Source of the DNA: an uncultured Holophagales bacterium
GTDB taxonomy: Bacteria > Acidobacteriota > Thermoanaerobaculia > Multivoradales > UBA5704
Length of the DNA stretch: 64,000 nucleotides
Reading direction: 5' to 3'
Assembly: GCA_963842525.1 (NCBI GenBank)
Contig: CAWJGT010000020.1
Span: 1-64,000, forward strand
The number at the start of each line of letters is the position of its first letter. Positions within the stretch are counted from its first letter, which is position 1. Position numbers and translations under genes: made by a program. Shown here one piece after another: positions 1 through 64,000 of this stretch. The notes under the pieces were generated by a model. The model worked only from the letters and a program-made list of their open reading frames with translations. It made no database searches and had not been told where the DNA came from.

Positions 1-34
1 GATCACACTGTCAGGACGCTCCTGGGTGGGGGCT

Positions 35-88
35 CCCCTCTCCCGGGTGGGTGTGAGTGCGGATGGGAGAGGGGCCGGGGGTGAGGGG
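35..88. repeat. REP-like palindromic element, family A (CCCCTCTCCC..GGGAGAGGGG..GGTGAGG), intergenic copy
   Basis: Hairpin CCCCTCTCCC(35-44)/GGGAGAGGGG(65-74) plus GGGGGTGAGGGG tail; closely matches the right arm of the intragenic element at 39457-39609 (GAGTGCGGATGGGAGAGGGG..GGGGTGAGGG). Confidence 0.85.
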
Positions 89-120
89 CCAGGACTCGCG
101 CAGGAGTTTCCAGACATCTC

Positions 121-1275
121 TCAGAACGATCGCCTGCCGAAGTTCATCGCGAGCTGGGCAAGGTCCCTGCCGTCGATCATGGCGTCGCCGTTCAAATCGG
201 CGGAGTTGTTGAAGCGGGGGTCCCCTTGGCGCGCGCCGAAGCGCAGGGCCAGGGCGAGGAGGTCGGCGCCGTCGACCCGGCCGTCGCGGTCGATGTCCCC
301 CGGGAGGAAGACGGCCCCTGCGATCTCGAACTTCGCCACCATCCGCTCGATCGTATGCGGCGGGTTGGCCGTATCGCGTGTGCGAAGGCCCACCTCGACC
401 GCTCCCACCCAGGGCTGCGGCGGGGTGTACCGGATCTCGAGCTTGCGAGGGCTGCCGGTGAGCGGCGTGTCCACGACCTGGTTGTTGATCAGCAGCTTGG
501 TGAAGGCGAGGTCGATCCCGGCGCCGAAGTCGTAGACGTCGATCTGGAGCGGGGTGGTGGCCGGCACGCGCGGGGCGCCATTGGGCGGCTGGACCTCGCC
601 GGTGACCGGATGCACGCTGTCGACGTTGGTGAGCACGTCGGCGAAGATCTGGGCCAGCAGGTCGTATCCGTCGTTCTTGGGATGGAGCTTGTCCACGCCG
701 CCGACGTAGAGCTTCGTGAAGTCGTCGGTCTGCCGGAAGAAGACCTCGAAGGGGTCGGCGAGGCGCCTCTCCGTGAACCAGGCGAGCTCGCGGATGGCGC
801 CGGCCAGTTCCTCGGTCACCTGGTTCTTGCCGTCGAAGTTCGCGCTCGGGAGGCGGGGGACCAAGGTGGCATGGACCACCGACAGGCCGCGCGCCTCGGC
901 CCGGTCGGCAATGGTGTCGAGGTTGAACACGATGGTCTCGTTGGAGACCCTGTCGTTGACGTCGTTGGTCCCCTCCATGAGCAGGAGCACGTCGCCCGCG
1001 CTCACGCCGGCGCTATTGAGGACGGAATTGATCCGCGACACCCCCTGAGTGGTGGTCTCACCGCTGACGCCGGCATTCACCACGTCGGCCGACTGGCCGC
1101 GCGAGGTCAGGAGCGTCTCCAGTTGAGGCGGGTATCCCGATTGGGCCCGCGAGTCGCCGACCCCGAAGGTGATGCTGTCGCCGAACGCGATGTATTTCCT
1201 GGGCGTGGTCTGCGCCGCGGTCATTGCCGGCAGCAGGAGCGCGAGGGTGGCCAGCGCGAGAGGACGGCGGCTCAC
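121..1275 (-). CDS. Secreted SGNH/GDSL hydrolase with Ig-like middle and C-terminal dockerin-like (double EF-hand) domain
   Basis: Signal peptide; FGDSIT, NAGVSGETT, EGTND and DKLHP blocks; C-terminal GDIDRDGRVDGADL...ADLNGDAMIDGRDL; GTG start at 1275 overlaps the upstream TGA (GTGA). Confidence 0.85.
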   Translation of the reverse strand: MSRRPLALATLALLLPAMTAAQTTPRKYIAFGDSITFGVGDSRAQSGYPPQLETLLTSRGQSADVVNAGVSGETTTQGVSRINSVLNSAGVSAGDVLLLMEGTNDVNDRVSNETIVFNLDTIADRAEARGLSVVHATLVPRLPSANFDGKNQVTEELAGAIRELAWFTERRLADPFEVFFRQTDDFTKLYVGGVDKLHPKNDGYDLLAQIFADVLTNVDSVHPVTGEVQPPNGAPRVPATTPLQIDVYDFGAGIDLAFTKLLINNQVVDTPLTGSPRKLEIRYTPPQPWVGAVEVGLRTRDTANPPHTIERMVAKFEIAGAVFLPGDIDRDGRVDGADLLALALRFGARQGDPRFNNSADLNGDAMIDGRDLAQLAMNFGRRSF

Positions 1276-2294
1276 GGCTTGCGCTCCATTCGGGAGACCT
1301 TTTGCCAGTCCACGGTGCGCTCGATCCTGGCTGCCGGCCAACGGAACGAGGCGGCGCCGGATTCTGCCGAGATGACGGGACGGGAGCGCTCGGCAACTGC
1401 GATCGCCGCGGCGCGTCCGGGACGGCCGGCGGTATCGAGCTCGACGGCGATCCAGCCGCTGGGCACGGCGGTGCGGAAGAGCAGCAGGGGCTCGCCCTTA
1501 TCGCGAGCCTCGAAGCTCGGGAAGTCTGAGCCGGCAGGGCCGGCGGGCTCGGGCCGGCTCCACGTACCGCCCTGGAAGCGGGAGACCACGACGCGGTATT
1601 CGCCCGCCTGGAAGCGGCTCCAGGCGAGGAGCGCACCGCGGCCGGCAGTGGTCAGAGCGGGCGTGATGTCCGGCACCTCGTTGCCCGCGGCCACCACTCG
1701 CTGGGGCTTGCTCCAGGCCCCATCCCGGCCGCGGCTCCAGACGATCTCGTCGTCCTGGCCGTCGAAGGCGCTCCAGGCGAGGAGCCAGGAGCCATCGGAG
1801 AGCCGTGCGGCAGTCAAGGCGAGCTGGCTCCCCGGACCAGGCGCGGCGATCGGCCGCGGCTCATCCCATCCGGCGCCGTTCCAGGCGGCGAAGCGCACGC
1901 CGAACGACCGCCGGCTGTTGCCCTCGAGCCAGACCAGGCCGGCCAGTCGACCGTCCTCGATCAGGGGCAGCGGCTCCTGGCGCAGCGCGGCGGCGCGCCC
2001 CGCAGGGACCGGTATTTCCAGGACTGTGCGCCCTTCGCCGCGGAAGAGCACGAGGTCGCGCTGGCCATCCGTCTCCGGCAAGGGACGGGTGCCCGCCGCA
2101 ATCCAGCCGCTCTCCAGGGACGCCGTCGCCTCCAGCGCGGCTCCGGCCGGAAGCTTCAGGGAGATCCGCTCTCCGGATGCAAGCTCGATCCGCGCCTCGC
2201 CGCTCGGGGAGAGGAGCACGGGCGCGCGCTCGGCCTGGAGGACGACCGGGGACACGGATAGACAGAAGGCGAGGACGACCGGGAGTAGGCGCAT
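1272..2294 (-). CDS. Secreted hypothetical protein (repeated W-rich beta blades, possible beta-propeller)
   Basis: 340-aa ORF with signal peptide; repeated LLAWS...W motifs; translationally coupled to the downstream gene. Confidence 0.7.
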   Translation of the reverse strand: MRLLPVVLAFCLSVSPVVLQAERAPVLLSPSGEARIELASGERISLKLPAGAALEATASLESGWIAAGTRPLPETDGQRDLVLFRGEGRTVLEIPVPAGRAAALRQEPLPLIEDGRLAGLVWLEGNSRRSFGVRFAAWNGAGWDEPRPIAAPGPGSQLALTAARLSDGSWLLAWSAFDGQDDEIVWSRGRDGAWSKPQRVVAAGNEVPDITPALTTAGRGALLAWSRFQAGEYRVVVSRFQGGTWSRPEPAGPAGSDFPSFEARDKGEPLLLFRTAVPSGWIAVELDTAGRPGRAAAIAVAERSRPVISAESGAASFRWPAARIERTVDWQKVSRMERKP

Positions 2295-2304
2295 ACAGCA
2301 GGAA

Positions 2305-2366
2305 ATCGTAAAGGCGGGGCGGTAGGAGAGTCAAACGGGAGTCAAACCCCACCCCTGCGATATCAT
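2305..2366. promoter_or_regulatory. Divergent promoter region with GAGTCAAAC direct repeat
   Basis: Minus strand: TTGACT (2334-2329), 18 nt, TACGAT (2310-2305). Plus strand: TATCAT (2361-2366), 8 nt before the cinA ATG. GAGTCAAAC at 2328 and 2339. Confidence 0.4.
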
Positions 2367-2374
2367 CCCGCCCC

Positions 2375-3631
2375 ATGAAGGCGGCCATCCTTGCGGTCGG
2401 CTCCGAGCTGTTGGGGACCGACCGGCTGGACACCAACTCTTTGCGGCTGACCCGGACCCTGGATCGCTATGGCGCCGAGCTGCGCTACAAAGGTGTGGTC
2501 GGCGATTCCGAGGACGAGCTCGCTGGCGAGATCCGCCGCCTCCTGGCGCGGTTCGACGTCGTCCTGGTCACCGGCGGGCTCGGGCCGACCGCGGATGACG
2601 TGACGCGCGAGGCCGCGGCGGCGGCGCTTGGCAGGGGGCTGCGCTTCGACGGGGAGGTGCTCGCCACGATTGAGCGCCGCTTCCGCGAGCACAACCTGCG
2701 CATGCCCGAGGTCAACCGCCGGCAGGCTCTGATTGTCGAGGACGCCGAGGTGCTTCCCAACCGCTGGGGCACCGCGCCCGGGCAGCGGATCTCGGGCGAG
2801 GGCTCGACCCTCTGGTTGTTCCCGGGTGTCCCTTCCGAGCTGGAGGGGATGATCGAGACCTATCTCGTGCCCTGGCTCGCGGAGCGCTCCGGCGGGTCCG
2901 CGCGCGAGACCGTCACGCTCAAGGTCGCCTGCCTGCCCGAATCGGCGGTCGAGGAACGGATCTTCCCGGCCTACGCCGAGCTCGGGCGGGAGAACATCAC
3001 GGTCCTCGCCAGCCCGAGCGACATCCGGGTGCGCGCCACCGCGGAGGGGCCGGAGACCGAGCGGCGCCAGCGGCTCGCAGAGATGTCGGCGCGGCTTTCC
3101 GGCCTGATCGGCGATGCGGTCTACGCAGTCCGCGAGGAGGACACGCTCGAGGCGGTCGTGGGCGAGCTGCTTCGGAAGGCCGGCGCCACCCTGGCCACGG
3201 CCGAGTCGTGCACCGGCGGGCTGGTCAGCGAGCGGGTGACCCGGGTGGCCGGGAGCAGCGACTATTTCCTGGGGGCCGCCGTCACCTATTCGAACGAGCT
3301 CAAGACACGCCTCGTCGGGGTCCCTCCCGAGCTGCTGGCCGAGCACGGCGCGGTCTCCGAGCCGGTGGCGCGCGCCATGGCCGAGGGGGTGTGCAAAGCG
3401 CTCGGCAGCGACTATGGCATCGGCATCACCGGCGTTGCCGGACCCGGCGGCGGCAGCGAGGAGAAGCCGGTGGGCACCGTCCATATCGCGCTCGCCGGCC
3501 CAGGCGGGGAGGGGACCGGGCACCGCAAGGTGCGCTTCCCGGGCGACCGCGAGCGGGTGCGCCTGCACGCCAGCCAGCTCGCTCTCGAGATGCTGCGCCG
3601 GCGCCTGCTGGGGATCCCGGTCCGGTCATGA
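2375..3631 (+). CDS. cinA: Competence/damage-inducible protein A (MoCF-binding + PncC NMN deamidase)
   Basis: MKAAILAVGSELL..DTN, VTGGLGPTADD, AESCTGG, GITGVAGPGGG..KPVGTV motifs. Confidence 0.95.
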   Translation: MKAAILAVGSELLGTDRLDTNSLRLTRTLDRYGAELRYKGVVGDSEDELAGEIRRLLARFDVVLVTGGLGPTADDVTREAAAAALGRGLRFDGEVLATIERRFREHNLRMPEVNRRQALIVEDAEVLPNRWGTAPGQRISGEGSTLWLFPGVPSELEGMIETYLVPWLAERSGGSARETVTLKVACLPESAVEERIFPAYAELGRENITVLASPSDIRVRATAEGPETERRQRLAEMSARLSGLIGDAVYAVREEDTLEAVVGELLRKAGATLATAESCTGGLVSERVTRVAGSSDYFLGAAVTYSNELKTRLVGVPPELLAEHGAVSEPVARAMAEGVCKALGSDYGIGITGVAGPGGGSEEKPVGTVHIALAGPGGEGTGHRKVRFPGDRERVRLHASQLALEMLRRRLLGIPVRS

Positions 3632-4197
3632 GGCTCTTTGTCGCCCTGGAGATTCCGGAGGCGGTCCGCCGCGAGGTGGGGCGGCGGGTGGCGGGGCTGC
3701 GCGACCGGCTGCCGCGCGCCCGCTGGGTCGATGCCGAGATCCTCCATCTCACCCTGCTGTTCCTGGGGCAGGTCGAGGATGCGAAGGTGCCGGCCCTCGC
3801 CGCCCGGCTGCGCGAAGCCTTTGCGCAGCACCCGCCGCTCGACCTGCGCCTCGAAGGAGCCGGCACCTTTCCGCCGCGGCGCCCGGCCCGGGTGGCCTGG
3901 CTCGGGATGGAGGGCCCGGAGGACCTGGAGGCCCTGCAGAAGGACGCCACCGAGGCCGCGGTCGAGGCCATCGGCTTCGAGCCGGAGGACCGTCCGTACC
4001 ATCCCCATGTTACCCTCGCCCGCTGCGAGCCCAACTGGCCGCGCGATGCGGCGGAGAAGCTCGTGGCCGCCTTCCCCGGCACGATCGGCCAGCCCTGGAC
4101 GGCCGAGCGCGGCGTCCTCATGGAGAGCAAGCTGAGCCCGCGGGGCGCGCGCTACAGCGTGGTCGAAGGTTTTCCGCTGGAGGGGGAGGCGGCATGA
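3628..4197 (+). CDS. thpR: RNA 2',3'-cyclic phosphodiesterase (2H family)
   Basis: MRLFVAL start (ATGA overlap with cinA); HLTLLFLG and PHVTLAR 2H motifs. Confidence 0.92.
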   Translation: MRLFVALEIPEAVRREVGRRVAGLRDRLPRARWVDAEILHLTLLFLGQVEDAKVPALAARLREAFAQHPPLDLRLEGAGTFPPRRPARVAWLGMEGPEDLEALQKDATEAAVEAIGFEPEDRPYHPHVTLARCEPNWPRDAAEKLVAAFPGTIGQPWTAERGVLMESKLSPRGARYSVVEGFPLEGEAA

Positions 4198-4823
4198 CCT
4201 CCGGCCTCTCCGTGGCCCTTGTGCTCGGGGCCTACCTCCTGGGCTCGATCTCCTTCAGCTATCTGATCGTCAAGGCGAAGGAGGGCATGGACGTGCGCAC
4301 CGTGGGGAGCGGCAATGCCGGAGCCACCAATGTGATGCGCGCCGCCGGCAAGAAGGCCGCGGCCCTCGCCCTGCTGCTCGACATCGCCAAGGGGATCACG
4401 GCCGTGGTCGTCGCCCGGGCCGTGGGCGCCACGCCTCCGGTCGTGGGCGGCGCCGCGGTGGCCGTGGTGCTCGGGCACGTGTTCCCCGTCTTCTTCGGCT
4501 TCCGCGGCGGCAAGGGGGTGGCGACCTCGGCCGGCGCCCTGGGAGCGCTCGCGCCCGCGGCCATGTTCGTGGCCCTGATCGTCTTCGTCCTGGTCGTCTA
4601 CTGGAAGCGCTACGTCTCGCTCGCCTCCATGGCAGCCGCCGCGTCGGTCCCGGTCCTGGCCTGGGCCGGCCAACGGCTGGGCTGGGTCGAGGGTCCGGAC
4701 CCCTGGCTGATCGCCGCGTCGGCCGGGATCGCCCTTCTCGTCGTGGTCAAGCACCGTTCCAATCTGGACCGCCTGCGGCAGGGGAGCGAGCCCCGGCTGG
4801 GCGAGCGCAAGGTGGAGGCGTGA
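4194..4823 (+). CDS. plsY: Glycerol-3-phosphate 1-O-acyltransferase
   Basis: YLLGSI, GSGNAGATNV, GHVFPVFFGFRGGKGVAT, KHRSNL motifs; ATGA overlap. Confidence 0.95.
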   Translation: MTSGLSVALVLGAYLLGSISFSYLIVKAKEGMDVRTVGSGNAGATNVMRAAGKKAAALALLLDIAKGITAVVVARAVGATPPVVGGAAVAVVLGHVFPVFFGFRGGKGVATSAGALGALAPAAMFVALIVFVLVVYWKRYVSLASMAAAASVPVLAWAGQRLGWVEGPDPWLIAASAGIALLVVVKHRSNLDRLRQGSEPRLGERKVEA

Positions 4824-4824
4824 C

Positions 4825-5853
4825 ATGAACGGTCTTCCGAAGGACGTCGGAGTCCTGGGCGCCGGGTCCTTCGGCACGGCCCTCGCCGTCCATTTTGCAG
4901 GAGCGGGCAACCACCGCGTCCTGCTCTGGGCGCGCAATCCGGAGCTGGTGGAACGGATGGCGGCCGAGCGGGCCAACCCCGACTATCTCGAAGGGGTGAC
5001 GTTCCCGCCGAACGTGGAGCCGACCGCCGACCTGGAGTCGGTCGCCGGCTGCGAGCTCGTCCTGGTGGCCGCGCCGTCGCACGGGTTCCGCGACGTGCTG
5101 CGCGGCCTGTTGCGCGTCCACTCCGGAGGCGGGCCGGTGCGGATCGTCTCCGCGGCCAAGGGGATCGAGACCGAGACCCTGGCGCGGATGAGCCAGGTGG
5201 CCTTCGAGGAGGCGGTGGCGGCCGACCGCGAGCTGCGCTTCGCCTGCCTCTCGGGACCCACCTTCGCGGCCGAGCTGGCGCGCAACATGCCGACGGCCGC
5301 GGTGATCGCCTCCGACGATCCTGCCTACGCGACCGAGATCCGTGAATCGTTGTCGACCCCCGTCTTCCGCCTGTATTCCTCGTCCGATGTCGTCGGGGTG
5401 GAGCTGGGTGGCGCGGTCAAGAACGTGATCGCCATCGCCGCCGGTACCGTGAGCGGCCTCGGCCTCGGCGCCAACACCTCGGCGGCGCTGATCACCCGCG
5501 GCCTCCACGAGATCACCCGTCTGGGCATTGCCTATGGCGGCCAGCCGCGCACCTTCGCCGGCCTGGCCGGGCTGGGCGACCTCGTGCTGACCTGCACCGG
5601 CAGCCTGTCGCGCAACCGGCGCACCGGCCTCGACCTGGCCGCGGGCAAGACCCTGGCCGAGATCACAGGCGGCACCCATTTCGTCTCCGAGGGGATCCGC
5701 AACTCGGTCTCCGTGGCCCGGGTGGCGGCGGCCCGCGGCGTCGAGATGCCCATCACCGAGCAGATGGTCCAGGTCATGTATCACGGCAAGGACCCGCGCA
5801 AGGCCGTCGAGGAGCTGATGACCCGCGGCCTCAAATCCGAGACCGAGCTGTAG
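4825..5853 (+). CDS. gpsA: NAD(P)H-dependent glycerol-3-phosphate dehydrogenase
   Basis: GAGSFGTALA, KGIE, LSGPTFA, GAVKNVIAIAAG, GLGDLVLTC..SRN motifs. Confidence 0.96.
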   Translation: MNGLPKDVGVLGAGSFGTALAVHFAGAGNHRVLLWARNPELVERMAAERANPDYLEGVTFPPNVEPTADLESVAGCELVLVAAPSHGFRDVLRGLLRVHSGGGPVRIVSAAKGIETETLARMSQVAFEEAVAADRELRFACLSGPTFAAELARNMPTAAVIASDDPAYATEIRESLSTPVFRLYSSSDVVGVELGGAVKNVIAIAAGTVSGLGLGANTSAALITRGLHEITRLGIAYGGQPRTFAGLAGLGDLVLTCTGSLSRNRRTGLDLAAGKTLAEITGGTHFVSEGIRNSVSVARVAAARGVEMPITEQMVQVMYHGKDPRKAVEELMTRGLKSETEL

Positions 5854-5868
5854 GAGACCCTTCGCCCC

Positions 5869-7443
5869 ATGCCCGAGACCACAGACTTTTCCGCGACCCT
5901 CGAAGCGGACCACCAGACCGTCCTGATCCTCGATTTCGGCAGCCAGTTCACCCAGCTCATCGCCCGGCGGGTGCGCGAAAACCGTGTCTACTGCGAGGTG
6001 CATCCCTTCAGCCTGTCAGTCGAGGAGATCCGGCGGCGGCGGCCGGTCGGCCTGATCCTGTCGGGGGGGCCGCAGAGCGTCTACGAACAGGACGCCCCGA
6101 ACGCCGATCCCGAGATGTTCCGCCTCGGCATACCGGTCCTCGGGATCTGCTACGGCATGCAGGTCATGGCGCACCGGCTGGGCGGTGGGGTCGAGGGCTC
6201 GGACCGGCGGGAGTACGGTAGGGCCGAGATCGCGATCACCGATCCGGGCCGGCTCTTCCAGGGGTTGTCGGCTTGCGAGACCGTGTGGATGAGCCACGGC
6301 GACCGGGTGGGCGAATTGCCGCCGGGGTTCCGGCCGACCGCGAGCACCGGCAACGCCCCGGTGGTGGCCTTCGAAGACGCGGAGCGGGGCCTGTACGGCA
6401 TCCAGTTCCACCCCGAGGTGTCGCACACCGTCTCGGGCGGCGAGATTCTGCGCAATTTTCTCTTTGGCATCTGCGGCGCCCGCGGCGACTGGCGGATGGC
6501 CTCGTATCTCGAAGAGGCGGTCCGGGTCGTGCGCGAGCGGGTGGGGGAGGACCGGGTGATCTGCGCCCTCTCGGGAGGCGTCGACTCCTCTGTGGTCGCC
6601 GCCCTCCTGCAGCGCGCCGTGGGGGAGCGGTCGACCGCCATCTTCGTGGACAACGGCGTGTTGCGGAAGGACGAGGCCCTGCAGGTGATGCGCAGCCTGC
6701 GCGACGGCCTGGGCATCCCGGTCCTGGCGGTGGACGCGAGCAAGCGGTTCCTCGGCGAGCTCGCCGGGATCGAGGACCCGGAACAGAAGCGCAAGACCAT
6801 CGGCCGAGTCTTCATCGACGTCTTCAAGGACGAGGCGCAGCGGCTGGAGGGGGCGCGCTTCCTCGCCCAGGGGACCCTTTATCCGGATGTGATCGAGTCG
6901 GTCTCGGTCAAGGGGCCGTCGGCGGTGATCAAGACCCATCACAACGTCGGCGGTCTGCCGGCGGAGCTGGGCTTCGAGCTGATCGAGCCGCTGCGTTTCC
7001 TCTTCAAGGACGAGGTGCGGCAGCTCGGCCGCGAGCTGGGGCTCCCCGAGCAGATCCTTGGCCGGCATCCATTCCCCGGCCCCGGCCTCGCGGTGCGCAT
7101 CCTCGGCGAGGTCACGGCCGAAAGGGTGGCCCTGCTCCAGGAGGCGGACGCCCTCTTCCTCAACGAGCTGCGCGAGAGCGGCTGGTACGACAAGGTGAGC
7201 CAGGCCTTCGCCGTGCTCCTGCCGGTCAAGAGCGTCGGCGTGATGGGCGACTACCGCACCTACGAGAGCGTGATCGCCCTCCGTGCCGTCGAGACCCCGG
7301 ACTTCATGACCGCCGACTGGAGCCCGCTCCCCTACGACCTCCTGGGCCGCGTGGCCAACCGCATCGTCAACGAGGTCAAGGGGGTCAACCGAGTCGTCTA
7401 CGACGTGACCAGCAAACCCCCGGCGACGATCGAGTGGGAGTGA
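5869..7443 (+). CDS. guaA: GMP synthase (glutamine-hydrolysing)
   Basis: [42 protein letters not shown]-terminal KPPATIEWE. Confidence 0.98.
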
Positions 7444-7476
7444 CCACGGCGGGCGGCCGGCAGTAGAATCAGGACC

Positions 7477-7794
7477 ATGGCCATTCTACCGATTGCTCTT
7501 CCGCAGCGTCTCCTCGAAGATTTCTGCCGTCGTTGGAAGGTTCGCGAGCTCGCCTTGTTCGGCTCCGTCCTGCGAGACGACTTCCGTCCCGGGAGCGATA
7601 TCGACGTGCTGGTCGCCTTTGCCCCCGAGGCGCGTTGGAGTCTTTTCGATATGGTCGAGATGCAAGAGGCGCTCGAAAGGATTGTGGGGCGCAAGATCGA
7701 TCTGGTCGAGCGCGAGGCGGTGGAGCGCAGTGAGAACTACATCCGCCGCAACCGTATCCTCGGCAGTCTCCTGCCCATCTATGTGGCGGGATGA
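7477..7794 (+). CDS. Minimal nucleotidyltransferase (MNT) antitoxin, MntA-like
   Basis: [20 protein letters not shown] (GS-x10-DxD) and GRKIDLV; -10-like TAGAAT at 7464-7469. Confidence 0.88.
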
Positions 7795-8119
7795 CGCCTA
7801 TCTCCTGGATATCGTGATCGCGGCCCGTAAGCTGCTGCGGTACACGGAGAGCTTGTCCTGGGACGAATTCCGGGATACGCCGCTCATTCAGGATGCCGTC
7901 GTCCGCAATCTGCAGGTGATCGGGGAGGCGGCCAACAGAATTTCCGAGGCCTTTCGAGCCGCCCATGCCGAAATCCCCTGGAGGCAGGTGGTCGGCATGC
8001 GCAATCGGCTAGTGCACGAATACTCCCGGGTTGACATGGAGAAAGTCTGGGAGACAGTACGGGACGACATCCCGGATCTGCTCCGACAGATCGAGCCGCT
8101 GGTCCCGCCCGAGGGGTAG
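7781..8119 (+). CDS. HEPN (DUF86) ribonuclease toxin, HepT-like
   Basis: ATG at 7781 overlaps the MNT gene; [14 protein letters not shown] and MRNRLVHEY (Rx4HxY) motifs. Confidence 0.88.
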
Positions 8120-8146
8120 AGTTGAGCCAGAGGATGGCGGTACCTC

Positions 8147-8413
8147 ATGCTCTTCCGCCGCCCCGTCCCCCCCGCCCGGTATGAGCTGGTGACCCGCGCC
8201 GGCTGCCATCTCTGCGACGAGATGGCGGACCTGCTCGACGCGGTCCTGCCCACCCATGGGCTCGGCTATGCGCTCCGTGATGTGGATGCCGAGCCGGACC
8301 TCCGAGAGCGGTACACGGATGTCGTACCCGTCCTGCTGCGGAACGGCAAGCCGGTCGCCAAGATCCGGCTCGACCGCCGCTCCCTCGAACGCATCGTGCG
8401 CGGCTGGCGCTAG
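8147..8413 (+). CDS. Glutaredoxin-like protein (DUF836 family)
   Basis: TRAGCHLCDE CxxC motif; DVD...L.ERY...VPVL. Confidence 0.8.
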   Translation: MLFRRPVPPARYELVTRAGCHLCDEMADLLDAVLPTHGLGYALRDVDAEPDLRERYTDVVPVLLRNGKPVAKIRLDRRSLERIVRGWR

Positions 8414-8438
8414 ATCAGCCGGGCTCCGCCGCGAGGCC

Positions 8439-8467
8439 GAGCCGCCGCCGGATCTCGGCGGCGGCCT
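8439..8467. terminator. GC hairpin between convergent genes (possible terminator)
   Basis: GCCGCCGCCG-GATCT-CGGCGGCGGC stem; no clear U-tract. Confidence 0.3.
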
Positions 8468-8553
8468 CCTCGGGAGGCCCCGTCATCGACGACTTCTGAG
8501 CCAGCTCCGTCCCTCTCTGTGGCGGCGACCACGAATTCCTTCTGGCCGGCTTT

Positions 8554-10279
8554 TCAAGGCCTCCCCAGCGAAAATCCTAGGGCGGTGCTCACCGAGCTGG
8601 GAGTGAGCTGCTGGAGCACTGTCGAGATCCCGAGTCCCCAGAGGAAGGCCAGGAGTAGGTCCTGCAAGGTGCCGAAGCCCGGATCGGGGAGGATCAGAAC
8701 GGCAATTCCCGAGAGCACGGTGATCAGCCCCCAGGCTAGCCAGGCCGCGGGGCTCAGGCGCTGGATCCGAACCTGGATCTCCTCGGAGGTCAGTTGGGGT
8801 GGGTTTTGCGCCTGCATCAGGGCACGCCGCGCCGGGGGCTGGAGGTTGGCGAGAATACTTTGGACCTCCGTCCAGGCCTCGGTTGGATTTGGCAGGGGAG
8901 AGCGGAGGGCGATCTTGTTCAAGTCCGCCAGGGCTTTGTGGATCTGGGCGTCTCCCGCCGTCCCCTTTTGCTTCATCACCTCGACCGCGCCGTCCTCAAC
9001 GAGGACCCTGTAGGTCTGGAATGCGCCATCCAGGCCCTGTAGGAAGGTCTGGTAACCTACAGTATCAATCATAGGGGAGCCGACCGGGGAGGGCCACTTC
9101 GGCGGAATGTAACTCCTGGCGTCCAGCGTCTTGTCCGAGAGAGAGAAGCTCCATTTCCTCGACTTTTGTCCTGACCGAGGGCAAGTCCAGGGCAGGCTGG
9201 CTCTGAGGGGATGGGAACAGCTCCTTGATCCTTGTCTTCAAGGCAGCGACCTTTCCCCGCAGGAACGCCGCAGGGATGAGCGCCTGGAGTCGATCCAGTC
9301 GGCTGCGGGAGAGGACCCGCAGCAACCACCCGAGCGCGACCCCCGCCGCGATCAGTCCGATCCCGAGCCAACGGACGCCACGGCTCGTCTTATAGATGTT
9401 GAGGTCGATCGTTTGAAGATCGGGTTTCTGCTGTGTCCCCAGGCTGAGCTTGCCACTGAACTCACCATGTCCCTCGAAGGTATCCTTGAGGCAGATCCGC
9501 AGAGGAGTGTAACGGCGCGGAGGCAGGTGGATCGGTCCGTTGCAGCCGGTCTCCCAGCATAGGCGGAGGTGGTCGAGACCGAGCCGTCGCTTCGAGCTCC
9601 CTTCCACCAGAGTCGACTTCAGCAGCCCGATTCCAGCCGCGGGGATGTCTCCTGAATAGACGTGGATCGGAGTGCACCACTGCTGCTCCTTCCCGGGCTC
9701 TTGGTCGATCAACCAACTCTCAGCCGACGGGATGATCGTCAGGGAAAGGTCTTTGGGTGAAAGATTGGTCACCCAGTAGGTGTGCTCCTTCCCCGAGATA
9801 GACAACCTACGCCGGAGGAGCAAGTTGGCCGGCAGGGGATTCGCTCCCTGCGACGATGCCACAGTCACCGGGATGTACCACAGCGTCGCGTCCTCGTGCT
9901 GGTGCCTCTCGGGTGGCATAAATGTCAATGTCACTGACAGGGGACCCGCGCTATCGATCGGCTTGACATCAGGAGCGGCCTCGGTTCCCTTGATTCGCAC
10001 CGCCAACTCGTCTATTCCCTGGGCCCCCGCGGGGATCTGGACAATCGGGTCCTCGAGAGTGCTCTCGAAAGGTTTGGGAGGAGCCTGGGCGGCGGCCTGA
10101 GGCGGCGGCGGCACGAGCACGGCGAGCACCAAGGCGTTGAGCACAATGAGGACCAGGGTGAAGAAGAGATTCAATCGGGATGACCTCGGCGGCACGAGCA
10201 CACCTCCTTTCTCTCCCGTGAGACGGACGCGTGACGGGGTTTCCTGGAACGCATCGTCCGCGGCCGGCGGTGATACCAT
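8554..10279 (-). CDS. Multi-pass membrane hypothetical protein, frameshifted at a (GA)5 tract (ORFs 9065-10294 and 8554-9072 appear to be one gene)
   Basis: N-terminal TM, extracytoplasmic domain, TM, then two C-terminal TMs; the downstream frame is open upstream of its ATG (LSDKTLDARSYIPPKWPLPVGSP-MID) back to the repeat at 9137-9146. Confidence 0.6.
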
Positions 10280-10314
10280 AGAGCAGCCTTTCAAACATCT
10301 TCTGGAGGAGTCTC

Positions 10315-11919
10315 ATGGAGATCCTCGGGCAGCTCTTCTCCGGTCTGTTCGCCTTTGCCGGCTGCTTCAGCGGATTGCCGATGATCCTGGCCGTGGTCGC
10401 GCTCGTCGACTCCATCCGGGTCGGTGCCGGCTGGTACTGGTGCCTGATCATCTTCGGCTTCCCGGTGATCGGGCCGATCGCCTACTTCCTCGTGGTGCGC
10501 AGTCCCATGCTCGGCGCGCGCAATACCCTTCTGATGTCGCCCGGGGTGGCTCGCCGGCTCCAGGCCAAGCGCCGCCTGCGCGAGATTCAGGTGCAGCTTG
10601 CCAACTGGCGCGGCCCCGGCCTCCTCGTCGAAGCGGGGGAGGAGCTGCTCGTCCTGGGCAAATACCGCGAGGCCGAGGCGCATTTCCGCGAGGCCCAGGA
10701 GAACGGCGCCGCGGTCGAGGACCTCAACTTCGGCCTTGCCCAGAGCCTCCAGATGCAGGGGCGTTTCGCCGACGCGGCTCCCTTCCTCGAAAAGCTCTGC
10801 GCGATCGAGCCCGACGCCCGGCTCGGCGAAGGCCCCCTCGCCCTGGCGCGCAGCCTCGACGAGGGCGGCCGGCGCGACGAGGCCGAGGCCGTCCTGCGCC
10901 GTGTGATCGAACGGCGGAGCAAGATCGAGGCGCAGGTGCGCCTCGCCCGCATCCTTCTCCAAAAGGGGGAGTCCCAGGAGGCCCGCCAGCTCCGCACCGA
11001 GATCGCGACCGAGAGCGCGGCCCTGCCCCGGTACCTCAAGCGGCGCTACGGGAAGTGGATCAGGGCCGCCAAGTCCCTCCGCGCCGGCACGCGGATGCCG
11101 CGGCCGGAGATCGAGGGCGCCTTTCCACCTGGCCTGCGCCTGAAGATGGGGCTCGCCGCGGCGGCAGCCGTCCTCATGATCACCGTGCTCGGGATCGGCT
11201 ATGTCTCCTTCGTCGCGAGCGGCCTTGGGGGCGTTGGTGCCCAGGTCGCGCGGACCGAGCAGCTCCGTACCCGTCTGGGGGCGATCGGCCAGCAGCACCC
11301 CTGGACCCGCGGCGACAACCTCGCCCAGGTCGATCTGACGTCTGAGGACCTCGATCGCTTTCTGCGGGTGCGGCGAGGTGTGGAGCCGGGCCTGCGGGAA
11401 ACTGCACGACAATACCAGCGCTACACAACGCAAGCCGCCGGTTTGTCCGGGAACCCCTTCACTGCGGCGCGTAGTGCCGGCGCCGCATCCACCGCCTGGG
11501 TCACGGCACAGAACGATGTGGTGCAGTCTCTGGCCGAGGAGCTGGAGCGGGAGCGTATGGGTCCGGAGGAGCTCGAAAGGCTGGTCGCACTGATCGAATG
11601 GCGCTTCCTGCGCCGGCGCGAGGCGCTGGTCTTCGCATTGCCGGACTACGAGCGCCAGGACTGGGTCCTGGCGAGCCAGACCTCCCAGCCGGATGCGGAG
11701 CTCGCGCAACAGAACGCAGAGCTCCAGAAGCATTTTGAACGGGCCAAAGCCAAGGCAGCGAGCATGGAAGAGCGGGCCGCCGCCGCAGTCGATCTCTCGC
11801 CCGCCACCCGGCAGCTCCTCGACAGACGCCGCGCCGAGCTCGACCGGCTCGATCCCTCGGGGCTCCGTTATCTGATCAATGCTCTGGACGCGACGCTGAT
11901 CCCCTGGGAGGAGGACTGA
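10315..11919 (+). CDS. Membrane-anchored TPR-repeat protein
   Basis: GGAGGAG RBS; two N-terminal TMs (WCLIIFGFPVIGPIAYF); TPR-like helices; a further TM near aa 280. Confidence 0.75.
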   Translation: MEILGQLFSGLFAFAGCFSGLPMILAVVALVDSIRVGAGWYWCLIIFGFPVIGPIAYFLVVRSPMLGARNTLLMSPGVARRLQAKRRLREIQVQLANWRGPGLLVEAGEELLVLGKYREAEAHFREAQENGAAVEDLNFGLAQSLQMQGRFADAAPFLEKLCAIEPDARLGEGPLALARSLDEGGRRDEAEAVLRRVIERRSKIEAQVRLARILLQKGESQEARQLRTEIATESAALPRYLKRRYGKWIRAAKSLRAGTRMPRPEIEGAFPPGLRLKMGLAAAAAVLMITVLGIGYVSFVASGLGGVGAQVARTEQLRTRLGAIGQQHPWTRGDNLAQVDLTSEDLDRFLRVRRGVEPGLRETARQYQRYTTQAAGLSGNPFTAARSAGAASTAWVTAQNDVVQSLAEELERERMGPEELERLVALIEWRFLRRREALVFALPDYERQDWVLASQTSQPDAELAQQNAELQKHFERAKAKAASMEERAAAAVDLSPATRQLLDRRRAELDRLDPSGLRYLINALDATLIPWEED

Positions 11920-11922
11920 CGA

Positions 11923-14900
11923 TCACCTCGTGTCCGGGACCTCGACGGTGAACCGGGTCTTCGTATCCCCACCAGTCACGAAGGGATCGTGGGTCAGGGC
12001 AGAGGCGTCCTGACCGCTGTTTCCCTCGTAGAAGATCTGCCCCTGATTCTCCACGACCCTTGGGAGGACCGCATTTGGTGGAAGCTTGATCGTCGCAAAG
12101 ACGACGATCTCGACGATGCCGTGTGAGGGGATGCTTCCGTCCCAATGGACAGTACTGCCGCCTGCATCCACAAGGACTGTACCTCCTCCTTGAAGGGCTC
12201 CGGCGTGGCGCAGGACCAAAGAATCGGGTAGCTCGTCTGTAAGCTCATGCTGGGCCGCATCGTCCTGTTGCAGGTCCGGGCCATTGTTCGCCAGGACGAT
12301 GCGATAGACGACCTGCCCCCCTTCCACGAAGTGGCCGGAGACAACCTTGACGCCGGAGACATTGGGCGAATCGGAAGGCAAGGAGACTGCGCTGACGGCG
12401 GTGTCGTTGCCAGGGTCGGGGTCTCTCGCGTCCAGGGCCGTGGCCGTTGCGCGATTGAAGAGTGGGCCTGGGAGGACGTGATCCGGATCTTCCTGAACCT
12501 GGCCGGTGATCTCGAAGAGCACGGAAGCCCCGGCGGGCAGGGAGGCAATCGTCGACAGGCCATCCTGCCCTTGGTCTTCGCAGCTCGCGCTGGACTCGTC
12601 GTCGACCGGTTCACAGGTCCATTCGATCCCGGACAGTAATGCTGGAAATGTGTCCTCGACCTGTACCAGGTTGGCATCGCTGGGCCCCAAGTTCGTCACT
12701 GTCAGCTTATAAGAGACGTTTTCTCCGCGCTGGACCGTCTCGGGATTTCCGTCGAGCGCGAGATGCACCCTCAGGTCGGCGACGCGTGTTACGAGGGTTT
12801 CGTTTCTCGTGCTCCGTCCGTCGGCTTGGCCTGGCTCCGGCTCGACCGGCTCGCGCTCTTTGGCCTCCACGGAGGCTATAGAGACGAGCAGAAGCTGACT
12901 CGGGGCGGCGGTCACACGCACGGGGATCTCGATCTCCGCAAGGCCCGGATTCGGGGGCAGAATACCCACCGTCCACTTGGCCGTTTGTCGGTCGATCTCC
13001 ACACCGCCCGGCGGGTTCGTCGGGGAGCTCGATCCCGTTGGGAAACGTGACCGTGACCACCGCCTCGGTGGCATCGCTTGGGCCGGCATTTTCCAGCTTG
13101 ATCTTGTAAATCAGCTTTCCTCCGGCGACTGCAGGGGAGGGGGAAACCGCGATCGACAGCGTCAGATCGGCTTGGCCGATCACTCGGGTGGACAGCGGCT
13201 TGGTGACACGCGGAGCTTCGTTCGCCGTCGCCTCGAGCTCCCAATCGTGCTGATCCCTCCGCGCGGGCAGGACAGTGAGGGTGACATCGATTGTGGCGCA
13301 GTCGTGCGGCTCCAAGGTTCCCACTGACCAGACATCGCTCCCGGGAGGGAAAGGGAAGATGCCGGCCGAAGGCTGCGCCGAGACAAAGACCATTCCCTCT
13401 GGCACGGGGATCTTCACCTCGACATCGGTGGCATCGCTCGGCCCGTCGACGTTACAGACCTTTACGACGTACGGGAGGCCTTTTTCCTTTCCCGCGACGA
13501 CCGGAGAAGGCGCGGCGCTCCCGTCGAGGCTCAGTGTGGCGACCGCCTTCACCTGCGGGTCTGGGCTCACGCTGTTGTTGCGAAGATCGGGGTCTTTGTC
13601 GGTCTCGGAAGAGGGGAACTCAACCCTGGCTGTGTGCTCGAGCACCCCGCGACGACTCGAGATCACTCTGGTTACGACCTCCCGACTGACGCTGTTGCGG
13701 CCGGCCGCCGCCGGCAGGCTTCCCACCCGCCACTGCAAAGTGCGGGTTGTGCCATCGAACGAGATCACTCCATTGGGCTTGGGTGAGACGAGCTCAACCC
13801 CCTCCGGCAGAAGGAAGGTGTTGACGACCCCGACGGCGTCGCTAGACCCGAGGTTGGTCGCTCCGAGGGTGGAGCGCAACTCCTGTCCTGCGATAGGTTC
13901 AGAATGGAAGTGCAGGTCCACTCTCAGGTCGGAACGCGTCTCGACGGTTACCTTGACGCTGTCCGGTTCCTGCGAGGGGTCCGGCTCAGCACCGTCGATG
14001 GAGGTGCGGGTCGTGAGTGATCCGCGGGCGCGCGCCAGCACCTCGGTCTCGATGCCCAGGGTCGAGCTCGTGGCTTTTGGAGCCGCACCCGGGGTCCCGG
14101 TCAGCCGGCGGACGTTCCAGAGGATCTTCTGACCTCCGGCTTGAGTCTGAACGGTGCCCTGGCTTGGATCCGACGACAGGAGCTTGAGGTCTCCCGGGAG
14201 ATCGACGGTGACGACCACGCGGGTCGCATCGCTCGGCCCCTGGTTGGTCGCCGTGATCGTATACAGGATCTTGCTCTGTCCCGCGATGGCCGGGCCCCCA
14301 TCCACCACCTCGGCTTCCAGATCTACCGTGAGGTCCGCCCGGGGATTGACGGGGAGAGGCTTGAAGAGAAGATTGTCGTCGGGGACTGGATCGACCACGC
14401 CGTCGGGGCCTCGTACTGAGACCTCATTCCGCGCGTCCCCTCGCACCCAGGGCGGGACCGTGGCCTCGAGCAGATAGGTGACGTCCGCTCCGGGAGGAAG
14501 GACCACCTGGTCATCGACGAGGGTGTCGCCGCCGGGATCGACCCGGCAGTCGTTCTCGCAGCAAGAAGCGTTCTGATTCCCTGACGAGCAGGTGATGCGG
14601 ACGCTGGTGAGCCGGGGGTCGAACGTGAGGCTCACCCGGACCCCGTTCAGGAAGCGCGAGCTGCGGTTCGTGACCGTGGTCTTGTAGGATGTCGCAGTGC
14701 CCGGAACCAGGATCTCGGAGCTCTGAGCCAGAGAGAGCCCGGCCAGACCGAAGGCGAAGGCTGCACCCGCATCCTCCGTCCCCTCGACGTCGGCCAGAGG
14801 AGCGCCGGCCGCGAGGATCCCCTCCCGCACAGCAACCGACCGGCCAGCTCATCCTCGACGCCTGTCACGTTATCAATTTTGGCCGTGAGCCGGGCGCCGT

Positions 14901-16037
14901 CGTCGCTGATCTCGAAGATGTAGACCGATCCCTTCCGGCCGTCGTCCCGGCGTGCCCCCGCGACGAGAGTTCCGTTGTCCCCGGAGAGGGAGAACCCAGC
15001 TCGTCGCCCGCCTCGCGGTCGCAGACGTTCACGGGAGGGCTCGTCGAAGGCCAGGAGCCTCCGGCCCGTCGTGTGAAGAGGAAGACGGCGCCTGACGCCG
15101 CGTCTCCCTGGACGTCCGCCCCAGGGGCGCCCACGGCCACGGTGCTCCCGGCCAGGGCCACCGCGAAGCCGAAGGCGTCGAACGGCCGACCCCCTTGGGC
15201 CGCGAGCCTGCCGGCGGTGCTCCAGGCGCTCTGGGACCGCTCGAACACATAGGCCTTGCCGGGCCGGCCCGTCGAGGGGTCTCCCGAGACCCGCGGCTCC
15301 GGCTGGGGGGCTCCCGCCGCGATCCGCGCACCGAGGATGTCGACCGCCACAGAGGTCCCGAACTGGTCATCCCTCTCGGCATCCGGCGCGGTGAGCTTGG
15401 CGGTCGGGTCCCAGCCGCCATCGCCGCGCTCGAACACGTACACCGCGCCCGAATTCCCCCGGCCTTCCAGGGCATCGTGCAGGGGCGCACCAACGACGAG
15501 GGTCCGTCCGTTGGGGCCCCCCAGTGCGACGGAGAAGCCGAACGCGTCGAAGGCCGTCGTGTCGTTGCCGGTGAGCTTCACGCGGGTCCAGCCGCCGCCG
15601 CTGCGCTCGAAGAGATGGACAGCGCCGGCCGAGGTCCCCTTGTCGCCGTCGAGCGGGGCGCCCACGGCCAGCAGGTTGCCGTCACGGCTGATGGCGACCG
15701 ACCATCCAAACCGCGTGCCCGGTTGGGTGTCGGTGAAGTCCGAGGCCGATCTCTCCCACTCCGGTCCGGACCTCTCGTAGAGGAAAGCGGCCCCGACTTT
15801 CTCGGGCTCGCCGGCGCGGGTCGCGGCCGGCGCTCCGACGAGGATCAGGTTTGCCGTGTCCGGACGGCCTTCGCTGCCCACGGCCACGGAAGTGCCGAGC
15901 AGAGAGCTGTCATCCGCCAGGAGGCGCGTCACCGAGACCAGGGGGTCGAGGTCCGCCGGGCAGTTCTGCGCACCGGCCGCGCCCGGGGTCAGCAGGAGGG
16001 TTGCGAGAAGCAGGACGGACGGATGGTTCGATCGCAT
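11923..16037 (-). CDS. Large secreted FG-GAP repeat + DUF11 repeat surface protein (frameshifts near 14990, 14845, 13010)
   Basis: Signal peptide; FG-GAP repeats (FGWSVAIS..LAVGAP..AGAVHLF); about 7 DUF11 units (ADL...YTITATNQGPSDAT.V.V...LP); ORFs 14865-16037, 12707-14830 and 11923-13089 join into continuous repeats. Confidence 0.8.
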
Positions 16038-16843
16038 CAGGTCACCTCCGGCTGAAGATTCCGCCGGGGTCGATCCCCTCCAGCAGAGGCGAGTCCAGGA
16101 TCGGTCCCAGGAGGTTTGCGAGGATCGCGAGCACGCTCTCTTCGGTACCCGGGCGCCGGCCGCCCAAGGGATAGGGGGGAGCGGGGTCGCGCCCCTTGTC
16201 GACCACGGTCTGGAAATCCTTGCGGACTACCCGGGGGCGGCGGCTCGTCCGGCTGGCGGAGGCTCACCTCGACGCTGCCCTCCCAGACCTGGACCTGGGT
16301 GGTCCCGCGGGGATCAGCCTTCACGGCGACGCGGGTCCCCAGCAGGCAGATCACGGCGCTGGTGGTTCTCACCGCGGCAATTCCCGGCCCGCTGGTCGAA
16401 TCGTGCAGGATCCAAAGGATGCCCTCTTCCAGGGAGACCCCGGACACCACCTGGAGGTTTCCCTGGCAGCCCGGCAAGTCGTCCGCGGTGAGCACCCGGA
16501 TGCGGCTGCTTGGGCCAAGCTCGATTCCGCCGTCCCGGTCGAACCGCAAGAGGAGGCCGGCCGCCGGACCGGTGCGGAGGATGTCCCCGGTCCAGATCCC
16601 CCGGCCCGCCTGGGCCGGCATGGGTTGGTTGCCGCGGATCAGCTCGGCGTCGGCGGAGGCCTTGAGGATCACGCCGACCTCCAGGTCCGGATCTCCCAGG
16701 TTCGACGAGGCGGCGGTAGCGATGGGTGTTGCCGTGGGAGCTCCATCGGTGGCTTGGAGCGGCAGACCGAAGGAAAGGACGGCGACGAGACAGCCCAGGA
16801 GGTGTCGCAGCGCGGGTACAGCGGCGGGGCCCATGCCGAGCAT
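16037..16843 (-). CDS. FecR-domain periplasmic protein (probable frameshift near 16232; alternative-frame stop at 16042)
   Basis: GDILRTG...LRFDRDGGIELGPSSRI...LEEG.LW...VRT.SAVICLLGTRVAV...TQVQVWEGSVEV FecR pattern. Confidence 0.8.
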   Translation of the reverse strand: MLGMGPAAVPALRHLLGCLVAVLSFGLPLQATDGAPTATPIATAASSNLGDPDLEVGVILKASADAELIRGNQPMPAQAGRGIWTGDILRTGPAAGLLLRFDRDGGIELGPSSRIRVLTADDLPGCQGNLQVVSGVSLEEGILWILHDSTSGPGIAAVRTTSAVICLLGTRVAVKADPRGTTQVQVWEGSVEVSLRQPDEPPPPGSPQGFPDRGRQGARPRSPLSLGRPAPGYRRERARDPRKPPGTDPGLASAGGDRPRRNLQPEVT

Positions 16844-16847
16844 CTCT

Positions 16848-18006
16848 TCAGAACCTCCAGCTCAAGCCCAGAGAGGTGATCGTCCGGTCGTAGTCGTAGG
16901 CCTTCGGCGTCGCCGGCGTCCCGAGGTTCGAGTCCCGCTCGACCCAACTGAAGCGCGCGGTCGCGACGAGCGACTCGTAGACCACCCACGAGAGCGCCGC
17001 GAGCCCACGAACGACCGTGTCGCGCCGTGGCCGGCCCCGGACGCCGGGCTCGAACTCCGGATCGAACGGGCTGAACACGGCGAAGAGATCGGACTCCGGA
17101 TGATCGAAGTCGTCCTCCTGCCAGGTCGCCGCCAGGGAGAGGGTCCAGGACCGCGACAGGGGGAGGGCGAGCTCGGCGCCGCCGCGCAAGAGCGAGCCTG
17201 CGAAGGGCTTGCCGGCGCGCCTTTCGCCGCCCAGGGCTTCCAGCCGTAGGTAACGGTCCTCGCGGCCCAGGAAGACATACTGGCTGAGCCCCAGGCGGAT
17301 CTCTTCGCCGCTGCGCTGCCCTACGGCCGGCTCGTCGGCGAAGCTCTGGTCGAGGAGCTCGACGTCGAGCCTTGTCGCCAGGGTGCTCGTCTCGCGCAGC
17401 CGCAGCGAGGCCGCAGCGGAAAGGGTCCGCAGATAGGAGTCGCCATCGAGGAGGGTGTAGGACACGCCGGTCTGCACGAGGGCCGCGAAGCGGCTCATGC
17501 CGACCGGCACCCGGGCCGGGCCGAGGGGACCGGAGAGATAGCCCAAGGGGGTCCTGCCCCAGGCGAGCTGGACGGTGCTCCGGGAGCTCGCTCAGGTCGA
17601 GGAAGTCGAGGTCCTGGTAGAGCGATTGCCGTGCCTCGACCGCCCAGCCCGCGTTCCAGGGATGTGCCTCCTCCTGGCTCGCGAGCCGGTGGAGGGCCAG
17701 GCGCAGATCCACGTTTGCGGCCACGTCCCCTTCAGCCCCCTGGACAGTCTGGTTGGAGGTCGGTACGCTGACGCTCAGGTCCTCCGACAGGAGGCTCGGG
17801 TTCGAATCGCCGCTCGCCGCGAGGCCGACATGCCCTTCCCAGAGGCCCCACCGGTGCGTGGCGCTTTCGGTGCTCTCGTCCTGCTGGGAAGCTGGCTCTG
17901 CGGACGGCGGCTCGGTTTCGGGGCTCGGAGGCTCCGTTGCGCGCGCGGGAGCGGTGAGCACCGAGAGCAGGGCCAGAGTCCACAGACCGGTGGCGAGAGT
18001 TTTCAT
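16848..18006 (-). CDS. Outer-membrane beta-barrel protein (frameshifted near 17550-17580)
   Basis: Signal peptide (MKTLATG..ARA); G.DSNP near the N-terminus; alternating beta strands; C-terminal RDSN...YDYDRTITSLGLSWRF ending in Phe. Confidence 0.7.
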
Positions 18007-18036
18007 GGCGCGACCTTTTCTTTCGGCTTACTCTCA

Positions 18037-18044
18037 AGTATAGT
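18037..18044. promoter_or_regulatory. Overlapping -10-like hexamers in a 70-bp divergent intergenic region
   Basis: TATAGT (+, 18039-18044) and TATACT (-, 18042-18037) in an AT-rich patch. Confidence 0.35.
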
Positions 18045-18076
18045 GGCTGACAGACCTCCGGGCAAGCTGAGTCGAA

Positions 18077-18982
18077 ATGACGACGACGACGGACGACTCC
18101 GATTCACTGGATTGGGGCACGCTGCTGGATTGTATCGACGAAGGGAGGTGCACTCCGTTCCTCGGCGCCGGGGCCTGCCACGGAGTGTTGCCTCTGGCCA
18201 GCGACCTGGCGCGGGACCTGGCCCGCGAGTACGAATACCCTCTCGAGGACTGTACCGACCTGGCGCGGGTTGCCCAATACCTGGCCGTCACTCGGAACAG
18301 AATGCGTCCGAAGGACCTACTTACCAGGCGGCTGAGCAAGATCCCGCCTCCGAGCTTCGACGAGCCGGACGAGCCGCACGGAGTGCTCGCCAGACTGCCT
18401 CTACCAGTCTATCTGACCACCAATTACGACAACTTCCTGTTCCAGGCCTTGCGGGGACAGAAGAAGGACCCGCGGCGCGAGGTCTGCCGGTGGAACTCCG
18501 CCGTCCGGGATGAGCCGTCGGTCTTCGATGGAGAGCCACGCTTCGAACCGAGCCCGGCCAACCCGCTGGTCTTTCACCTCCACGGCCACTTTGACCTTCG
18601 CGAGTCGCTGGTCCTCACCGAAGACGACTATATCGATTTCCTGGTTCGCGTCACCCGGGACGAGGCGCTGCTGCCGCCTCGGGTCCGCCGGTCGCTGACC
18701 GGGGCATCCCTCCTCTTCCTGGGATATCGGATCTCTGACTGGACCTTCCGTGTCCTCTACCAGAGTCTCGTGGTCTATCTGGAGAAGAGCCTCCAGCGGG
18801 GTCATGTCTCAGTCCAACTCGTGCCCGGAGGGGAGGAGATCACGGACGAGCAAAAGGCGAAGGTCCAGAGCTATCTCAACCGATACTACAAGCACCTCGA
18901 TATCCATGTTTACTGGGGAACCTGCCAGAAGTTCGTCGCCGAGCTGAGCGAACGCTGGGAGGCCTACACCCGTGGACGGTGA
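18077..18982 (+). CDS. Stand-alone SIR2-like (SIR2_2) domain protein, putative NADase
   Basis: PFLGAGA, YLTTNYD, VFHLHG..LVLTEDDY, LLFLGYRISDWTF motifs. Confidence 0.88.
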   Translation: MTTTTDDSDSLDWGTLLDCIDEGRCTPFLGAGACHGVLPLASDLARDLAREYEYPLEDCTDLARVAQYLAVTRNRMRPKDLLTRRLSKIPPPSFDEPDEPHGVLARLPLPVYLTTNYDNFLFQALRGQKKDPRREVCRWNSAVRDEPSVFDGEPRFEPSPANPLVFHLHGHFDLRESLVLTEDDYIDFLVRVTRDEALLPPRVRRSLTGASLLFLGYRISDWTFRVLYQSLVVYLEKSLQRGHVSVQLVPGGEEITDEQKAKVQSYLNRYYKHLDIHVYWGTCQKFVAELSERWEAYTRGR

Positions 18983-21900
18983 GCCCTACGTCGGACCTCG
19001 CTCGTTCGAGGAGAAGGATGGCGGGCGCTTCTTCGGCCGCGACCGGGAGGCTGACGACCTCGTCTCCCTGACTTTCGCTCATGCTGCGGTGCTGCTCTTT
19101 TCGCAATCCGGAGCCGGCAAGACCTCGCTGCTCCAGGCCCGCCTCCTCCCGAGGCTGCAGCAGGAGGGATTCGAGGTCCTCCCGACAGTCCGCATCCGCG
19201 TCCTGGGAAGCGTCGGCGTCGGGCCCGGAGCGGCCGGAAATCCGTACGTTCGCAATACCCTGGTGAGCTGCTCCGGCGAGACCGCGGACGCGCAACGGTT
19301 GGACGGGCTTTCGCTCTCCGCCTTTCTGCAGGCGCGGCCCTACCGGCTCCGCCGGGGAAAGGAGCCCTCCCCGCGCGTGCTTGTCTTCGACCAGTTCGAG
19401 GAGGTCTTCACCACCGGCCCCTGGCAGGCCCGCAAGGAATTCTTCCGCCAGCTTGGCGAGGCGCTGGCCGCCGATCCCCTCCTGCGGACCATCCTCTCCC
19501 TGCGCGAGGAGTACCTGGCCCACCTGGACCCCTATGCCTCGCTGATGCCCGAGAGGCTGCGCTGCCGTTTCCGGCTCGGGCTGCTGCACCGGTCTGAGGC
19601 CCTGAAGGCGGTCACAGGGCCCCTTGAAGGCCGAGAGCCCCAGTTTGCTGACGGCGTGGCGGACGCCCTCGTGACGAACCTGATGCGCGCCAAGGTGCAG
19701 GGCGAATCCGGCGACTGGATCGAGGAGGAAGGGGAGTTTGCCGAGCCGGTCCAGCTCCAGGTGGTCTGCCAGAGCCTCTGGCGGGACCTGCCGGACGGGA
19801 CCGCCGAGATCACTCACGAGCATCTGCGCGATTTCGGCGATGTGGATGAGGCGCTGACCGCCTTCTTCGAGCGGTGCATCCGCGAGACTGTCCAGAAGGA
19901 TCCGAACCAGGAGGCTTCAAAACAGGGGACTTCGATTCAGGAGGGGCGCCTGCGCGGATGGTTCGAGATGGAGCTGATCACTCCGAGCGGCACGCGGGGA
20001 ATGGTGCACCGGGGCAAGGAGGAGACCGGCGGCATCCCGAACGCGGTGATGGACGAGCTGGACCGCCTGCACCTGATACGCGGCGAGTGGCGAGCCGGCG
20101 CCTGCTGGTACGAGCTGACCCACGACCGTTTCATCGAGCCCATCCGGGAGTCCAATCGCCGCTGGCGGGGGGAGCGGGGGATCGCGGAGCAGACACGCCG
20201 GAGGTTGGAGGAGAGGGCTCGCAGGTGGAAGCGGGGTGAGGAAGCGCTCCTCGACGAGGTGGATCTCCGCGAGGCCGAACGCTGTCTGGCTGCTGCCGGC
20301 CGTGACGAGATCGGGGCCTCGGAGGCCCTGCTGTCCCTGGTCGATACCAGCCGCGCCCGGCTGGAGCAGAAGCGCCTTCAGCGGTTCCTTTGGATCGCGG
20401 CCCTGGTTGTGCTGATGCTCACGGGGCTCGTCGCCTGGATTTGGCTCACCTGGGCGAACGAGAAAAGGGAGCGCCGGATCGTCCAGTCGGCGCAACTCGC
20501 CGAAGCCGCGCGCGCCGTCAGCGCCACAAGCTCCTCGCGCGGCCTGCTGCTCGCCATCGAGGCAGCCCGGATCGCCCAAGAGGCCGGACAGGAGCGTCCC
20601 CCGGCAGCCGAGTCGTCCCTGCGCTGGCTGCTCGCCCGCTCCGAGGGCTACCCGGTCGCGGGACCGGGTGAATGGCCGTCGGGCTACGCCGTGAGCGCCG
20701 ACGGCCGCTGGCTGGCGACGGCCGACAGGGACGGCACGCTCCGCTTGAGGAGGTTCAGCCGGGGTGGGATGGCGCGCGCACCCGCGGTGCTGAGAGGGAT
20801 GCAGGACACCCTCACCGCCGTCGCGGTGAGCCCGGACGGCCGCCAGGTGCTGGCCGCCGGCCGCAATCAGGCTCTGCTCTGGGATCACGGTTCCGGAAGC
20901 GCACCGCAGCCTCTGGACACGGACGGCCAACCCATCGAGCGGCCGGTCCTCGGTCCCGAGGGCCAATGGCTGCTCGATGCTCCGCCGTTCGGGGCGCTGC
21001 GGCTCTGGCGTCTGGAAGGAGGGAGCTTCCGCCCCACCCCCGCTCTGAGCTGCCCGCGAGGGCTGGTCGCTCGGACCGCGCTCGACTCCGGCCTCCGCCG
21101 CGTCGCTGCGGCCTGCGAGGACGGCACGGTCCTGACGTGGGAGCTGACCGCGCGCGGTCCGGAGGGGGCGACGGAGCCTCTGCGCGGCCTCCGGCGTGTC
21201 TCTAAGCTGGCCGTGAGCCCCGGCGGGAGCTGGATCGCCGCTTCGAGCCCCGAGGGCGAGGTGCGAGCCTGGGACTTCCAGACGGGGCAGGACGTCTCAA
21301 GAGCTTTCCTGGGGGAGGTGCTCTTCCTCGAATTCACCTCCCGCGGTGCGCTGGTCGTAGACACGAACGATGGGCCGCCCCGGCTCTGGGATCCCGGCGG
21401 GCGAGCCGGGCCGCGCGCCCTGCTCGAGGACGAGCAGGCCCAGGTGAGGGCCCTGAGCGCCTCGGGGCTCCGGGTTCTCCTATCAGACCCGGAGGGCCCG
21501 CCGGTCGTGCGGGACTTCCACGAGACAGAAGGCCGGGGGGAGACCCTGGCGCAACCGGAAAGGGATGTCACCACCGCGCGGTTCAGTGCCGACGGCGCCT
21601 GGCTCCTCACCGAAACGGAGGACGGGGGAGTCCGCCTGTGGGATCTTTCCACGCCTGTGCCGAGCCGTGCCGAGCCGGCTTTCTTCGGTGCGTTCCCCGC
21701 AATCGCCGCGGTAGATCCCTCCGGACGCCGGCTCGCGACGCTCGACCAGTTCGGCGGCATGAACCTTTGGGAAGCTCGAGGGCGAGGGCTCTGCTCCCCG
21801 GGCGCGCCGGCTCAGCTCCGATCAGGAGCTGAATTCCGTGGCGTTCACCCGCGACGGCCGCCGGCTGGTGATCATCTCCTCCGGCCGGGTCTTCCTCCGG

Positions 21901-22862
21901 GATCTCTCCTTTCCACCTTCCACACAGACCCTGTGGGAAGGCGCCGCCGACCTGAAGGCCTTTAGCCTCGCTCCCGGAGCGCGCTGGCTGTTCCTCGCAC
22001 TCCCCGGAGAGCAGGCCATGCTCTGGGACCTGAAGTCTCTCCAGAGCCGTCGCTTGTCGCTCTCCGGACTCCAGAGCCCTGTCCTCGTCGGGCCGGGAGG
22101 CGACTGGCTCGCCTCCTGGAGCAGAACAGAGAAGGGGGAGGTGGCTTACCTGTGGGACCTTTCCGCGGGCGAGGAGCCTGCGCAGATCGGCCTGCGGGAG
22201 CACCGGGGCGTCTTCCGTGCCGCCTTCAGCCCAGGCGGACGGTGGCTCGCCACGGCGGCGGGAGGCGGCGAGCTACGCCTATGGGACCTGCCGGCGGTCC
22301 GCAACCGCGCCCGGGGTGCCCCGGCCGAGCCCGCCCGCACCTACCGGCACGACGGCGACATTCTGGCCCTGGCCTTCAGCCCGGACGACCGTTGGCTGGC
22401 CGCCGCGAGCCGGGACCAGAGCGTGAGCGTGTGGGACCTGTCCTTCTCGACGGAAGGGAGCCTTCGTTCCGTGGCTCCCCGGCCGCGGCTCCTCTACGAG
22501 CCGAACGGCGCGGTCACCGCCCTCGCCGTCAGCCGGGACGGCTGGCTTGCGACCGGCAGCGGCGGAGGGGTCGTCGGGCTCTTGCGCCTCTCCTCGTCCG
22601 GCCCCTCGAGAGGGCGATCCGGTGGGAGACGAACGAAAGCCGCATCCAGGATCTCGTCTTCAGCTCCGGATCCGGCCTGCAGAGCCGTTGGCTGGTCGCC
22701 GTCAGCTCGACCGAGGTCTTCCGTTGCAACCTGCGGCTCGACGAGCTGCTGGACCTGGCCTGCCGGATGGCGGGCCGCAACCTCACGCGGGACGAGTGGG
22801 CGCAGTTCCTGCCCGGCGAAGAGTACCGGAAGACCTGCCCGGTTCCTTCGATGCGACGCTGA
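18972..22862 (+). CDS. nSTAND1 NTPase - TM - WD40 repeat protein (frameshifts near 21780-21830 and 22610)
   Basis: PYVGPRSF..FFGRDRE, SQSGAGKTSLL (Walker A), LVFDQFEEVF (Walker B), YELTHD; TM near 20385-20455; many WD40 repeats; typical tail ACRMAGRNLTRDEW..LPGEEYRKTCP. Confidence 0.85.
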
Positions 22863-23033
22863 TCCCCTGGGACGGCAAACGGACCGGGTTGACTCCCGCT
22901 TCGTTCCTGCGCACTCCTGGGGCGATTCTGCTCATGCGTCCCCGAATGGGGGGCTGGCGGCACTGTTGGGAGTGGTGCGGACGGCTCTCGTTGGCCCAGA
23001 ATGGGTCGAGAGCCGAGCCCCAGGAGGGATCGC

Positions 23034-23336
23034 ATGGTTTGCCCTGTGTGTGGGTTGGAGTCGGTGGAGGGGATTTGCGGTTGCTTCGAGTCGGATCCGG
23101 CGCTGGCCGATGAGGCCGGGGCCGGAGCAGAGGATGGCATCTTCCTGCCCCTTGTCGCGAGCGGGGACGTGGTTTTCTTCTCCAAGGTGACGTCGCGCCT
23201 GGAGGCGATGGGGATCGCGTGGTTCGTGCAGGAAGAAGAGTCGGTGGCGGTGATCTACGCCGCGGCGGAACGGCTGGACGAGGCGCAGGCGGTGGTCCAG
23301 GACCTCAGCCTCGTCGGAGCGGGCGCCAGCTCCTAG
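23034..23336 (+). CDS. Small protein with N-terminal CxxC Zn-knuckle and DUF2007-like domain
   Basis: AGGAGG RBS at 23022; MVCPVCG; SRLEAMGIAWFVQ...IY...ERLDEAQAVV. Confidence 0.6.
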   Translation: MVCPVCGLESVEGICGCFESDPALADEAGAGAEDGIFLPLVASGDVVFFSKVTSRLEAMGIAWFVQEEESVAVIYAAAERLDEAQAVVQDLSLVGAGASS

Positions 23337-23357
23337 GCCAATCCGCCGGAACGCCGG

Positions 23358-24554
23358 TCAGGAGCCGCCTTCCCGCGGCTCTCCGGCGGACTTTTCTGGA
23401 GTCGGATCGATCGCGGGCTCGTGGGCTTCCCGGGATGGGGAGGGCTCGGGGCGCCGCGGTGGTCGAGGTATGCCGGGCGGAGCCTCGGCCTCGCGCCTCA
23501 CCTCGCGCAGGTCCATCTTCGCGATCTTCTCCGGCTGCTTCTTGAGCTCCTTGGCCAAGCGGATGCCCAGGTCGCGCTGGAGGCGGCGCCGGTCGGCCTC
23601 GCCGGGAATCCTGGACAGGTCGACCCATCCGCCCGCGGTCCGGCCGTGGCCGCCTCCCTTGCCGCGTCGGCGCAACAGGCGGTGCATGAGCGCGCCCGCG
23701 TCGGCTCGGGTGTTGGTCGTCCGGATCGACAGGTACAGCCGGTCGCCGTAGAGCCCGGTGCAGAGCGACCAGGTCTTGCCCTCCATCCGCAGCAGCAGGT
23801 CGGCGATCTCGGGCACGATGTCCGGCTGCTCGACCGTGCCGAGATGGCTGAGGACCAGGGTGTCGACCGACTCCAGGTTCTCCAGGGCGTCGTGGAGGTT
23901 GCGGAAATAGGTGAGGGGCAGGCGCGGGCTCTGGATGCGGGCGAGGAGGCGGTGGTTGGCGAGCGGGAAGAAGTGGTCGTAGATCGCCTTGTCCGGTCCG
24001 GTGTACTCGCGCGCGAAGTCCTGCGTCTCCGAGCGGATCGCGTAGATCAGAGCTGTGGCTTCGGCGTAGGTGGGGCGGACGCCCGCGGCCAGCATGTATT
24101 CGCCCAGGATGGTGGCCGTGGCGCCGTAGCGCGGCCGGATGTCGTAGAACGATGCGCTCTGCGTGTTCGGCCGCACCGGGTGATGGTCGATCACGATGTC
24201 CGGGATCAGCCGCGACGGGAGCTGGTTGTTGCCGGTCCTGTGCTGTGTGTCGACCAGGGCGAAGTGCTGGTACCGCTTCAGGCTGAGGTTGCGGATGTGG
24301 CTGAGCCGCAGCCGCAGGCTCTTGACCATCTCGCGGTTCTCGGCGCGGCCGATGATGCCGCCGTAGGCCGTGGTGACCTTCTGCTTGAGGGCGGTGCGCA
24401 GCACGCGGGTCAGGATCGCGGCCGCGGCCAGCGCGTCCGGGTCCGGGTTGTCGTGCGTCAGGACGAGCCAGCGACCGCCCTGGCCGTCCTGTTGCACCAG
24501 CTCCCTGAGCCGCGCGAAAGAGTCGCGGGTGGTATCCGTGATCGTCGTGATCAT
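23358..24554 (-). CDS. DHH/DHHA1 family phosphoesterase (NrnA-like)
   Basis: THDNPDPDA, LVDT, VIDHHP, GGGHGRTAGG motifs; true start ATG at 24554 with TACAAT 10 nt upstream. Confidence 0.88.
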   Translation of the reverse strand: MITTITDTTRDSFARLRELVQQDGQGGRWLVLTHDNPDPDALAAAAILTRVLRTALKQKVTTAYGGIIGRAENREMVKSLRLRLSHIRNLSLKRYQHFALVDTQHRTGNNQLPSRLIPDIVIDHHPVRPNTQSASFYDIRPRYGATATILGEYMLAAGVRPTYAEATALIYAIRSETQDFAREYTGPDKAIYDHFFPLANHRLLARIQSPRLPLTYFRNLHDALENLESVDTLVLSHLGTVEQPDIVPEIADLLLRMEGKTWSLCTGLYGDRLYLSIRTTNTRADAGALMHRLLRRRGKGGGHGRTAGGWVDLSRIPGEADRRRLQRDLGIRLAKELKKQPEKIAKMDLREVRREAEAPPGIPRPPRRPEPSPSREAHEPAIDPTPEKSAGEPREGGS

Positions 24555-24614
24555 GGGGTTGCCGATTGTATCTCGGGGCCATGCTAGGATTGCGCCGCCT
24601 TCGGGCACCCTCTC

Positions 24615-25430
24615 ATGATCCAGGAGCTCTTCCGCATCGGTTCGTTCTCGATCAGCCCCTTCGGGGTGATGCTGGTCTTCGCCTTCCTCGGCAGCTATCT
24701 CCAGCTCCGGTGGGGGATGCGCCGCCTGGGGATCGGCGACGAGGAGGACGCGAGCGCGCTCGTCTTCGCCGCCGGCGTCGGCGGGATCGTCGGCGCCAAG
24801 GTCTATTACGCCATCCTCAATGCGGACTGGCGCCTCCTCTTCGACCGCTCGGGTCTCGTCTGGTACGGCGGCTTCATCCTCGGCGCGATCGCCGTGCTGG
24901 TCACGCTGCGCCTCCGCCGGCTGCCCGCCTGGCCCATGATGGACGCCGCGACGCCGGCCCTGGCCCTCGGCTATGCCATCGGCCGCCTCGGCTGCTTCCT
25001 GGTGGGCGACGACTACGGCCGGCCGACCGACCTCCCCTGGGGCGTCGCCTTCCCCGTCGGCCTGCCGCCGACCACCGCGGGGGAGATGCGGCAGATGTTC
25101 GGGCTCGACATCCCTCCATCGGTGCCCGACGACGCGCTGCTGCGCGTCCATCCGACGCAGCTCTATGAGACGTTTGGGTGCCTCGTCATCTTGGGCATCG
25201 GCCTGTGGCTCTTCCGGAAGAAGCTGCGCCCCGGCATGGTGAGCCTCATCGTCATCGCGCTGCTCGCCGTCGAGCGCTTCCTCGTCGAGATCCTGCGCGC
25301 CAAGGACGACCGGTTCTTCGGCCCCTTCACCCTGGCGCAGGTCATCAGCCTCGCGGTTCTGCTGATCGTGGCTACCCTGGCATGGCTGCTCGCACGCCGG
25401 GCCGCTCAGCCTGCACCGAGGACGGCCTGA
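24615..25430 (+). CDS. lgt: Prolipoprotein diacylglyceryl transferase
   Basis: GLVWYGG, AIGRLGCFLVGDDYG, LPWGV.FP, HPTQLYE, ERFLVEILR motifs. Confidence 0.92.
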   Translation: MIQELFRIGSFSISPFGVMLVFAFLGSYLQLRWGMRRLGIGDEEDASALVFAAGVGGIVGAKVYYAILNADWRLLFDRSGLVWYGGFILGAIAVLVTLRLRRLPAWPMMDAATPALALGYAIGRLGCFLVGDDYGRPTDLPWGVAFPVGLPPTTAGEMRQMFGLDIPPSVPDDALLRVHPTQLYETFGCLVILGIGLWLFRKKLRPGMVSLIVIALLAVERFLVEILRAKDDRFFGPFTLAQVISLAVLLIVATLAWLLARRAAQPAPRTA

Positions 25431-25443
25431 CGCCCGCACGGCC

Positions 25444-26289
25444 GTGACACCTAAGCTGCAGACCTCGCCCCGGACTCCGCCCAGGCTCCTCACCATCGCC
25501 GGCTCCGACTCGGGCGGCGGCGCCGGCATCCAGGCCGACCTCAAGACCTTCGCCGCCCACGGCGCCTACGGGATGAGCGCCATCACCGCGCTGACTGCCC
25601 AGAACACCCGCGAGGTGCGGGCGGTCCACGAGGCGCCGGCGGATTTCGTGGCGGCCCAGATCGACGCGGTCTTCGACGACATCGGCGTCGACGCCGTCAA
25701 GATCGGCATGCTGGCGAGCGCGCCGATCGTCCGCGCCGTGGCCGACCGGCTGCGGGTCCACACCCGGGGCGCCCGGGGCGCTTGGAGGATGCCGATCGTG
25801 CTCGACCCGGTGATGATCGCCAAGAGCGGCGATCCGTTGCTCCGCGACGACGCTGTCGAGGCGCTGGCCGGCGATTTGCTTCCTCTCTGCACCCTGGTCA
25901 CGCCGAACCTCCCGGAGCTCGCGCGGCTCACCGGGCTGCCGGCGGGGACCGAGGACGAGCGGCGCCGGGCCGCGGAGGCGCTGGCCGGGCGGGGACCGGC
26001 GGTGCTCGCCAAGGGGGGACACGCGGAAGGGCCCGAGGTGGTGGACCTCCTGTTCCACAACGGACATTGGCATCGTTTCGCCCACCCGCGCATCGCGAGC
26101 CGGGCCACGCACGGCTCCGGCTGCACCCTGTCGTCGGCGATCGCCGTGCGGCTGGCCCGGGGCGACGAGATGGCGCGGGCGGTGGAAGGGGCGATCGGGT
26201 ATTTGCAGGCCGCGATGAAGGCCGCCTATCCCCTGGGCGGCGGGCACGGCCCGGTCGATCATCTCTACGAGTGGAGGAGGGAGACGTGA
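25444..26289 (+). CDS. thiD: Hydroxymethylpyrimidine/phosphomethylpyrimidine kinase
   Basis: TIAGSDSGGGAGIQADLKT, VKIGML, DPVM, TPNLPE, KGGH, THGSGCTLSS motifs. Confidence 0.95.
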   Translation: MTPKLQTSPRTPPRLLTIAGSDSGGGAGIQADLKTFAAHGAYGMSAITALTAQNTREVRAVHEAPADFVAAQIDAVFDDIGVDAVKIGMLASAPIVRAVADRLRVHTRGARGAWRMPIVLDPVMIAKSGDPLLRDDAVEALAGDLLPLCTLVTPNLPELARLTGLPAGTEDERRRAAEALAGRGPAVLAKGGHAEGPEVVDLLFHNGHWHRFAHPRIASRATHGSGCTLSSAIAVRLARGDEMARAVEGAIGYLQAAMKAAYPLGGGHGPVDHLYEWRRET

Positions 26290-27269
26290 GCGAAGTCTTG
26301 GATCTTCTCGTGGTGGGGGCCGGGCCCACCGGTATCGCGATCGGAGCGGAAGCGCGGCGGGCCGGCCTCTCGACGCTCCTCGTGGACCAGGGGCCGCTGG
26401 TGTCGAGCATCCAGGGGTACCCCACCTTCATGGAGTTCTTCACCACCCGCGACCGGCTGGAGATTGCCGACCTCCCGTTCACGATCGCGGAGGACAAGCC
26501 GACCCGGCGGCAGGCGATCGCCTACTACCGCATGGTGGTGGACCGCTACCAGGTGCCGCTGGCCCTCTACGAAGAGGTCCGCGAGGTCCGCAAGGAGGGC
26601 GAGGAATTCGCCGTGACCACGGCGAAGCGGACGCTGCGGGCGCGGGCGGTGGCGATCGCCACCGGCTATTTCGACAACCCCATGCGGCTCGGCGTCCCGG
26701 GCGAGGACCTCCCCTGGGTCCACTGCCGCTACAAAGAGCCATACCCATACTATGGCCTCGACGTGGTGATCGTCGGCGCCGGCAACACGGCGGCCGAGGC
26801 GGCTGTCGACCTGTGGCGCAACGGCACGCGGGTGACGATGGTGCACCGCGGCCCCCACCTGAAGCCTGGGGTCAAGTACTGGCTCAAGCCGGACGTCGAG
26901 AACCGCATCGAAGAGGGCTCGATCAAGGCCCGGTTCCACTCCCTGGTGCGCGCCTTCCGCGACGGCGAGGGGGTGGAGATCCAGACGGCGGAAGGGTCCG
27001 AGATCCTGCCGGCCCAGGCCGCCTTCGTGCTGATCGGCTACCGGCCGGACGCGGACTTCGAACGGCGTTGCGGCATCGAAGTCGATCCCCGGACGCTGAT
27101 CCCCACCTTCGACCCGGACACCTGCGAGTCGAACGTCCCGGGCCTCTACGTCGCCGGAACCCTCCAGGCCGGAGCCGCCACCGACCGCATCTTCATCGAG
27201 AATTCCCGGGACCACGGCCCGAAGATCGTCCAGCACCTGGTGGAGCGGCTCCTGAAAAGACCCTCGTAG
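26286..27269 (+). CDS. ypdA: YpdA-family putative bacillithiol disulfide reductase
   Basis: GTG start overlapping the thiD stop; VVGAGPTG, YPTFMEFFTT, ATGYFDNP, KYWLKPDVENRI, IFIENSRDHG motifs. Confidence 0.88.
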   Translation: MSEVLDLLVVGAGPTGIAIGAEARRAGLSTLLVDQGPLVSSIQGYPTFMEFFTTRDRLEIADLPFTIAEDKPTRRQAIAYYRMVVDRYQVPLALYEEVREVRKEGEEFAVTTAKRTLRARAVAIATGYFDNPMRLGVPGEDLPWVHCRYKEPYPYYGLDVVIVGAGNTAAEAAVDLWRNGTRVTMVHRGPHLKPGVKYWLKPDVENRIEEGSIKARFHSLVRAFRDGEGVEIQTAEGSEILPAQAAFVLIGYRPDADFERRCGIEVDPRTLIPTFDPDTCESNVPGLYVAGTLQAGAATDRIFIENSRDHGPKIVQHLVERLLKRPS

Positions 27270-27323
27270 GTCCAGTCCATCGAGGAGATGGGGCTGAACG
27301 ACCCCGTGCGGCTCGCGCATGAG

Positions 27324-27813
27324 CCACGGGACCCTGGACGCTCCCTGCGGTGGCTCACGGTGGTCCCGCGGCGCCGGCAGGTTTCACCACGGGACCAGGG
27401 ACGTTCCCTGCGGTGGCTCCCAGTGGTCCCGCGGCACCGGCAGGTCTCACCGCGGGACCATAGACGTTCCCTGCGGTGGCTCACGGTGGTCCCGCGGCAC
27501 CGGCAGGGTTCACCACGGGACCATGGACGCTCCCTGCGGTGGCTCCCAGTGGTCCCGCGGCACCGGCAGGTTTCACCACGGGACCAGGGACGCTCCCTGC
27601 GGTGGCTCCCAGTGGTCCCGCGGCACCGGCAGGGTTCACTACGGGACCATGGACGCTCCCTGCGGTGGCTCCCAGTGGTCCCGCGGCACCGGCAGGGTTC
27701 ACCACGGGACCCTGGACGCTCCCTGCGGTGGCTCCCAGTGGTCCCGCGGCACCGGCAGGAGCCACCACGGGACCATGGACGCTCACTGCGGTGACTCGCA
27801 ATGGTCCCGCGGC
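27324..27813. repeat. Tandem array of ~7.8 copies of a 63-bp unit (3 x 21-bp subunits) with internal inverted repeats
   Basis: Units start at 27324, 27387, 27450, 27513, 27576, 27639, 27702 and 27765; consensus CCACGGGACCATGGACGCTCCCTGCGGTGGCTCCCAGTGGTCCCGCGGCACCGGCAGGGTTCA. Confidence 0.95.
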
Positions 27814-27907
27814 GTGCAGCCTCTCTGTGGCCGCGTTGAAGAGCCGAAATTGAGACACTTATTCTGTGCCGAGCGCCGACCAACCGCTTAAGTAACCAGC
27901 CCAAGCC

Positions 27908-30900
27908 GTGACCGACCCCTCCCGCTCCGACCTCCCCGAAGGCATCGCCCTCATCGGCATGGCCGGCCGCTTCCCTGGCGCACCGGACCTCCACCAATTC
28001 TGGCGCAACCTGCGGGACGGCATCGAGTCGATCTCCTTCCTCTCCCGCGAGGTGCTTCTGGCCGCCGGGGTGGAGCCGGCTCTGCTGGACGACCCTCGGT
28101 TCGTGCCGGCCGGTGGAGTGCTGCCCGGGATCGATCTGTTCGACGCGGCGTTCTTTGGCTTCGGCCCTCGGGAGGCCGAGATCATGGACCCGCAGCAGCG
28201 GGTCTTCCTGGAGTGTGCTTGGGAGGCCCTGGAGTCGGCGGGGTACGACAGCGAGCGCTATCGCGGCTCGATCGGCATCTTCGGCGGGATGGGGATGAGC
28301 ACCTATCTGCTGCGGAACCTCATCTCTCATCCGGATGTGCTGGCGGCGGCCGGGCCGCTTCAGATGCGGATCTTCAACGACAAGGACTTCCTGGTGTCGT
28401 TGGCGGCCTTCAAGATGGGCCTGACCGGGCCGAGCATCAGTGTGCAGACGGCTTGCTCGACGTCGCTGGTGGCCGCCTGTCTGGGCTGCCAGGCCCTTCT
28501 CACCTTCCAGTGCGACATGGTTTTGGCCGGCGGCGTGACGATCGCTCTGCCGCAGGGGGGCCAACTGCCGATGGAGGGGGTCTCTTCGCCGGATGGCCGT
28601 TGCCGGGCGTTCGATGCCAGCGCTCAGGGGACGGTGCCGGGGAGCGGGGCCGGCGTGGTGGTGCTCAAGCGGCTGGCGGATGCGATCGAGGACGGCGACA
28701 CGATCCGCGCGGTGATCAAGGGCTTTGCCACGAACAACGACGGGGCCTTGAAGCTGGGCTACACGGCGCCGGGGGTGGAGGGGCAGATCGAGGTGATCGC
28801 CATGGCCCAGGCGGTCGCGGGCATCCGGGGCGATTCGATTACCTATGTCGAAGCGCATGGGACGGGGACGCCGCTGGGAGATCCGATCGAGGTGGAGGCG
28901 CTGACCGAGGTGTTCCGGTCGGCCACGGACCGGACGGGCTACTGCGGTCTGGGGTCGGTCAAGACCAATATCGGACACCTGGACACCGCCGCGGGTGTGG
29001 CGAGCCTGATCAAGACGGTGCTGGCGATGGAGCACGGGGTGATCCCGCCAAGCCTGGGCTTCGAGCAGCCGAATCCGCAGATCGATTTCGCCAGCACACC
29101 GTTCTATGTGCCCACCGAGGCGCGGGAGTGGCGGACGGACGGTTTCCCTCGACGCGCAGGGGTGAGCTCGTTTGCCATCGGCGGCGTCAACGCTCACCTG
29201 GTGCTGGAGGAGGCGCCGGCGCTGGCGCCCTCCGATCCTGCGCCCCCCTGGCTGCTTCTGGTGCTGTCGGCGCGGACGGAGACGGCTGTGGAGAGGGCGA
29301 CGGAGAATCTTGTCCGGCTCCTTCGCGAGCAACCTGCGGGCGGGACGCCCGCGGTCCCAGGGGTGGCGGATGTGGCCTATACGCTTCAAGTGGGCCGGAG
29401 GGCGTTCGCCCAACGTCGGGCTGTGGTCTGCCGGAACCGGGAGGAGGCGATCGCGGCCCTGGAAGCGCGGCGCTTTCTCGACGGAGCGGAGGAGCCCCGC
29501 AAAGAGACAATCGATCCGGCGCCCTTGCTGGAGATGCGGGATCCCCGCGAGGAGCTGACCGCCCTGGGCCGGGCCTGGCTCGCCGGAGCCCGTGTGGAGT
29601 GGTCCTCCCTCTGGGCCGGACAGAACCGTCGCCGAGTCCCGCTGCCCACCTATCCTTTCGAAAGACAGAGATATTGGATCGAGCCGGCCCTCCTCGCCCA
29701 GGGTTCACACCCTGGGCTACCGAATGACGCCCTCCGGGCTGGAGATACCCAGGATTCGAGAGCCCGGAGGGCGGACTGGGTAGCCCAGGGTGTGAACCCT
29801 GGGCGCGGGCGGCGGCCCGCCCCCGCCCGCGCCTCCCGAACGCCCATGTCGAGCCGCGCGACGACCGCGAGCGCGCAGTCGCCGAGGCCATGCGGGACCT
29901 GCTGGGGCTCGACCGGGTCGGCCTCTACGACAGCTTCTTCGATCTGGGCGGCGACTCGCTCATGGCGACCCGGCTGATCTCCAGGCTGAACGAGAGCTTC
30001 GGGTCCGATCTCACCTTGAAGGCGGTTTTCGAGGGACCTGCCGCGGCCGACCTGGCGCTGCGGATCGTGCCGGCGTGTCCTGTTGTCAACCAGGGAATCG
30101 GACGGCTGCCGCGGGATGGACGGCCGATCCCGCTGTCCTTCGCCCAGCAGCGGCTCTGGCTGATCGACCAACTCGCACCGGGGCATCCCGCCTACAACAT
30201 TCCGGCCGCTGTGCGCCTGACGGGCCGTCTCGATCGGGCGGTGCTGGCGGCGAGCCTCACCGCGGTGGTGGCGCGGCATGAAGCATTGCGCACCACGTTT
30301 CCGACGGTCGACGGCCGGCCGCTCCAGCGTATCCATGAGATTGTCGAGGGTCCGCCGTTCGACCTGCCGCTGGTCGATCTCGCAGCATTGCCGGACCCGG
30401 GGCCAGAAGTTCGCTGCCTGGGGGAGGAGATCCTGGTGCGCCCGTTCGATCTGGTCCGCGGTCCGCTGGTGCATGGCATCCTGCTGCGCCTTGGCACGGA
30501 GGACCACGCGGCGCTCATGGTGATGCACCACATCGTCTGCGATGCCTGGTCGATCGGCGTACTGATCGACGAGCTGGCGGCGCTCTATCCCGAGTTGGCC
30601 GCAAGGCGGCCGTCGCCTTTGCCGCCGCTGCCGGTGCAGTATGCGGACTTCACGGTCTGGCAGCGGGAGCAGCTCACCGGTGCAACGCTCGAAGCTCAGC
30701 TCGGCTACTGGCACGAGCGGCTGGCGGACGCTCCGCCCCTCCTGGAGCTTCCGGTCGACCGGCCACGGCCGGCGCTGCCGAGCGGGCGTGGGTTCGTGCG
30801 CCAGGAGGTCTTCCCGGCACGGCTCGCGGCAGATCTGGGGACCCTTGCGCGGCGCGAGGGAGCGACGCTGTTCATGGTCCTTCTCGCCGCGTTCGCGGCC

Positions 30901-33468
30901 TGGCTCCACCGTCTGACCGGCCACGACGATCTCGTCGTGGGGACGCCGATCGCCAACCGCACCCGCCCCGAGCTGGAGGGCTTGATCGGCTTCTTCGTCA
31001 ACACGCTGGCCCTCCGGACCGACCTCTCGGGCGCTCCGACGTTCCTCGATCTGGTCGGCCGCGTCCGCGAGGCGGCGCTCGGTGCCTATGCCCATCAGGA
31101 CCTCCCGTTCGAGCGGCTCGTCGAGGATCTGGCGCCGGAACGCTCCGCCGCGGGGGCTCCGCTGTTCCAGGTGATGCTCCTGCTGCACAACACCCCGCTC
31201 AAAACGCTGGAGCTGCCCGGCCTGCGCCTGAGTCCCTTCGATTTCGAGGCGAGCACGGCGAAGTTCGACCTCACTCTCTCGTTCCTCGAGAGCGAGGCGG
31301 GGCTCGAAGCCTTCCTGGAGGCCAGCAGCGACCTCTTCGACGAGCCCACTGCGGTCCGGATGCTCGGCCAGGTCCGCGAGCTGCTGGAAGGCGCGGCAGC
31401 CGGCCCCGGGCGCCGGCTCGAAGACCTGCCGCTCCTATCCGCGGCGGAGCAGGCCCAGCTCCTCGTCGAATGGAACGACACGGTGGCTTCAGAGCCGGCA
31501 GGGCGTGGGGTCCACGAGATCGTCGCCGCACGGGCACGGGAGAACCCGACCGCCACCGCGGTGGCCTGGGAGGGTGGGCGGCTGACATATGCCGAGCTGC
31601 ACGATCAGGCGGCGCGGCTCGCCCGCCATCTGGCGCGTCTGGGGGTCGGCCCCGAGGTGCTCGTGGGCGTCTGCCTCGACCGGTCTCCGGATCTGGTGAC
31701 GGCGGTGCTGGGGGTCCTCCTGGCGGGCGGCTCCTACGTGCCGCTCGATCCCAATGATCCGCCTGAACGCCGGGCCGCGTTGCTGGACCGGGTGGCGCCG
31801 GCGGTGCTGCTGACGCGGCGGAGCTTGTGGAAATGGGGACCTCACCCCCTGTCCCCCTCTCCCATCTCCCTTCCACCCCCCGCCGGGAGAGGGGGGACGC
31901 AGGCGGAGCCGTTTGGTGAGCTCGCCACAGAGGCATCAACGACGTCCCCCCTCTCCCGGGGCTGGGCGGGTGGGAGATGGGAGAGGGGGACAGGGGGTGA
32001 GGATCCGCCGTCTCCGCCACCGCTTGTGGTCTGGATGGACGATCAGCTCCCCGATAGGGAAGAAATCGAGCTGCGGCAGGCCGATCCTTCGAGCCTGGCC
32101 TACGTCATCCACACCTCGGGCTCAACCGGCGAGCCCAAGGGCGTCTGCATCGACCACGCCGGCCTCCTGCGGCTGGCGGCGTGGTACCGGCGGGCCTTCG
32201 ACCTGGGACCCGGGGACCGGTGCTCGCTGGCGGCGGCTCCCGTCTTCGACGCTTCGGTCCTGGAGATCTGGCCCTGCCTCACGGCCGGCGCGGCTCTCTG
32301 CATCCCCCCGGAGGAGGTCCGCCTCTCTCCCGGCCGTCTCGTGCGCTGGATGGCGGAGGAGCGGATCACCGTCTCGTTCCTTCCGACCCCGCTGGCCGAG
32401 GCGGTGCTGGCCGAAGATTTCGCGGGCCTCGGGCCATCTCTTCGGGTGCTCCAGACGGGCGGCGACCGGCTGCGGTGCCGGCCGCCCGCTGAGCTTCCGT
32501 TCCCGCTGGTGAACCTCTACGGACCGACCGAGGTGACGGTCGTCACCACCGGCGGCCGGGTGGAGGCGATCGGCCGGCCGGAGCTGCCGCCGATCGGCCG
32601 GCCGATCGGGCACACGGCTGTCCGTGTGCTGGACCCGGCCCTGCGGCCTCTGCCGATCGGCGCCGCGGGCGAGCTGTGGATCGGCGGCCCGCGGGTGGCC
32701 CGCGGCTACCTGGGCCGGCCGGATCTCACGGCCGAGCGCTTCCGGCCTGATCCCTGGGGCGAGCCCGGCTCCCGCATGTATGGCACCGGCGACCGGGTGC
32801 GCTGGCTGCCCGACGGCCGGCTGGAGTTCCTGGGCCGGCTCGACGCACAGGTGAAGATCCGCGGCGTCCGGCTGGAGCCCGGGGAGGTCGAGGCGGCGCT
32901 GCGGCAGCATCCGGGAGTACGGGACGCGGCGGTCGTGGCGCGCCAGGACGGCCGCGGCGGAGCTCGGCTGGTGGCGTTCGTCGTCCCCGCGGGGAAGGAG
33001 GATCTGCCCGCTGACTGGCGGACCTTCCTGCGGACGCGCCTGCCGGATCACGCCGTCCCCTCGGATTTCGTTCTCCTGGAGGCCCTGCCGGTCACGAGCT
33101 CCGGCAAGGTGGACTGTCGGGCCCTGGCGCGCTGGGAGCTCGGGCCGGACAGCGGTTCGGGCGCTCCGGAATACGTCGCGCCGGCCTCGCCGTTCGAAGA
33201 GTGGCTGGCGGATGCCTGTGCGACGCTGCTCGGCCGGGAGCGGGTGGGGATGCGGGACAATTTCTTCCATTTGGGCGGGCATTCCCTGCTGGCTGCCCAG
33301 CTCGTCGGCCGGTTGCGCGAGGAATGGCAGTTCGATGTGCGCCTCCAGACGGTCTTCGAGACGACAACCCTGGCTGAGCTGGCGGAGCGCATCCTCCAGC
33401 ACGAGTTGGATCAGGTCGACTCCGAGGCCTTGACGGCGATCCTGGAAGACCTCGGGAGCCTGGGGTAG
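27908..33468 (+). CDS. Hybrid PKS/NRPS gene A: KS-(no AT)-ACP-C-A-PCP (frameshift between 29728 and 29810)
   Basis: VQTACSTS, EAHGTGT, KTNIGHLD; FFDLGGDSL; HHIVCDAWS; YVIHTSGSTG, NLYGPTE, TGD, SGKVD; FFHLGGHSL. Confidence 0.9.
29335..29362. repeat. Intragenic REP-like element, family B (GCGGGCGRGACGCCCGCGGTCCCAGG), post-KS region of gene A
   Basis: Hairpin GCGGGCG-GGA-CGCCCGC; translated AGGTPAVPG; matches 35011 and the arms at 50262. Confidence 0.8.
29695..29805. repeat. Intragenic REP-like doublet, family C, KS-ACP linker of gene A
   Basis: 27-bp perfect outer arms CGCCCAGGGTTCACACCCTGGGCTACC/GGTAGCCCAGGGTGTGAACCCTGGGCG plus 13-bp inner arms CGCCCTCCGGGCT/AGCCCGGAGGGCG. Confidence 0.92.
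31840..32002. repeat. Intragenic REP-like doublet, family A (163 bp), A2-A3 region of the gene A A domain
   Basis: CCTCACCCCCTGTCCCCCTCTCCCATCTCCC...GGGAGATGGGAGAGGGGGACAGGGGGTGAGG; translated PHPLSPSPISLPPPAGRGG...GGRWERGTGGE. Confidence 0.92.
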
Positions 33469-33565
33469 GATTCGCTGGCTCCGGGGGGGTGAAGCTCCGG
33501 GGTTCCCGCCCGCGTTTGATCCCTTTGGGCTTCTTCGGGAAGATTCGCCGCACTTCATAGATGTC

Positions 33566-36500
33566 ATGAGCCAGCCGCACGACAAGGCCCCAGAAACCGC
33601 CGAAGGCATTGCCATCATCGGCATGGCTGGCCGTTTCCCGGGCGCGGCCGACCTCGACCGGTTCTGGCGCAACCTGCGGGATGGCATCGAGTCGATCTCC
33701 TTCCTCTCCCGGGAGGAGCTTTTGGCGGCCGGCGTGGAGCCGGTCCTGCTGGACGACCCCCGATTTGTTCCCGCCGGCGGCGTGCTGCCCGGCATCGAGC
33801 TGTTCGACGCTCCGTTCTTCGGCTTCGGCCCGCGCGAGGCCGAGATCATGGACCCGCAGCAGCGGGCGTTCCTCGAATGCTCCTGGGAAGCCCTGGAGTC
33901 GGCGGGCTACGACACGGACGGCTACAGGGGGTCGATTGGCATCTTCGGCGGCATGGGGATGAGCAGCTACCTGCTCCGGAATCTCATCTCGCATCCCGAC
34001 GTGCTGGCCGCCGCCGGGCCGCTCCAGATCCGCATCTTCAACGACAAGGACTTCCTTGTCTCGCTGGTCGCCTTCAAGATGGGGCTCACCGGGCCGAGCA
34101 TCAACGTCCAGACCGCCTGCTCGACGTCGCTGGTGGCGACCTGCCTGGCCTGCCAGGCGTTGCTCAACTTCCAGTGCGACATGGCCCTGGCGGGCGGGGT
34201 GACGATCGCGCTGCCCCAGGCGGGCCAGACGCCGATGGACGGGGTCTCTTCACCGGACGGCCACTGCCGGGCCTTCGACGCCAGGGCCGAGGGGACGGTA
34301 GGGGGGAGTGGTGCCGGGGTGGTGGTGCTCAAGCGCCTGGCCGACGCGATCGAGGACGGCGACACGATCCGGGCGGTCATCAAGGGCTTCGCCACGAACA
34401 ACGACGGCTCGCTCAAGGTGGGCTACACCGCCCCTGGAGTGGAGGGTCAGATCGAGGTGATCGCCATGGCCCAGGCGGTTGCGGGCATCCGGGGCGATTC
34501 GATCACCTACGTCGAAGCGCACGGGACCGGCACGCCGCTCGGGGACCCGATCGAGGTGGAGGCCCTGACGGAGGTCTTCCGATCGGCCACGGACCGGACA
34601 GGCTATTGCGGGTTGGGATCGGTCAAGACCAACATCGGCCACCTGGACACGGCGGCAGGCGTGGCGAGTCTGATCAAGACAGTGCTGGCCATGGAGCACG
34701 GTGTGATCCCGCCGAGCCTCGGCTTCGAGCGGCCCAACCCGCAGCTCGATCTGGTGAGATCGCCGTTCTACGTGCCGACCGCGGCGCGGGAGTGGCGGAC
34801 GGACGGCATTCCCCGGAGGGCCGGCGTGAGCTCGTTCGCCATCGGCGGGATCAACGCCCACCTGGTCCTGGAGGAGGCGCCCGCGCTGGTGCCCGCGCTG
34901 GTGCCTGCCGACCCGCCTCCGCCCTGGCATCTGCTGGTGCTGTCTGCACGGACGGAGACGGCTCTGGAGAGGGCGACTGAGAATCTGGTCCGGTATCTCC
35001 GGGAGCAGCCTGCGGGCGAGACGCCCGCGGTCCCAGGGGTGGCGGACGTGGCCTATACGCTCCAGGTGGGCCGAAGGGCATTTCGCCACCGCCGCATCCT
35101 GGTCTGCCGGGATCGGGAGGATGCGATCACGGCCCTGGAAGCACGGCGCTGGCTCGACGGAGCGGCCGAGCCCCGGGATGAGACGGTCCAGCCGGAACCG
35201 TTCACAGCGATGAGCGACCCGCGGATGGAGCTGACCGCCCTCGGCAAGCTCTGGCTCTCGGGAGCCCGCATCGACTGGTCCTCCCTCTGGGCCGGACAAA
35301 GACGCTGTCGCATCCCGCTGCCCACCTATCCTTTCGAACGCCAACGCTACTGGATCGATCCCGCGAGACCAGCGGCGGCAACGCCTGCGTCCCCCCTCTC
35401 CCGGGAGGCGGGGGGGCGATGGGAGAGGGGGACAGGGGGTGAGGCCCGCCCCCGCCCGCGCCTCCCGAACCCTTACGTCGAGCCCAGGGACGACCGCGAG
35501 CGGGCCGTAGCCGACGCCGTGCGTGACCTCCTGGGCCTCGATCGGGTCGGCCTTTACGACAGCTTCTTCGATCTGGGCGGCGACTCGCTGATGGCGACCC
35601 GCCTGGTGTCCCGCTTGAACGAGACCTTCGGGTGCGGCCTCACCCTGAAGGCGGTCTTCGAGGGTCCCGCGGCGGCCGACCTGGCGCTGCGCATCGAGGC
35701 GCGGGAGCCGGCCGCTTCGGTCCCTGAAGAGGCTCTGCCTGCGGGTCCCTCTCCGATCGAACGCCTGCCGCGGGACGAACGTTCCAGACATACCTTCCCG
35801 CTCTCCTTCGCCCAGCGGCGGCTCTGGTTCCTCGACCAGCTCGCCCCGGGAGACCCGTTCTACAACGTCCCGGCCGCGTCCGAGCTGCTCGGCCCGCTCG
35901 ACCCCGCGATCCTCGCCCGGTGCTTCGAAGAAATCGTCCGCCGCCATGAGACGCTGCGCACCACCTTCGGCGCGGCGGACGGCGAGCCCTTCCAGACAAT
36001 CGGTGATCCACGCCCCTGGATGCTGCCTCTGGTCGACCTCGGCGCATTGCCGGAAGAGGCCGGCCGGACCGAGTTGGAGAGACTGGTGCGCGACGAGGTG
36101 CGCAGGCCGTTCGATCTGGCGCGCGGGCCTCTCCTCCGGACACTCCTGCTCCGGCTGGAGCCCGACCGGCACGCCATCCTGATGACACTCCATCACATCG
36201 TCACCGATGGCTGGTCGAACACCGTGCTCCTGCGGGAGATGCTGGCCCTCTACGAAGCTTTTGCCGCGGGCCGGCCGTCACCTCTTCCCGCCCTGCCCGT
36301 CCAGTACGCCGACTTCGCGGTCTGGCAGCTTCGGCAGCTCGAAGAGGGCCTGCTGGCGGACCAGCTCGCCGCGTGGAAGGAAAACCTGGAAGGACTGCCG
36401 CCGGCCCTCGAGTTGCCGGCCGACAGGCCGCGTCCGGCCGTCCAGGGATTCGCGGGTGCCCAGGTTCCGGTCCGCATCGCGGCCGAGCTGACGGAGGCGC

Positions 36501-39500
36501 TGCGACGGCTGGGACGGGAGGAGGGCGCCACCCTCTTCATGACCCTGCTCGCCGCGCTGGACGTCCTGCTCTTCCGCCATACCGGGCAGGAGGACTTCGC
36601 GGTCGGCGTCCCCGTGGCCAACCGCACCCGGACCGAGGTCGAAGGGTTGATCGGCTTCTTCACCAACACGCTGGTGCTACGCGCGCGGCCCGACGCCGCC
36701 GCGAGCTTCCGCGAGCTGCTGCGTCAGGCCCGGGACACCGTTCGAGAGGCCCTGCAACGGCAGGATCTCCCGTTTGAGAAGCTCGTCGAAGAGGTCCAGC
36801 CGCAGCGCGACCTCTCCCGGTCCCCCCTCTTTCAGGTGATGCTCGTGAGCACCCCGCTGGACGAGACGAAGCTCCCCGACCAGGTGCGGCGCCTCGGCAT
36901 CGATCCCGGGGTCGCCCGGTTCGACCTGCTCTTCGACCTGAGCGAGAGCGGACGCGGGCTCTCCGGCTTCCTGGAATTCAACAGCGACCTCTTCGACGCC
37001 GCGACCGCCCGGCGTCTGGTGGAGAGGCTGGAGGTGGTGTTGGCAGGGGTTGCGGACGATCCGGACCGGAGAGTGGGGGAGCTGCCTCTGATGTCAGAGG
37101 AGGAGTGGAGCGCGGCGGTGGCCCCTCACCCCCCGACCCCCTCTCCCATCGCCCCCCCTGCCCCCGGGAGAGGGGGAGACCTGCTTGTTCATGATCTCGT
37201 CCAGGCCCAAGCCGCGCGGACGCCCGACGCTCCGGCGGTGATCGGGCTCGACGGCGACGAGGTCACCTATCGCGACCTGGTGCAGCGGGCGAACCGGCTC
37301 GCGGGGCACCTGCGCCGGCTGGGCGTCGGGCCGGAGGAGCGGGTGGCGTTGAGCCTTGAACGCTCCCCCGAAGCGCTGGTGGCGGTCCTTGCCGTCCTGA
37401 AGGCCGGTGGGGCCTATGTGCCGATCGACCCTTCCTATCCCGAGGAGCGGCGGCGGTTCATGCGGGAGGACTCCGGTGCCGCCGTGCTGCTGGATGGGGA
37501 GTTGCTCCGTGCGCTGGAAGCGGCAGGAGATATCCCGTTGCCGCCGAGAATGGAGGTAGATCCGGACAATCCGGCCTACGTGCTCTACACGTCGGGCTCG
37601 ACCGGCTGGCCCAAGGGGGTCACCATGCCTCATGGTGCGCTGGCCAACCTGATCTCCTGGCACGTGGCGCACCTTCCTGGGCAGCGGCGGACGCTACAGC
37701 TCGCGTCGCTGAGCTTCGACGTCTCGTTCCAGGAGATCTTTGCCACCTGGGCCGCGGGCGGCGCGCTGGTGCTGGTCTCGGAGGACGAGCGGCGCGACCC
37801 GGCGGCGTTGCTCGCCCTGCTCAGGAAACGCGCGGTGGAGCGGCTTTTCCTTCCTTTTGTCGCCCTCCAGCAGCTCGCCGAGGCGGCCGGAGAAGAAGAG
37901 CGCCTGTCCACATCCCTCCGCGAGGTGATCACGGCGGGCGAGCAGCTCCGGATCACTCCGGCTGTCGCCGCTCTGTTCCGCCGCTTACCGGGAGCGCACC
38001 TCTACAACCACTACGGTCCGACCGAGGCGCATGTCGTCACCGCCTATCCGCTCCAGGGTGATCCCGCGGACTGGCCGCCTCTGCCGCCCATCGGCCGGGC
38101 GATCCCCGGGACGCGTGTCCTCGTGCAAGACCCGGCCGGCGGGCCAGCCCCGCCCGGGGTCGCCGGCGAGCTGTTCCTCGGCGGCGTCTGCCTGGCGCGG
38201 GGCTATCTCGGCCGGCCGGATCTGACGGCCGAGCGGTTCGTCCCCGATCCGTTCGCGGGCTTCCGAGGCGAGCCGGGCGCCCGGCTCTATCGCACCGGCG
38301 ATCGGGCACGCCGGCGGACCGACGGAGTCCTCGAGTACCTGGGCCGGCTCGACAAGCAGGTCAAGGTCCGCGGCTACCGGATCGAGCCTGGGCGAGGTCG
38401 AGGCCGCGCTGGCCGCGTGCCCAGGTGTGGCCGAGGCCGTCGTAGGCGTGCGCGAGGTGGGGGAGGGAGACCGCCGCCTGGTCGCCTGGCTGGTGCCGAA
38501 GCCGGAGAGCGCGCTGGACGCCGCCGGCCTCCGTGCGCTCCTGGCCGCCCGCCTGCCCGAGCACGAGGTCCCCTCGGCGTTCGTCTTCGTGGACGCGCTG
38601 CCGCTTACGCCGAGCGGCAAGGTGGACCGCCGCCGGCTGGCGAGCCTCGCTCCCGATCCGGCCAGGGCCGAGCCGGAGGCGGAAGGCGCGGTCCCGCGCA
38701 CGCCGGCCGAGGAGATGCTCGCCAGGCTCTTCGCCGAGGTGCTCGGCCTGCCGCGGGTGGGGATCCGCGACGATTTCTTCGCCCTGGGCGGACACTCGCT
38801 CCTCGCCACCCGGCTCGTTGCGCGGGTGCGGACCGCTTTCGGCGTGGATCTCCCCGTGCGGGCACTGTTCGAGGCGCCCACCGTGGCGGCTCTGGCGGCG
38901 CGGATCGAGTCGCTCCGCCGGCACGACCAGGGGATCTCTGCGCCGCCACTGGCCCGCATCGATCGCACAGGGCCGCTCCCGCTGTCCTTCGCGCAGGAGA
39001 GGATCTGGTTTCTGGAGCAGCTCCAGCCGGGCACGCCGATCTGGAACCTGCCCATCGCCGTGGACCTGCGCGGAGCGCTCCGGCAAGAGGTCCTCGCCGC
39101 CATCCTCGGCGAAGTCGTCCGCCGGCACGAGGCGCTCCGGACCACCTTCCGGACGCTCGCCGGAAAACCTGTCCAGGAGGTCCGGCCCGCCTCTCCCATC
39201 GCTCTGCCGTTCGTGGACCTCGGGAGCCTGTCCGAGGAGGACCGTTACAGCGAGGCAGAGCGTCTCGCCGTTCTCTGGTCCCGCGAGCCGTTCGATCTCC
39301 AGAGCGGGCCGCTGCTCAGGGCGGCACTGCTGCGGCTCGGAGCGGAGCACCACCGGCTCGTGCTGGCGATGCACCACATCGCCGCGGACGGCTGGTCGCT
39401 GGGCGTCCTGGTCCGGGAGATCTCGATGCTCTATTCGCTCCTTGCCGCGGTCCCGGCCCCTCACCCCCGGCCCCTCTCCCATCCGCACTCCCCGACCCCC

Positions 39501-42357
39501 GGGAGAGGGGAGTCGCGAGAGTCAGATGCTCCAGCGCTTGCGGATGTCCTCCCCCCTCTCCCGGGGGGCTGGGAGTGCGGATGGGAGAGGGGGGCCGGGG
39601 GGGTGAGGGACTTTGCCTTGCCCGAGCTGCCGGTCCAGTACGGGGACTTCGCGGTCTGGCAGCGGGAGTGGCTGCGCGGCGAGGTCCTCGATCGCCTGCT
39701 CGCAGCGTGGCGCGAAAGGCTCGTGGGGGCGCCGCCGGCCATCGAGCTGCCGACCGACCGGCCGCGCCCGCCCGTCCAGGGCACCCGCGGCGGTAACGCG
39801 CTCGTCCGCCTCGGCCAAGAGACCTCCGCCGCCCTGGCCGCCCTCGCGCGGGCGGAAGGGGCGACCCCGTTCATGGTCCTCCTCGCCGCCTTCCAGGCTC
39901 TGCTCCAGCGCCTCGGCGGGCAGGACGACCTCGTGGTCGGCACACCGGTCGCCGGGCGCGGCCGGGAGGAGCTGGAGGGGCTGATCGGCGTCTTCATCAA
40001 CGCCCTTCCCCTGCGCACCGACCTGTCGGGCCGGCCATCCTTCCGCGAGCTGCTGCGGCGGGTCCGCGAAACGGCGCTCGACGCCTATGCCCTCCAGGAC
40101 CTCCCGTTCGAGAAGCTCGTCGAGGAGCTGCACCCGGTGCGTGACCTCTCCCGGGCCCCGATCTTCCAGACCATGCTCATCCTGCAGAACGCGCCCCTGG
40201 GGCCGCTGGAGCTGCCCGGGCTCGCTCTCGAGACCCAGCCGGTCGACAACGGCACCGCCAAATACGAGATGCTTCTCTCGCTGGCCGAAGAGCGGGAAGA
40301 GGTAGCCGGCACCCTCGAATACAGCGCCGACCTCTTTGACTACGCCACGGCCGAGCGCCTAGCCCGCTATTTCGGTACCCTGCTGGGCGAGGCGATTGCC
40401 GATCCTGTCCGCCCGGTCCTCCGCCTGCCGCTCCTGTCCACGGTGGAGCGCGAGCAGCTCCTGGCCGACTGGTCTCTCGGCCCGACTCTGGAGCCGTCCA
40501 GCGCCTGCCTGCACGAGCTGTTCGAGGCGCGGGCGGATGCTGCGCCGGGGTCGGTGGCGCTCTCCTGGGCCGGCCGGGACGTGACCTGCGGCGAGCTGGA
40601 CGCCCGGGCCAATCAGCTTGCGCGCCACCTGCGGGAGCTGGGCGTCGGACCGGAGGTGCGTGTGGGCATCTGCCTGGAGCGCTCTCCCGAGATGGTCGTG
40701 ACCATCCTGGCGGTCCTCAAGGCGGGAGGAGCGTACGTGCCGATGGAGCCAGGTCATCCTGCCGCACGGCTGGTTCTGATGGTGGAGGACACGGCCATGC
40801 CGGTGCTCCTCGCCCGCCGCGGGCTGGCCGCCTCGCTGTCGGTGACCGGCGACAGGGGCGTCCGGGTCGTCGATCTGGAGGAGGACCGACAAACGATCGA
40901 GAGCCGGCCGGCGTCCCGTCTTGCTCCTCTGGCAACGCCCGGGAAATCTGGCCTTACGTCCTCTACACCTCGGGCTCCACCGGTGTGCCCAAGGGGGTGG
41001 CGATCGCGCACCGGAGCGCGGCAGCCCTCGTGCGCTGGGCCCGCAGCGCGTTCCAGCCGGACGAGCTGGCCGCGGTGCTCGCCTCGACCTCGATCACGTT
41101 CAACCTCTCGGTCTTCGAGCTGTTCGCGCCGCTCGCCGCCGGAGGGCGGGTCGTGCTGGTCGAGAACGCCCTTCGGCTTGCGGAGCTGTCTGGAGCCGAG
41201 GGGGTAACTCTGGTGAATACCGTACCGTCCGCCATGACCGAGCTGGTGCGTATGCGGGCCGTTCCAGCCGCGGTGCGGGCGGTGGCTCTTGCCGGAGAGC
41301 CGCTGCGGCGGCGTCTGGCCGCGGACCTCCACGAGCTTGGCGTGGCGCGGGTCCTCAACCTCTACGGCCCCTCGGAGGCCACCACCTACTCGACCTTCGC
41401 CGAGGTCGGGCCGGGAGACGCGGCGGAGCCGTCCATCGGCCGGCCGATCGCCGGCACCCGGGCCTACCTGCTGGACCGGGAGCTGGAGCCGGTGCCGGTC
41501 GGAGTGCCGGCCCAGATCTGCCTGGCCGGCGAGGGCCTGGCCCGCGGCTATCTGGGCCGGCCGGACCTCACCGCGGAGCGCTTCCTGCCCGATCCATTCT
41601 CTGGGGAAGCGGGAGGCCGGCTCTACCGGACGGGCGACCTGGCGCGCTGGCGGCCGGACGGCGATATCGAATTCCTGGGGCGCTTCGACCACCAGGTGAA
41701 GGTGCGCGGGTTCCGCATCGAGCTGGGCGAGATCGAGGCGGCGCTCGTTCGCGAGCCGGAGGTCGCCGAGGCTGCTGTGGTCGTGCAGGAAGATGCGGGA
41801 GGCCGGCGGCTGGTGGCCTGCCTCGTCCCCGCGTCCGGGGCCGAGGATCTGGACCTTGGCCGGCTGCGCAGCGCCCTGCGGACCCGTCTGCCGGAGCCCA
41901 TGGTGCCCGCGGCCTTCGCCGTGCTTCCTGCACTGCCCCTCACTCCCAACGGCAAGATCGACCGCCGTGCCCTCGCTGGACTGGCCGAGACGTCCGCGGC
42001 CCCCGCCCGGTCGACCGCGAGGGAGCCGGAGGCTCCGAGGACGAGCTCGAAACCTGGCTGGTCGAGGTCTGCGCCGATCTTCTCAACATCGAGCAGGTGG
42101 GAATCCACGACAACTTCTTCGACCTCGGGGGGCATTCGCTCCTGGCCATGCAGCTCGTCGGCCGCCTGCGGGAGGAGTGGGGCATCGCCCTGCCGCTCCA
42201 GGCGGTGTTCAACGCGCCCGACCTTGCGAGCCTGGCCGACCGGATCGCCGAGGTCGAGCTGCTCTCGGCGGACGACGACGAGCTGGCGGAGATGCTCTCG
42301 GAGCTCGAAGGCCTCTCGCCCGAGGATCTGAAAGTCCTTCTCGCGGGAAAGGGATGA
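33566..42357 (+). CDS. Hybrid PKS/NRPS gene B: KS-(no AT)-ACP-C-A(Pro)-PCP-C-A(Ala-like)-PCP (frameshifts near 38390, 40945, 42035)
   Basis: KS-ACP near-duplicate of gene A; HHIVTDGWS and HHIAADGWS; hand-read A codes DVQFIAHVVK and NLFNAALTYK; acidic C-terminal docking-like tail. Confidence 0.9.
35011..35038. repeat. Intragenic REP-like element, family B, post-KS region of gene B
   Basis: TGCGGGCGAGACGCCCGCGGTCCCAGGG; translated AGETPAVPG; same site as 29335. Confidence 0.8.
35390..35444. repeat. Intragenic REP-like element, family A, KS-ACP linker of gene B
   Basis: TCCCCCCTCTCCC..GATGGGAGAGGGGGACAGGGGGTGAGG; translated SPLSREAGGRWERGTGGE. Confidence 0.9.
37122..37177. repeat. Intragenic REP-like element, family A, C-A linker of gene B
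   Basis: CCCCTCACCCCCCGACCCCCTCTCCCATC..CGGGAGAGGGGG; translated PHPPTPSPIAPPAPGRGG. Confidence 0.9.
39457..39609. repeat. Intragenic REP-like doublet, family A, C domain loop after HHIAADG
   Basis: Inverted arms CCCCTCACCCCCGGCCCCTCTCCCATCCGCACTC / GAGTGCGGATGGGAGAGGGGGGCCGGGGGGGTGAGGG; read in frame. Confidence 0.92.
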
Positions 42358-45300
42358 GCTTCACCCTGCCGCTCTCGCCAGGCCAGCGGGGCCTCTGGTT
42401 CCTGCATCGCCTGCATCCGGACAGCTCGGCCTATCACCTGGCCCTGGCGTCGCGGATCCTCAGCGCGATGCCGGCGGAGGCGATCCGTGGCTTCTTCCAG
42501 GAGCAGGTCGACCGCCACGAGGCCCTGCGCACCACGTTCCCTCTCGAAGGCGACGAGCCGGTCCAGCGCGTGGCCGATCCCTCCGAACACACCGAGTTGG
42601 CGTTCGAGGAGATCGACGCCACCGGATGGAGCGAGGCCGCTTTCCGGGAACGTCTGGAGCAGGAGGCGTGGAAGCCGTTCGATCTGGAGCGCGGGCCGCT
42701 GTTCCGTGTCCAGGTCTTCCAGCGGGTGAGCGAGCGGGTGCTTCTGGTCGTGGTGCATCACATCGTGGTGGATTTCGGGTCGTTCTACGGGATGCTGAGC
42801 AGCCCTCTCCCCCTGGCCCCCTCTCCCGCAGGAGCGGGGGAGGGGGAACGGCTCCAATACCGGGATTTCCTGCGCTGGCAGGAAGAGATGCTAGGGGGGA
42901 AAACGGGGGAGGAGCTGTGGGCGTTCTGGCGGGAGCGGCTGGCGGGATTGCCGGTGCTGGAGCTGCCAACGGACCGGCCGCGGCGCACGGGTGTCCCGGA
43001 GCGGGGCGGCAGCCGCTGGCACGAGATCGGGCCCGAGGTGGTGCGGCCGCTCAAGGCGCTGGCGCGCTCGCAGGGAGGGACGCTCTATGTGGCTCTTCTG
43101 GCGGGGTTCCAGGCGCTTCTTTCTCGCTACACGGGGCAGACCGATTTCGCGGTGGGCTCGCCCGCGGCCGGCAGGCCGAAGGGCTTCGCCCGGACGATGG
43201 GCTACTTCACGAATCCGCTCGCGGTGCGGGCGGATCTCTCCGGCGACCCGTCTTTCCTGGAGCTGCTCGGCCGTGTCCGCGCCCGGGTCTCCGAGGCTCT
43301 GGACCACCAGCACCTACCCCTGCCGGTCATCGTCGAGCGTCTACGTTTGGAGGCGTTCCGGACGCTTTTCGTTTTCCACCGGGACCCCTCGGGCCTGGAG
43401 GGGATGGTGGGCTTCGCGCTCGGCGAAGGGGGAGGTCTGCTGCGCTGGGGCGATCTGGAGCTGGAGCCGGTGGCCCTGCCGCCGCGGGCGGCACAGTTCA
43501 ACGTGACCCTGGCGGCGGGAGAGCGGCGGGGGAATCTGGGCCTCCAGCTCGTGTACAGCGCGGACATCTTTGACGCTTCGACCGCAGGGCGCTGGCTGGA
43601 GCATCTTGCCGTGCTCCTCGAAGCCGCAGCGGCCCAACCAGAGATGCCGCTCCGGGAGCTGCCGCTGTTGACCGCGTGGGAGAGGCAGCAGGTCCTGCTG
43701 GAGGTCAACGAGGCGAGCGAGATCGATCTGCCCTGGTCCCGTCTGGAGGAGGGATTCGAACGGCAGGCAGACCGGACGCCGGAAGCGGTCGCGGTGATCG
43801 ACGGCGACAGGCGGATCACCTACCGCGAGATGCGGGATCGTGTGATCGCGCTGGCCGAGTCACCTGAGCCATCTGAACGGGCAGGTGGTGGGGGTGAGGA
43901 TGCCCCGGAACGTCGAGATGGTGGCGACCCTGCTCGGAGTCCTGAAAGCAGGAGCCACCTACCTGCCGCTCGACCCATCGTATCCAGAGGAACGAATCAA
44001 CTTTCTCCTGGAGGACTCGGGGGCCTGTTCTGTGCTTCAGAGCACCAACGACGTTCCCCCTCTCCCGGCGGTGGGGGGGCGATGGGAGAGGGGGCCAGGG
44101 GGTGAGGTCGCCTACCTCATCTACACCTCCGGCTCCACCGGCCGTCCCAAAGGCGTCGCCATCGAGCACGCCAGCGCCGTCCGCCTCGTCGCCTGGGCCG
44201 GCAAGACCTACTCCCCCGAAGAGCTTTCCGGCGTCCTGGCCTCGACCTCGATCAGCTTCGACCTCTCCATTTTCGAGATCTTTGTCCCCCTCTCCTTCGG
44301 CGGGACGGTGATCCTGGCTGACAACGCCTTGGCGTTGCCTACCCTCCCGGCTGCCGGTGAGGTGACGCTGATCAACACGGTCCCTTCGGCCATCGCCGCC
44401 CTGCTGGACCTCGGGCCGCTGCCGCCACAGGTGCGGACGGTCAACCTGGCTGGCGAGCCGCTGCGGCGCTCGCTGGCGGATCGGGTGCTCGCCACCGGCG
44501 TCCGGCTCTGGGACCTCTACGGCCCCTCGGAGGACACGACCTATTCGACGGGCGCGGAGGTCCGGGCCGGCGATCCGGACGAGCCCTCGATCGGCTGGCC
44601 CGTAGCGGGATCGCGGGCCTACGTCGTCGATGCTGTGCTCCAGCCCTTGCCGGTCGGTGTCCCTGGGGAGCTGTGCCTGGGTGGAGGAGGGCTGGCGCGG
44701 GGGTACCTGGACCGGCCGGATCTGACGGCCGAACGGTTCGTGCCCGATCCGTTCTCCGGCGGAAGGCTCTACCGGACAGGCGACCTGGCCCGGAGACGGC
44801 CGGACGGAAACCTCGAATACCTGGGCCGGCTGGACCACCAGGTCAAGATCCGGGGGTTCCGCATCGAGCCGGGGGAGATCGAAGCGGCGCTGCTGTCCCA
44901 CCCTGGGGTGCGCGAAGCGGTCGTGGTGGCGCGTGACGAGGCCCTGGTGGCCTACGTCGCGCTGACCTCGGAGACCCCCGATCTGGCGGCGTACCTGCGC
45001 TCCCGCCTGCCTGCGCCCTTCGTGCCATCGGCCTTCGTGGTGCTGCCGGCCCTGCCCCTCACACCCAACGGCAAGGTGGATCGCAAGGCACTTCCTGCGC
45101 CGGAGCGGATGGGAGCGCAGACCGTCGAGGAGCCGGTCGGTCCGGTTGAAGAGGCGCTCGCCGGAATCTGGGCCGAGGTCCTCGGCCTTGATCAGGTGGG
45201 CCGGCACGAGAGCTTCTTCGAGCTGGGCGGTCATTCGCTGCTGGCGGTCCAGGTAGCGTCGCGCGTGCGCCGCGTCCTCGGCCGCGAGATCCCCCTGACT

Positions 45301-48300
45301 GACATCTTCGAGGCGCCCACGGTCGCCACACTGGCGAAGCGGCTCGGCGATGGGCTGGGGGCGGCACCCTCGCCGCCGCCGCTCCTGCCGGCTGACCCGG
45401 AGCTTCGCGCCGCGCCCGCGCCGCTCTCTTTCGCCCAGGAGCGGCTCTGGTTCCTCAACCGGCTCGATCCCGGCTCCGCCGTCTACAACATGCCCGCAGC
45501 GGTTCGCCTGACAGGGGATCTCGCCGCGTCCGCGCTCGGCCGCGCGCTCGCCGAGATCGTCCGCCGCCATGGAGCGCTGCGTGCCGTCTTCCACCCCGGC
45601 GAGGAGGGACCGGTGCAGGTGGTCTCGAAGGCGGGTTTCCCGCTGCCGTGGATCGATCTCACAGAGCTGGTTCGAGAGGTCGAGCCGGAGGCCCGGCGGA
45701 TCACCCGGGAGGAGGCCTCGCGGCCCTTCGATCTGGAGGCGGGGCCGGTCTTCCGCGCCATGCTCTTCCGGCTGGGCCCTGGGGACCACCTGCTCCTGGT
45801 CAACCTCCACCACATCGTCAGCGACGGCTGGTCCCTGGGCCTCCTCGTCCGCGAGCTGACGTTTCTCTACGACGCTTTCCGCGAAGTCTCTGCCTTCTCC
45901 CTTGCCGGAGCTGCCGGTCCAGTATGCCGATTATGCCCGCTGGCAGCGGAGCTGGCTGGAGGGCGAGGTCCTGACCTCCGAGCTGTCCTGGTGGCGCGAG
46001 TCCCTGGCCGGCCTGCCGGAAAGGCTCGATCTGCCTACCGACCATCCCCGCCGGGCAGGGATGGGGACGCGGCGCGGAGCCAGGCGGCCCGTGCGGCTCG
46101 GCACCAGCCTGACGCGACAGATCACCGATCTGTCCCGCCAGGAGGGCGCCACGCCGTTCATGGTGGTGCTTGCCGGCTTCCAGGCCCTGCTGGGGCGCTG
46201 GGCCGGTCAAGACGATCTGGCGGTCGGCAGCCCGATCGCCGGCCGGACGCGGATCGAGGTGGAGAACCTGGTCGGGCTCTTCGTCAAAACGCTGGTCCTG
46301 CGAGGAGACCTGCGCGGTGACCCTGCCGTCCGCGAGCTCCTGGCCCGGACGCGGCGGACCGTGCTGGCCGCCCACGAGCACCAGCATCTCCCGTTCGAAA
46401 AGCTGGTGGAGGAGCTGGCACCGGCGCGGGAGCTGGGGAGGACCCCGCTGTTCGAGGCGATGCTGGCCTTTCAGACCGCCTCTCCCGGCGCTCCCGAGCT
46501 GCCCGGCCTGGAGGTCGAGGTTGTGCCGGTCGAGACAGGGACGGCGAAATTCGACCTCCTCCTGGACCTGACCGAGCACGCCGGCAAGCTGGCGGGCTGG
46601 CTCGAATACGACGCCGGCCTGTTCGAGGCGCCAACAGTCGATCGCCTGCTGGGGCATTTCGAGGCGCTGCTGTCCGGCATGGTGGCCGCCCCTGGAGACA
46701 AAGTCCACGACCTGGCGCTGCTATCCGAGGTCGAGAGACATCAACTGCTGGCGGAGGCGAACGACCAGGGGGCGGCTGAGCCGCGCTGGGCGTTGCTCCA
46801 CGAGGGCTTCGAGCAGCAGGCGCAACGCACGCCGGATGCAGTGGCGGTCGTCTGGGGCGAGGAGAGGATCACCTACCGCCATCTGAACGAAAGCGCCGAC
46901 CGGCTGGCCACAGAGCTGCGAAGTCGAGGAGCCGGCCCGGAGAGGATCATCGGGATCTCCCTCCCGCGTACCCCCGAGATGATCGTGGCCCTGCTCGCCG
47001 TGCTCAAGGCTGAAGCCGCCTATCTCCCCCTCGATCCGTCCTATCCGCCGGACCGGATCGCATTCCTGCTCGCGGACGCTGGTGTGGACCTCCTCATTGG
47101 CAGCCCCGTAGGGGCGGCCGGAATTAGCCCGGGATTTCAATCCCGGGAATCGGGCGCATCCCCAAATCTCCAGAGCCCCGCCAGGGGCGACAGGAATCCG
47201 GCCGGCGAGCCCCTGCCGCCCCTAACGGGGCTGGTGGATGGGGGTGGCTTTCCCTTCCGGGCCTGAAGGCCCGGGCTAATTCCGGCCGCCCCTGCGGGGC
47301 TAGCTCGCCTACCTCATCTACACCTCCGGCTCCACCGGCCGCCCCAAAGGCGTCGCCATCGAGCACGCCAGCGCCGTGCGCCTCGTCGCCTGGGCCGGGG
47401 AGACCTACTCGCCCGAAGATCTCTCCGGCGTCCTCGCCTCCACCTCGATCAATTTCGACCTCTCGATCTTCGAGATCTTCGTCCCTCTCTCTTTCGGAGG
47501 GACGGTCATCCTGGCCGAGAACGCCCTCGCCCTGCCCACCCTGCCCGCGCGGGGAGAGGTGACCCTGCTCAACACGGTCCCTTCCGCCCTCGCCGCCCTG
47601 CTGGACCTCGGGCCGCTCCCGCCGTCGATCCGCACGGTCAACCTGGCTGGCGAGCCGCTGCGGCGCGGGCTTGCCGAGCGGGTCTATCGGAGGGGGCGGC
47701 GGGCGTGGAGCGGCTGTGGAACCTCTACGGCCCGTCCGAGGACACGACCTATTCGACCGGCTCGCTCGTCGAGCCGGGCTTGGCCGGGGAGCCCGCGATC
47801 GGCTGGCCGGTGGCCGGCTCGCGGGGCTATGTGGTCGACGCTTCGTTGCGGCTCCAACCCCCCGGCGTTCGCGGGGAGCTGTGTCTGGGCGGGGGAGGGT
47901 TGGCGCGGGGCTACATGGGCCGGCCGGAGCTGACGGCGGAACGGTTCGTGCCCGATCCGCTCTCCGGCGAGCCGGGCGGGCGCCTCTATCGGACGGGAGA
48001 CCTGACCCGCAGGAGGCCGGACGGGGCTCTCGAATACCTGGGCCGGCTGGATCACCAGGTCAAGATTCGGGGGTTCCGGATCGAGCCGGGGGAGATCGAG
48101 GCGGTGCTGCTGTCCCATCCCGAGGTGCGCGAGGCAGTGGTGGTGGCTCGGGAAGGGGCTCTGGTGGCCTACGTCTCGCTCACTTCGGAGGGTCTGGATC
48201 TGGCGGCGTACCTGCGCTCCCGCCTGCCGGCTCCCTTCGTGCCCTCGGCCTTCGTGGTGCTGCCGGCTCTGCCCTTGACCCCCAACGGCAAGGTGGACCG

Positions 48301-51300
48301 CAAGGCTCTGCCGGCGCCGGAGAGGATCGGGCAGAGGATCTTCGAGGAGCCGGTCGGACCCGTCGAAGAGGCTCTCGCCGAGGTCTGGACCGATGTCCTC
48401 GGCCGTGACCGTGTGGGCCGGCACGAGAGCTTCTTCGAGCTGGGAGGGCATTCGCTGCTGGCCACCCGGGTGCTGTCCCGGATCTCGCGCCGGTTCGGCG
48501 TGGATCTGCCGTTGGGTGCGCTCTTCGAATCGCCGACCGTGGCGGCGCTGGCCGGCAGGATCGCGGCCGCCGGTGGAGACGCAGCGCCGCCGCTGCGGCC
48601 TGTGCTCGTTCCACACGAGGGGCGACAGGACCTGCCGCTCTCCTTCGCCCAGCAGCGGCTCTGGTTCCTCGACCAGCTCCAACCCGGCTCGGCGGCCTAC
48701 AACATGCCCGGAGCGGCCTTCCTGGAGGGACCGCTCGCGCCGGCCGCGCTGGCCGCGAGCCTCACTGCACTCGTGGCGCGGCACGAGGCTCTGCGCACGC
48801 GCTTCGCCGAGCGCGACGGTCGTCCGGTCCAGATCATCGATCCGCCGCAGCCGGTGGAGCTGTCCATGGTCGAGGCTTCCGAGGAAGAGGCGTACACACT
48901 GGTCCAGCGCGAAGCGGCGCGCCCCTTCGATCTCGGCCGCGGTCCCCTTCTGCGTGCCGGCCTGGTACGGCTCGACCCTGAGCGCCACCTGCTGTGGCTG
49001 GTGCTCCACCACATCGTCGCCGACGGCTGGTCGCTCGGCGTTCTGATAGGCGACCTGGCGGCTCTGTACGCAGGGCTCTCCCTCCCCGAGCTGCCGGTCC
49101 AGTACGCCGACTACGCGATCTGGCAGCGGGAGCAGCCTGCCGACCTGGACTGGTGGAAGGAGCGCTTGGCAGGTGCGCCGGAGACCTTGGAGCTGCCGGC
49201 GGACCGTCCGCGCCCAGCCGTGCGCACCCAGCGCGGCTTCCAGGTGAGGACGTCGCTGCCGCCCGATCTGGCTGACGGCCTGCGTGACCTCTGCCGCCAG
49301 CGTGGAGCGACCCTGTTCCTGGGCCTGCTGGCCGCCTTCGAGACCCTGCTCCTCCGCTACACCGGCCAGGAGGATCTGCTGGTGGGATCGGCGGTGGCGA
49401 ACCGCAACCGGCCGGAGGTGGAGGGGCTGATCGGCCTCTTCGCCAACACTCTGGTGCTGCGCGGCGATCTGGCGGGTGATCCGTCCTTCGCCGAGGCTCT
49501 GGACCGGGCGCGGGAGGGCACCCTCAGCGCCTTCGCCCACCAGGACGTGTCGATCGAGAAGCTCGTCGAGGAGCTGCATCCTGGCCGGGAGTTGGGACAG
49601 AACCCGCTCTTCCAGGTGGTCATCGTCCTCCAGAACGCGCCCATCCGCCTGGAGCTGCCGGGGCTCACGCTGCGCCGGGTCGAGGTGGAGACCGGGACCG
49701 CGAAGTTCGACCTCACCCTGGAGCTGACCGAGAGCGCAGAGGGGTTGACCGCCGTCTGGGAGCTGAGCAGCGACCTGTTCGAGCCGGCGACAGGGCGGCG
49801 GATGGCGGCTCATTTCGAGAGCCTCGTGCGGAGCGCGGTGGCAGCGCCCGACCAGAGGCTTTCTGATCTGACTCTGCTGGGTGAGGACGAGCGCCGGCAG
49901 CTCTTGTTCGAGTGGAAGCTCGGCTCCTACGGCAGCGCCGCTGGAGCCGCTGGAGATACCGGTCCACCGCCTGTTCGAAGAGCAGGCCCGGAGCACGCCG
50001 GACCGGATCGCGCTCGTCGCGGGCAACCTGGAGCTGACGTATGGCGAGCTGGACGCGCGGGCCAACCGCCTGGCCCGTCATCTCCAGGACCTGGGCGTCC
50101 GGCCCGAGACCCTGGTGGGCGTGCTCCTCGAACGGTCACCGGAAATGATTGAGGCGTTCCTGGCGATCCTCAAGGCCGGCGGCGCCTATGTGCCGCTCGA
50201 TCCCTCCTGGCCGGAGGAGCGCCGGGCCGAGCTGATCGATGAGGCTGGCGTCCGGGTCATTCCCTGGGACCGCGGGCGTCCCGCCCGCACCATCCAAAAA
50301 AATGCGGGCGGGACGCCCGCGGTCCCAGGGGTGGGACTTCTGGCTTATGCGATGTTCACTTCGGGCTCGACCGGCCGGCCGAAGACGGTGGGCATCGAGC
50401 ACCGGAGCATCGTGCGGCTTGTGCGCGGCGCGGACTGGGCGGATCTCGGGCGGGATCAGGTCTTTCTCCAGCTTGCTTCGCCTGCCTTCGACGCCGCGAC
50501 TCTGGAGATCTGGGGCGCTCTCGCCAATGGCGGACGGCTGGCACTTTTCCCGCCAGGAGCCCCGTCGGTCGAGGACCTGGGAGCGGCCCTGGAGAGGCAC
50601 GGGATCACCACCCTCTGGCTCACCGCGGGTCTCTTCCATCAGGTCGTCGAGAGCAGGATCGACATCCTCCGCGGCGTGCGGCAACTCCTGGCTGGCGGCG
50701 ATGTGCTGTCGCCCGAGGCGGTCGACCGGGTGGTCGTCGAGCTGCCCGGCTGCCGGATGATCAACGGCTACGGTCCGACCGAGAACACCACATTTACCTG
50801 TTGTCACGAGGTCCGGGGGCCTCTTTCCGGCCGCACGGTGCCGATCGGCCGGCCGATCGCGGGGACGACGGTCTACGTTCTGGACGCCCATCTCCAGCCG
50901 GTCCCGGAGCTCGTTCCCGGGGAGCTTCTGGCGGGCGGCGAAGGTCTGGCCCGGGGCTATCTGGGCCGGCCCGACCTGACCGCCGAGCGCTTCGTGCCCA
51001 GCCCCCCCTTCGAGGATGAGCCGCCGGGTGCGCGCCTCTATCGCACGGGCGACCGGGTGCGTTGGTCGCCCCGTGGCGAGCTGGAGTTCCTGGGGAGGCT
51101 GGACCGGCAGGTCAAGATCCGGGGCTTCCGCGTCGAGCCCGCCGAGATCGAGGCCGTGCTGGCGCGCCATCCCGGTGTGTCCCAGGCTGCCGTGATCGTG
51201 GTCGACGATACGGCGGACCGGCGGCTCGTGGCCTGTGTGGTCCCCGCGGGCGAGGATCTCTCTGGGCTGCGCGATTGGCTGGCAGACCGGCTGCCGGCGT

Positions 51301-54300
51301 ATCTCATCCCCTCCCTGGTCACACTTCCCGATCTTCCGCTCACGCCCAACGGCAAGGTGGACCGGGCAGCGCTCCGAGGCCGTCTGCCCGAGGTCGAGCC
51401 GCAGAGCGGTTATGTCGCACCGCGCACTCCGGTCGAGGAGCTGCTGGCCGGCGTCTGGGCCGAGGTGCTCGGCGTCGAGCGCATCGGGATCCACGACGAC
51501 TTCTTCGAGCTGGGTGGGCACTCCCTGCTCGCCACGCGAGTCGTCTCCCGGGTGCGGGCGGCGCTGGACGCCGAGGTGCCGCTGGCCGCGCTGTTCGAGA
51601 CCCCGACCGTGGCAGGGCTGGCCCGCCTGATCGAGGAACGGCGCGTCCGGCAGAGCCCTCTCCCCCTGGCCCCCTCTCCCGTGCGTCCCCCGTCCGCCCG
51701 CCCCGAACGGGAGAGGGGGAACGAGAGCGGGCTGGGTGGTGGCGCCCCTCTCCCGCTCGGGGTGGGGGGTGGTGGCCGTGCGGGGGAGGGGTCGGGGGAG
51801 GGGGGCGAGGCCCCTCTCTCCTTTGCCCAGGAGCGGCTCTGGTTCCTGGACCGGCTGGAGCCCGGCTCGGCCACCTACAACTTGCCGGTGGCGGTGCGGC
51901 TGCGCGGGAACCTGGACATCTCCGCCCTGGAGAGGAGCCTGGGCGAGATCCTTCGCCGCCACGCGGCGCTGCGGACCACCTTCCACGAGTCCGGTGATGG
52001 ACCCATCCAGGTCGTTGCCCCGCCGGAGCCGTTCCGCCTGCCCGTCGACGATGCGCCCGGCAGCATGGAGGAGGAGGCGCGCTGTCCCTTCGATCTGGAG
52101 GCGGGACCGATCTTCCGCGCCCATCTCTTCCGGCTGGCTCCCGGGGACCACCTGCTCCTGGTCAATCTCCACCACATTGCCAGCGACGGCTGGTCCATGG
52201 GCATCCTCGTCCGCGAGGTGGCGGCTCTCTACGGCGCCTTCCGCGAAGGCCGGCCGTCGCCTCTGCCCGAGCTGCCGGTCCAGTACGCCGACTATGCCCG
52301 TTGGCAGCGGAGCTGGCTTTCCGGCGAGGCCCTGGCCGCCGAGCTGGCCTGGTGGCGAGAGACCCTGGCGGGCCTGCCCGAGAGGCTCGACCTGCCTACC
52401 GACCATCCGCGCCGAGGCGGAGCGGAGACGCGAAGCGGAGCCAGACGGCCGGTGCGGCTCGGCAGCGAGCTGACGCGGCAGATCGCCGGCCTGTCCCGCC
52501 GGGAGGGCGCCACGCCGTTCATGGTGGTCCTCGCCGCCTTCCAGACTGTTCTGGGGCGCTGGGCCGGCCAGGAGGATCTGGCCGTGGGCAGCCCGATCGC
52601 CGGCCGGACGCGGATGGAGGTGGAGGATCTGATCGGGTTCTTCGTCAATACGCTGGTCCTGCGGGGAGACCTGCGCGGCGATCCCACCGTTCGCGATCTG
52701 CTCGTCCGGACGCGGCGCATGGTGCTGGCGACCCATGAGCACCAGCACCTCCCGTTCGAGAAGCTGGTGGAGGAGCTGTCGCCTGTACGGCAGCTCGGGA
52801 GGACCCCCCTGTTCGAGGCGATGCTGGCCTTCCAGACCGCCTTGCCCGGGGCACCCGAGCTTCCAGGTCTGGAGGTGGAGATCGTGCCGGTCGATCCGGG
52901 GGTGGCGAAATTCGATCTCCTCCTGGACCTGACCGAGCGTGGCGGCGAGCTGGTGGGCTGGCTGGAGCACGACGCCGACCTGTTCGAGGCGCCGACCCTC
53001 GATCGTCTGCTGGGGCATTTCGAGGCGCTGCTGTCCGGCATGGTGTCTTCTTCTGGAGAGAGGGTCTTCGGCCTGCCGCTTCTATCCGCGGCGGAACGCC
53101 ACCAGATCCTCGAGTGGAATGCGAGCGCAGTAGCCCGGCCCGCGGAGGCTTCGATCCCTGCCCTGTTCCTGGAGCAGGTGGACCGGACCCCTGAGCAGGA
53201 GGCTGTCCGCTTCGCCGGCGAGAGCCTCACCTACCGCGATCTCGAAGAAAGATCGAGCCGGCTCGCCCGCCACCTGCGCCGGCTCGGAGTCGGACCGGAA
53301 GTCGTGGTGGGGATCGCCCTGGACCGTTCCCTGGAGCTGATCATCGCGCTCTACGCCACACTCAAGGCGGGCGGCGCCTACCTGCCTCTCGATCTCTCCC
53401 ATCCGGACGAGAGGCTTGCCTTCCTCCTGGCCGAGGCCGGCGCACCGGTCGTCCTGACCCTTGCGGAGCACGCGCCGCGCTTCGCCGGCTCCCGGGCCGC
53501 GGTCGTCCGCCTCGACGCCGAACGCTCCGTGATCGAGGCGGAGAGCACTGACCGTCCACCCCTGGAGATCCGGGGCGATCATCTCGCCTACGTCATCTTC
53601 ACCTCGGGCTCGACCGGGGCTCCCAAGGGAGCGATGAACACCCATGCGGCGATCGCCAACCGGCTGCTGTGGATGCAGGAAGCCTATCGGCTGGACGCGT
53701 CGGACCGGGTGCTGCAGAAGACGCCGTCCACCTTCGACGTTTCGGTCTGGGAATTCTTCTGGCCTCTGATCGCGGGTGCGACTCTGGTGATCGCCCGGCC
53801 GGAAGGACACCGCGATTCTTCGTACCTCCTGCGGACGATCCACGACGAGGCGATCACGGTCCTCCACTTCGTCCCGTCCATGCTGCAGGTCTTCCTCGAC
53901 GAGCCGGGGGTGGAGGAGGCGGCCAGCCGTCTGCGGCAGGTGATGGCGAGCGGCGAGGCGCTCCCGGCCGACCTTGCAAGTCGCTTTGCGGAGCGCCTGC
54001 CGGGAGTGCGGCTGCACAACCTCTACGGACCGACCGAGGCCGCCGTGGACGTCACCTCGTGGACGGTCGAGGCCGGGGAGCCGGCGGTCTCCCTCGGCCG
54101 GCCGATCGCGAACCTCGAGATCCATATCCTGGACCGCTCTTTCCGGCCGGTGCCCGTTGGCGTGGCCGGGGAGCTGTGCATCGGCGGCGCCGGTCTCGCC
54201 CGCGGCTATCTCGGCCGTCCGGATCTGACGCCGGAACGCTTCGTCCCCGCTCTGAGCGGGGCTCCTGGAGCGCGCCTGTACCGCACCGGCGACCTGGCCT

Positions 54301-57300
54301 GTTTCCGTCCGGACGGCAGGATCGAGTACCTGGGGCGCATCGACCACCAGGTCAAGATCCGCGGGCTCCGCATCGAGCCGGGGGAGATCGAGGCCGCGAT
54401 CCTCGGCCATTCAGTCGTCAAAGAAGCGGTGGTGGTGGCCCGCGAGGACCGGCCGGGCGACCGCCGCCTGGTGGCCTATCTGGTGCCGGGACAGGGGGAA
54501 TTGCGCATCGAGGATCTGCGGGCCTCCCTCCGCGCGCGGCTCCCCGAGCACATGGTGCCGTCGGCCTTCATGGTGCTGGAAGCCTTGCCGTTGACCGCGA
54601 ATGGCAAGCTCGACCGCCGGGCTCTCCCAGCTCCGGAGGGAAGACCACGGGCCGCGAGTGTCCCGCCGCGCACCGAGGCCGAGCAGGCCATCGCCGGCGC
54701 CTGGCGCGAGGCGCTCGGGCTGGAGGCGGTCGGGGTCGACGAGAGCTTCTTCGATCTGGGCGGCCATTCGCTCCTGGCCACGCGGGTGCTCTCCCGGATC
54801 CGGGAGGCGTTCCGGGTGGACCTGCCGCTGCGCGCCCTCTTCGAGGAGCCGACCGTGGCCGGTCTCGCCCGGCGGATCGAGGCGGCCGTCCAGGGGCCAC
54901 ATCTCCCGAGCCTGCCGATCGTTCCGATTCCGCGCGTGGGTGCCTTGCCGCTCTCCTTCGCACAGCAGCGGCTCTGGTTCCTCGATCAGCTCGAGCCCGG
55001 CGCCCCCCTCTACAACATCCCCGCGGCCCTGCGCGCCACCGGACCGCTCGACGTCCCTGCCCTGACGCACGCCCTCGGCGAGGTCGGCCGTCGTCACGAG
55101 GCCCTGCGGACGACCTTCGCCTCGGTGGAGGGGGCGCCGGTGCAGGTCGTCCAGCCGCCGTCCGCCTTCTCTCTGCCGGTCGTGGACCTCTCCGGTCTCG
55201 CAGAGCCTGAAGGGCCGGTGCTCGGGCTCGCGGCGAAAGAGGCCCTCCGGCCCTTCGACCTGGCGCAGGGACCGGTCTGGCGCGCTCTCTGCCTGCGGCT
55301 CGGCCCGGCCGACCACGTCCTCCTCGTCACCATGCATCACATCGCGAGCGACGGCTGGTCGATGGGCATCCTGGTCCGCGAGGTGCTGACACTCTACGGA
55401 GCGCATTTACCCCTGCCCGAGCTGCCGGTGCAGTACGCCGACTACGCCCTCTGGCAGAGAGACCGGCTCCAGGGCGATCTCCTCCAGAATGAGCTGGCGT
55501 ACTGGCGCGAACAGCTCGCCAGCCTGCCGGCGCTGGAGCTGCCGACCGACCGGCCGCGCCCCGCCATCCGCAGCCATCGCGGCAGCAACCGACCGGTGGA
55601 GCTGGGGGCCGACCTGACGGCCGGCCTGCGCCGTCTCGCCCGCCGCGAGGGGACCACGCTCTTCATGATCCTGCTCGCCGCTTTTGAGGCCCTGCTCGCA
55701 CGGCACAGCGGCCAGCGCGACCTGGCGGTGGGGAGCCCCATCGCGGGCCGGGAGCACCTGGAGATCGAGGGGCTGATCGGCTTCTTCGTGAACACCCTGG
55801 TCCTGCGCGGCGACCTGTCCGGAGATCCGCCGTTCCGCACCCTGCTCGCCCGGGCGCGCGAGACCGTCCTCGCGGCCCACCTCCATCAGGAAGTCCCCTT
55901 CGAGAGGCTGGTCGAAGAGCTGGAGCCGGACCGGAGCCCCAGCCGCACCCCCCTGTTCCAGGTGATGCTCTCGCTCGGCAATGCGCCGCGCGACATCCCC
56001 GAGACGCGGGGCCTGCGGCTGTGGCGCATGGATGCGGCCGAGATCCTCCCTCCGGTCGCCCGCTTCGATCTGAGCCTGGCTCTCGAAGAGCGGGAGGGTG
56101 GGCTCTCGGGTGTGTGGGAGCACAGCGCCGAGCTGTTCGACGCCACCACGATCGCCCGCATGGCGGGCCATCTGGAGAGGCTGCTCGCGGCTGTGGTCGC
56201 TGATCCCGGGCTCCGCCTCTCCGAGCTGCCGCTGCTCGGCGAGGTGGAGCGGCACCAGCTCGCCCTGGCGTGGAACGACACGACCGCGCCGGCTCCTCCG
56301 GACCTCCTCGTGCACCAGCTCTTCGAGGCCCAGGCGGAACGGCAACCCGAGGCGATCGCCTTGCGGCAGGGGAGCGAGGTCCTGACGTACGGCGAGCTGG
56401 CCGCCCTCTCCCATCGCCTGGCCCACCACCTCCGGCGCCTTAGGGTCCGTCCCGAGGAGCCGGTCGGGGTCTGCCTGGAACGGGTCCCACTGCGCATCGC
56501 GGCTCTCCTCGCGGTACTCCAGGCCGGCGGCGTCTATCTCCCGCTGGACCCGGCCTATCCGCGGGCGCGCCGCGAGCTCATGCTGCGCGATTCCGGGGCG
56601 CGGGTGCTGCTGACCTCCGGATGGCTGGCGACGCTGGGCTGGCCTGTCCCCAGGGTCGTTCCGCTGGACGAGATCGGGGCGGAGCTGGCCGCCGAGAGCC
56701 TCCAGTCCGCCGGCCGGAGCCGTGCGGCCCGAGATCCTGGCGTACATCCTCTACACCTCGGGGTCGACCGGCACGCCGAAGGGAATCGGGGTCGACCACG
56801 CCGCCGCCGTCGATCACTTCACGACGATCGTTCGTGCCTACGGGCTCGTTCCCGAGGATCGGGTGCTGCAGTTCGGGGCGCCCGGCTTCGATGTCTCCCT
56901 GGAGCAGATCCTCCCCACGCTGGCAGCCGGGGCCACGCTGATCCTGCCGCGCAACGAGCTGGTCAGCCCCGGCGAGCTGTTCTCCGTGCCTCCCGAGAGC
57001 GAGGTCACCGTCGTCAATGTGCCGACGGCCTATTGGCAGCAATGGGTCGGCGAGCTCGCCGACGGGAGAGCGCTTCCAGACCGGCTGCGGTTCGTGATCA
57101 CCGGCGGCGAGGCCATGGCGCTCGAATCGGCGCGTCTCTGGGCCGCGCTCCCCGGCAGCGGGCGGGTTCCGATGTTCAATGGCTACGGTCCGACCGAGGC
57201 GGTCGTGACCGCTACGATCGTCCCTCTCGGAGGCGACGGTCCCGGCGCTCCGGCGACGGTGCCGATCGGCTGGCTGCTCGCTCGCCGCACCGCCTGGGTG

Positions 57301-60300
57301 CTCGACCATGACGGCCGGCTCATGCCGCCGGGAGCCCATGGCGAGCTCTGCCTGGGCGGCGTGCTCGCTCGCGGCTATATCGGGCGGCCCGACCTGACGG
57401 CCGAGCGCTTCGTGCCGCACCCGTGGGGCGAGCCCGGGGCGCGGCTCTACCGGACCGGCGACCTGGCGCGGTATCTCCCCGATGGGAATCTCGAGTTCCT
57501 GGGACGGCTGGACGAGCAGGTGAAGGTCCGCGGTTTCCGCATCGAGCTGGGGGAGGTCGAGGCGGTCCTGGCCAGCCATCCCGCGGTGCGGGAGGCGGTG
57601 GTCCTCGCCATCGCGGACGGCCAGGGGGGCCGCAGGCTGGCGGGATTTGTCGTTCCCATCCCGGACGCCGCGGTCGCGCCGGCCGATCTGCGCGAGCACC
57701 TCCGGGAGCGCCTGCCGGACTACATGGTCCCCGGCGCCTTCTCGGTCATGGAATCGCTGCCGCTCACGCCCCACGGCAAGGTGGACCGGCGAGCCCTGGC
57801 CCACATCGCCCCGACGCCCTTATTGGCCGGGGAGGAGCACGCGGCCCCACGCGGCCCCGTCGAAGAGATCGTGGCGGCCCTCTGGGCCGACGTGCTGGGG
57901 ACCGACCGGATCGGCCGTGGCGACGGGTTCTTCGAGCTGGGAGGCCACTCGCTCCTGGCGACCCAGGTGGTCTCGCGGGTGCGCAAGACCCTGGGGATCG
58001 AGATCCCCCTGCGGGCCCTCTTCGAGGCGCCCACCCTGAGCGGCTTCGCCGGGAGAGTGGCCCGGGAGATCGAGGCCGGAAGCCGGACTGCCGTGCCGCC
58101 GATCCCCTCCCTGCCAAGGCGCCCCGGCGAGCGCTTCCCCCTGTCCTTCGCCCAGCAGCGGCTCTGGTTCCTGGATCAGCTCGAGCCCGGCTCCGCGGTC
58201 TATAACCTGCCGCTCGCGATCGATCTTTTTGGGCCTCTCGATGTGTCTGCGCTCGCCCGCGCCCTGGCCACGATCGCACTCCGTCACGACGCGCTGCGCA
58301 CGACCTTCCCCGCCGAAGATGGCAACCCGGTGCAGGTCGTCGCGGAGCTTCGGCGTCCCGTGCTCCCGGTGATCGACCTGACCGGCGTCGAAGGAGCCGT
58401 GGACACGGTCGCCGGAGAGCTGGCCCGCCGGCCGTTCGACCTGGAACGGGGCCCTCTCCTGCGCGCGTGCCTCCTGCGGGTGGAGAAGGAAGCGCACCGG
58501 CTCGTCGTGAGCATGCACCACATCGTGAGCGACGGCTGGTCGGTCGGCGTGTTCGCCCGCGAGCTGAGCGCGCTGTACGAGGCCTTCCGGGCCGGCCGGC
58601 CCTCTCCGCTGCCCGAGCTGCCGGTGCAGTACCCGGCCTTTGCGGTCTGGCAGCGGCAGTGGCTCGCGGGCGAGGTTTTGGACACGGAGCTGGCGTACTG
58701 GCGCGAGCAGCTTCACGGCCTGCCGCGCCGCCTGGAGCTGCCCGAGGACCGTGCCTGGAGGCGCCGGCGCGGAGCCGCGCGCGGAGGTCTCCGCCCGGTG
58801 GTTTTCTCCGAGGAGCTGGGGCGCCGCCTGCGAGAGCTCGCCCGCGCCGAGGGAGCGACGTCGTTCATGATCCTGCTGGCCGGCTTCCAGGCGCTCCTCG
58901 GCCGCTGCGCCGGGCAGGAGGATTTCGCCGTCGGCACCCCCGTCGCCGGGCGCTCCGCGGCCGAGCTGGAGGGGCTGATCGGCTTCTTCGTCAACACCCT
59001 GGTGCTCCGCGCCGACCTGGCAGGGGAGCCGGGTTTCCGTGCCCTCCTGCGGCGGGTTAGGGAGCGTGTTCTGGCGGCGCAGGCCCACCAGCACCTCCCG
59101 TTCGAGAAGCTGGTGGAGGAGCTGGAGCCCACGCGAAGCCTGGAGCACGCCCCCCTGTTCCAGGCCATGCTCGCCTTCCAGAACACGCCCCGCGAGACGT
59201 TGGACCTGCCCGGCCTCCTCACCATTCCGGTCGATGTCCATACCGGGACGGCCAAGCTCGATCTCCTCCTGTCCCTGGAGGAGGTCGACGGCCGCATCGC
59301 CGGCGCCCTGGAGCACGACGCGGACCGCTTCGACGCCACCACGATCGACCGCCTCCTGGCGTGGTACGAGGCGCTCCTCGCCGCCGCGGTGGCCGCTCCG
59401 GAACGGCCGGTCTTCGACCTGTCGCTGCTGTCTGCCGCGGAGAGTCACCAGGTGCAGGTGGAGTGGAACGACCGCGGAGGGGTCGAGCCCGGCTGGACGC
59501 TCCTGCACGAGGGCTTCGAGCGACAGGCGCAGCGCACGCCCGAGGCGATAGCCCTGGTCTGGGGTCAGGAGCGCCTCACGTACCGCGACCTCAACGAGAA
59601 GGCTGACCGCCTGGCCGAGGAGTTACGCCGCCGCGGAGCCGGTCCGGAGCGGGTGGTCGGGATCTCCCTCCCGCGCACCCCCGAGATGATCGTCGCCATG
59701 CTCGCCGTCCTTAAATCCGGGGCCGCCTATGTCCCCCTCGATCCATCCTACCCACCGGACCGGATCGCGTTCATGACCGACGACGCAGGTGTGAGCCTGA
59801 TCCTCACCTCCGAGGGTGGATTGGGGGACAAGCCCCAAAGGGGCGCCGGCATAAAGCCTGGGGTTTCAACCCCAGGTCGGCGGCTTGAGGATTCAGGCTG
59901 CCCCTATCCTGGGGTTGAAACCCCAGGCTTTATGCCGGCGCCCCTTCGGGGCTCCGAGGTCGCCTACCTCATCTACACCTCCGGCTCCACCGGCCGCCCC
60001 AAGGGCGTCGCCATCGAGCACGCCAGTGCCGTCCGTCTCGTCGCCTGGGCTTTGGAAGCTTTTTCTCGCGAAGAGCTGTCCGGTGTCCTCGCCTCGACCT
60101 CGATCAACTTCGACCTGTCGATCTTCGAGATCTTCGTCCCCCTCTCCTGCGGTGGGGCTGTGATCCTGGCCGACGATGCCCTTGCCCTGCCATCCCTGTC
60201 CGCGATGGGGGAGGTGACCCTGGTCAACACGGTGCCGTCCGCCATGGCCGCGCTGCTCGACCTGGGGCCGCTCCCACCCTCGATTCGCACCGTCAACCTG

Positions 60301-63300
60301 GCGGGCGAGCCGCTGCGGCGCGCTCTGGCCGAGCGGGTATATGGGTCGGGTGTGGAGAGGCTATGGAATCTCTACGGCCCGTCCGAAGACACGACCTACT
60401 CGACCGGCTCTGTGGTCGAGCGGGGCCGAAATCCTCACCCCCTGACCCCCTCTCCCATCTCCCTTCCACCCCCCGCCGGGAGAGGGGGAACATATCCGAA
60501 GCCATTCGGCGGGCTCGCCACGGGGGCATCAACAACGTCCCCCCTCTCCCGGGGATGGGAGGGTGGGAGATGGGAGAGGGGGACAGGGGGTGAGGACCCA
60601 CGGCCTGAGCCGTCCATCGGCCGCCCCGTCGCCGGCTCCCTGGCGTACGTGGTTGATGCTTCTCTCCGTATCCAGCCCTTCGGTGTGCCGGGCGAGCTGT
60701 GTCTGGGTGGAGGAGGGGTGGCTCGGGGCTACCTCGGCCGGCCGGAGCTGACGGCTGAGCGGTTCGTGCCGGATCCGTTCGGTGTGGCTCCCGGCGGCCG
60801 GCTCTACCGGACCGGCGACCGGGTGCGCTGGCGAACGGACGGGTCGCTCGACTACCTGGGCCGGCTGGACCGGCAGGTCAAGATCCGCGGGTTCCGGATC
60901 GAGCCGGGAGAGATCGAGGCGGTCCTGCTCGCCGGTCCCGGGGTCGAGGCGGCGGCGGTGCTGCCCCGCGGCGGCACCCTCGTGGCCTATGTGGTGGCTG
61001 CAACGGGCACCGGAGAGCTGCGGGCGTGGTTGGCCGGCCGGCTTCCGGCGCCCTTGGTGCCCTCGACGTTCGTCCGGCTCGATGCGCTGCCACTGACTCC
61101 GAACGGCAAGGTGGACCGCTATGCTCTCGCCCGCATCGCTCCGACCGTGGAGGCCCGGGAGCTCGCGGCTCCCAGCGGTCCGATCGAGGAGACCCTGGCG
61201 GCGATCTGGAGCGAGGTCCTCGGCATCGATCGGATCGGCGCCGGCGACTCCTTCTTCGACCTCGGCGGGCACTCCCTTCTGGCCACTCGCGCGCTGGCCC
61301 GGGTGCGCGAGGCCTTCCAGATCGACCTGCCGTTGCGCGACCTGTTCGAGGCGCCGACGGTCCAGGAGCTGGCCCGCCGGGTGGAGGCGGCTCTGGGCGG
61401 GGCTGCCGCACCGGCTCCGCCGATCGTCCCGGTCTCCAGAGAAGAGGACCTGCCGCTCTCCTTCGCGCAGCAGCGGCTCTGGCTCATCGACCAGCTCGAA
61501 CCCGGCGGCTCGGTCTACAACGTCTCCCTGGCACTGCGGCTGGATGGCCCCCTCGACCCCGAAGCCCTGGCCCGCGCCTTCTCCGAGGTGGCTCGCCGGC
61601 ACGAGGTCCTGCGGACCACCTTCGCGGTGCGCCACGGCGATCCGGTCCAGGTCATCGGGCCGCCATTGCCCATCCCCCTGCCGGTTCTCGATCTGACCGG
61701 GCTGCCTGAGCCGGTACGGTCGGCCGAGGTCAGGCGGCAGGCTCGCGAGGAGGGCGCTCGGCCTTTCGACCTTGGGACGGGTCCGCTGCTGCGGGCCGGC
61801 CTCCTATGGCTCGGCAGCGAAAGCTGGGTCCTGCTCGCCACCCTGCACCACATCGTGAGCGACGAGTGGTCGCTGCGCCTGCTCTTCCGTGAGCTGACCG
61901 TGCTCTATGCCGCCTTCCGGCAGGGGCTTCCGTCACCTCTGCCCGAGTTGCCCGTGCAGTTCGCGGACTTCGCGGTCTGGCAGCGTCGCTGGCTTACAGG
62001 AGACGTCCTGGAGGCGCAGCTCGCCTACTGGCGCGGACGGCTGGGGAGCGATCCACCTGTGCTGGAGCTGCCCACCGACCGGCCGCGGCCGTCGCTCCAG
62101 ACCTTCCGCGGCGCCCGCCTCGGCTTTTCTCTCCCGGCCGGGGCCTCTGCCGCGCTGCAGGCTCTCGGCCGCCGGCGGGGCGCGACATCGTTCATGACCC
62201 TGCTCGCCGCGTTTCAGGCCCTACTGGCGCGCACCAGCGGGCAGACCGACCTCACCGTGGGCACCCCGATCGCCGCCCGGCACCGCGTCGAGGTCGAGGA
62301 TCTGATCGGGTTCTTCCTCAACACCCTGGTCGTGCGGGCCGACCTGTCCGGCGATCCGGGGTTCCTGGAGATCCTCGGCCGGGCGCGCGAGCGGTCCCTG
62401 GAGGCCTTCGCCCACCAGGATCTGCCCTTCGAGAAGCTCGTCGACGAGCTGAAGCCGCGCCGCAGCCTCAGCCATCCGCCGCTCTTCCAGGCCCTGTTCG
62501 TCCTCGTCCACGCCGCGCGGCTGGAGGCGGAGTCGCTCGACATCCGGCTGAGTAACCTCGACTCCGAGGTCTCGACCGCCAAGTTCGACCTCACCTTGTC
62601 CCTGCTGGCCGATGGCGAGGCCCTCTCGGGCGTGATCGAATTCAACACCGACCTGTTCGACCGCACGACCGTGCTGCGCCTGGCCACGCATCTGGCGGTG
62701 CTGTGCGATGCCGCGGCGCGCGATCCGGAGCAGCCTCTTTCGGCCCTGCCGCTCCTCGCCGCGGCCGAGGAGCACCAGGTCAGCTTCGAGTGGAACGATA
62801 CGGCAGTGCCGGGCCGGGCGGAGGTCCCGGTCCACCGGCTGTTCGAGGCCTGGGTGGAGAAGGCGCCGGATCGGCCGGCGGTGATCTGGGACGGTGGGGT
62901 CTGGACCTACGCGGACCTCGACGGCCGGGCGGCGCGGCTGGCCCGCCGTCTCCGGTCGCTCGGCATCGGCCCCGAAGTCCCGGTGGGAGTCTGCGCCGAG
63001 CGCGGCCCAGAGCTGTCGGTCGCCCTGCTGGCGGTGCTCAAGGCGGGAGGCGCCTACCTCCCGGTCGATCCGCGCTACCCGCGCGAGCGCCAGGCGTTCA
63101 TGCTGGCCGACGCCGGGGCGCCGGTCGTGCTCGTGCAGGAGGCCCTTGCTGGCTCTCTCGCGGAGCACACGGGGAGGACCGTCCTGCTGAACGACGACGC
63201 CTGGAGCGGCGAGGCCCTGGAGACAGCGGTGCCTCATCTCGGCCCGGAGCAGATGTGCTATCTCATCTACACCTCGGGCTCCACGGGCCGGCCCAAGGGG

Positions 63301-64000
63301 ATCGCCCTGACGCACCGGACCCTGACCAACCTCGTGCGCTGGCAGGTCGATCCCGGCCGCGCGGCGGCCACGGCCAGCCCGGCGCACACTCTCCAGTTTG
63401 CCTCGCCGAGCTTCGACGTCTCCCTCCAGGAGCTGTTCTCGACCTGGGCGAGCGGCGGCGCTCTTGTGCTGATCACCGAGGACGACCGGCGCGATCCGGA
63501 ACGGCTGGCCGCGCGCCTGGCCGAAGGGAAGGTCGAGCGCCTGTTCCTCCCCTACGTGGCCCTCCAGCAGCTCGCGGACGTCCTCGCCAGGACCGACACC
63601 CCGCTTCCCGGCCTGCGGCAGGTCGTCACCGCGGGCGAGCAACCGCAGACGACGCCGCAGCTCGCCGAAGCCTTCCGGCGGCTCTCGGCGTCGACCGGCG
63701 GGGCCGGCGGAACCACCCTGCACAACCAGTACGGTCCGTCCGAGACCCACGTCATCACCGAGCTCGTGATGGAAGGCGATCCGGCAGGCTGGCCGGCGCT
63801 GCCGCCCATCGGCCGGCCAATTGCCAATGCGCGGACGTACGTCCTCGACCGCTCTTTGCGGCCGGCGCCGATCGGCGTGCCCGGGGAGCTGGTCCTGGGC
63901 GGCCTCCTGCCGGCGCGCGGCTACCTCGGCCGGCCGGACCTGACGGCGGAAAAATTCGTCCCAGATCCCTGGAGCGCAGAGCCGGGCGCGCGCGCCTACC
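42354..64000 (+). CDS. Multimodular NRPS gene C, at least 7 C-A(-PCP) modules, runs off the window end (frameshifts near 43860, 45890, 47260, 47301, 47690, 49920, 56700)
   Basis: ATGA overlap with gene B; C domains at ~42.4, 45.4, 48.6, 51.8, 54.9, 58.1 and 61.5 kb; GGHSL PCPs; hand-read A codes Ala, Ala, Val, Ser, basic?, Ala, Pro-like; frame open from ~56730 to the end. Confidence 0.9.
42803..42847. repeat. Intragenic REP-like element, family A variant, C domain loop after HHIVVDF
   Basis: CCCTCTCCCCCTGGCCCCCTCTCCCGCAGGAGCGGGGGAGGGGGA; translated PLPLAPSPAGAGEGE; starts like the 51656 element. Confidence 0.75.
44055..44107. repeat. Intragenic REP-like element, family A, immediately before the A3 motif
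   Basis: TCCCCCTCTCCC..GATGGGAGAGGGGGCCAGGGGGTGAGG; translated PPLPAVGGRWERGPGGE-VAYLIYTSG. Confidence 0.9.
47102..47301. repeat. Intragenic REP-like multi-hairpin element, family C, immediately before the A3 motif
   Basis: Outer arms AGCCCCGTAGGGGCGGCCGGAATTAGCCCGGG / CCCGGGCTAATTCCGGCCGCCCCTGCGGGGCT; inner AGCCCCGCCAGGGGCG / CGCCCCTAACGGGGCT; frame is broken here as assembled. Confidence 0.92.
50262..50330. repeat. Intragenic REP-like doublet, family B, just before the A3 motif
   Basis: 28-bp perfect arms CCCTGGGACCGCGGGCGTCCCGCCCGCA / TGCGGGCGGGACGCCCGCGGTCCCAGGG with a 13-nt loop; translated PWDRGRPARTIQKNAGGTPAVPG. Confidence 0.93.
51656..51805. repeat. Intragenic REP-like doublet, family A variant, PCP-C linker
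   Basis: CCCTCTCCCCCTGGCCCCCTCTCCC..GGGAGAGGGGG ... CCCCTCTCCC..GGGGGAGGGGTCGGGGGAGGGGG; read in frame. Confidence 0.85.
59831..59953. repeat. Intragenic REP-like doublet, family C, immediately before the A3 motif
   Basis: 46-bp arms with 1 mismatch: AGCCCCAAAGGGGCGCCGGCATAAAGCCTGGGGTTTCAACCCCAGG / CCTGGGGTTGAAACCCCAGGCTTTATGCCGGCGCCCCTTCGGGGCT; 123 bp, in frame. Confidence 0.94.
60433..60595. repeat. Intragenic REP-like doublet, family A (163 bp), after the A5 motif
   Basis: Near copy of 31840-32002 including its spacer; translated PHPLTPSPISLPPPAGRGGTYPKPFGGLATGASTTSPLSRGWEGGRWERGTGGE. Confidence 0.93.

Follow-up and report, generated by a model that had tools for sequence, protein, structure and literature searches.

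In-frame dispersed palindromic repeats in loops and linkers of the NRPS and PKS genes of an uncultured Holophagales bacterium

Introduction

Rickettsia palindromic elements (RPE), which Ogata and colleagues are said to have described in 2000, reportedly lie inside protein-coding genes in frame. A second point of reference is the REPIN-RAYT systems, reportedly the subject of work by Bertels and Rainey in 2011. Intragenic GTAG and CGTC REPs were described as single units and head-to-head dimers within known ORFs, where they encode 20–30 residues, and RPE-1, -4 and -6 are mentioned in the same source (Di Nocera et al., 2013; available part of PMC3733652). Adenylation (A) domains of NRPSs can be interrupted by auxiliary domains at A2-A3, A4-A5 and A8-A9 (available part of PMC8097286), and such interrupted domains carry folded auxiliary enzymes while their own fold is not destroyed (Labby et al., 2015, as cited there). 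Here we analyse a window of 64,000 nucleotides that contains a PKS/NRPS gene cluster with hairpin elements in its coding sequence, together with the 9.95-Mb genome of the soil bacterium from which it derives.

Results

Elements in the window cluster

All 14 hairpin elements that an initial annotation had reported in the cluster were present, at the positions given there or within a few bases of them. ORFs, codon track and peptides confirmed the in-frame read-through claimed for 12 of the 14, while the other two change frame, 29687–29813 from f1 to f0 and 47102–47301 from f1 to f2. Coding calls came from a codon-usage Viterbi track made for this analysis (84.7% coding) and not from a curated annotation. 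The KS gene and the elements with their surroundings are as follows; inverted elements are given without a strand.

27908–29977, plus strand: KS gene of the first PKS module, frame f1 (Pfam ketoacyl-synt N/C, CurL-like and KS-linker domains; codon track)
29336–29361, plus strand: family B, single 26-nt unit, post-KS, in frame, paralogous to 35012
29687–29813, no strand: family C2, MITE/REPIN-like, KS-ACP linker, f1 to f0 (inverted arms; codon track)
29890–33468, plus strand: (ACP)-C-A-T open frame f0 (Pfam Condensation, AMP-binding, PP-binding)
31840–32002, no strand: family A full element, A2-A3 loop, in frame (two inverted 55-nt units)
35012–35037, plus strand: family B, single unit, post-KS, in frame, paralogous to 29336
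35392–35444, minus strand: family A, single unit, G-rich strand coding, KS-ACP linker, in frame
37124–37176, plus strand: family A, single unit, C-rich strand coding, C-A linker, in frame (reference 438/451)
39459–39608, no strand: family A full element, C domain after HHxxxDG, in frame (reference 141/151)
42803–42850, plus strand: variant family A unit (CCTCTCCCCC head), C domain, in frame (continuous f2 track)
44056–44107, minus strand: family A unit, A2-A3 loop, in frame f0 (5'-truncated full element)
47102–47301, no strand: family C1, MITE/REPIN-like, A2-A3 site, f1 to f2
50263–50331, no strand: family B inverted pair in place of the A2-A3 loop, in frame (reference 546/591)
51653–51804, no strand: variant family A full element, T-C linker, in frame (reference 1023/1)
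59831–59953, no strand: family C3, MITE/REPIN-like, A2-A3 site, in frame
60433–60596, no strand: family A full element, post-A5 loop, in frame (reference 755/757)
35–85, minus strand: family A unit at the start of the contig, not in the cluster; it lies upstream of a GDSL lipase gene

Mapping onto a reference C-A-T module reproduced the domain sites named earlier: the C domain after HHxxxDG (39454), the C-A linker (37119), the A2-A3 loop (31836, 44051, 50260 and 59847), the post-A5 position (60433) and the T-C linker (51653). The element at 47102 was assigned to the A2-A3 site via paralogue alignment, and 42803, outside the mapping table, was placed in a C domain by its position in ORF 41793–44105. 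The five GGTGAGG tails on the coding strand of the window are read four times as GE and once as VR. Agreeing with the earlier observation that the approximately 20 other genes of the window are free of elements, a 15-mer repeat catalogue added only the contig-end copy (18–93) and a local tandem repeat.

The KS gene loses its frame at the C2 element according to the codon track, and ORF 45902–47266 ends within the C1 element. Arms of 60 nt with 90% complementarity form the element at 31840–32002, which leaves 121 nt of the native loop in place; the arms of C3 measure 46 nt and are 98% complementary. At 50263–50331, 15 nt of native loop remain. The unit at 44056–44107 takes the place of the native loop, adjoins AYLIYTSGSTG and partly retains the spacer of a full element; its junction recurs at C30:22459 and C9:1337226 (contig:position). 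Paralogous A domains at 44.6 and 47.8 kb have no element at the site that is filled at 60433, and the position of the family A unit at 35392–35444 corresponds to that of the C2 element in the paralogous module. Since the family B copies at 29336 and 35012 both lie within paralogous KS-linker sequence, they probably represent a single event that was duplicated together with the module.

Frame disruptions of the cluster

Approximately 10 frame changes were detected between 38.4 and 56.7 kb, nine of which are small indels remote from the elements. Together with the two frame-changing MITEs, these nine small frameshifts bring the cluster to approximately 11 disruptions.

38389–38391, plus strand: one-base insertion in the A8 motif (GYRIE-LGEVE), f1 to f2 (tblastn continuity q1480/q1481; sequence)
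40919–40955, plus strand: shift from f2 to f1 shortly before A3, in an A2-A3 loop without an element
42025–42273, plus strand: frame shifts twice around a T domain (f1 to f0, then f0 to f2)
43846–43856, plus strand: frameshift f2 to f0; the next element follows 200 nt downstream
45876–45893, plus strand: frameshift f0 to f1 within a C domain
47693–47711, plus strand: frameshift f2 to f1
49918–49929, plus strand: frameshift f1 to f2 at a C/A boundary
56690–56740, plus strand: shift from f2 to f0 shortly before A3, in an A2-A3 loop without an element

The initial annotation had understated these frame changes. It had also considered that the genes might be a decaying pseudogene set; the window cluster is indeed probably decaying and no longer functional, but the phenomenon extends to intact ORFs of 10–17 kb elsewhere in the genome, which contain 3–6 in-frame units each.

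Repeat families in the genome

The elements are ordinary dispersed repeats. The 15-mer catalogue, which was compiled without bias towards the window families, yielded 1083 repeat loci in the 34-contig assembly (contamination score 3.4%); after removal of 40 loci that exceeded 600 nt and seven situated at contig ends, 1036 were classified, and 896 of these were intergenic-like. Family A consists of 55-nt units, mostly in inverted pairs, and an nhmmer profile built from nine window units detected 734 units at 477 loci, among them 247 inverted pairs. Ten units fall within the window, nine in the cluster and one outside it at 35–85. The variant subfamily is represented in the window by 42803–42850 and 51653–51804; the former unit gave 68 blastn matches in the genome, eight of them near full length. 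Family B, a 26-nt GC hairpin, has 98 genomic copies with at most three mismatches, of which eight are in megasynthase coding segments. Family C is MITE/REPIN-like, and each of its three window copies belongs to a different subfamily, C2 with 64 and C1 with 28 near-full copies in the genome.

A search for RAYT or other Y1 transposase genes flanked by the repeats, as had been proposed earlier, was successful for family C. The C2 element matches both flanks of a Y1 gene at C14:204236, C1 is 85–87% identical to both flanks of a Y1 gene at C32:133626, and C3 matches the flanks of Y1 genes at C9:225386 and C3:199401. Five of six tested Y1 transposases exceeded the cut-off of the IS200/IS605 model; scores for the REP-associated transposase model, in contrast, stayed far under its cut-off (best 27 bits versus 80). 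The arms of all three window C elements also matched the Acido-Lenti-1 RNA family (RF01687) with 40.3–51.2 bits against a gathering score of 37, at 29697–29740 in C2 and on both arms of C1 and C3. No transposase was identified for family A.

Frame preservation and enrichment in megasynthase genes

Among the 72 loci whose two flanks both lie in megasynthase segments, 69 were in frame and open, one contained a stop and two changed the frame, compared with an expectation of one third in frame (binomial p = 2e-29). With one-flank cases included, 79 of 89 megasynthase loci were in frame, and flank similarity sorted these 79 into 74 groups. GGTGAGG tails on the coding strand were read as GE in 34 and as VR in 12 of 46 cases, and never in the TGA phase. 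The nhmmer-bounded lengths are not multiples of three, so it is the whole indel and not a property of the element that keeps the frame.

The 79 in-frame loci in 1.174 Mb of NRPS/PKS sequence (approximately 67 per Mb) compare with 51 in 7.26 Mb of other coding sequence (approximately 7 per Mb), an approximately 9.6-fold difference that bears out the earlier suggestion of a concentration in megasynthases. Exclusive it is not, however, as the 51 other loci include dnaE, uvrD, lhr, recQ, PBP1, acrB and a Ser/Thr kinase gene. Intragenic copies were no more decayed than intergenic ones, with nhmmer scores of 35.0 and 36.9 bits (p = 0.96) and arm complementarities of 0.87 and 0.88 (p = 0.24). Megasynthases contain 22 truncated single arms and 31 pairs.

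Sites within the domains

The A2-A3 loop accounts for 36 of the 79 megasynthase loci, and 33 of 240 A domains are affected. The remaining loci are in T-C linkers (7), C domains after HHxxxDG (5), elsewhere in C domains (4), A4-A5 (4), A8-A10 (4), the post-A5 position (3), A-T linkers (3) and other sites (5), with eight unmapped. All three auxiliary-domain positions listed in the available part of PMC8097286 are thus among the element sites. The post-A5 site is empty in three and filled in three of six aligned paralogous A domains; orthologous empty sites were searched for and none were found, and insertions are accordingly deduced from paralogues only.

In the element-bearing A2-A3 loops, the native remainder ranges from 2 to 205 nt with a median of 84 nt, compared with a loop of 132 nt in element-free domains, and less of it is left 3' of the element (median 18 nt) than 5' of it (58 nt). 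Loop length is a multiple of three in 32 of the 33 element-bearing domains. With 33 elements in approximately 32–35 kb, the loops carry about 1000 elements per Mb, more than the approximately 590 per Mb of non-coding DNA, although the latter is not subject to a frame filter; passive tolerance alone may therefore not explain this hot spot. In an AlphaFold model of the A domain at L019:14764–16296 (mean pLDDT 85.4; TM-score 0.87 to EntF), the element-coded residues, approximately 111–155, form a segment of low confidence (41–62) inside an otherwise confidently predicted fold, and phmmer placed the element peptide opposite the native A2-A3 segment of LgrA.

Recurrence in related genomes

The junction between element tail and A3 motif gave 45 matches in nine of 40 related genomes and 16 in this genome, and none in the controls. 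Counted by hand from the match coordinates, the stop phase occurred in 0 of the 61 matches. The right junction is stereotyped: in 23 of the 61 matches, 8 nt separate the tail from the A3 Tyr codon that follows.

Discussion

The hairpins are probably selfish dispersed repeats whose intragenic copies selection has confined to permissive loops, where they would then be translated. Family A would be REP-doublet-like, family B a short GC hairpin and family C a REPIN/MITE-like derivative of small Y1 elements of the IS200 type. Such repeats would insert widely across the genome, and an intragenic copy would survive only if it keeps the frame, avoids the single stop-bearing phase and falls into a loop or linker that tolerates 10–60 extra Pro/Gly-rich residues. 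Places of this kind, chiefly A2-A3, would be plentiful in NRPS/PKS genes, which are multidomain and weakly constrained and would therefore have gathered copies to roughly ten times the per-Mb density of other coding sequence; selection rather than targeting would determine the sites. The copies may be translated as disordered surface loops. Later deletions would trim element and native loop towards the native length, which may be why some elements now replace the loop. The dispersal of the repeats, the preserved frame at 69 of 72 loci, sites that coincide with known insertion positions of A domains and the low AlphaFold confidence all favour the permissive sink that the initial annotation had offered as one of two possibilities. 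In-frame mobile palindromes in dozens of megasynthase loops would thereby mark loops that tolerate foreign sequence.

The other possibility, that the hairpins are used, was considered for recombination. Elements could be portable recombination- or deletion-prone sites, with the A2-A3 copies setting the 5' edge of A3-to-A10 exchange units, and the repeat family would then be what shuffles NRPS specificity at the sub-domain level; in a weaker form, the elements would genuinely prefer A2-A3 for integration. Among the A domains of the window and their paralogues, five (44056, 47102, 59831, C30:22459 and C9:1337226) are 0.81–0.93 identical from A3 onwards for approximately 1.1 kb, and their two upstream clades are only 0.41–0.61 identical right up to the element. 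The junction elements of this clear local case, however, belong to different families (an A unit versus C MITEs) and so could not have been the homology for that exchange. The nearest neighbour of the downstream segment bears an element in 14 of 33 element-bearing but 17 of 207 element-free domains (p = 3e-6), compared with 8 of 33 and 19 of 207 for the upstream segment, but 14 of 33 versus 8 of 33 is not significant by itself. Genome-wide, upstream/downstream discordance showed no excess in element-bearing over element-free domains (median difference 0.056 versus 0.058, p = 0.79; discordant pairs 2/33 versus 2/207, p = 0.09, and p = 0.74–1.0 at other thresholds). The stereotyped right junction that recurs in nine related genomes, the density of A2-A3 loops above that of non-coding DNA, the presence of different families at the same spot of paralogous modules (KS-ACP linker, A2-A3) and the fact that natural exchanges in microcystin synthetases most often involve A3-A9 units (available part of PMC8097286) are compatible with such a role. 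Against it, no common target sequence was found beside the tails at other sites. With one local edge exactly at an element site set against the genome-wide comparison, we regard this explanation as unlikely.

That intragenic hairpins are kept for a nucleic-acid role, such as stabilisation of long mRNAs, pausing of transcription or translation for domain folding, or internal terminators or attenuators, appears very improbable. Arm complementarity is retained equally well inside and between genes and many elements lie at domain or sub-domain boundaries, but the same families are far commoner between genes and occur in the unrelated dnaE, uvrD and PBP1, one site can hold different families, 207 of 240 A domains lack an element, and truncated single arms, which cannot form a long hairpin, are about as common as pairs. 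Confinement to dead genes, with the in-frame appearance a leftover and nothing translated, would suit the disrupted window cluster, its density of 14 elements per 36 kb (several-fold over the megasynthase mean), further fragmented megasynthase regions and the frameshifted loop in 10 of 207 element-free A domains, but is already disfavoured and hardly credible given frame preservation and 0 of 46 stop-phase tails, which would be unexpected without selection on frame, the uninterrupted 10–17 kb ORFs, dnaE, PBP1 and uvrD among the hosts, and intact housekeeping genes on the same contig.

Selfish repeats filtered into permissive loops have a close counterpart in the RPEs, which are likewise dispersed palindromic repeats in genes, read as an extra peptide and tolerated rather than obviously useful. 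The present elements differ in lineage and are unrelated in sequence, are concentrated about 10-fold in NRPS/PKS genes with the A2-A3 loop dominant, and sometimes replace the native loop. Family C resembles REPIN-RAYT systems in that two inverted arms form one long hairpin, present in tens of copies, with one single-copy Y1 HUH transposase gene per subfamily enclosed by the same arms, but these transposases fit the IS200/IS605 and not the REP-associated model. Family C arms exceed the gathering score of Acido-Lenti-1, but occur here as inverted arm pairs of mobile-element-like repeats, in coding sequence and around Y1 genes, which points to a DNA (transposon-end) role of the motif rather than a free-standing sRNA.

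According to the available part of Di Nocera et al. (2013; PMC3733652), intragenic REPs share with our elements hosts in DNA replication and repair (here dnaE, uvrD, lhr and recQ), CGTC REPs are like family A in having no dedicated transposase, and long inverted repeats flank Y1 genes in a manner reminiscent of family C. Those REPs have a stem of 8–9 bp and a loop of 4–5 nt, whereas in family A the stem measures 11 bp and the loop approximately 21 nt; the CGTC tag is found in only four of nine window family A units, and an NRPS/PKS bias is not mentioned in that part of the paper. Interrupted A domains host auxiliary enzymes at the same three positions as the elements (available part of PMC8097286), but the inserts described here are repeat-derived, Pro/Gly-rich peptides of 17–80 residues with low predicted confidence. 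The phenomenon belongs, as a variant, with known in-frame REP/RPE insertion.

Repeat elements and frame disruptions in the window cluster

Pfam matches and module-period repeats show that the window encodes a hybrid PKS/NRPS assembly line at 27.9-64 kb, with the module order KS; (ACP)-C-A-T; KS-ACP-C-A-T; then eight more C-A-T modules. All 14 palindromes that the initial annotation had named inside these genes were found, and the in-frame read-through it had described holds for 12 of the 14, the exceptions being the family C elements at 29687 and 47102.

Repeat elements in the megasynthase genes of the window
29336, family B, single unit
29687-29813, family C (C2), MITE-like element
31840-32002, family A, inverted pair, units about 45 nt apart
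35012, family B, single unit
35392, family A, single unit
37124, family A, single unit
39459-39608, family A, inverted pair, units about 45 nt apart
42803, family A, variant subfamily
44056, family A, single unit
47102-47301, family C, MITE-like element
50263-50331, family B, inverted pair
51653-51804, family A, variant subfamily
59831-59953, family C, MITE-like element
60433-60596, family A, inverted pair, units about 45 nt apart

Frame changes were called by a six-frame codon-usage Viterbi track and by tblastn with an intact module, which agreed with each other. At ten places in the cluster, the residues of the reference module run on across a frame change.

Frame changes in the window cluster (tblastn and codon track)
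38390, one-base insertion inside the A8 motif
about 40930, in an element-free A2-A3 loop (40919-40955)
about 42030
about 42260
about 43850
about 45885
47102-47301, caused by the family C element
about 47700
about 49925
about 56715, in an element-free A2-A3 loop (56690-56740)

Counting the frame-changing element 29687-29813, the cluster contains about 11 disruptions in total. Assembly error in a repetitive region of this 34-contig assembly is the less likely explanation, since elsewhere in the genome open ORFs reach 30,984 nt, and the window's initial 27 kb contains housekeeping genes (cinA, ligT, plsY, gpsA, guaA, lgt, thiD) that match Pfam at full length. As the assembly is otherwise sound, the frame changes lead us to read the window cluster as a decaying gene set. 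The initial annotation had named such decay as an argument against a functional reading; it applies to the window cluster, but intact ORFs of 10-17 kb elsewhere are among the hosts of in-frame elements. One read set was listed, a soil metagenome that contained 5% of the sampled words, and no RNA set. Low-depth contigs from it match several stretches between 38.0-47.9 kb, one being 44052-44139 (element tail and A3); none of the frameshift sites is covered among the eight pieces listed.

Also in the first 27 kb, one STAND-WD40 and one DUF11 gene, both accessory, look frameshifted. A SIR2-like gene precedes an nSTAND1 NTPase with WD40 repeats at 18077-23190, and because the WD40 part runs on in another frame (18972-21965 and 21838-23190), the two have the look of a defence-like gene pair with a frameshift. 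The repeat protein with DUF11 (11923-14830) is likewise divided between two overlapping frames. A HepT-like ribonuclease gene of toxin-antitoxin type (7493-8119) is located amid housekeeping genes, and directly upstream of the first KS gene there is a tandem repeat (27324-27813; 63-nt unit, 7.8 copies, 92% matches) that the codon track called non-coding.

Repeat families and their relation to Y1 transposases

The family A unit comprises 55 nt (CCTCACCCCCTGnCCCCCTCTCCC...GGGAGAGGGGG); its stem has 11 bp and its loop about 21 nt. A profile built from nine window units detected 734 units at 477 loci of the genome, 247 of them inverted pairs and 222 singles. Exact CGTC/GACG is present in four of the nine window units, and the variants TGTC and CGTT are seen in some others. 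A flank logo of 705 units contained no GTAG and, outside the CCTCAC end, only a weak G-G-R-C preference. No family A unit was found within 1.5 kb of the nine best PF01797 loci, which rank ahead of 11 weaker matches. Family A was rejected as a classical REP (20-40 bp palindrome, GTAG, RAYT) on account of its unit of about 55 nt, the missing GTAG and the lack of a Y1 neighbour at these nine loci, and it does not fall into the size class of CGTC REPs, which have stems of 8-9 bp and loops of 4-5 nt.

Family B is a 26-nt GC hairpin unit, a size within the classical REP range (20-40 bp). The units at 29336 and 35012 probably go back to one event, since both lie in paralogous sequence. Family C consists of three related MITE-like elements of 123-200 nt with arms of 45-46 nt (complementarity 89-98%), which have 28-64 near-full copies. 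Dispersal through the genome, as seen for family A, also holds for B, C1, C2 and C3.

The genome contains eight full-length PF01797 (Y1 transposase) genes. All eight have repeats of about 100 nt at their flanks, which are present in 17-55 copies. At C32:133626 (contig and position), the two flanks of the Y1 gene match C1 (85-87% over 95-98 nt); the flanks of the gene at C14:204236 match C2, and those of the genes at C9:225386 and C3:199401 match C3. Six of the eight proteins were scored, of which five exceeded the 55-bit cut-off of the IS200/IS605 model NF033573. The initial annotation had proposed to look for RAYT/TnpA-REP genes bordered by the same repeats; Y1 genes do share flanks with family C, but none of the six proteins passes the NCBIfam REP_Tyr_transpos model (best 27.3 bits, far under the cut-off of 80), so they were not classified as RAYT, and none of the nine best loci lies near family A.

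The arms of family C are also recognized by Rfam. RF01687 (Acido-Lenti-1) has five matches in the window with 40.3-51.2 bits against a gathering score of 37 (29697-29740, 47102-47147, 47256-47301, 59831-59876 and 59908-59953). In the genome, at least 98 matches exceed the gathering score (98 of 150 scored, from 2775 candidates), and many among the 150 form inverted pairs 150-190 nt apart. RF01687 matches bracket three of seven Y1 loci in inverted orientation (1394-2041 in extracted locus L002, 1322-2035 in L003 and 1239-2139 in L007). Acido-Lenti-1 here matches the inverted arms of MITE/REPIN-like elements, arms that also enclose IS200-type Y1 genes. With its ends shared with Y1 gene flanks and the inverted RF01687 pairs, family C behaves like a REPIN/RAYT or MITE system. 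In a 2026 preprint, the Acido-Lenti-1 'sRNA' is termed of unknown function.

Genome-wide bias and frame filter

For an unbiased repeat catalogue, 15-mers seen at least six times in non-coding DNA were collected into 1083 loci; of these, 7 were set aside for lying at a contig end and 40 for exceeding 600 nt. The six-frame Viterbi codon track took the place of a greedy ORF caller, which reached just 76% of the genome and dealt poorly with frameshifted ORFs that overlap. Element length modulo 3 was discarded as a frame test because the nhmmer bounds make this measure uninformative. Codon-track segments with phmmer matches to the C or KS domains of the window, or to both A and T, were defined as megasynthase territory, which amounts to 1.174 Mb of 8.43 Mb coding sequence, beside 1.52 Mb of non-coding DNA.

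Where both flanks lay in megasynthase territory, 69 loci were in frame and open, one was in frame with a stop, and two changed the frame; the binomial probability of frame being kept in 69 of 72 loci is 2e-29 against an expectation of 1/3. Adding cases with one flank gave 79 in-frame loci out of 89 (63 A, 3 B, 11 C-type, 2 other), and since flank similarity sorts the 79 into 74 groups, recent duplication does not account for them. The GGTGAGG tail, where it lies on the coding strand, reads as GE in 34 and as VR in 12 of 46 cases and never as TGA, just as the initial annotation had observed for fewer copies. The density specific to NRPS/PKS genes that it had proposed stands as a bias (about 67 loci per Mb in megasynthase, 7 in other coding and 590 in non-coding sequence), but is not absolute, since 51 in-frame open loci lie in other coding sequence. 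Intragenic copies are preserved as well as intergenic ones, which fits either recent insertion or maintenance.

These 51 loci belong to 49 distinct host ORFs, 46 of which were run against Pfam; the three left out (C9:1337028, C23:280771 and C23:282344) all map to A domains, and 10 of the 46 had no Pfam match. The hosts comprise AcrB, DnaE (within the PHP domain), Lhr, UvrD (twice), a RecQ locus, an MrfA-like helicase, PBP1 (in the transpeptidase domain), a Ser/Thr kinase domain, CHAT-TPR proteins and others. Family A is in frame within core genes at C9:93880-97419, C9:710014-712998, C22:77779-81369, C3:819687-820880 and C1:608161-611346 of genome G000, whose hosts are DnaE (PHP domain), UvrD (two copies), PBP1 (transpeptidase domain), the Ser/Thr kinase domain and an AcrB-type transporter.

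Insertion sites and the A2-A3 loop

Both flanks of the 79 loci were mapped on a reference C-A-T module.

Insertion sites of the 79 in-frame megasynthase loci
A2-A3: 36
T-C linker: 7
C after HHxxxDG: 5
other C: 4
A4-A5: 4
A8-A10: 4
post-A5: 3
A-T linker: 3
other sites: 5
unmapped: 8

A2-A3, A4-A5 and A8-A9 have been described as places where auxiliary domains interrupt A domains (PMC8097286). Among 240 A domains with paired flanking matches, 33, about one in seven, carry a repeat in the A2-A3 loop, whose median length is 132 nt without and 198 nt with an element. Beside elements, between 2 and 205 nt of native sequence are left (median 84), and in seven loops 22 nt or less, so that the element replaces the loop. 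The 44056 unit retains part of the full element's spacer and is probably a full element in which one deletion removed both the left arm and the native loop. The length of element-bearing loops is a multiple of three in 32 of 33 cases. Among the 207 element-free A domains, 10 have a loop length that is not, corresponding to a frameshift in the loop; with two of these in the window, the A2-A3 loop is a frequent site of small indels as well. In two paralogous PKS modules, the same KS-ACP linker position is occupied by the C2 MITE (29687-29813) and by a family A unit (35392-35444), and the homologous stretch CCCGCCCCCGCCCGCGCCTCCCGAAC follows both.

For a structural view, we chose the A domain at 14764-16296 of the intact 16-kb host ORF L019, which matches LgrA with 618 bits and whose 45-residue element peptide aligns opposite a native LgrA segment. 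An AlphaFold2 model based on an alignment of 24 A domains of this genome had a mean pLDDT of 85.4, a pTM of 0.83 and a TM-score of 0.87 to EntF, with pLDDT values of 41-62 for the element-coded residues. We rejected the inserts as folded auxiliary domains of an interrupted A domain on the basis of these low values and of Pfam, which sees AMP-binding only.

Distribution in relatives

All five same-genus genomes contain the family A core motif, as do several further genera of the same family; it was absent from the other families of the order searched, bar one or two imperfect matches. Among the matches listed (L039-L118), the exact 22-base core GGGAGAGGGGGNCNGGGGGTGAGG occurs in MAGs labelled with many phyla, including Thermoanaerobaculia, Gemmatimonadota, Chloroflexota, Armatimonadota and Bacteroidota, with inverted pairs mainly in Thermoanaerobaculia and Holophagales records. 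A junction pattern of element tail, 0-24 nt and A3 motif matched 16 times in this genome; 9 of 40 relatives contributed 45 further matches, and the reversed control pattern gave none. Counted by hand from match lengths, the phase at the 61 junctions is GE in 47, VR in 14 and a stop in none; the offset, also counted by hand, is 8 nt in 23 of 61. In 30 relatives and the five same-genus genomes, queries with the first module of the window and two element-rich megasynthase regions detected no orthologous empty sites, only paralogue-like DNA matches with 65-79% identity, and neither insertion polymorphism nor target-site duplication could be read from these genomes.

Discussion

The colonisation of megasynthase genes by these elements is real and general beyond the window. 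Most likely, selfish repeats would insert and selection would then filter for a kept frame and permissive loops. Pure tolerance leaves two observations unexplained, namely the density in the A2-A3 loop (about 1000 per Mb), which is higher than in non-coding DNA, and the stereotyped right-hand junction. A site preference, or a role of the elements at the edges of exchange units, may also be involved. Five paralogous A domains (window 43760-48100 and 59540-61000; C30:22160-23550 and C9:1336930-1338100 of G000) have a common A3-to-A10 cassette of about 1.1 kb with an identity of 0.81-0.93, whereas their upstream parts (C domain, A1-A2) form two clades with a mutual identity of only 0.41-0.61. The identity step falls exactly at the element, and the cassette looks like a natural A-core exchange unit with its 5' edge at the A2-A3 loop. 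Likewise in favour of recombination, the nearest neighbour of element-bearing domains also bears an element in 14 of 33 cases by the downstream segment versus 8 of 33 by the upstream one. However, the junction elements of the five domains come from different families, and genome-wide there is no excess of upstream/downstream discordance in element-bearing domains (p = 0.79; 2/33 vs 2/207). The use of the hairpins for recombination, raised in the initial annotation, would fit one local exchange-unit edge but is not supported by the genome-wide test. We consider it improbable that REP-doublet/REPIN copies just upstream of A3 are places where integration, deletion and crossover occur by preference, that they set the limits of A3-to-A10 specificity cassettes and that they are drivers of NRPS sub-domain shuffling rather than passengers, with Acido-Lenti-1 as a Y1-transposase element end; if true, a selfish repeat family would be shaping natural-product diversity in this lineage.

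The repeats represent a natural insertion scan of NRPS/PKS architecture, which marks for engineers the loops that take, or can be exchanged for, arbitrary stretches of 20-60 residues. For annotation they are a warning that, in genomes of this kind, Pro/Gly-rich inserts and loops of unusual length are scars left by mobile elements. Whether the A-core exchange boundary reflects protein tolerance alone or DNA repeats too can now be tested, and a concrete hypothesis is supplied for Acido-Lenti-1, an abundant Rfam family without assigned function.

The Rickettsia palindromic elements (RPEs) are in-frame palindromic repeats inside genes. The elements described here resemble them in behaviour, lying in frame inside ORFs of known proteins, without a claim of membership. 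In-frame REPs inside genes were also known already (PMC3733652). In full-text literature searches, we found no description of REP/MITE colonisation of NRPS/PKS genes, no match for the scale, the NRPS/PKS bias or the A2-A3 hot spot where elements replace the loop, and, including the work on Acido-Lenti-1, no mention of a link to Y1-transposase ends. With inverted pairs at 247 of 477 loci and no Y1 gene adjoining among the nine best PF01797 loci, family A behaves like the transposase-less, dimer-forming REPs of PMC3733652, yet it lies outside their size criteria. For in-frame palindromic repeats, the scale and specificity observed here are unusual.

Follow-up and report, generated by a model that had tools for sequence, protein, structure and literature searches.

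Elements in the A2-A3 stretch of a giant PKS/NRPS cluster

The window, the whole stretch of 64,000 nucleotides analysed here, is part of a Thermoanaerobaculia (Acidobacteriota) contig and holds a giant PKS/NRPS gene cluster with ten adenylation (A) domains, in all of which every core motif is intact. In five of the ten, the interval from the A2 motif (LKAGxAYxPLD) to the A3 motif (AYxxYTSGSTG) contains a palindromic element, and three families, which we call A, B and C, are represented. The positions given in a preliminary description of this DNA were confirmed in all five domains, the A4 unit, formerly placed at 44055, now being delimited as 44049-44111:

44049..44111, + strand: family A unit in the A2-A3 linker of A4 (gene C module 1), 71.4 bits with the covariance model
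47102..47301, unstranded: family C element of A5, 200 nt, 45-nt arms 89% complementary
50262..50330, unstranded: family B hairpin of A6, 28-nt arms 100% complementary, 13-nt loop, in frame
59831..59953, unstranded: family C element of A9, 123 nt, 46-nt arms 98% complementary
31836..32006, unstranded: family A doublet of the gene A domain, between A2 and A3, 83.3 and 79.3 bits, in frame

The A4 unit is translated in frame as ..NDVPPLPAVGGRWERGPGGEV and the A6 hairpin is read as PWDRGRPARTIQKNAGGTPAVPG; the predicted folding energies are -73.7 kcal/mol (z = -11.7) for the A6 hairpin as RNA and -118.8 kcal/mol (z = -16.5) for the A9 element. The gene A doublet, which is built of a reverse unit, a spacer of about 40 nt and a forward unit, does lie within the A2-A3 stretch as had been described, but its domain has kept the native strand and the doublet sits further upstream, in a helix/loop.

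Family A is a REP-like hairpin unit (CCCCCTCTCCC / GGGAGAGGGGG, followed by a GGGGGTGAGG tail), of which the covariance model found 12 strong units at nine places, and CCCCTCTCCC occurs 24 times against 1.3 expected, a count reached in 0 of 100 shuffles. The peptide of the family A doublet was found in frame in 11 other proteins, three of them NRPS/PKS; among the other hosts are a sulfatase, an HrpB helicase, two WGR proteins, YfhO and a semialdehyde dehydrogenase, and in all six non-NRPS hosts that have Pfam domains the doublet lies outside these. Family B is a perfect 28-nt hairpin whose arm was found four times against 0 expected, with single copies at two places:

29335..29362, + strand: single family B arm copy inside KS-linker coding sequence (PAGGTPAVPGV)
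35011-35038: second single family B arm copy

The arms of family C correspond to the Rfam motif Acido-Lenti-1 (five matches at 40.3-51.2 bits, gathering score 37), and in the six arms 76 of 76 cells are paired, with compensatory change in four pairs. The A5 element is an inverted Acido-Lenti-1 pair (47102-47147 on the - strand and 47256-47301 on the + strand, 51.2 and 45.7 bits) enclosing a structured centre of 108 nt, and the A9 element is likewise a pair (59831-59876 on - and 59908-59953 on +). Among those ORFs of the window that were scanned, no RAYT-type transposase gene was seen.

Distribution and reading frames of the inserts

We counted 12 insert places in the 36-kb PKS/NRPS stretch, all 12 in loops or linkers. 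Five of them fall within the A2-A3 stretches, about 5% of the target (post hoc binomial p = 2e-4). Three other homologous positions were hit twice, namely the post-KS linker, the C3-C4 loop and the A5-A6 loop, the last in A9 and in P0392, a protein of another assembly that has a doublet at the same loop position; A4 of the window lacks it. The remaining inserts are as follows:

60429..60599, unstranded: family A doublet of A9, placed in its A5-A6 loop and sharing frame and orientation with the gene A doublet
29687..29813, unstranded: post-KS linker, Acido-Lenti-1 pair of 127 nt following YPFERQRYWIEP, +1 frame shift across the element
35385..35448, + strand: family A unit of the second KS module, in frame, in its post-KS linker at the homologous position
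39455..39612, unstranded: family A doublet of a condensation domain (C3-C4 loop), in frame
42800..42853, - strand: family A unit of the next condensation domain, in its homologous C3-C4 loop, in frame, 41.5 bits
37120..37183, - strand: family A unit in a C-A linker, in frame
51653..51809, unstranded: family A units of a T-C linker, a strong one and a weak one, in frame

The 28-kb flank has one such place against the 12 of the PKS/NRPS genes (p = 0.006). A pure selection filter does not predict this difference in density, which the linker-rich nature of giant genes may explain.

Ten of the 12 inserts are in frame and free of stops, and in the A9 family C element the single open frame of the six is that of the host. 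As sequenced, two of the three Acido-Lenti-1 pairs break the reading frame, because none of the six frames of the A5 element is free of stops and the frame shifts at the 29687 element; the host frame also changes across the A5 element, and reading through it would need at least two indels. In addition, the region from 38.4 to 56.7 kb contains at least ten one-base frameshifts, of which one falls within the conserved A8 motif and several in homopolymer runs. These interruptions, and the higher density of elements in the PKS/NRPS genes than in the flank, would be in keeping with a decaying pseudogene cluster in which repeats pile up unselected and the shared site is part coincidence, part inheritance; the cluster may then be dead, and to call the inserts tolerated by the enzyme would say little. 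We consider such decay unlikely, since neutral junk would spread evenly instead of lying in loops and linkers and mostly in frame, and the core motifs of ten A domains are intact. The frameshifts in homopolymers, two split genes in the flank and P0392, which likewise runs out of frame, fit indel-prone assemblies, and inserts of this kind are found in frame at the A2-A3 site of intact proteins, 3400-5400 aa long, encoded by other genomes.

Native linkers, empty homologues and the identity profile

Linker length was counted on translations, as the residues from PLD(P) to (L)AY. The linkers of A7 and A10 have the native length of 62 and 61 residues, the former serving as comparator:

53361..53618, + strand: A2-A3 stretch of A7 in its native state, free of elements, with 62 aa separating PLD and LAY

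By the same count the A4 linker has 44 residues, 22 of them element-coded, that of A6 has 45, and that of A9 has 72, about 41 of which are element-coded, while A5 has only about 21 native linker residues left. The native segment is thus missing from the element-bearing domains of gene C, as had been noted. The further proposal that the elements replace native sequence found no support as it stood, since there are homologues without both the segment and an element, a finding that the preliminary description itself had named as speaking against it. One of them, the L072 module at 8170, has a short, element-free linker whose DNA is G-rich (GAGGGGGCGGAGGGGGCGGAGG) and contains no inverted repeat; short linkers without an element are also present in P0236, P0140-3330, P0161-2802 and four L053 modules. 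L072 (Holophagales) has in one gene two close paralogue pairs (85% and 87% aa), each with one empty and one filled site, and we therefore infer that the short linker came first and that elements were added to it.

The suggestion of repeated independent gain was borne out, as families, orientations and junctions differ and such inserts are found in other genomes too. The four gene C elements at the site belong to three families, and the A5 and A9 copies of family C are different subfamily members, within each of which both arms share one compensated stem variant; their right junctions are offset by 3 nt and their left ones by 22 nt. Family-A-like units occupy the A2-A3 site in proteins of other genomes, in both orientations, and P0393 has a doublet there. 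P0392 is the orthologue of gene C module 1 (86-93% aa) and has kept the family A unit of A4 at the same junction, the two element peptides sharing 19 of 21 residues. Use of the site by hairpins is general: Pseudomonas zanjanensis (L027) has a REP pair with 25-nt arms in the A2-A3 stretch of two modules, and L019 has two different hairpins in this stretch. Perfect stems of at least 14 nt were present in 3 of 167 A2-A3 windows versus 0/163, 0/169, 0/169 and 0/168 control windows. The active enzymes TioN and MarQ carry whole methyltransferase domains between a2 and a3, and engineered a2-a3 insertions are functional (PMC11355689); intragenic REPs and RPEs are also on record (PMC3733652, PMC10969869).

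Such recurrence raises the possibility that features of the DNA, for instance a G-rich tract or a hairpin or element already in place, aim elements at the site, so that one element attracts or replaces another. Five events within a region of about 60 nt of paralogous domains, the other doubly hit positions, the G-rich empty linker of L072, the enrichment in NRPS genes over the flank, and the recorded cases in other bacteria of REPs lying within target palindromes (PMC3733652) would all agree with targeting. We nevertheless judge it quite unlikely, for the A5 and A9 junctions do not coincide, neither a shared flank motif nor a target-site duplication was seen at the inserts, both orientations are present, and the gene A and Pseudomonas inserts occupy a different part of the stretch; next to the A9 element there may be a family A remnant, but at just 8 nt it is too weak to count.

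The element site also coincides with a step in the identity between modules:

44107..45265, + strand: A4 tract from the A3 motif to the T-domain core, 81-93% identical to A5 (~47304-48462)

Outside the tract A4 and A5 are about 55-60% identical, and the jump occurs exactly at the element site, which is the left edge of the tract; the high identity persists to about 1140 nt past the A3 motif, and A4 versus A9 shows a jump at the same site. The near-identity ascribed to A4, A5 and A9 applies to the first 90 nt after the site, 85-88 of which are identical, but from A3 to A5 overall the figures are 79-85% (nt) and 85-91% (aa). Separate trees for the two sides of the site recovered A4, A5 and A9 as one clade both on the left (99/98) and on the right (100/99). 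Within the trio the right-side order was unstable, with (A5,A9) at 98/96 in one analysis and (A4,A5) at 87/90 and 98/97 in another, and AU tests for incongruence did not reach 0.05 (p = 0.126, 0.089, 0.051); a clear phylogenetic break lies further upstream, between the C domain and A1-A2 (AU p = 5e-6 and 3e-5).

Of the suspected role of the site in recombination, the identity jump therefore stands, while the trees keep the trio together on both sides. That the elements bring about or steer the swapping of the A3-A10 core between modules, the site marking crossovers and not mere tolerance, is in our view very unlikely. The exact jump at the element and the fall at the T core would suit it, as would the known A3-A9 exchange units of NRPS (McyB/McyC swaps; Baunach et al. 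2021, PMC8097286), which the A4/A5 tract resembles in beginning at A3 and ending just past A10. Moreover, the A3-A5 part of A9 lies between two elements, with similarity to A5 falling past the second, and in P0392 an A9-type doublet with A9-like immediate flanks is found in an A4-type domain. Against this, the elements at the junctions differ and hence give a crossover no homologous sequence to use, the tract ends on the right without an element, passive elements too would be expected to leave a tract that stops where homology stops, and the trio shows no significant incongruence. The left edge coincides here with repeat insertions, unlike in the McyB/McyC exchange, and the available text of PMC8097286 says nothing of elements at breakpoints, be they transposable or palindromic (0 occurrences of 'transpos').

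Known systems and interpretation

Judged from the available parts of the reports, the closest parallel is provided by the Rickettsia palindromic elements (RPEs), selfish palindromes lying in frame in protein-coding genes (Ogata et al. 2000, cited in PMC10969869). In both cases several palindromic families are in frame in unrelated proteins and are translated as an extra peptide, with one reading frame per orientation, and the family A doublet (~170 nt) is near the RPE size (~150 bp). The host here, however, is a free-living acidobacterium of 70% G+C, the sequences are unrelated, and the inserts are concentrated in megasynthase genes, where different families have entered one and the same loop of paralogous domains. 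REP/REPIN elements, whose GTAG- and CGTC-tagged families are in part intragenic (Di Nocera et al. 2013, PMC3733652), are likewise short, dispersed hairpin units, often in inverted pairs, intragenic in several species and without target duplication. Unlike in these, the tag is not consistent in family A, CGTC preceding the stem in 4 of 11 aligned units, and a loop of about 15-20 nt with a 13-nt G-rich tail takes the place of the 4-5-nt loop and CCA tail. Family C shares with Acido-Lenti-1 (Rfam RF01687; Weinberg et al.) the two-hairpin structure with covariation and the acidobacterial host, but its motifs form inverted pairs, giving palindromes of 123-200 nt inside coding sequence, once in frame, and a REPIN-like mobile repeat fits these pairs better than a free-standing small RNA gene. 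The interrupted A domains of TioN and MarQ use the same insertion window, which tolerates large inserts there with adenylation kept (PMC11355689); those inserts are folded and catalytic and a few hundred residues long, whereas here they are 22-66 residues of repeat-encoded, Pfam-free filler.

The hairpins might instead serve the host, for example as ribosome-slowing mRNA structures at (sub-)domain borders of giant proteins or as embedded small RNAs. The high predicted stability of the RNA hairpins (-74 to -119 kcal/mol), the location of inserts at domain and sub-domain borders, the covarying stems and the element peptide shared by A4 and P0392 could be taken in this sense. However, empty paralogues stand alongside filled ones in one gene, an identical doublet type is present in unrelated proteins, recognition of the hairpin by a transposase would equally predict covariation, and the peptide is conserved to the same degree as its flanks (86-93%). 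We thus hold such domestication to be extremely unlikely.

We favour, with a probability of about 0.6, RPE-like in-frame selfish repeats kept at a permissive A2-A3 site. According to this reading, REP/MITE-like palindromic repeats of the Thermoanaerobaculia genome would have been mobile and would have inserted many separate times into the PKS/NRPS genes, persisting where the enzyme may tolerate an extra peptide, that is, in inter-domain linkers and in what alignment and literature indicate to be surface loops; the A2-A3 stretch would be the most tolerant of these places. The A4/A5/A9 clade, and separately A6, would already have lost the native helix-strand segment, leaving a short linker to which the elements were probably added independently, at least one of them (A4) being inherited by the orthologue. 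Since non-homologous inserts end the homology between paralogous modules, the gene-conversion or exchange tracts that may homogenise the A3-to-T part would stop at the element site, giving rise to the identity jump. Most elements would be translated with the host protein as Pro/Gly/Arg-rich filler, as are the Rickettsia palindromic elements. Palindromic repeats at one loop of an NRPS are thus a new case of a phenomenon already known, and the mechanism is not new.

Palindromic elements between motifs A2 and A3

The preliminary description had placed palindromic elements between core motifs A2 and A3 in five adenylation (A) domains, and we located all five; the feature is real and well observed. 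The elements, their host cluster, which lies in a window of about 70% G+C, and a flanking gene are as follows.

5869-7443: GMP synthase, 90-95% identical to Thermoanaerobaculia bacterium proteins, which assigns the DNA to an acidobacterium of that class
27.9 kb to window end, forward strand: hybrid PKS/NRPS cluster (Pfam) with two KS modules and ten A domains, A1 to A10
42352-42354: start of gene C, a true gene boundary with an ATGA overlap
32110, 37586, 40964, 44122, 47319: A3 motifs of domains A1 to A5
50355, 53598, 56752, 59974, 63268: A3 motifs of domains A6 to A10
31836-32006: family A doublet in A1
44049-44111: family A unit in A4
47102-47301: family C element in A5, 200 nt
50262-50330: family B perfect hairpin in A6, with 28-nt arms
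59831-59953: family C element in A9, 123 nt

A tandem array (27324-27813; 63-bp unit, 7.8 copies, 92% matches) separates a flavin-monooxygenase-like ORF from the first KS, and each of its units contains the inverted repeat CGGGACCA/TGGTCCCG; the array is open in one frame, giving a 21-aa repeat. Defence-like genes in the flanks (7493-8119 and 18077-23190) include one with a HepT-like ribonuclease domain and, within 18077-23190, a SIR2_2 protein adjoining a STAND NTPase-WD40 protein.

The native stretch from PLD to LAY measures 61-62 residues in domains A7 and A10, domains A3 and A8 are also of native length between the two motifs, and domain A2 is natively short (47), while in A4, A5, A6 and A9 only 19-28 native residues lie between PLD(P) and the start of the element. 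Repeats occur in the window far above chance, and 5 of the 12 insert places of the 36-kb cluster belong to A2-A3 stretches, whose share of the target is about 5% (post hoc p = 2e-4). The A6 and A9 hairpins are predicted to be very stable in RNA form, at -74 and -119 kcal/mol, respectively. The description of A4, A5 and A9 as near-identical is correct right after the site, where 85-88 of the first 90 nt are common to them, but over A3-A5 they agree less, at 79-85% nucleotide and 85-91% amino acid identity.

In the family A unit of about 60 nt, a loop of roughly 15-20 nt separates (CGTC)CCCCCTCTCCC from GGGAGAGGGGG, and the tail ACAGGGGGTGAGG follows. With a covariance model we found 12 strong units at 9 places in the window, 3 of them inverted doublets, and the sole unit outside the PKS/NRPS genes lies at 27-92. 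Like REP/REPIN sequences, family A is a short palindromic unit that is multicopy and forms inverted pairs, and its doublet peptide recurs in 11 other proteins. REP/REPIN sequences have a conserved GTAG or CGTC tetranucleotide at one end; of the 11 family A units aligned, 4 have CGTC immediately before the stem. Scanning 37 ORFs of the window revealed no cognate RAYT (IS200/IS605-type) transposase. Searching 78 loci (1.26 Mb) with the family A model returned only L072, a Holophagales MAG locus that is itself a training row, and two weak matches. A MITE would share the inverted arms, but the junctions inspected carry no target-site duplication and no parent IS was seen.

Family B also occurs as single arms in the coding regions of both KS linkers, where they encode PAGGTPAVPGV immediately ahead of ADVAYTLQ; they match the A6 hairpin arms at 28/28 and 27/28 nt.

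29335-29362: single copy of the family B arm
35011-35038: single copy of the family B arm

Rfam matches for families A and B were sub-threshold and to microRNA-like hairpins only, a chance likeness of long stems. That the A4 unit is the right half of a doublet rests on a 12/13-nt likeness to the doublet spacer and remains uncertain, because the database proteins P0001 and P0392 also carry single units. A supposed family A remnant beside the A9 element was dropped, being only 8 nt long.

Family C proved to have a known counterpart. Its arms match the Rfam family Acido-Lenti-1 (RF01687) in covariance model searches, where five of them score 40.3-51.2 bits and so exceed the gathering score of 37, namely both arms of the A5 element, both of the A9 element and one arm of the element at 29687-29813; the sixth arm, at 28.6 bits, falls under that score. 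Every family C element is an inverted pair of this motif. Within these six arms of three elements only, the hairpins (8 bp + 5 bp) are paired in 76 of 76 cells, 4 of 13 pairs show both-sided change, and the covariation score was reached by none of 500 shuffles. Acido-Lenti-1 was put forward in 2010 as a probable small RNA, as a portion of PMC2864571 has it. A free-standing, non-cis-regulatory small RNA gene is not what we see here, all six arms lying inside PKS/NRPS coding sequence as inverted pairs. A promoter and terminator scan around the A5 element found nothing. Acido-Lenti-1 was not detected in the 10 other Acidobacteriota loci searched.

Reading frame and placement of the inserts

Ten of the 12 PKS/NRPS inserts, and four of the five at the A2-A3 site, are in frame and free of stops, the exceptions being those at 47102 and 29687. 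Only one of the six frames of the A9 element is open, and it is the frame used. In the A5 element every one of the six frames contains stops, and read-through would need at least 2 changes. A frame shift separates the first KS module from gene A at the 127-nt element that begins at 29687; as sequenced, the gene is broken by two of the three Acido-Lenti-1 pairs. At the 29687 pair the reading switches from frame 2, used by the KS, to frame 1, used by the T domain after the KS linker, and the ATG at 29890 falls within this T domain. The region 29600-30130 suggests that a single gene encodes both the first KS module and gene A.

All 12 inserts lie in linkers or loops: the post-KS, C-A and T-C linkers, and the C3-C4, A2-A3 and A5-A6 stretches. 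At two further homologous positions paralogous modules hold different elements in the post-KS linker (29687-29813 versus 35385-35448) and different element states in the C3-C4 loop of the condensation domain (39455-39612 versus 42800-42853). Two family A doublets are translated in the same frame; forward units in ORFs all encode ..WERGxGG. and reverse units all encode PHP..SP... The doublet peptide is found in frame in 11 other database proteins, 3 of them NRPS/PKS and the others including a sulfatase, an HrpB-type helicase, two WGR proteins, a YfhO protein and a semialdehyde dehydrogenase. Pfam domains are recognised in six of the non-NRPS hosts, and in each of these the doublet falls outside them; a PDB alignment skips the A5-A6 insert. 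Both observations would suit inserts at the protein surface that are compatible with the fold. In-frame, stop-free insertion in otherwise conserved proteins and presence in unrelated proteins, two features of Rickettsia palindromic elements (RPE), are both found here, and the pattern that sections of PMC10969869 and PMC3733652 describe for these elements and for intragenic REPs is that of the window inserts. In interrupted A domains a folded auxiliary domain separates a2 from a3; the window inserts encode 22-66 aa, and Pfam shows only AMP-binding across these regions.

At least 10 one-base frameshifts, several of them in homopolymer runs, lie between 38.4 and 56.7 kb, including one inside an A8 motif (GYRIE|PGEVE).

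38390, ~40940 (two), ~42020, 43860, 45870, 47690, ~49930, ~56690: listed frameshifts

Two flank genes, for a DUF11-repeat protein (11923-14830, reverse strand) and for an nSTAND1-WD40 protein by SIR2_2 (18972-23190, forward strand), are also split, each running on in a second frame, and the reading frame is likewise lost in P0392, a protein of another assembly. This pattern fits indel-prone assemblies, real decay being the less probable explanation.

Segment loss and gain of elements

The preliminary description held that the element replaces the native A2-A3 segment, and that homologues lacking both would show the deletion to have come first. Such short-linker, element-free homologues exist; the deletion therefore probably came first, and replacement is not borne out. 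In L072, the best genomic relative (62%) in a contig scan that found no close orthologous locus, a linker reads ARIVITEAGIEGAEGAEEPACQPVPESLAYLIYTSG, with no inverted repeat in its DNA there. The proteins P0236, P0140 (residue 3330, same IEHASAVRLVAWA signature) and P0161 (2802) likewise have a short linker and no element, and four modules of another locus (L053) have 50-residue linkers free of repeats. The NRPS gene of L072 (1700-14418) encodes five A domains, among them two paralogue pairs (85% and 87% amino acid identity after A3) in each of which one site is empty and the other filled, by a reverse family A unit (74 bits) in one pair and a family-A-like hairpin in the other. These empty and filled paralogues provide the strongest evidence against replacement. 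We also examined 1277 A domains drawn from giant multi-module NRPS ranked by summed score, not from the A4 clade; 452 without a recognisable A2 motif were left out, and among the 825 measured, 106 linkers are under 60 residues and 576 have 65-74. Short A2-A3 linkers are a minority but normal.

Repeated independent gain, the other proposal of the preliminary description, is supported: families, orientations, junctions and subfamily members differ between elements. Different subfamily members, with different junctions, occupy A5 and A9; the two arms of each carry one and the same compensated stem variant, which would hardly arise by in-place divergence. Database proteins carry at the same site forward family-A-like units (P0001 twice, P0079 and P0176), reverse ones (P0023 twice, P0161 and P0079), a doublet (P0393) and a family-C-like string (P0015), and other hairpins occur there in P0140 and in two modules of the locus L019. 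One insert was inherited: P0392, an orthologue of gene C module 1 (86% amino acid identity left of the site, 90-93% right), carries the A4 unit at the corresponding junction, orthologous junctions having been compared at the protein level only, via P0392 and P0001. In P0392 a family A doublet (residues 702-756) further occupies the A5-A6 loop; A4 of the window (44560-44600) lacks it, and A9 of the window has a family A doublet at this position. The immediate flanks of the P0392 doublet resemble those in A9, a likeness that hints at copy-paste among paralogous modules through gene conversion.

The site takes up repeats in other phyla as well. In a Pseudomonas zanjanensis NRPS (L027, 9780-13290), one type of REP pair with 25-nt arms lies in frame in the A2-A3 stretch, after LLNQF, of two adjacent modules. 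A further repeat lies at A2-A3 in L005, an Opitutaceae MAG. Across 167 A domains of 78 loci, perfect stems of at least 14 nt were present in 3 A2-A3 windows versus none in four control windows. According to excerpts of PMC11355689, an entire methyltransferase domain lies between a2 and a3 in some active enzymes, and adenylation survives engineered insertions at this place. In a search of open literature we found no paper on repeats in A domains.

Possible exchange between modules and significance of the repeats

A role of the site in recombination, as suggested in the preliminary description, is upheld in part. A4 and A5 share about 55% identity in the C domain and 60% in A1-A2. Identity then climbs to 81-93%, starting 29 nt ahead of A3 and lasting until about 1140 nt past it, where it drops back to about 55%. 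A5 and A9 are alike on both sides of the site (65-83% and 73-98%). The A4/P0392 pair suggests an evolutionary rate only about twofold higher on the left than on the right, and therefore rate alone is insufficient for the identity jump. A conversion or exchange tract likely extends from A3 to the T core, resembling the known A3-A9 exchange units of NRPS treated in part of PMC8097286. A crossover at the site, however, is not proven by the trees: A4, A5 and A9 form a single clade both left and right of the site, their inner order flips between analyses, and AU tests within the trio give p = 0.05-0.13. Clear incongruence was found between C domain and A domain (AU p = 5e-6 and 3e-5). A tract has to stop where homology stops, and unrelated inserts interrupt homology here, so the elements need not take any active part.

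A stronger proposal would be that Acido-Lenti-1 and family A are REPIN-type mobile repeats that prefer megasynthase genes in Acidobacteriota and define A3-A5 or A3-T units exchanged between modules. Such repeats would supply a ready-made in-frame linker peptide, would break homology at fixed sub-domain borders and, not being mere passengers, would define the units movable by gene conversion and exchange. We consider this improbable; if true, it would mean that selfish repeats help shape the evolution of NRPS specificity.

Our best reading is that the inserts are RPE-like in-frame palindromic repeats, one family of them Acido-Lenti-1, probably kept in a part of the A domain that is known to be permissive and that this clade had already shortened. 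Intragenic palindromic repeats are a known kind; further results of use are the mobile-repeat interpretation of Acido-Lenti-1 and the map of insert-tolerant places. This natural map marks where KS, C, A and T modules take 20-70 extra residues, A2-A3 most often, and can guide the choice of sites at which to insert into or split an NRPS when engineering it. For annotation, strings such as PHPLSPSP.., ..WERGTGGE and those like GFxSRE in acidobacterial proteins stand for selfish DNA, not motifs, and indel-prone assemblies can give such clusters a broken appearance. Acido-Lenti-1, an orphan Rfam family, may be a REP-like mobile palindrome rather than a small RNA gene, and if the link between repeats and the ends of conversion tracts held genome-wide, repeat biology would be connected to NRPS diversification.
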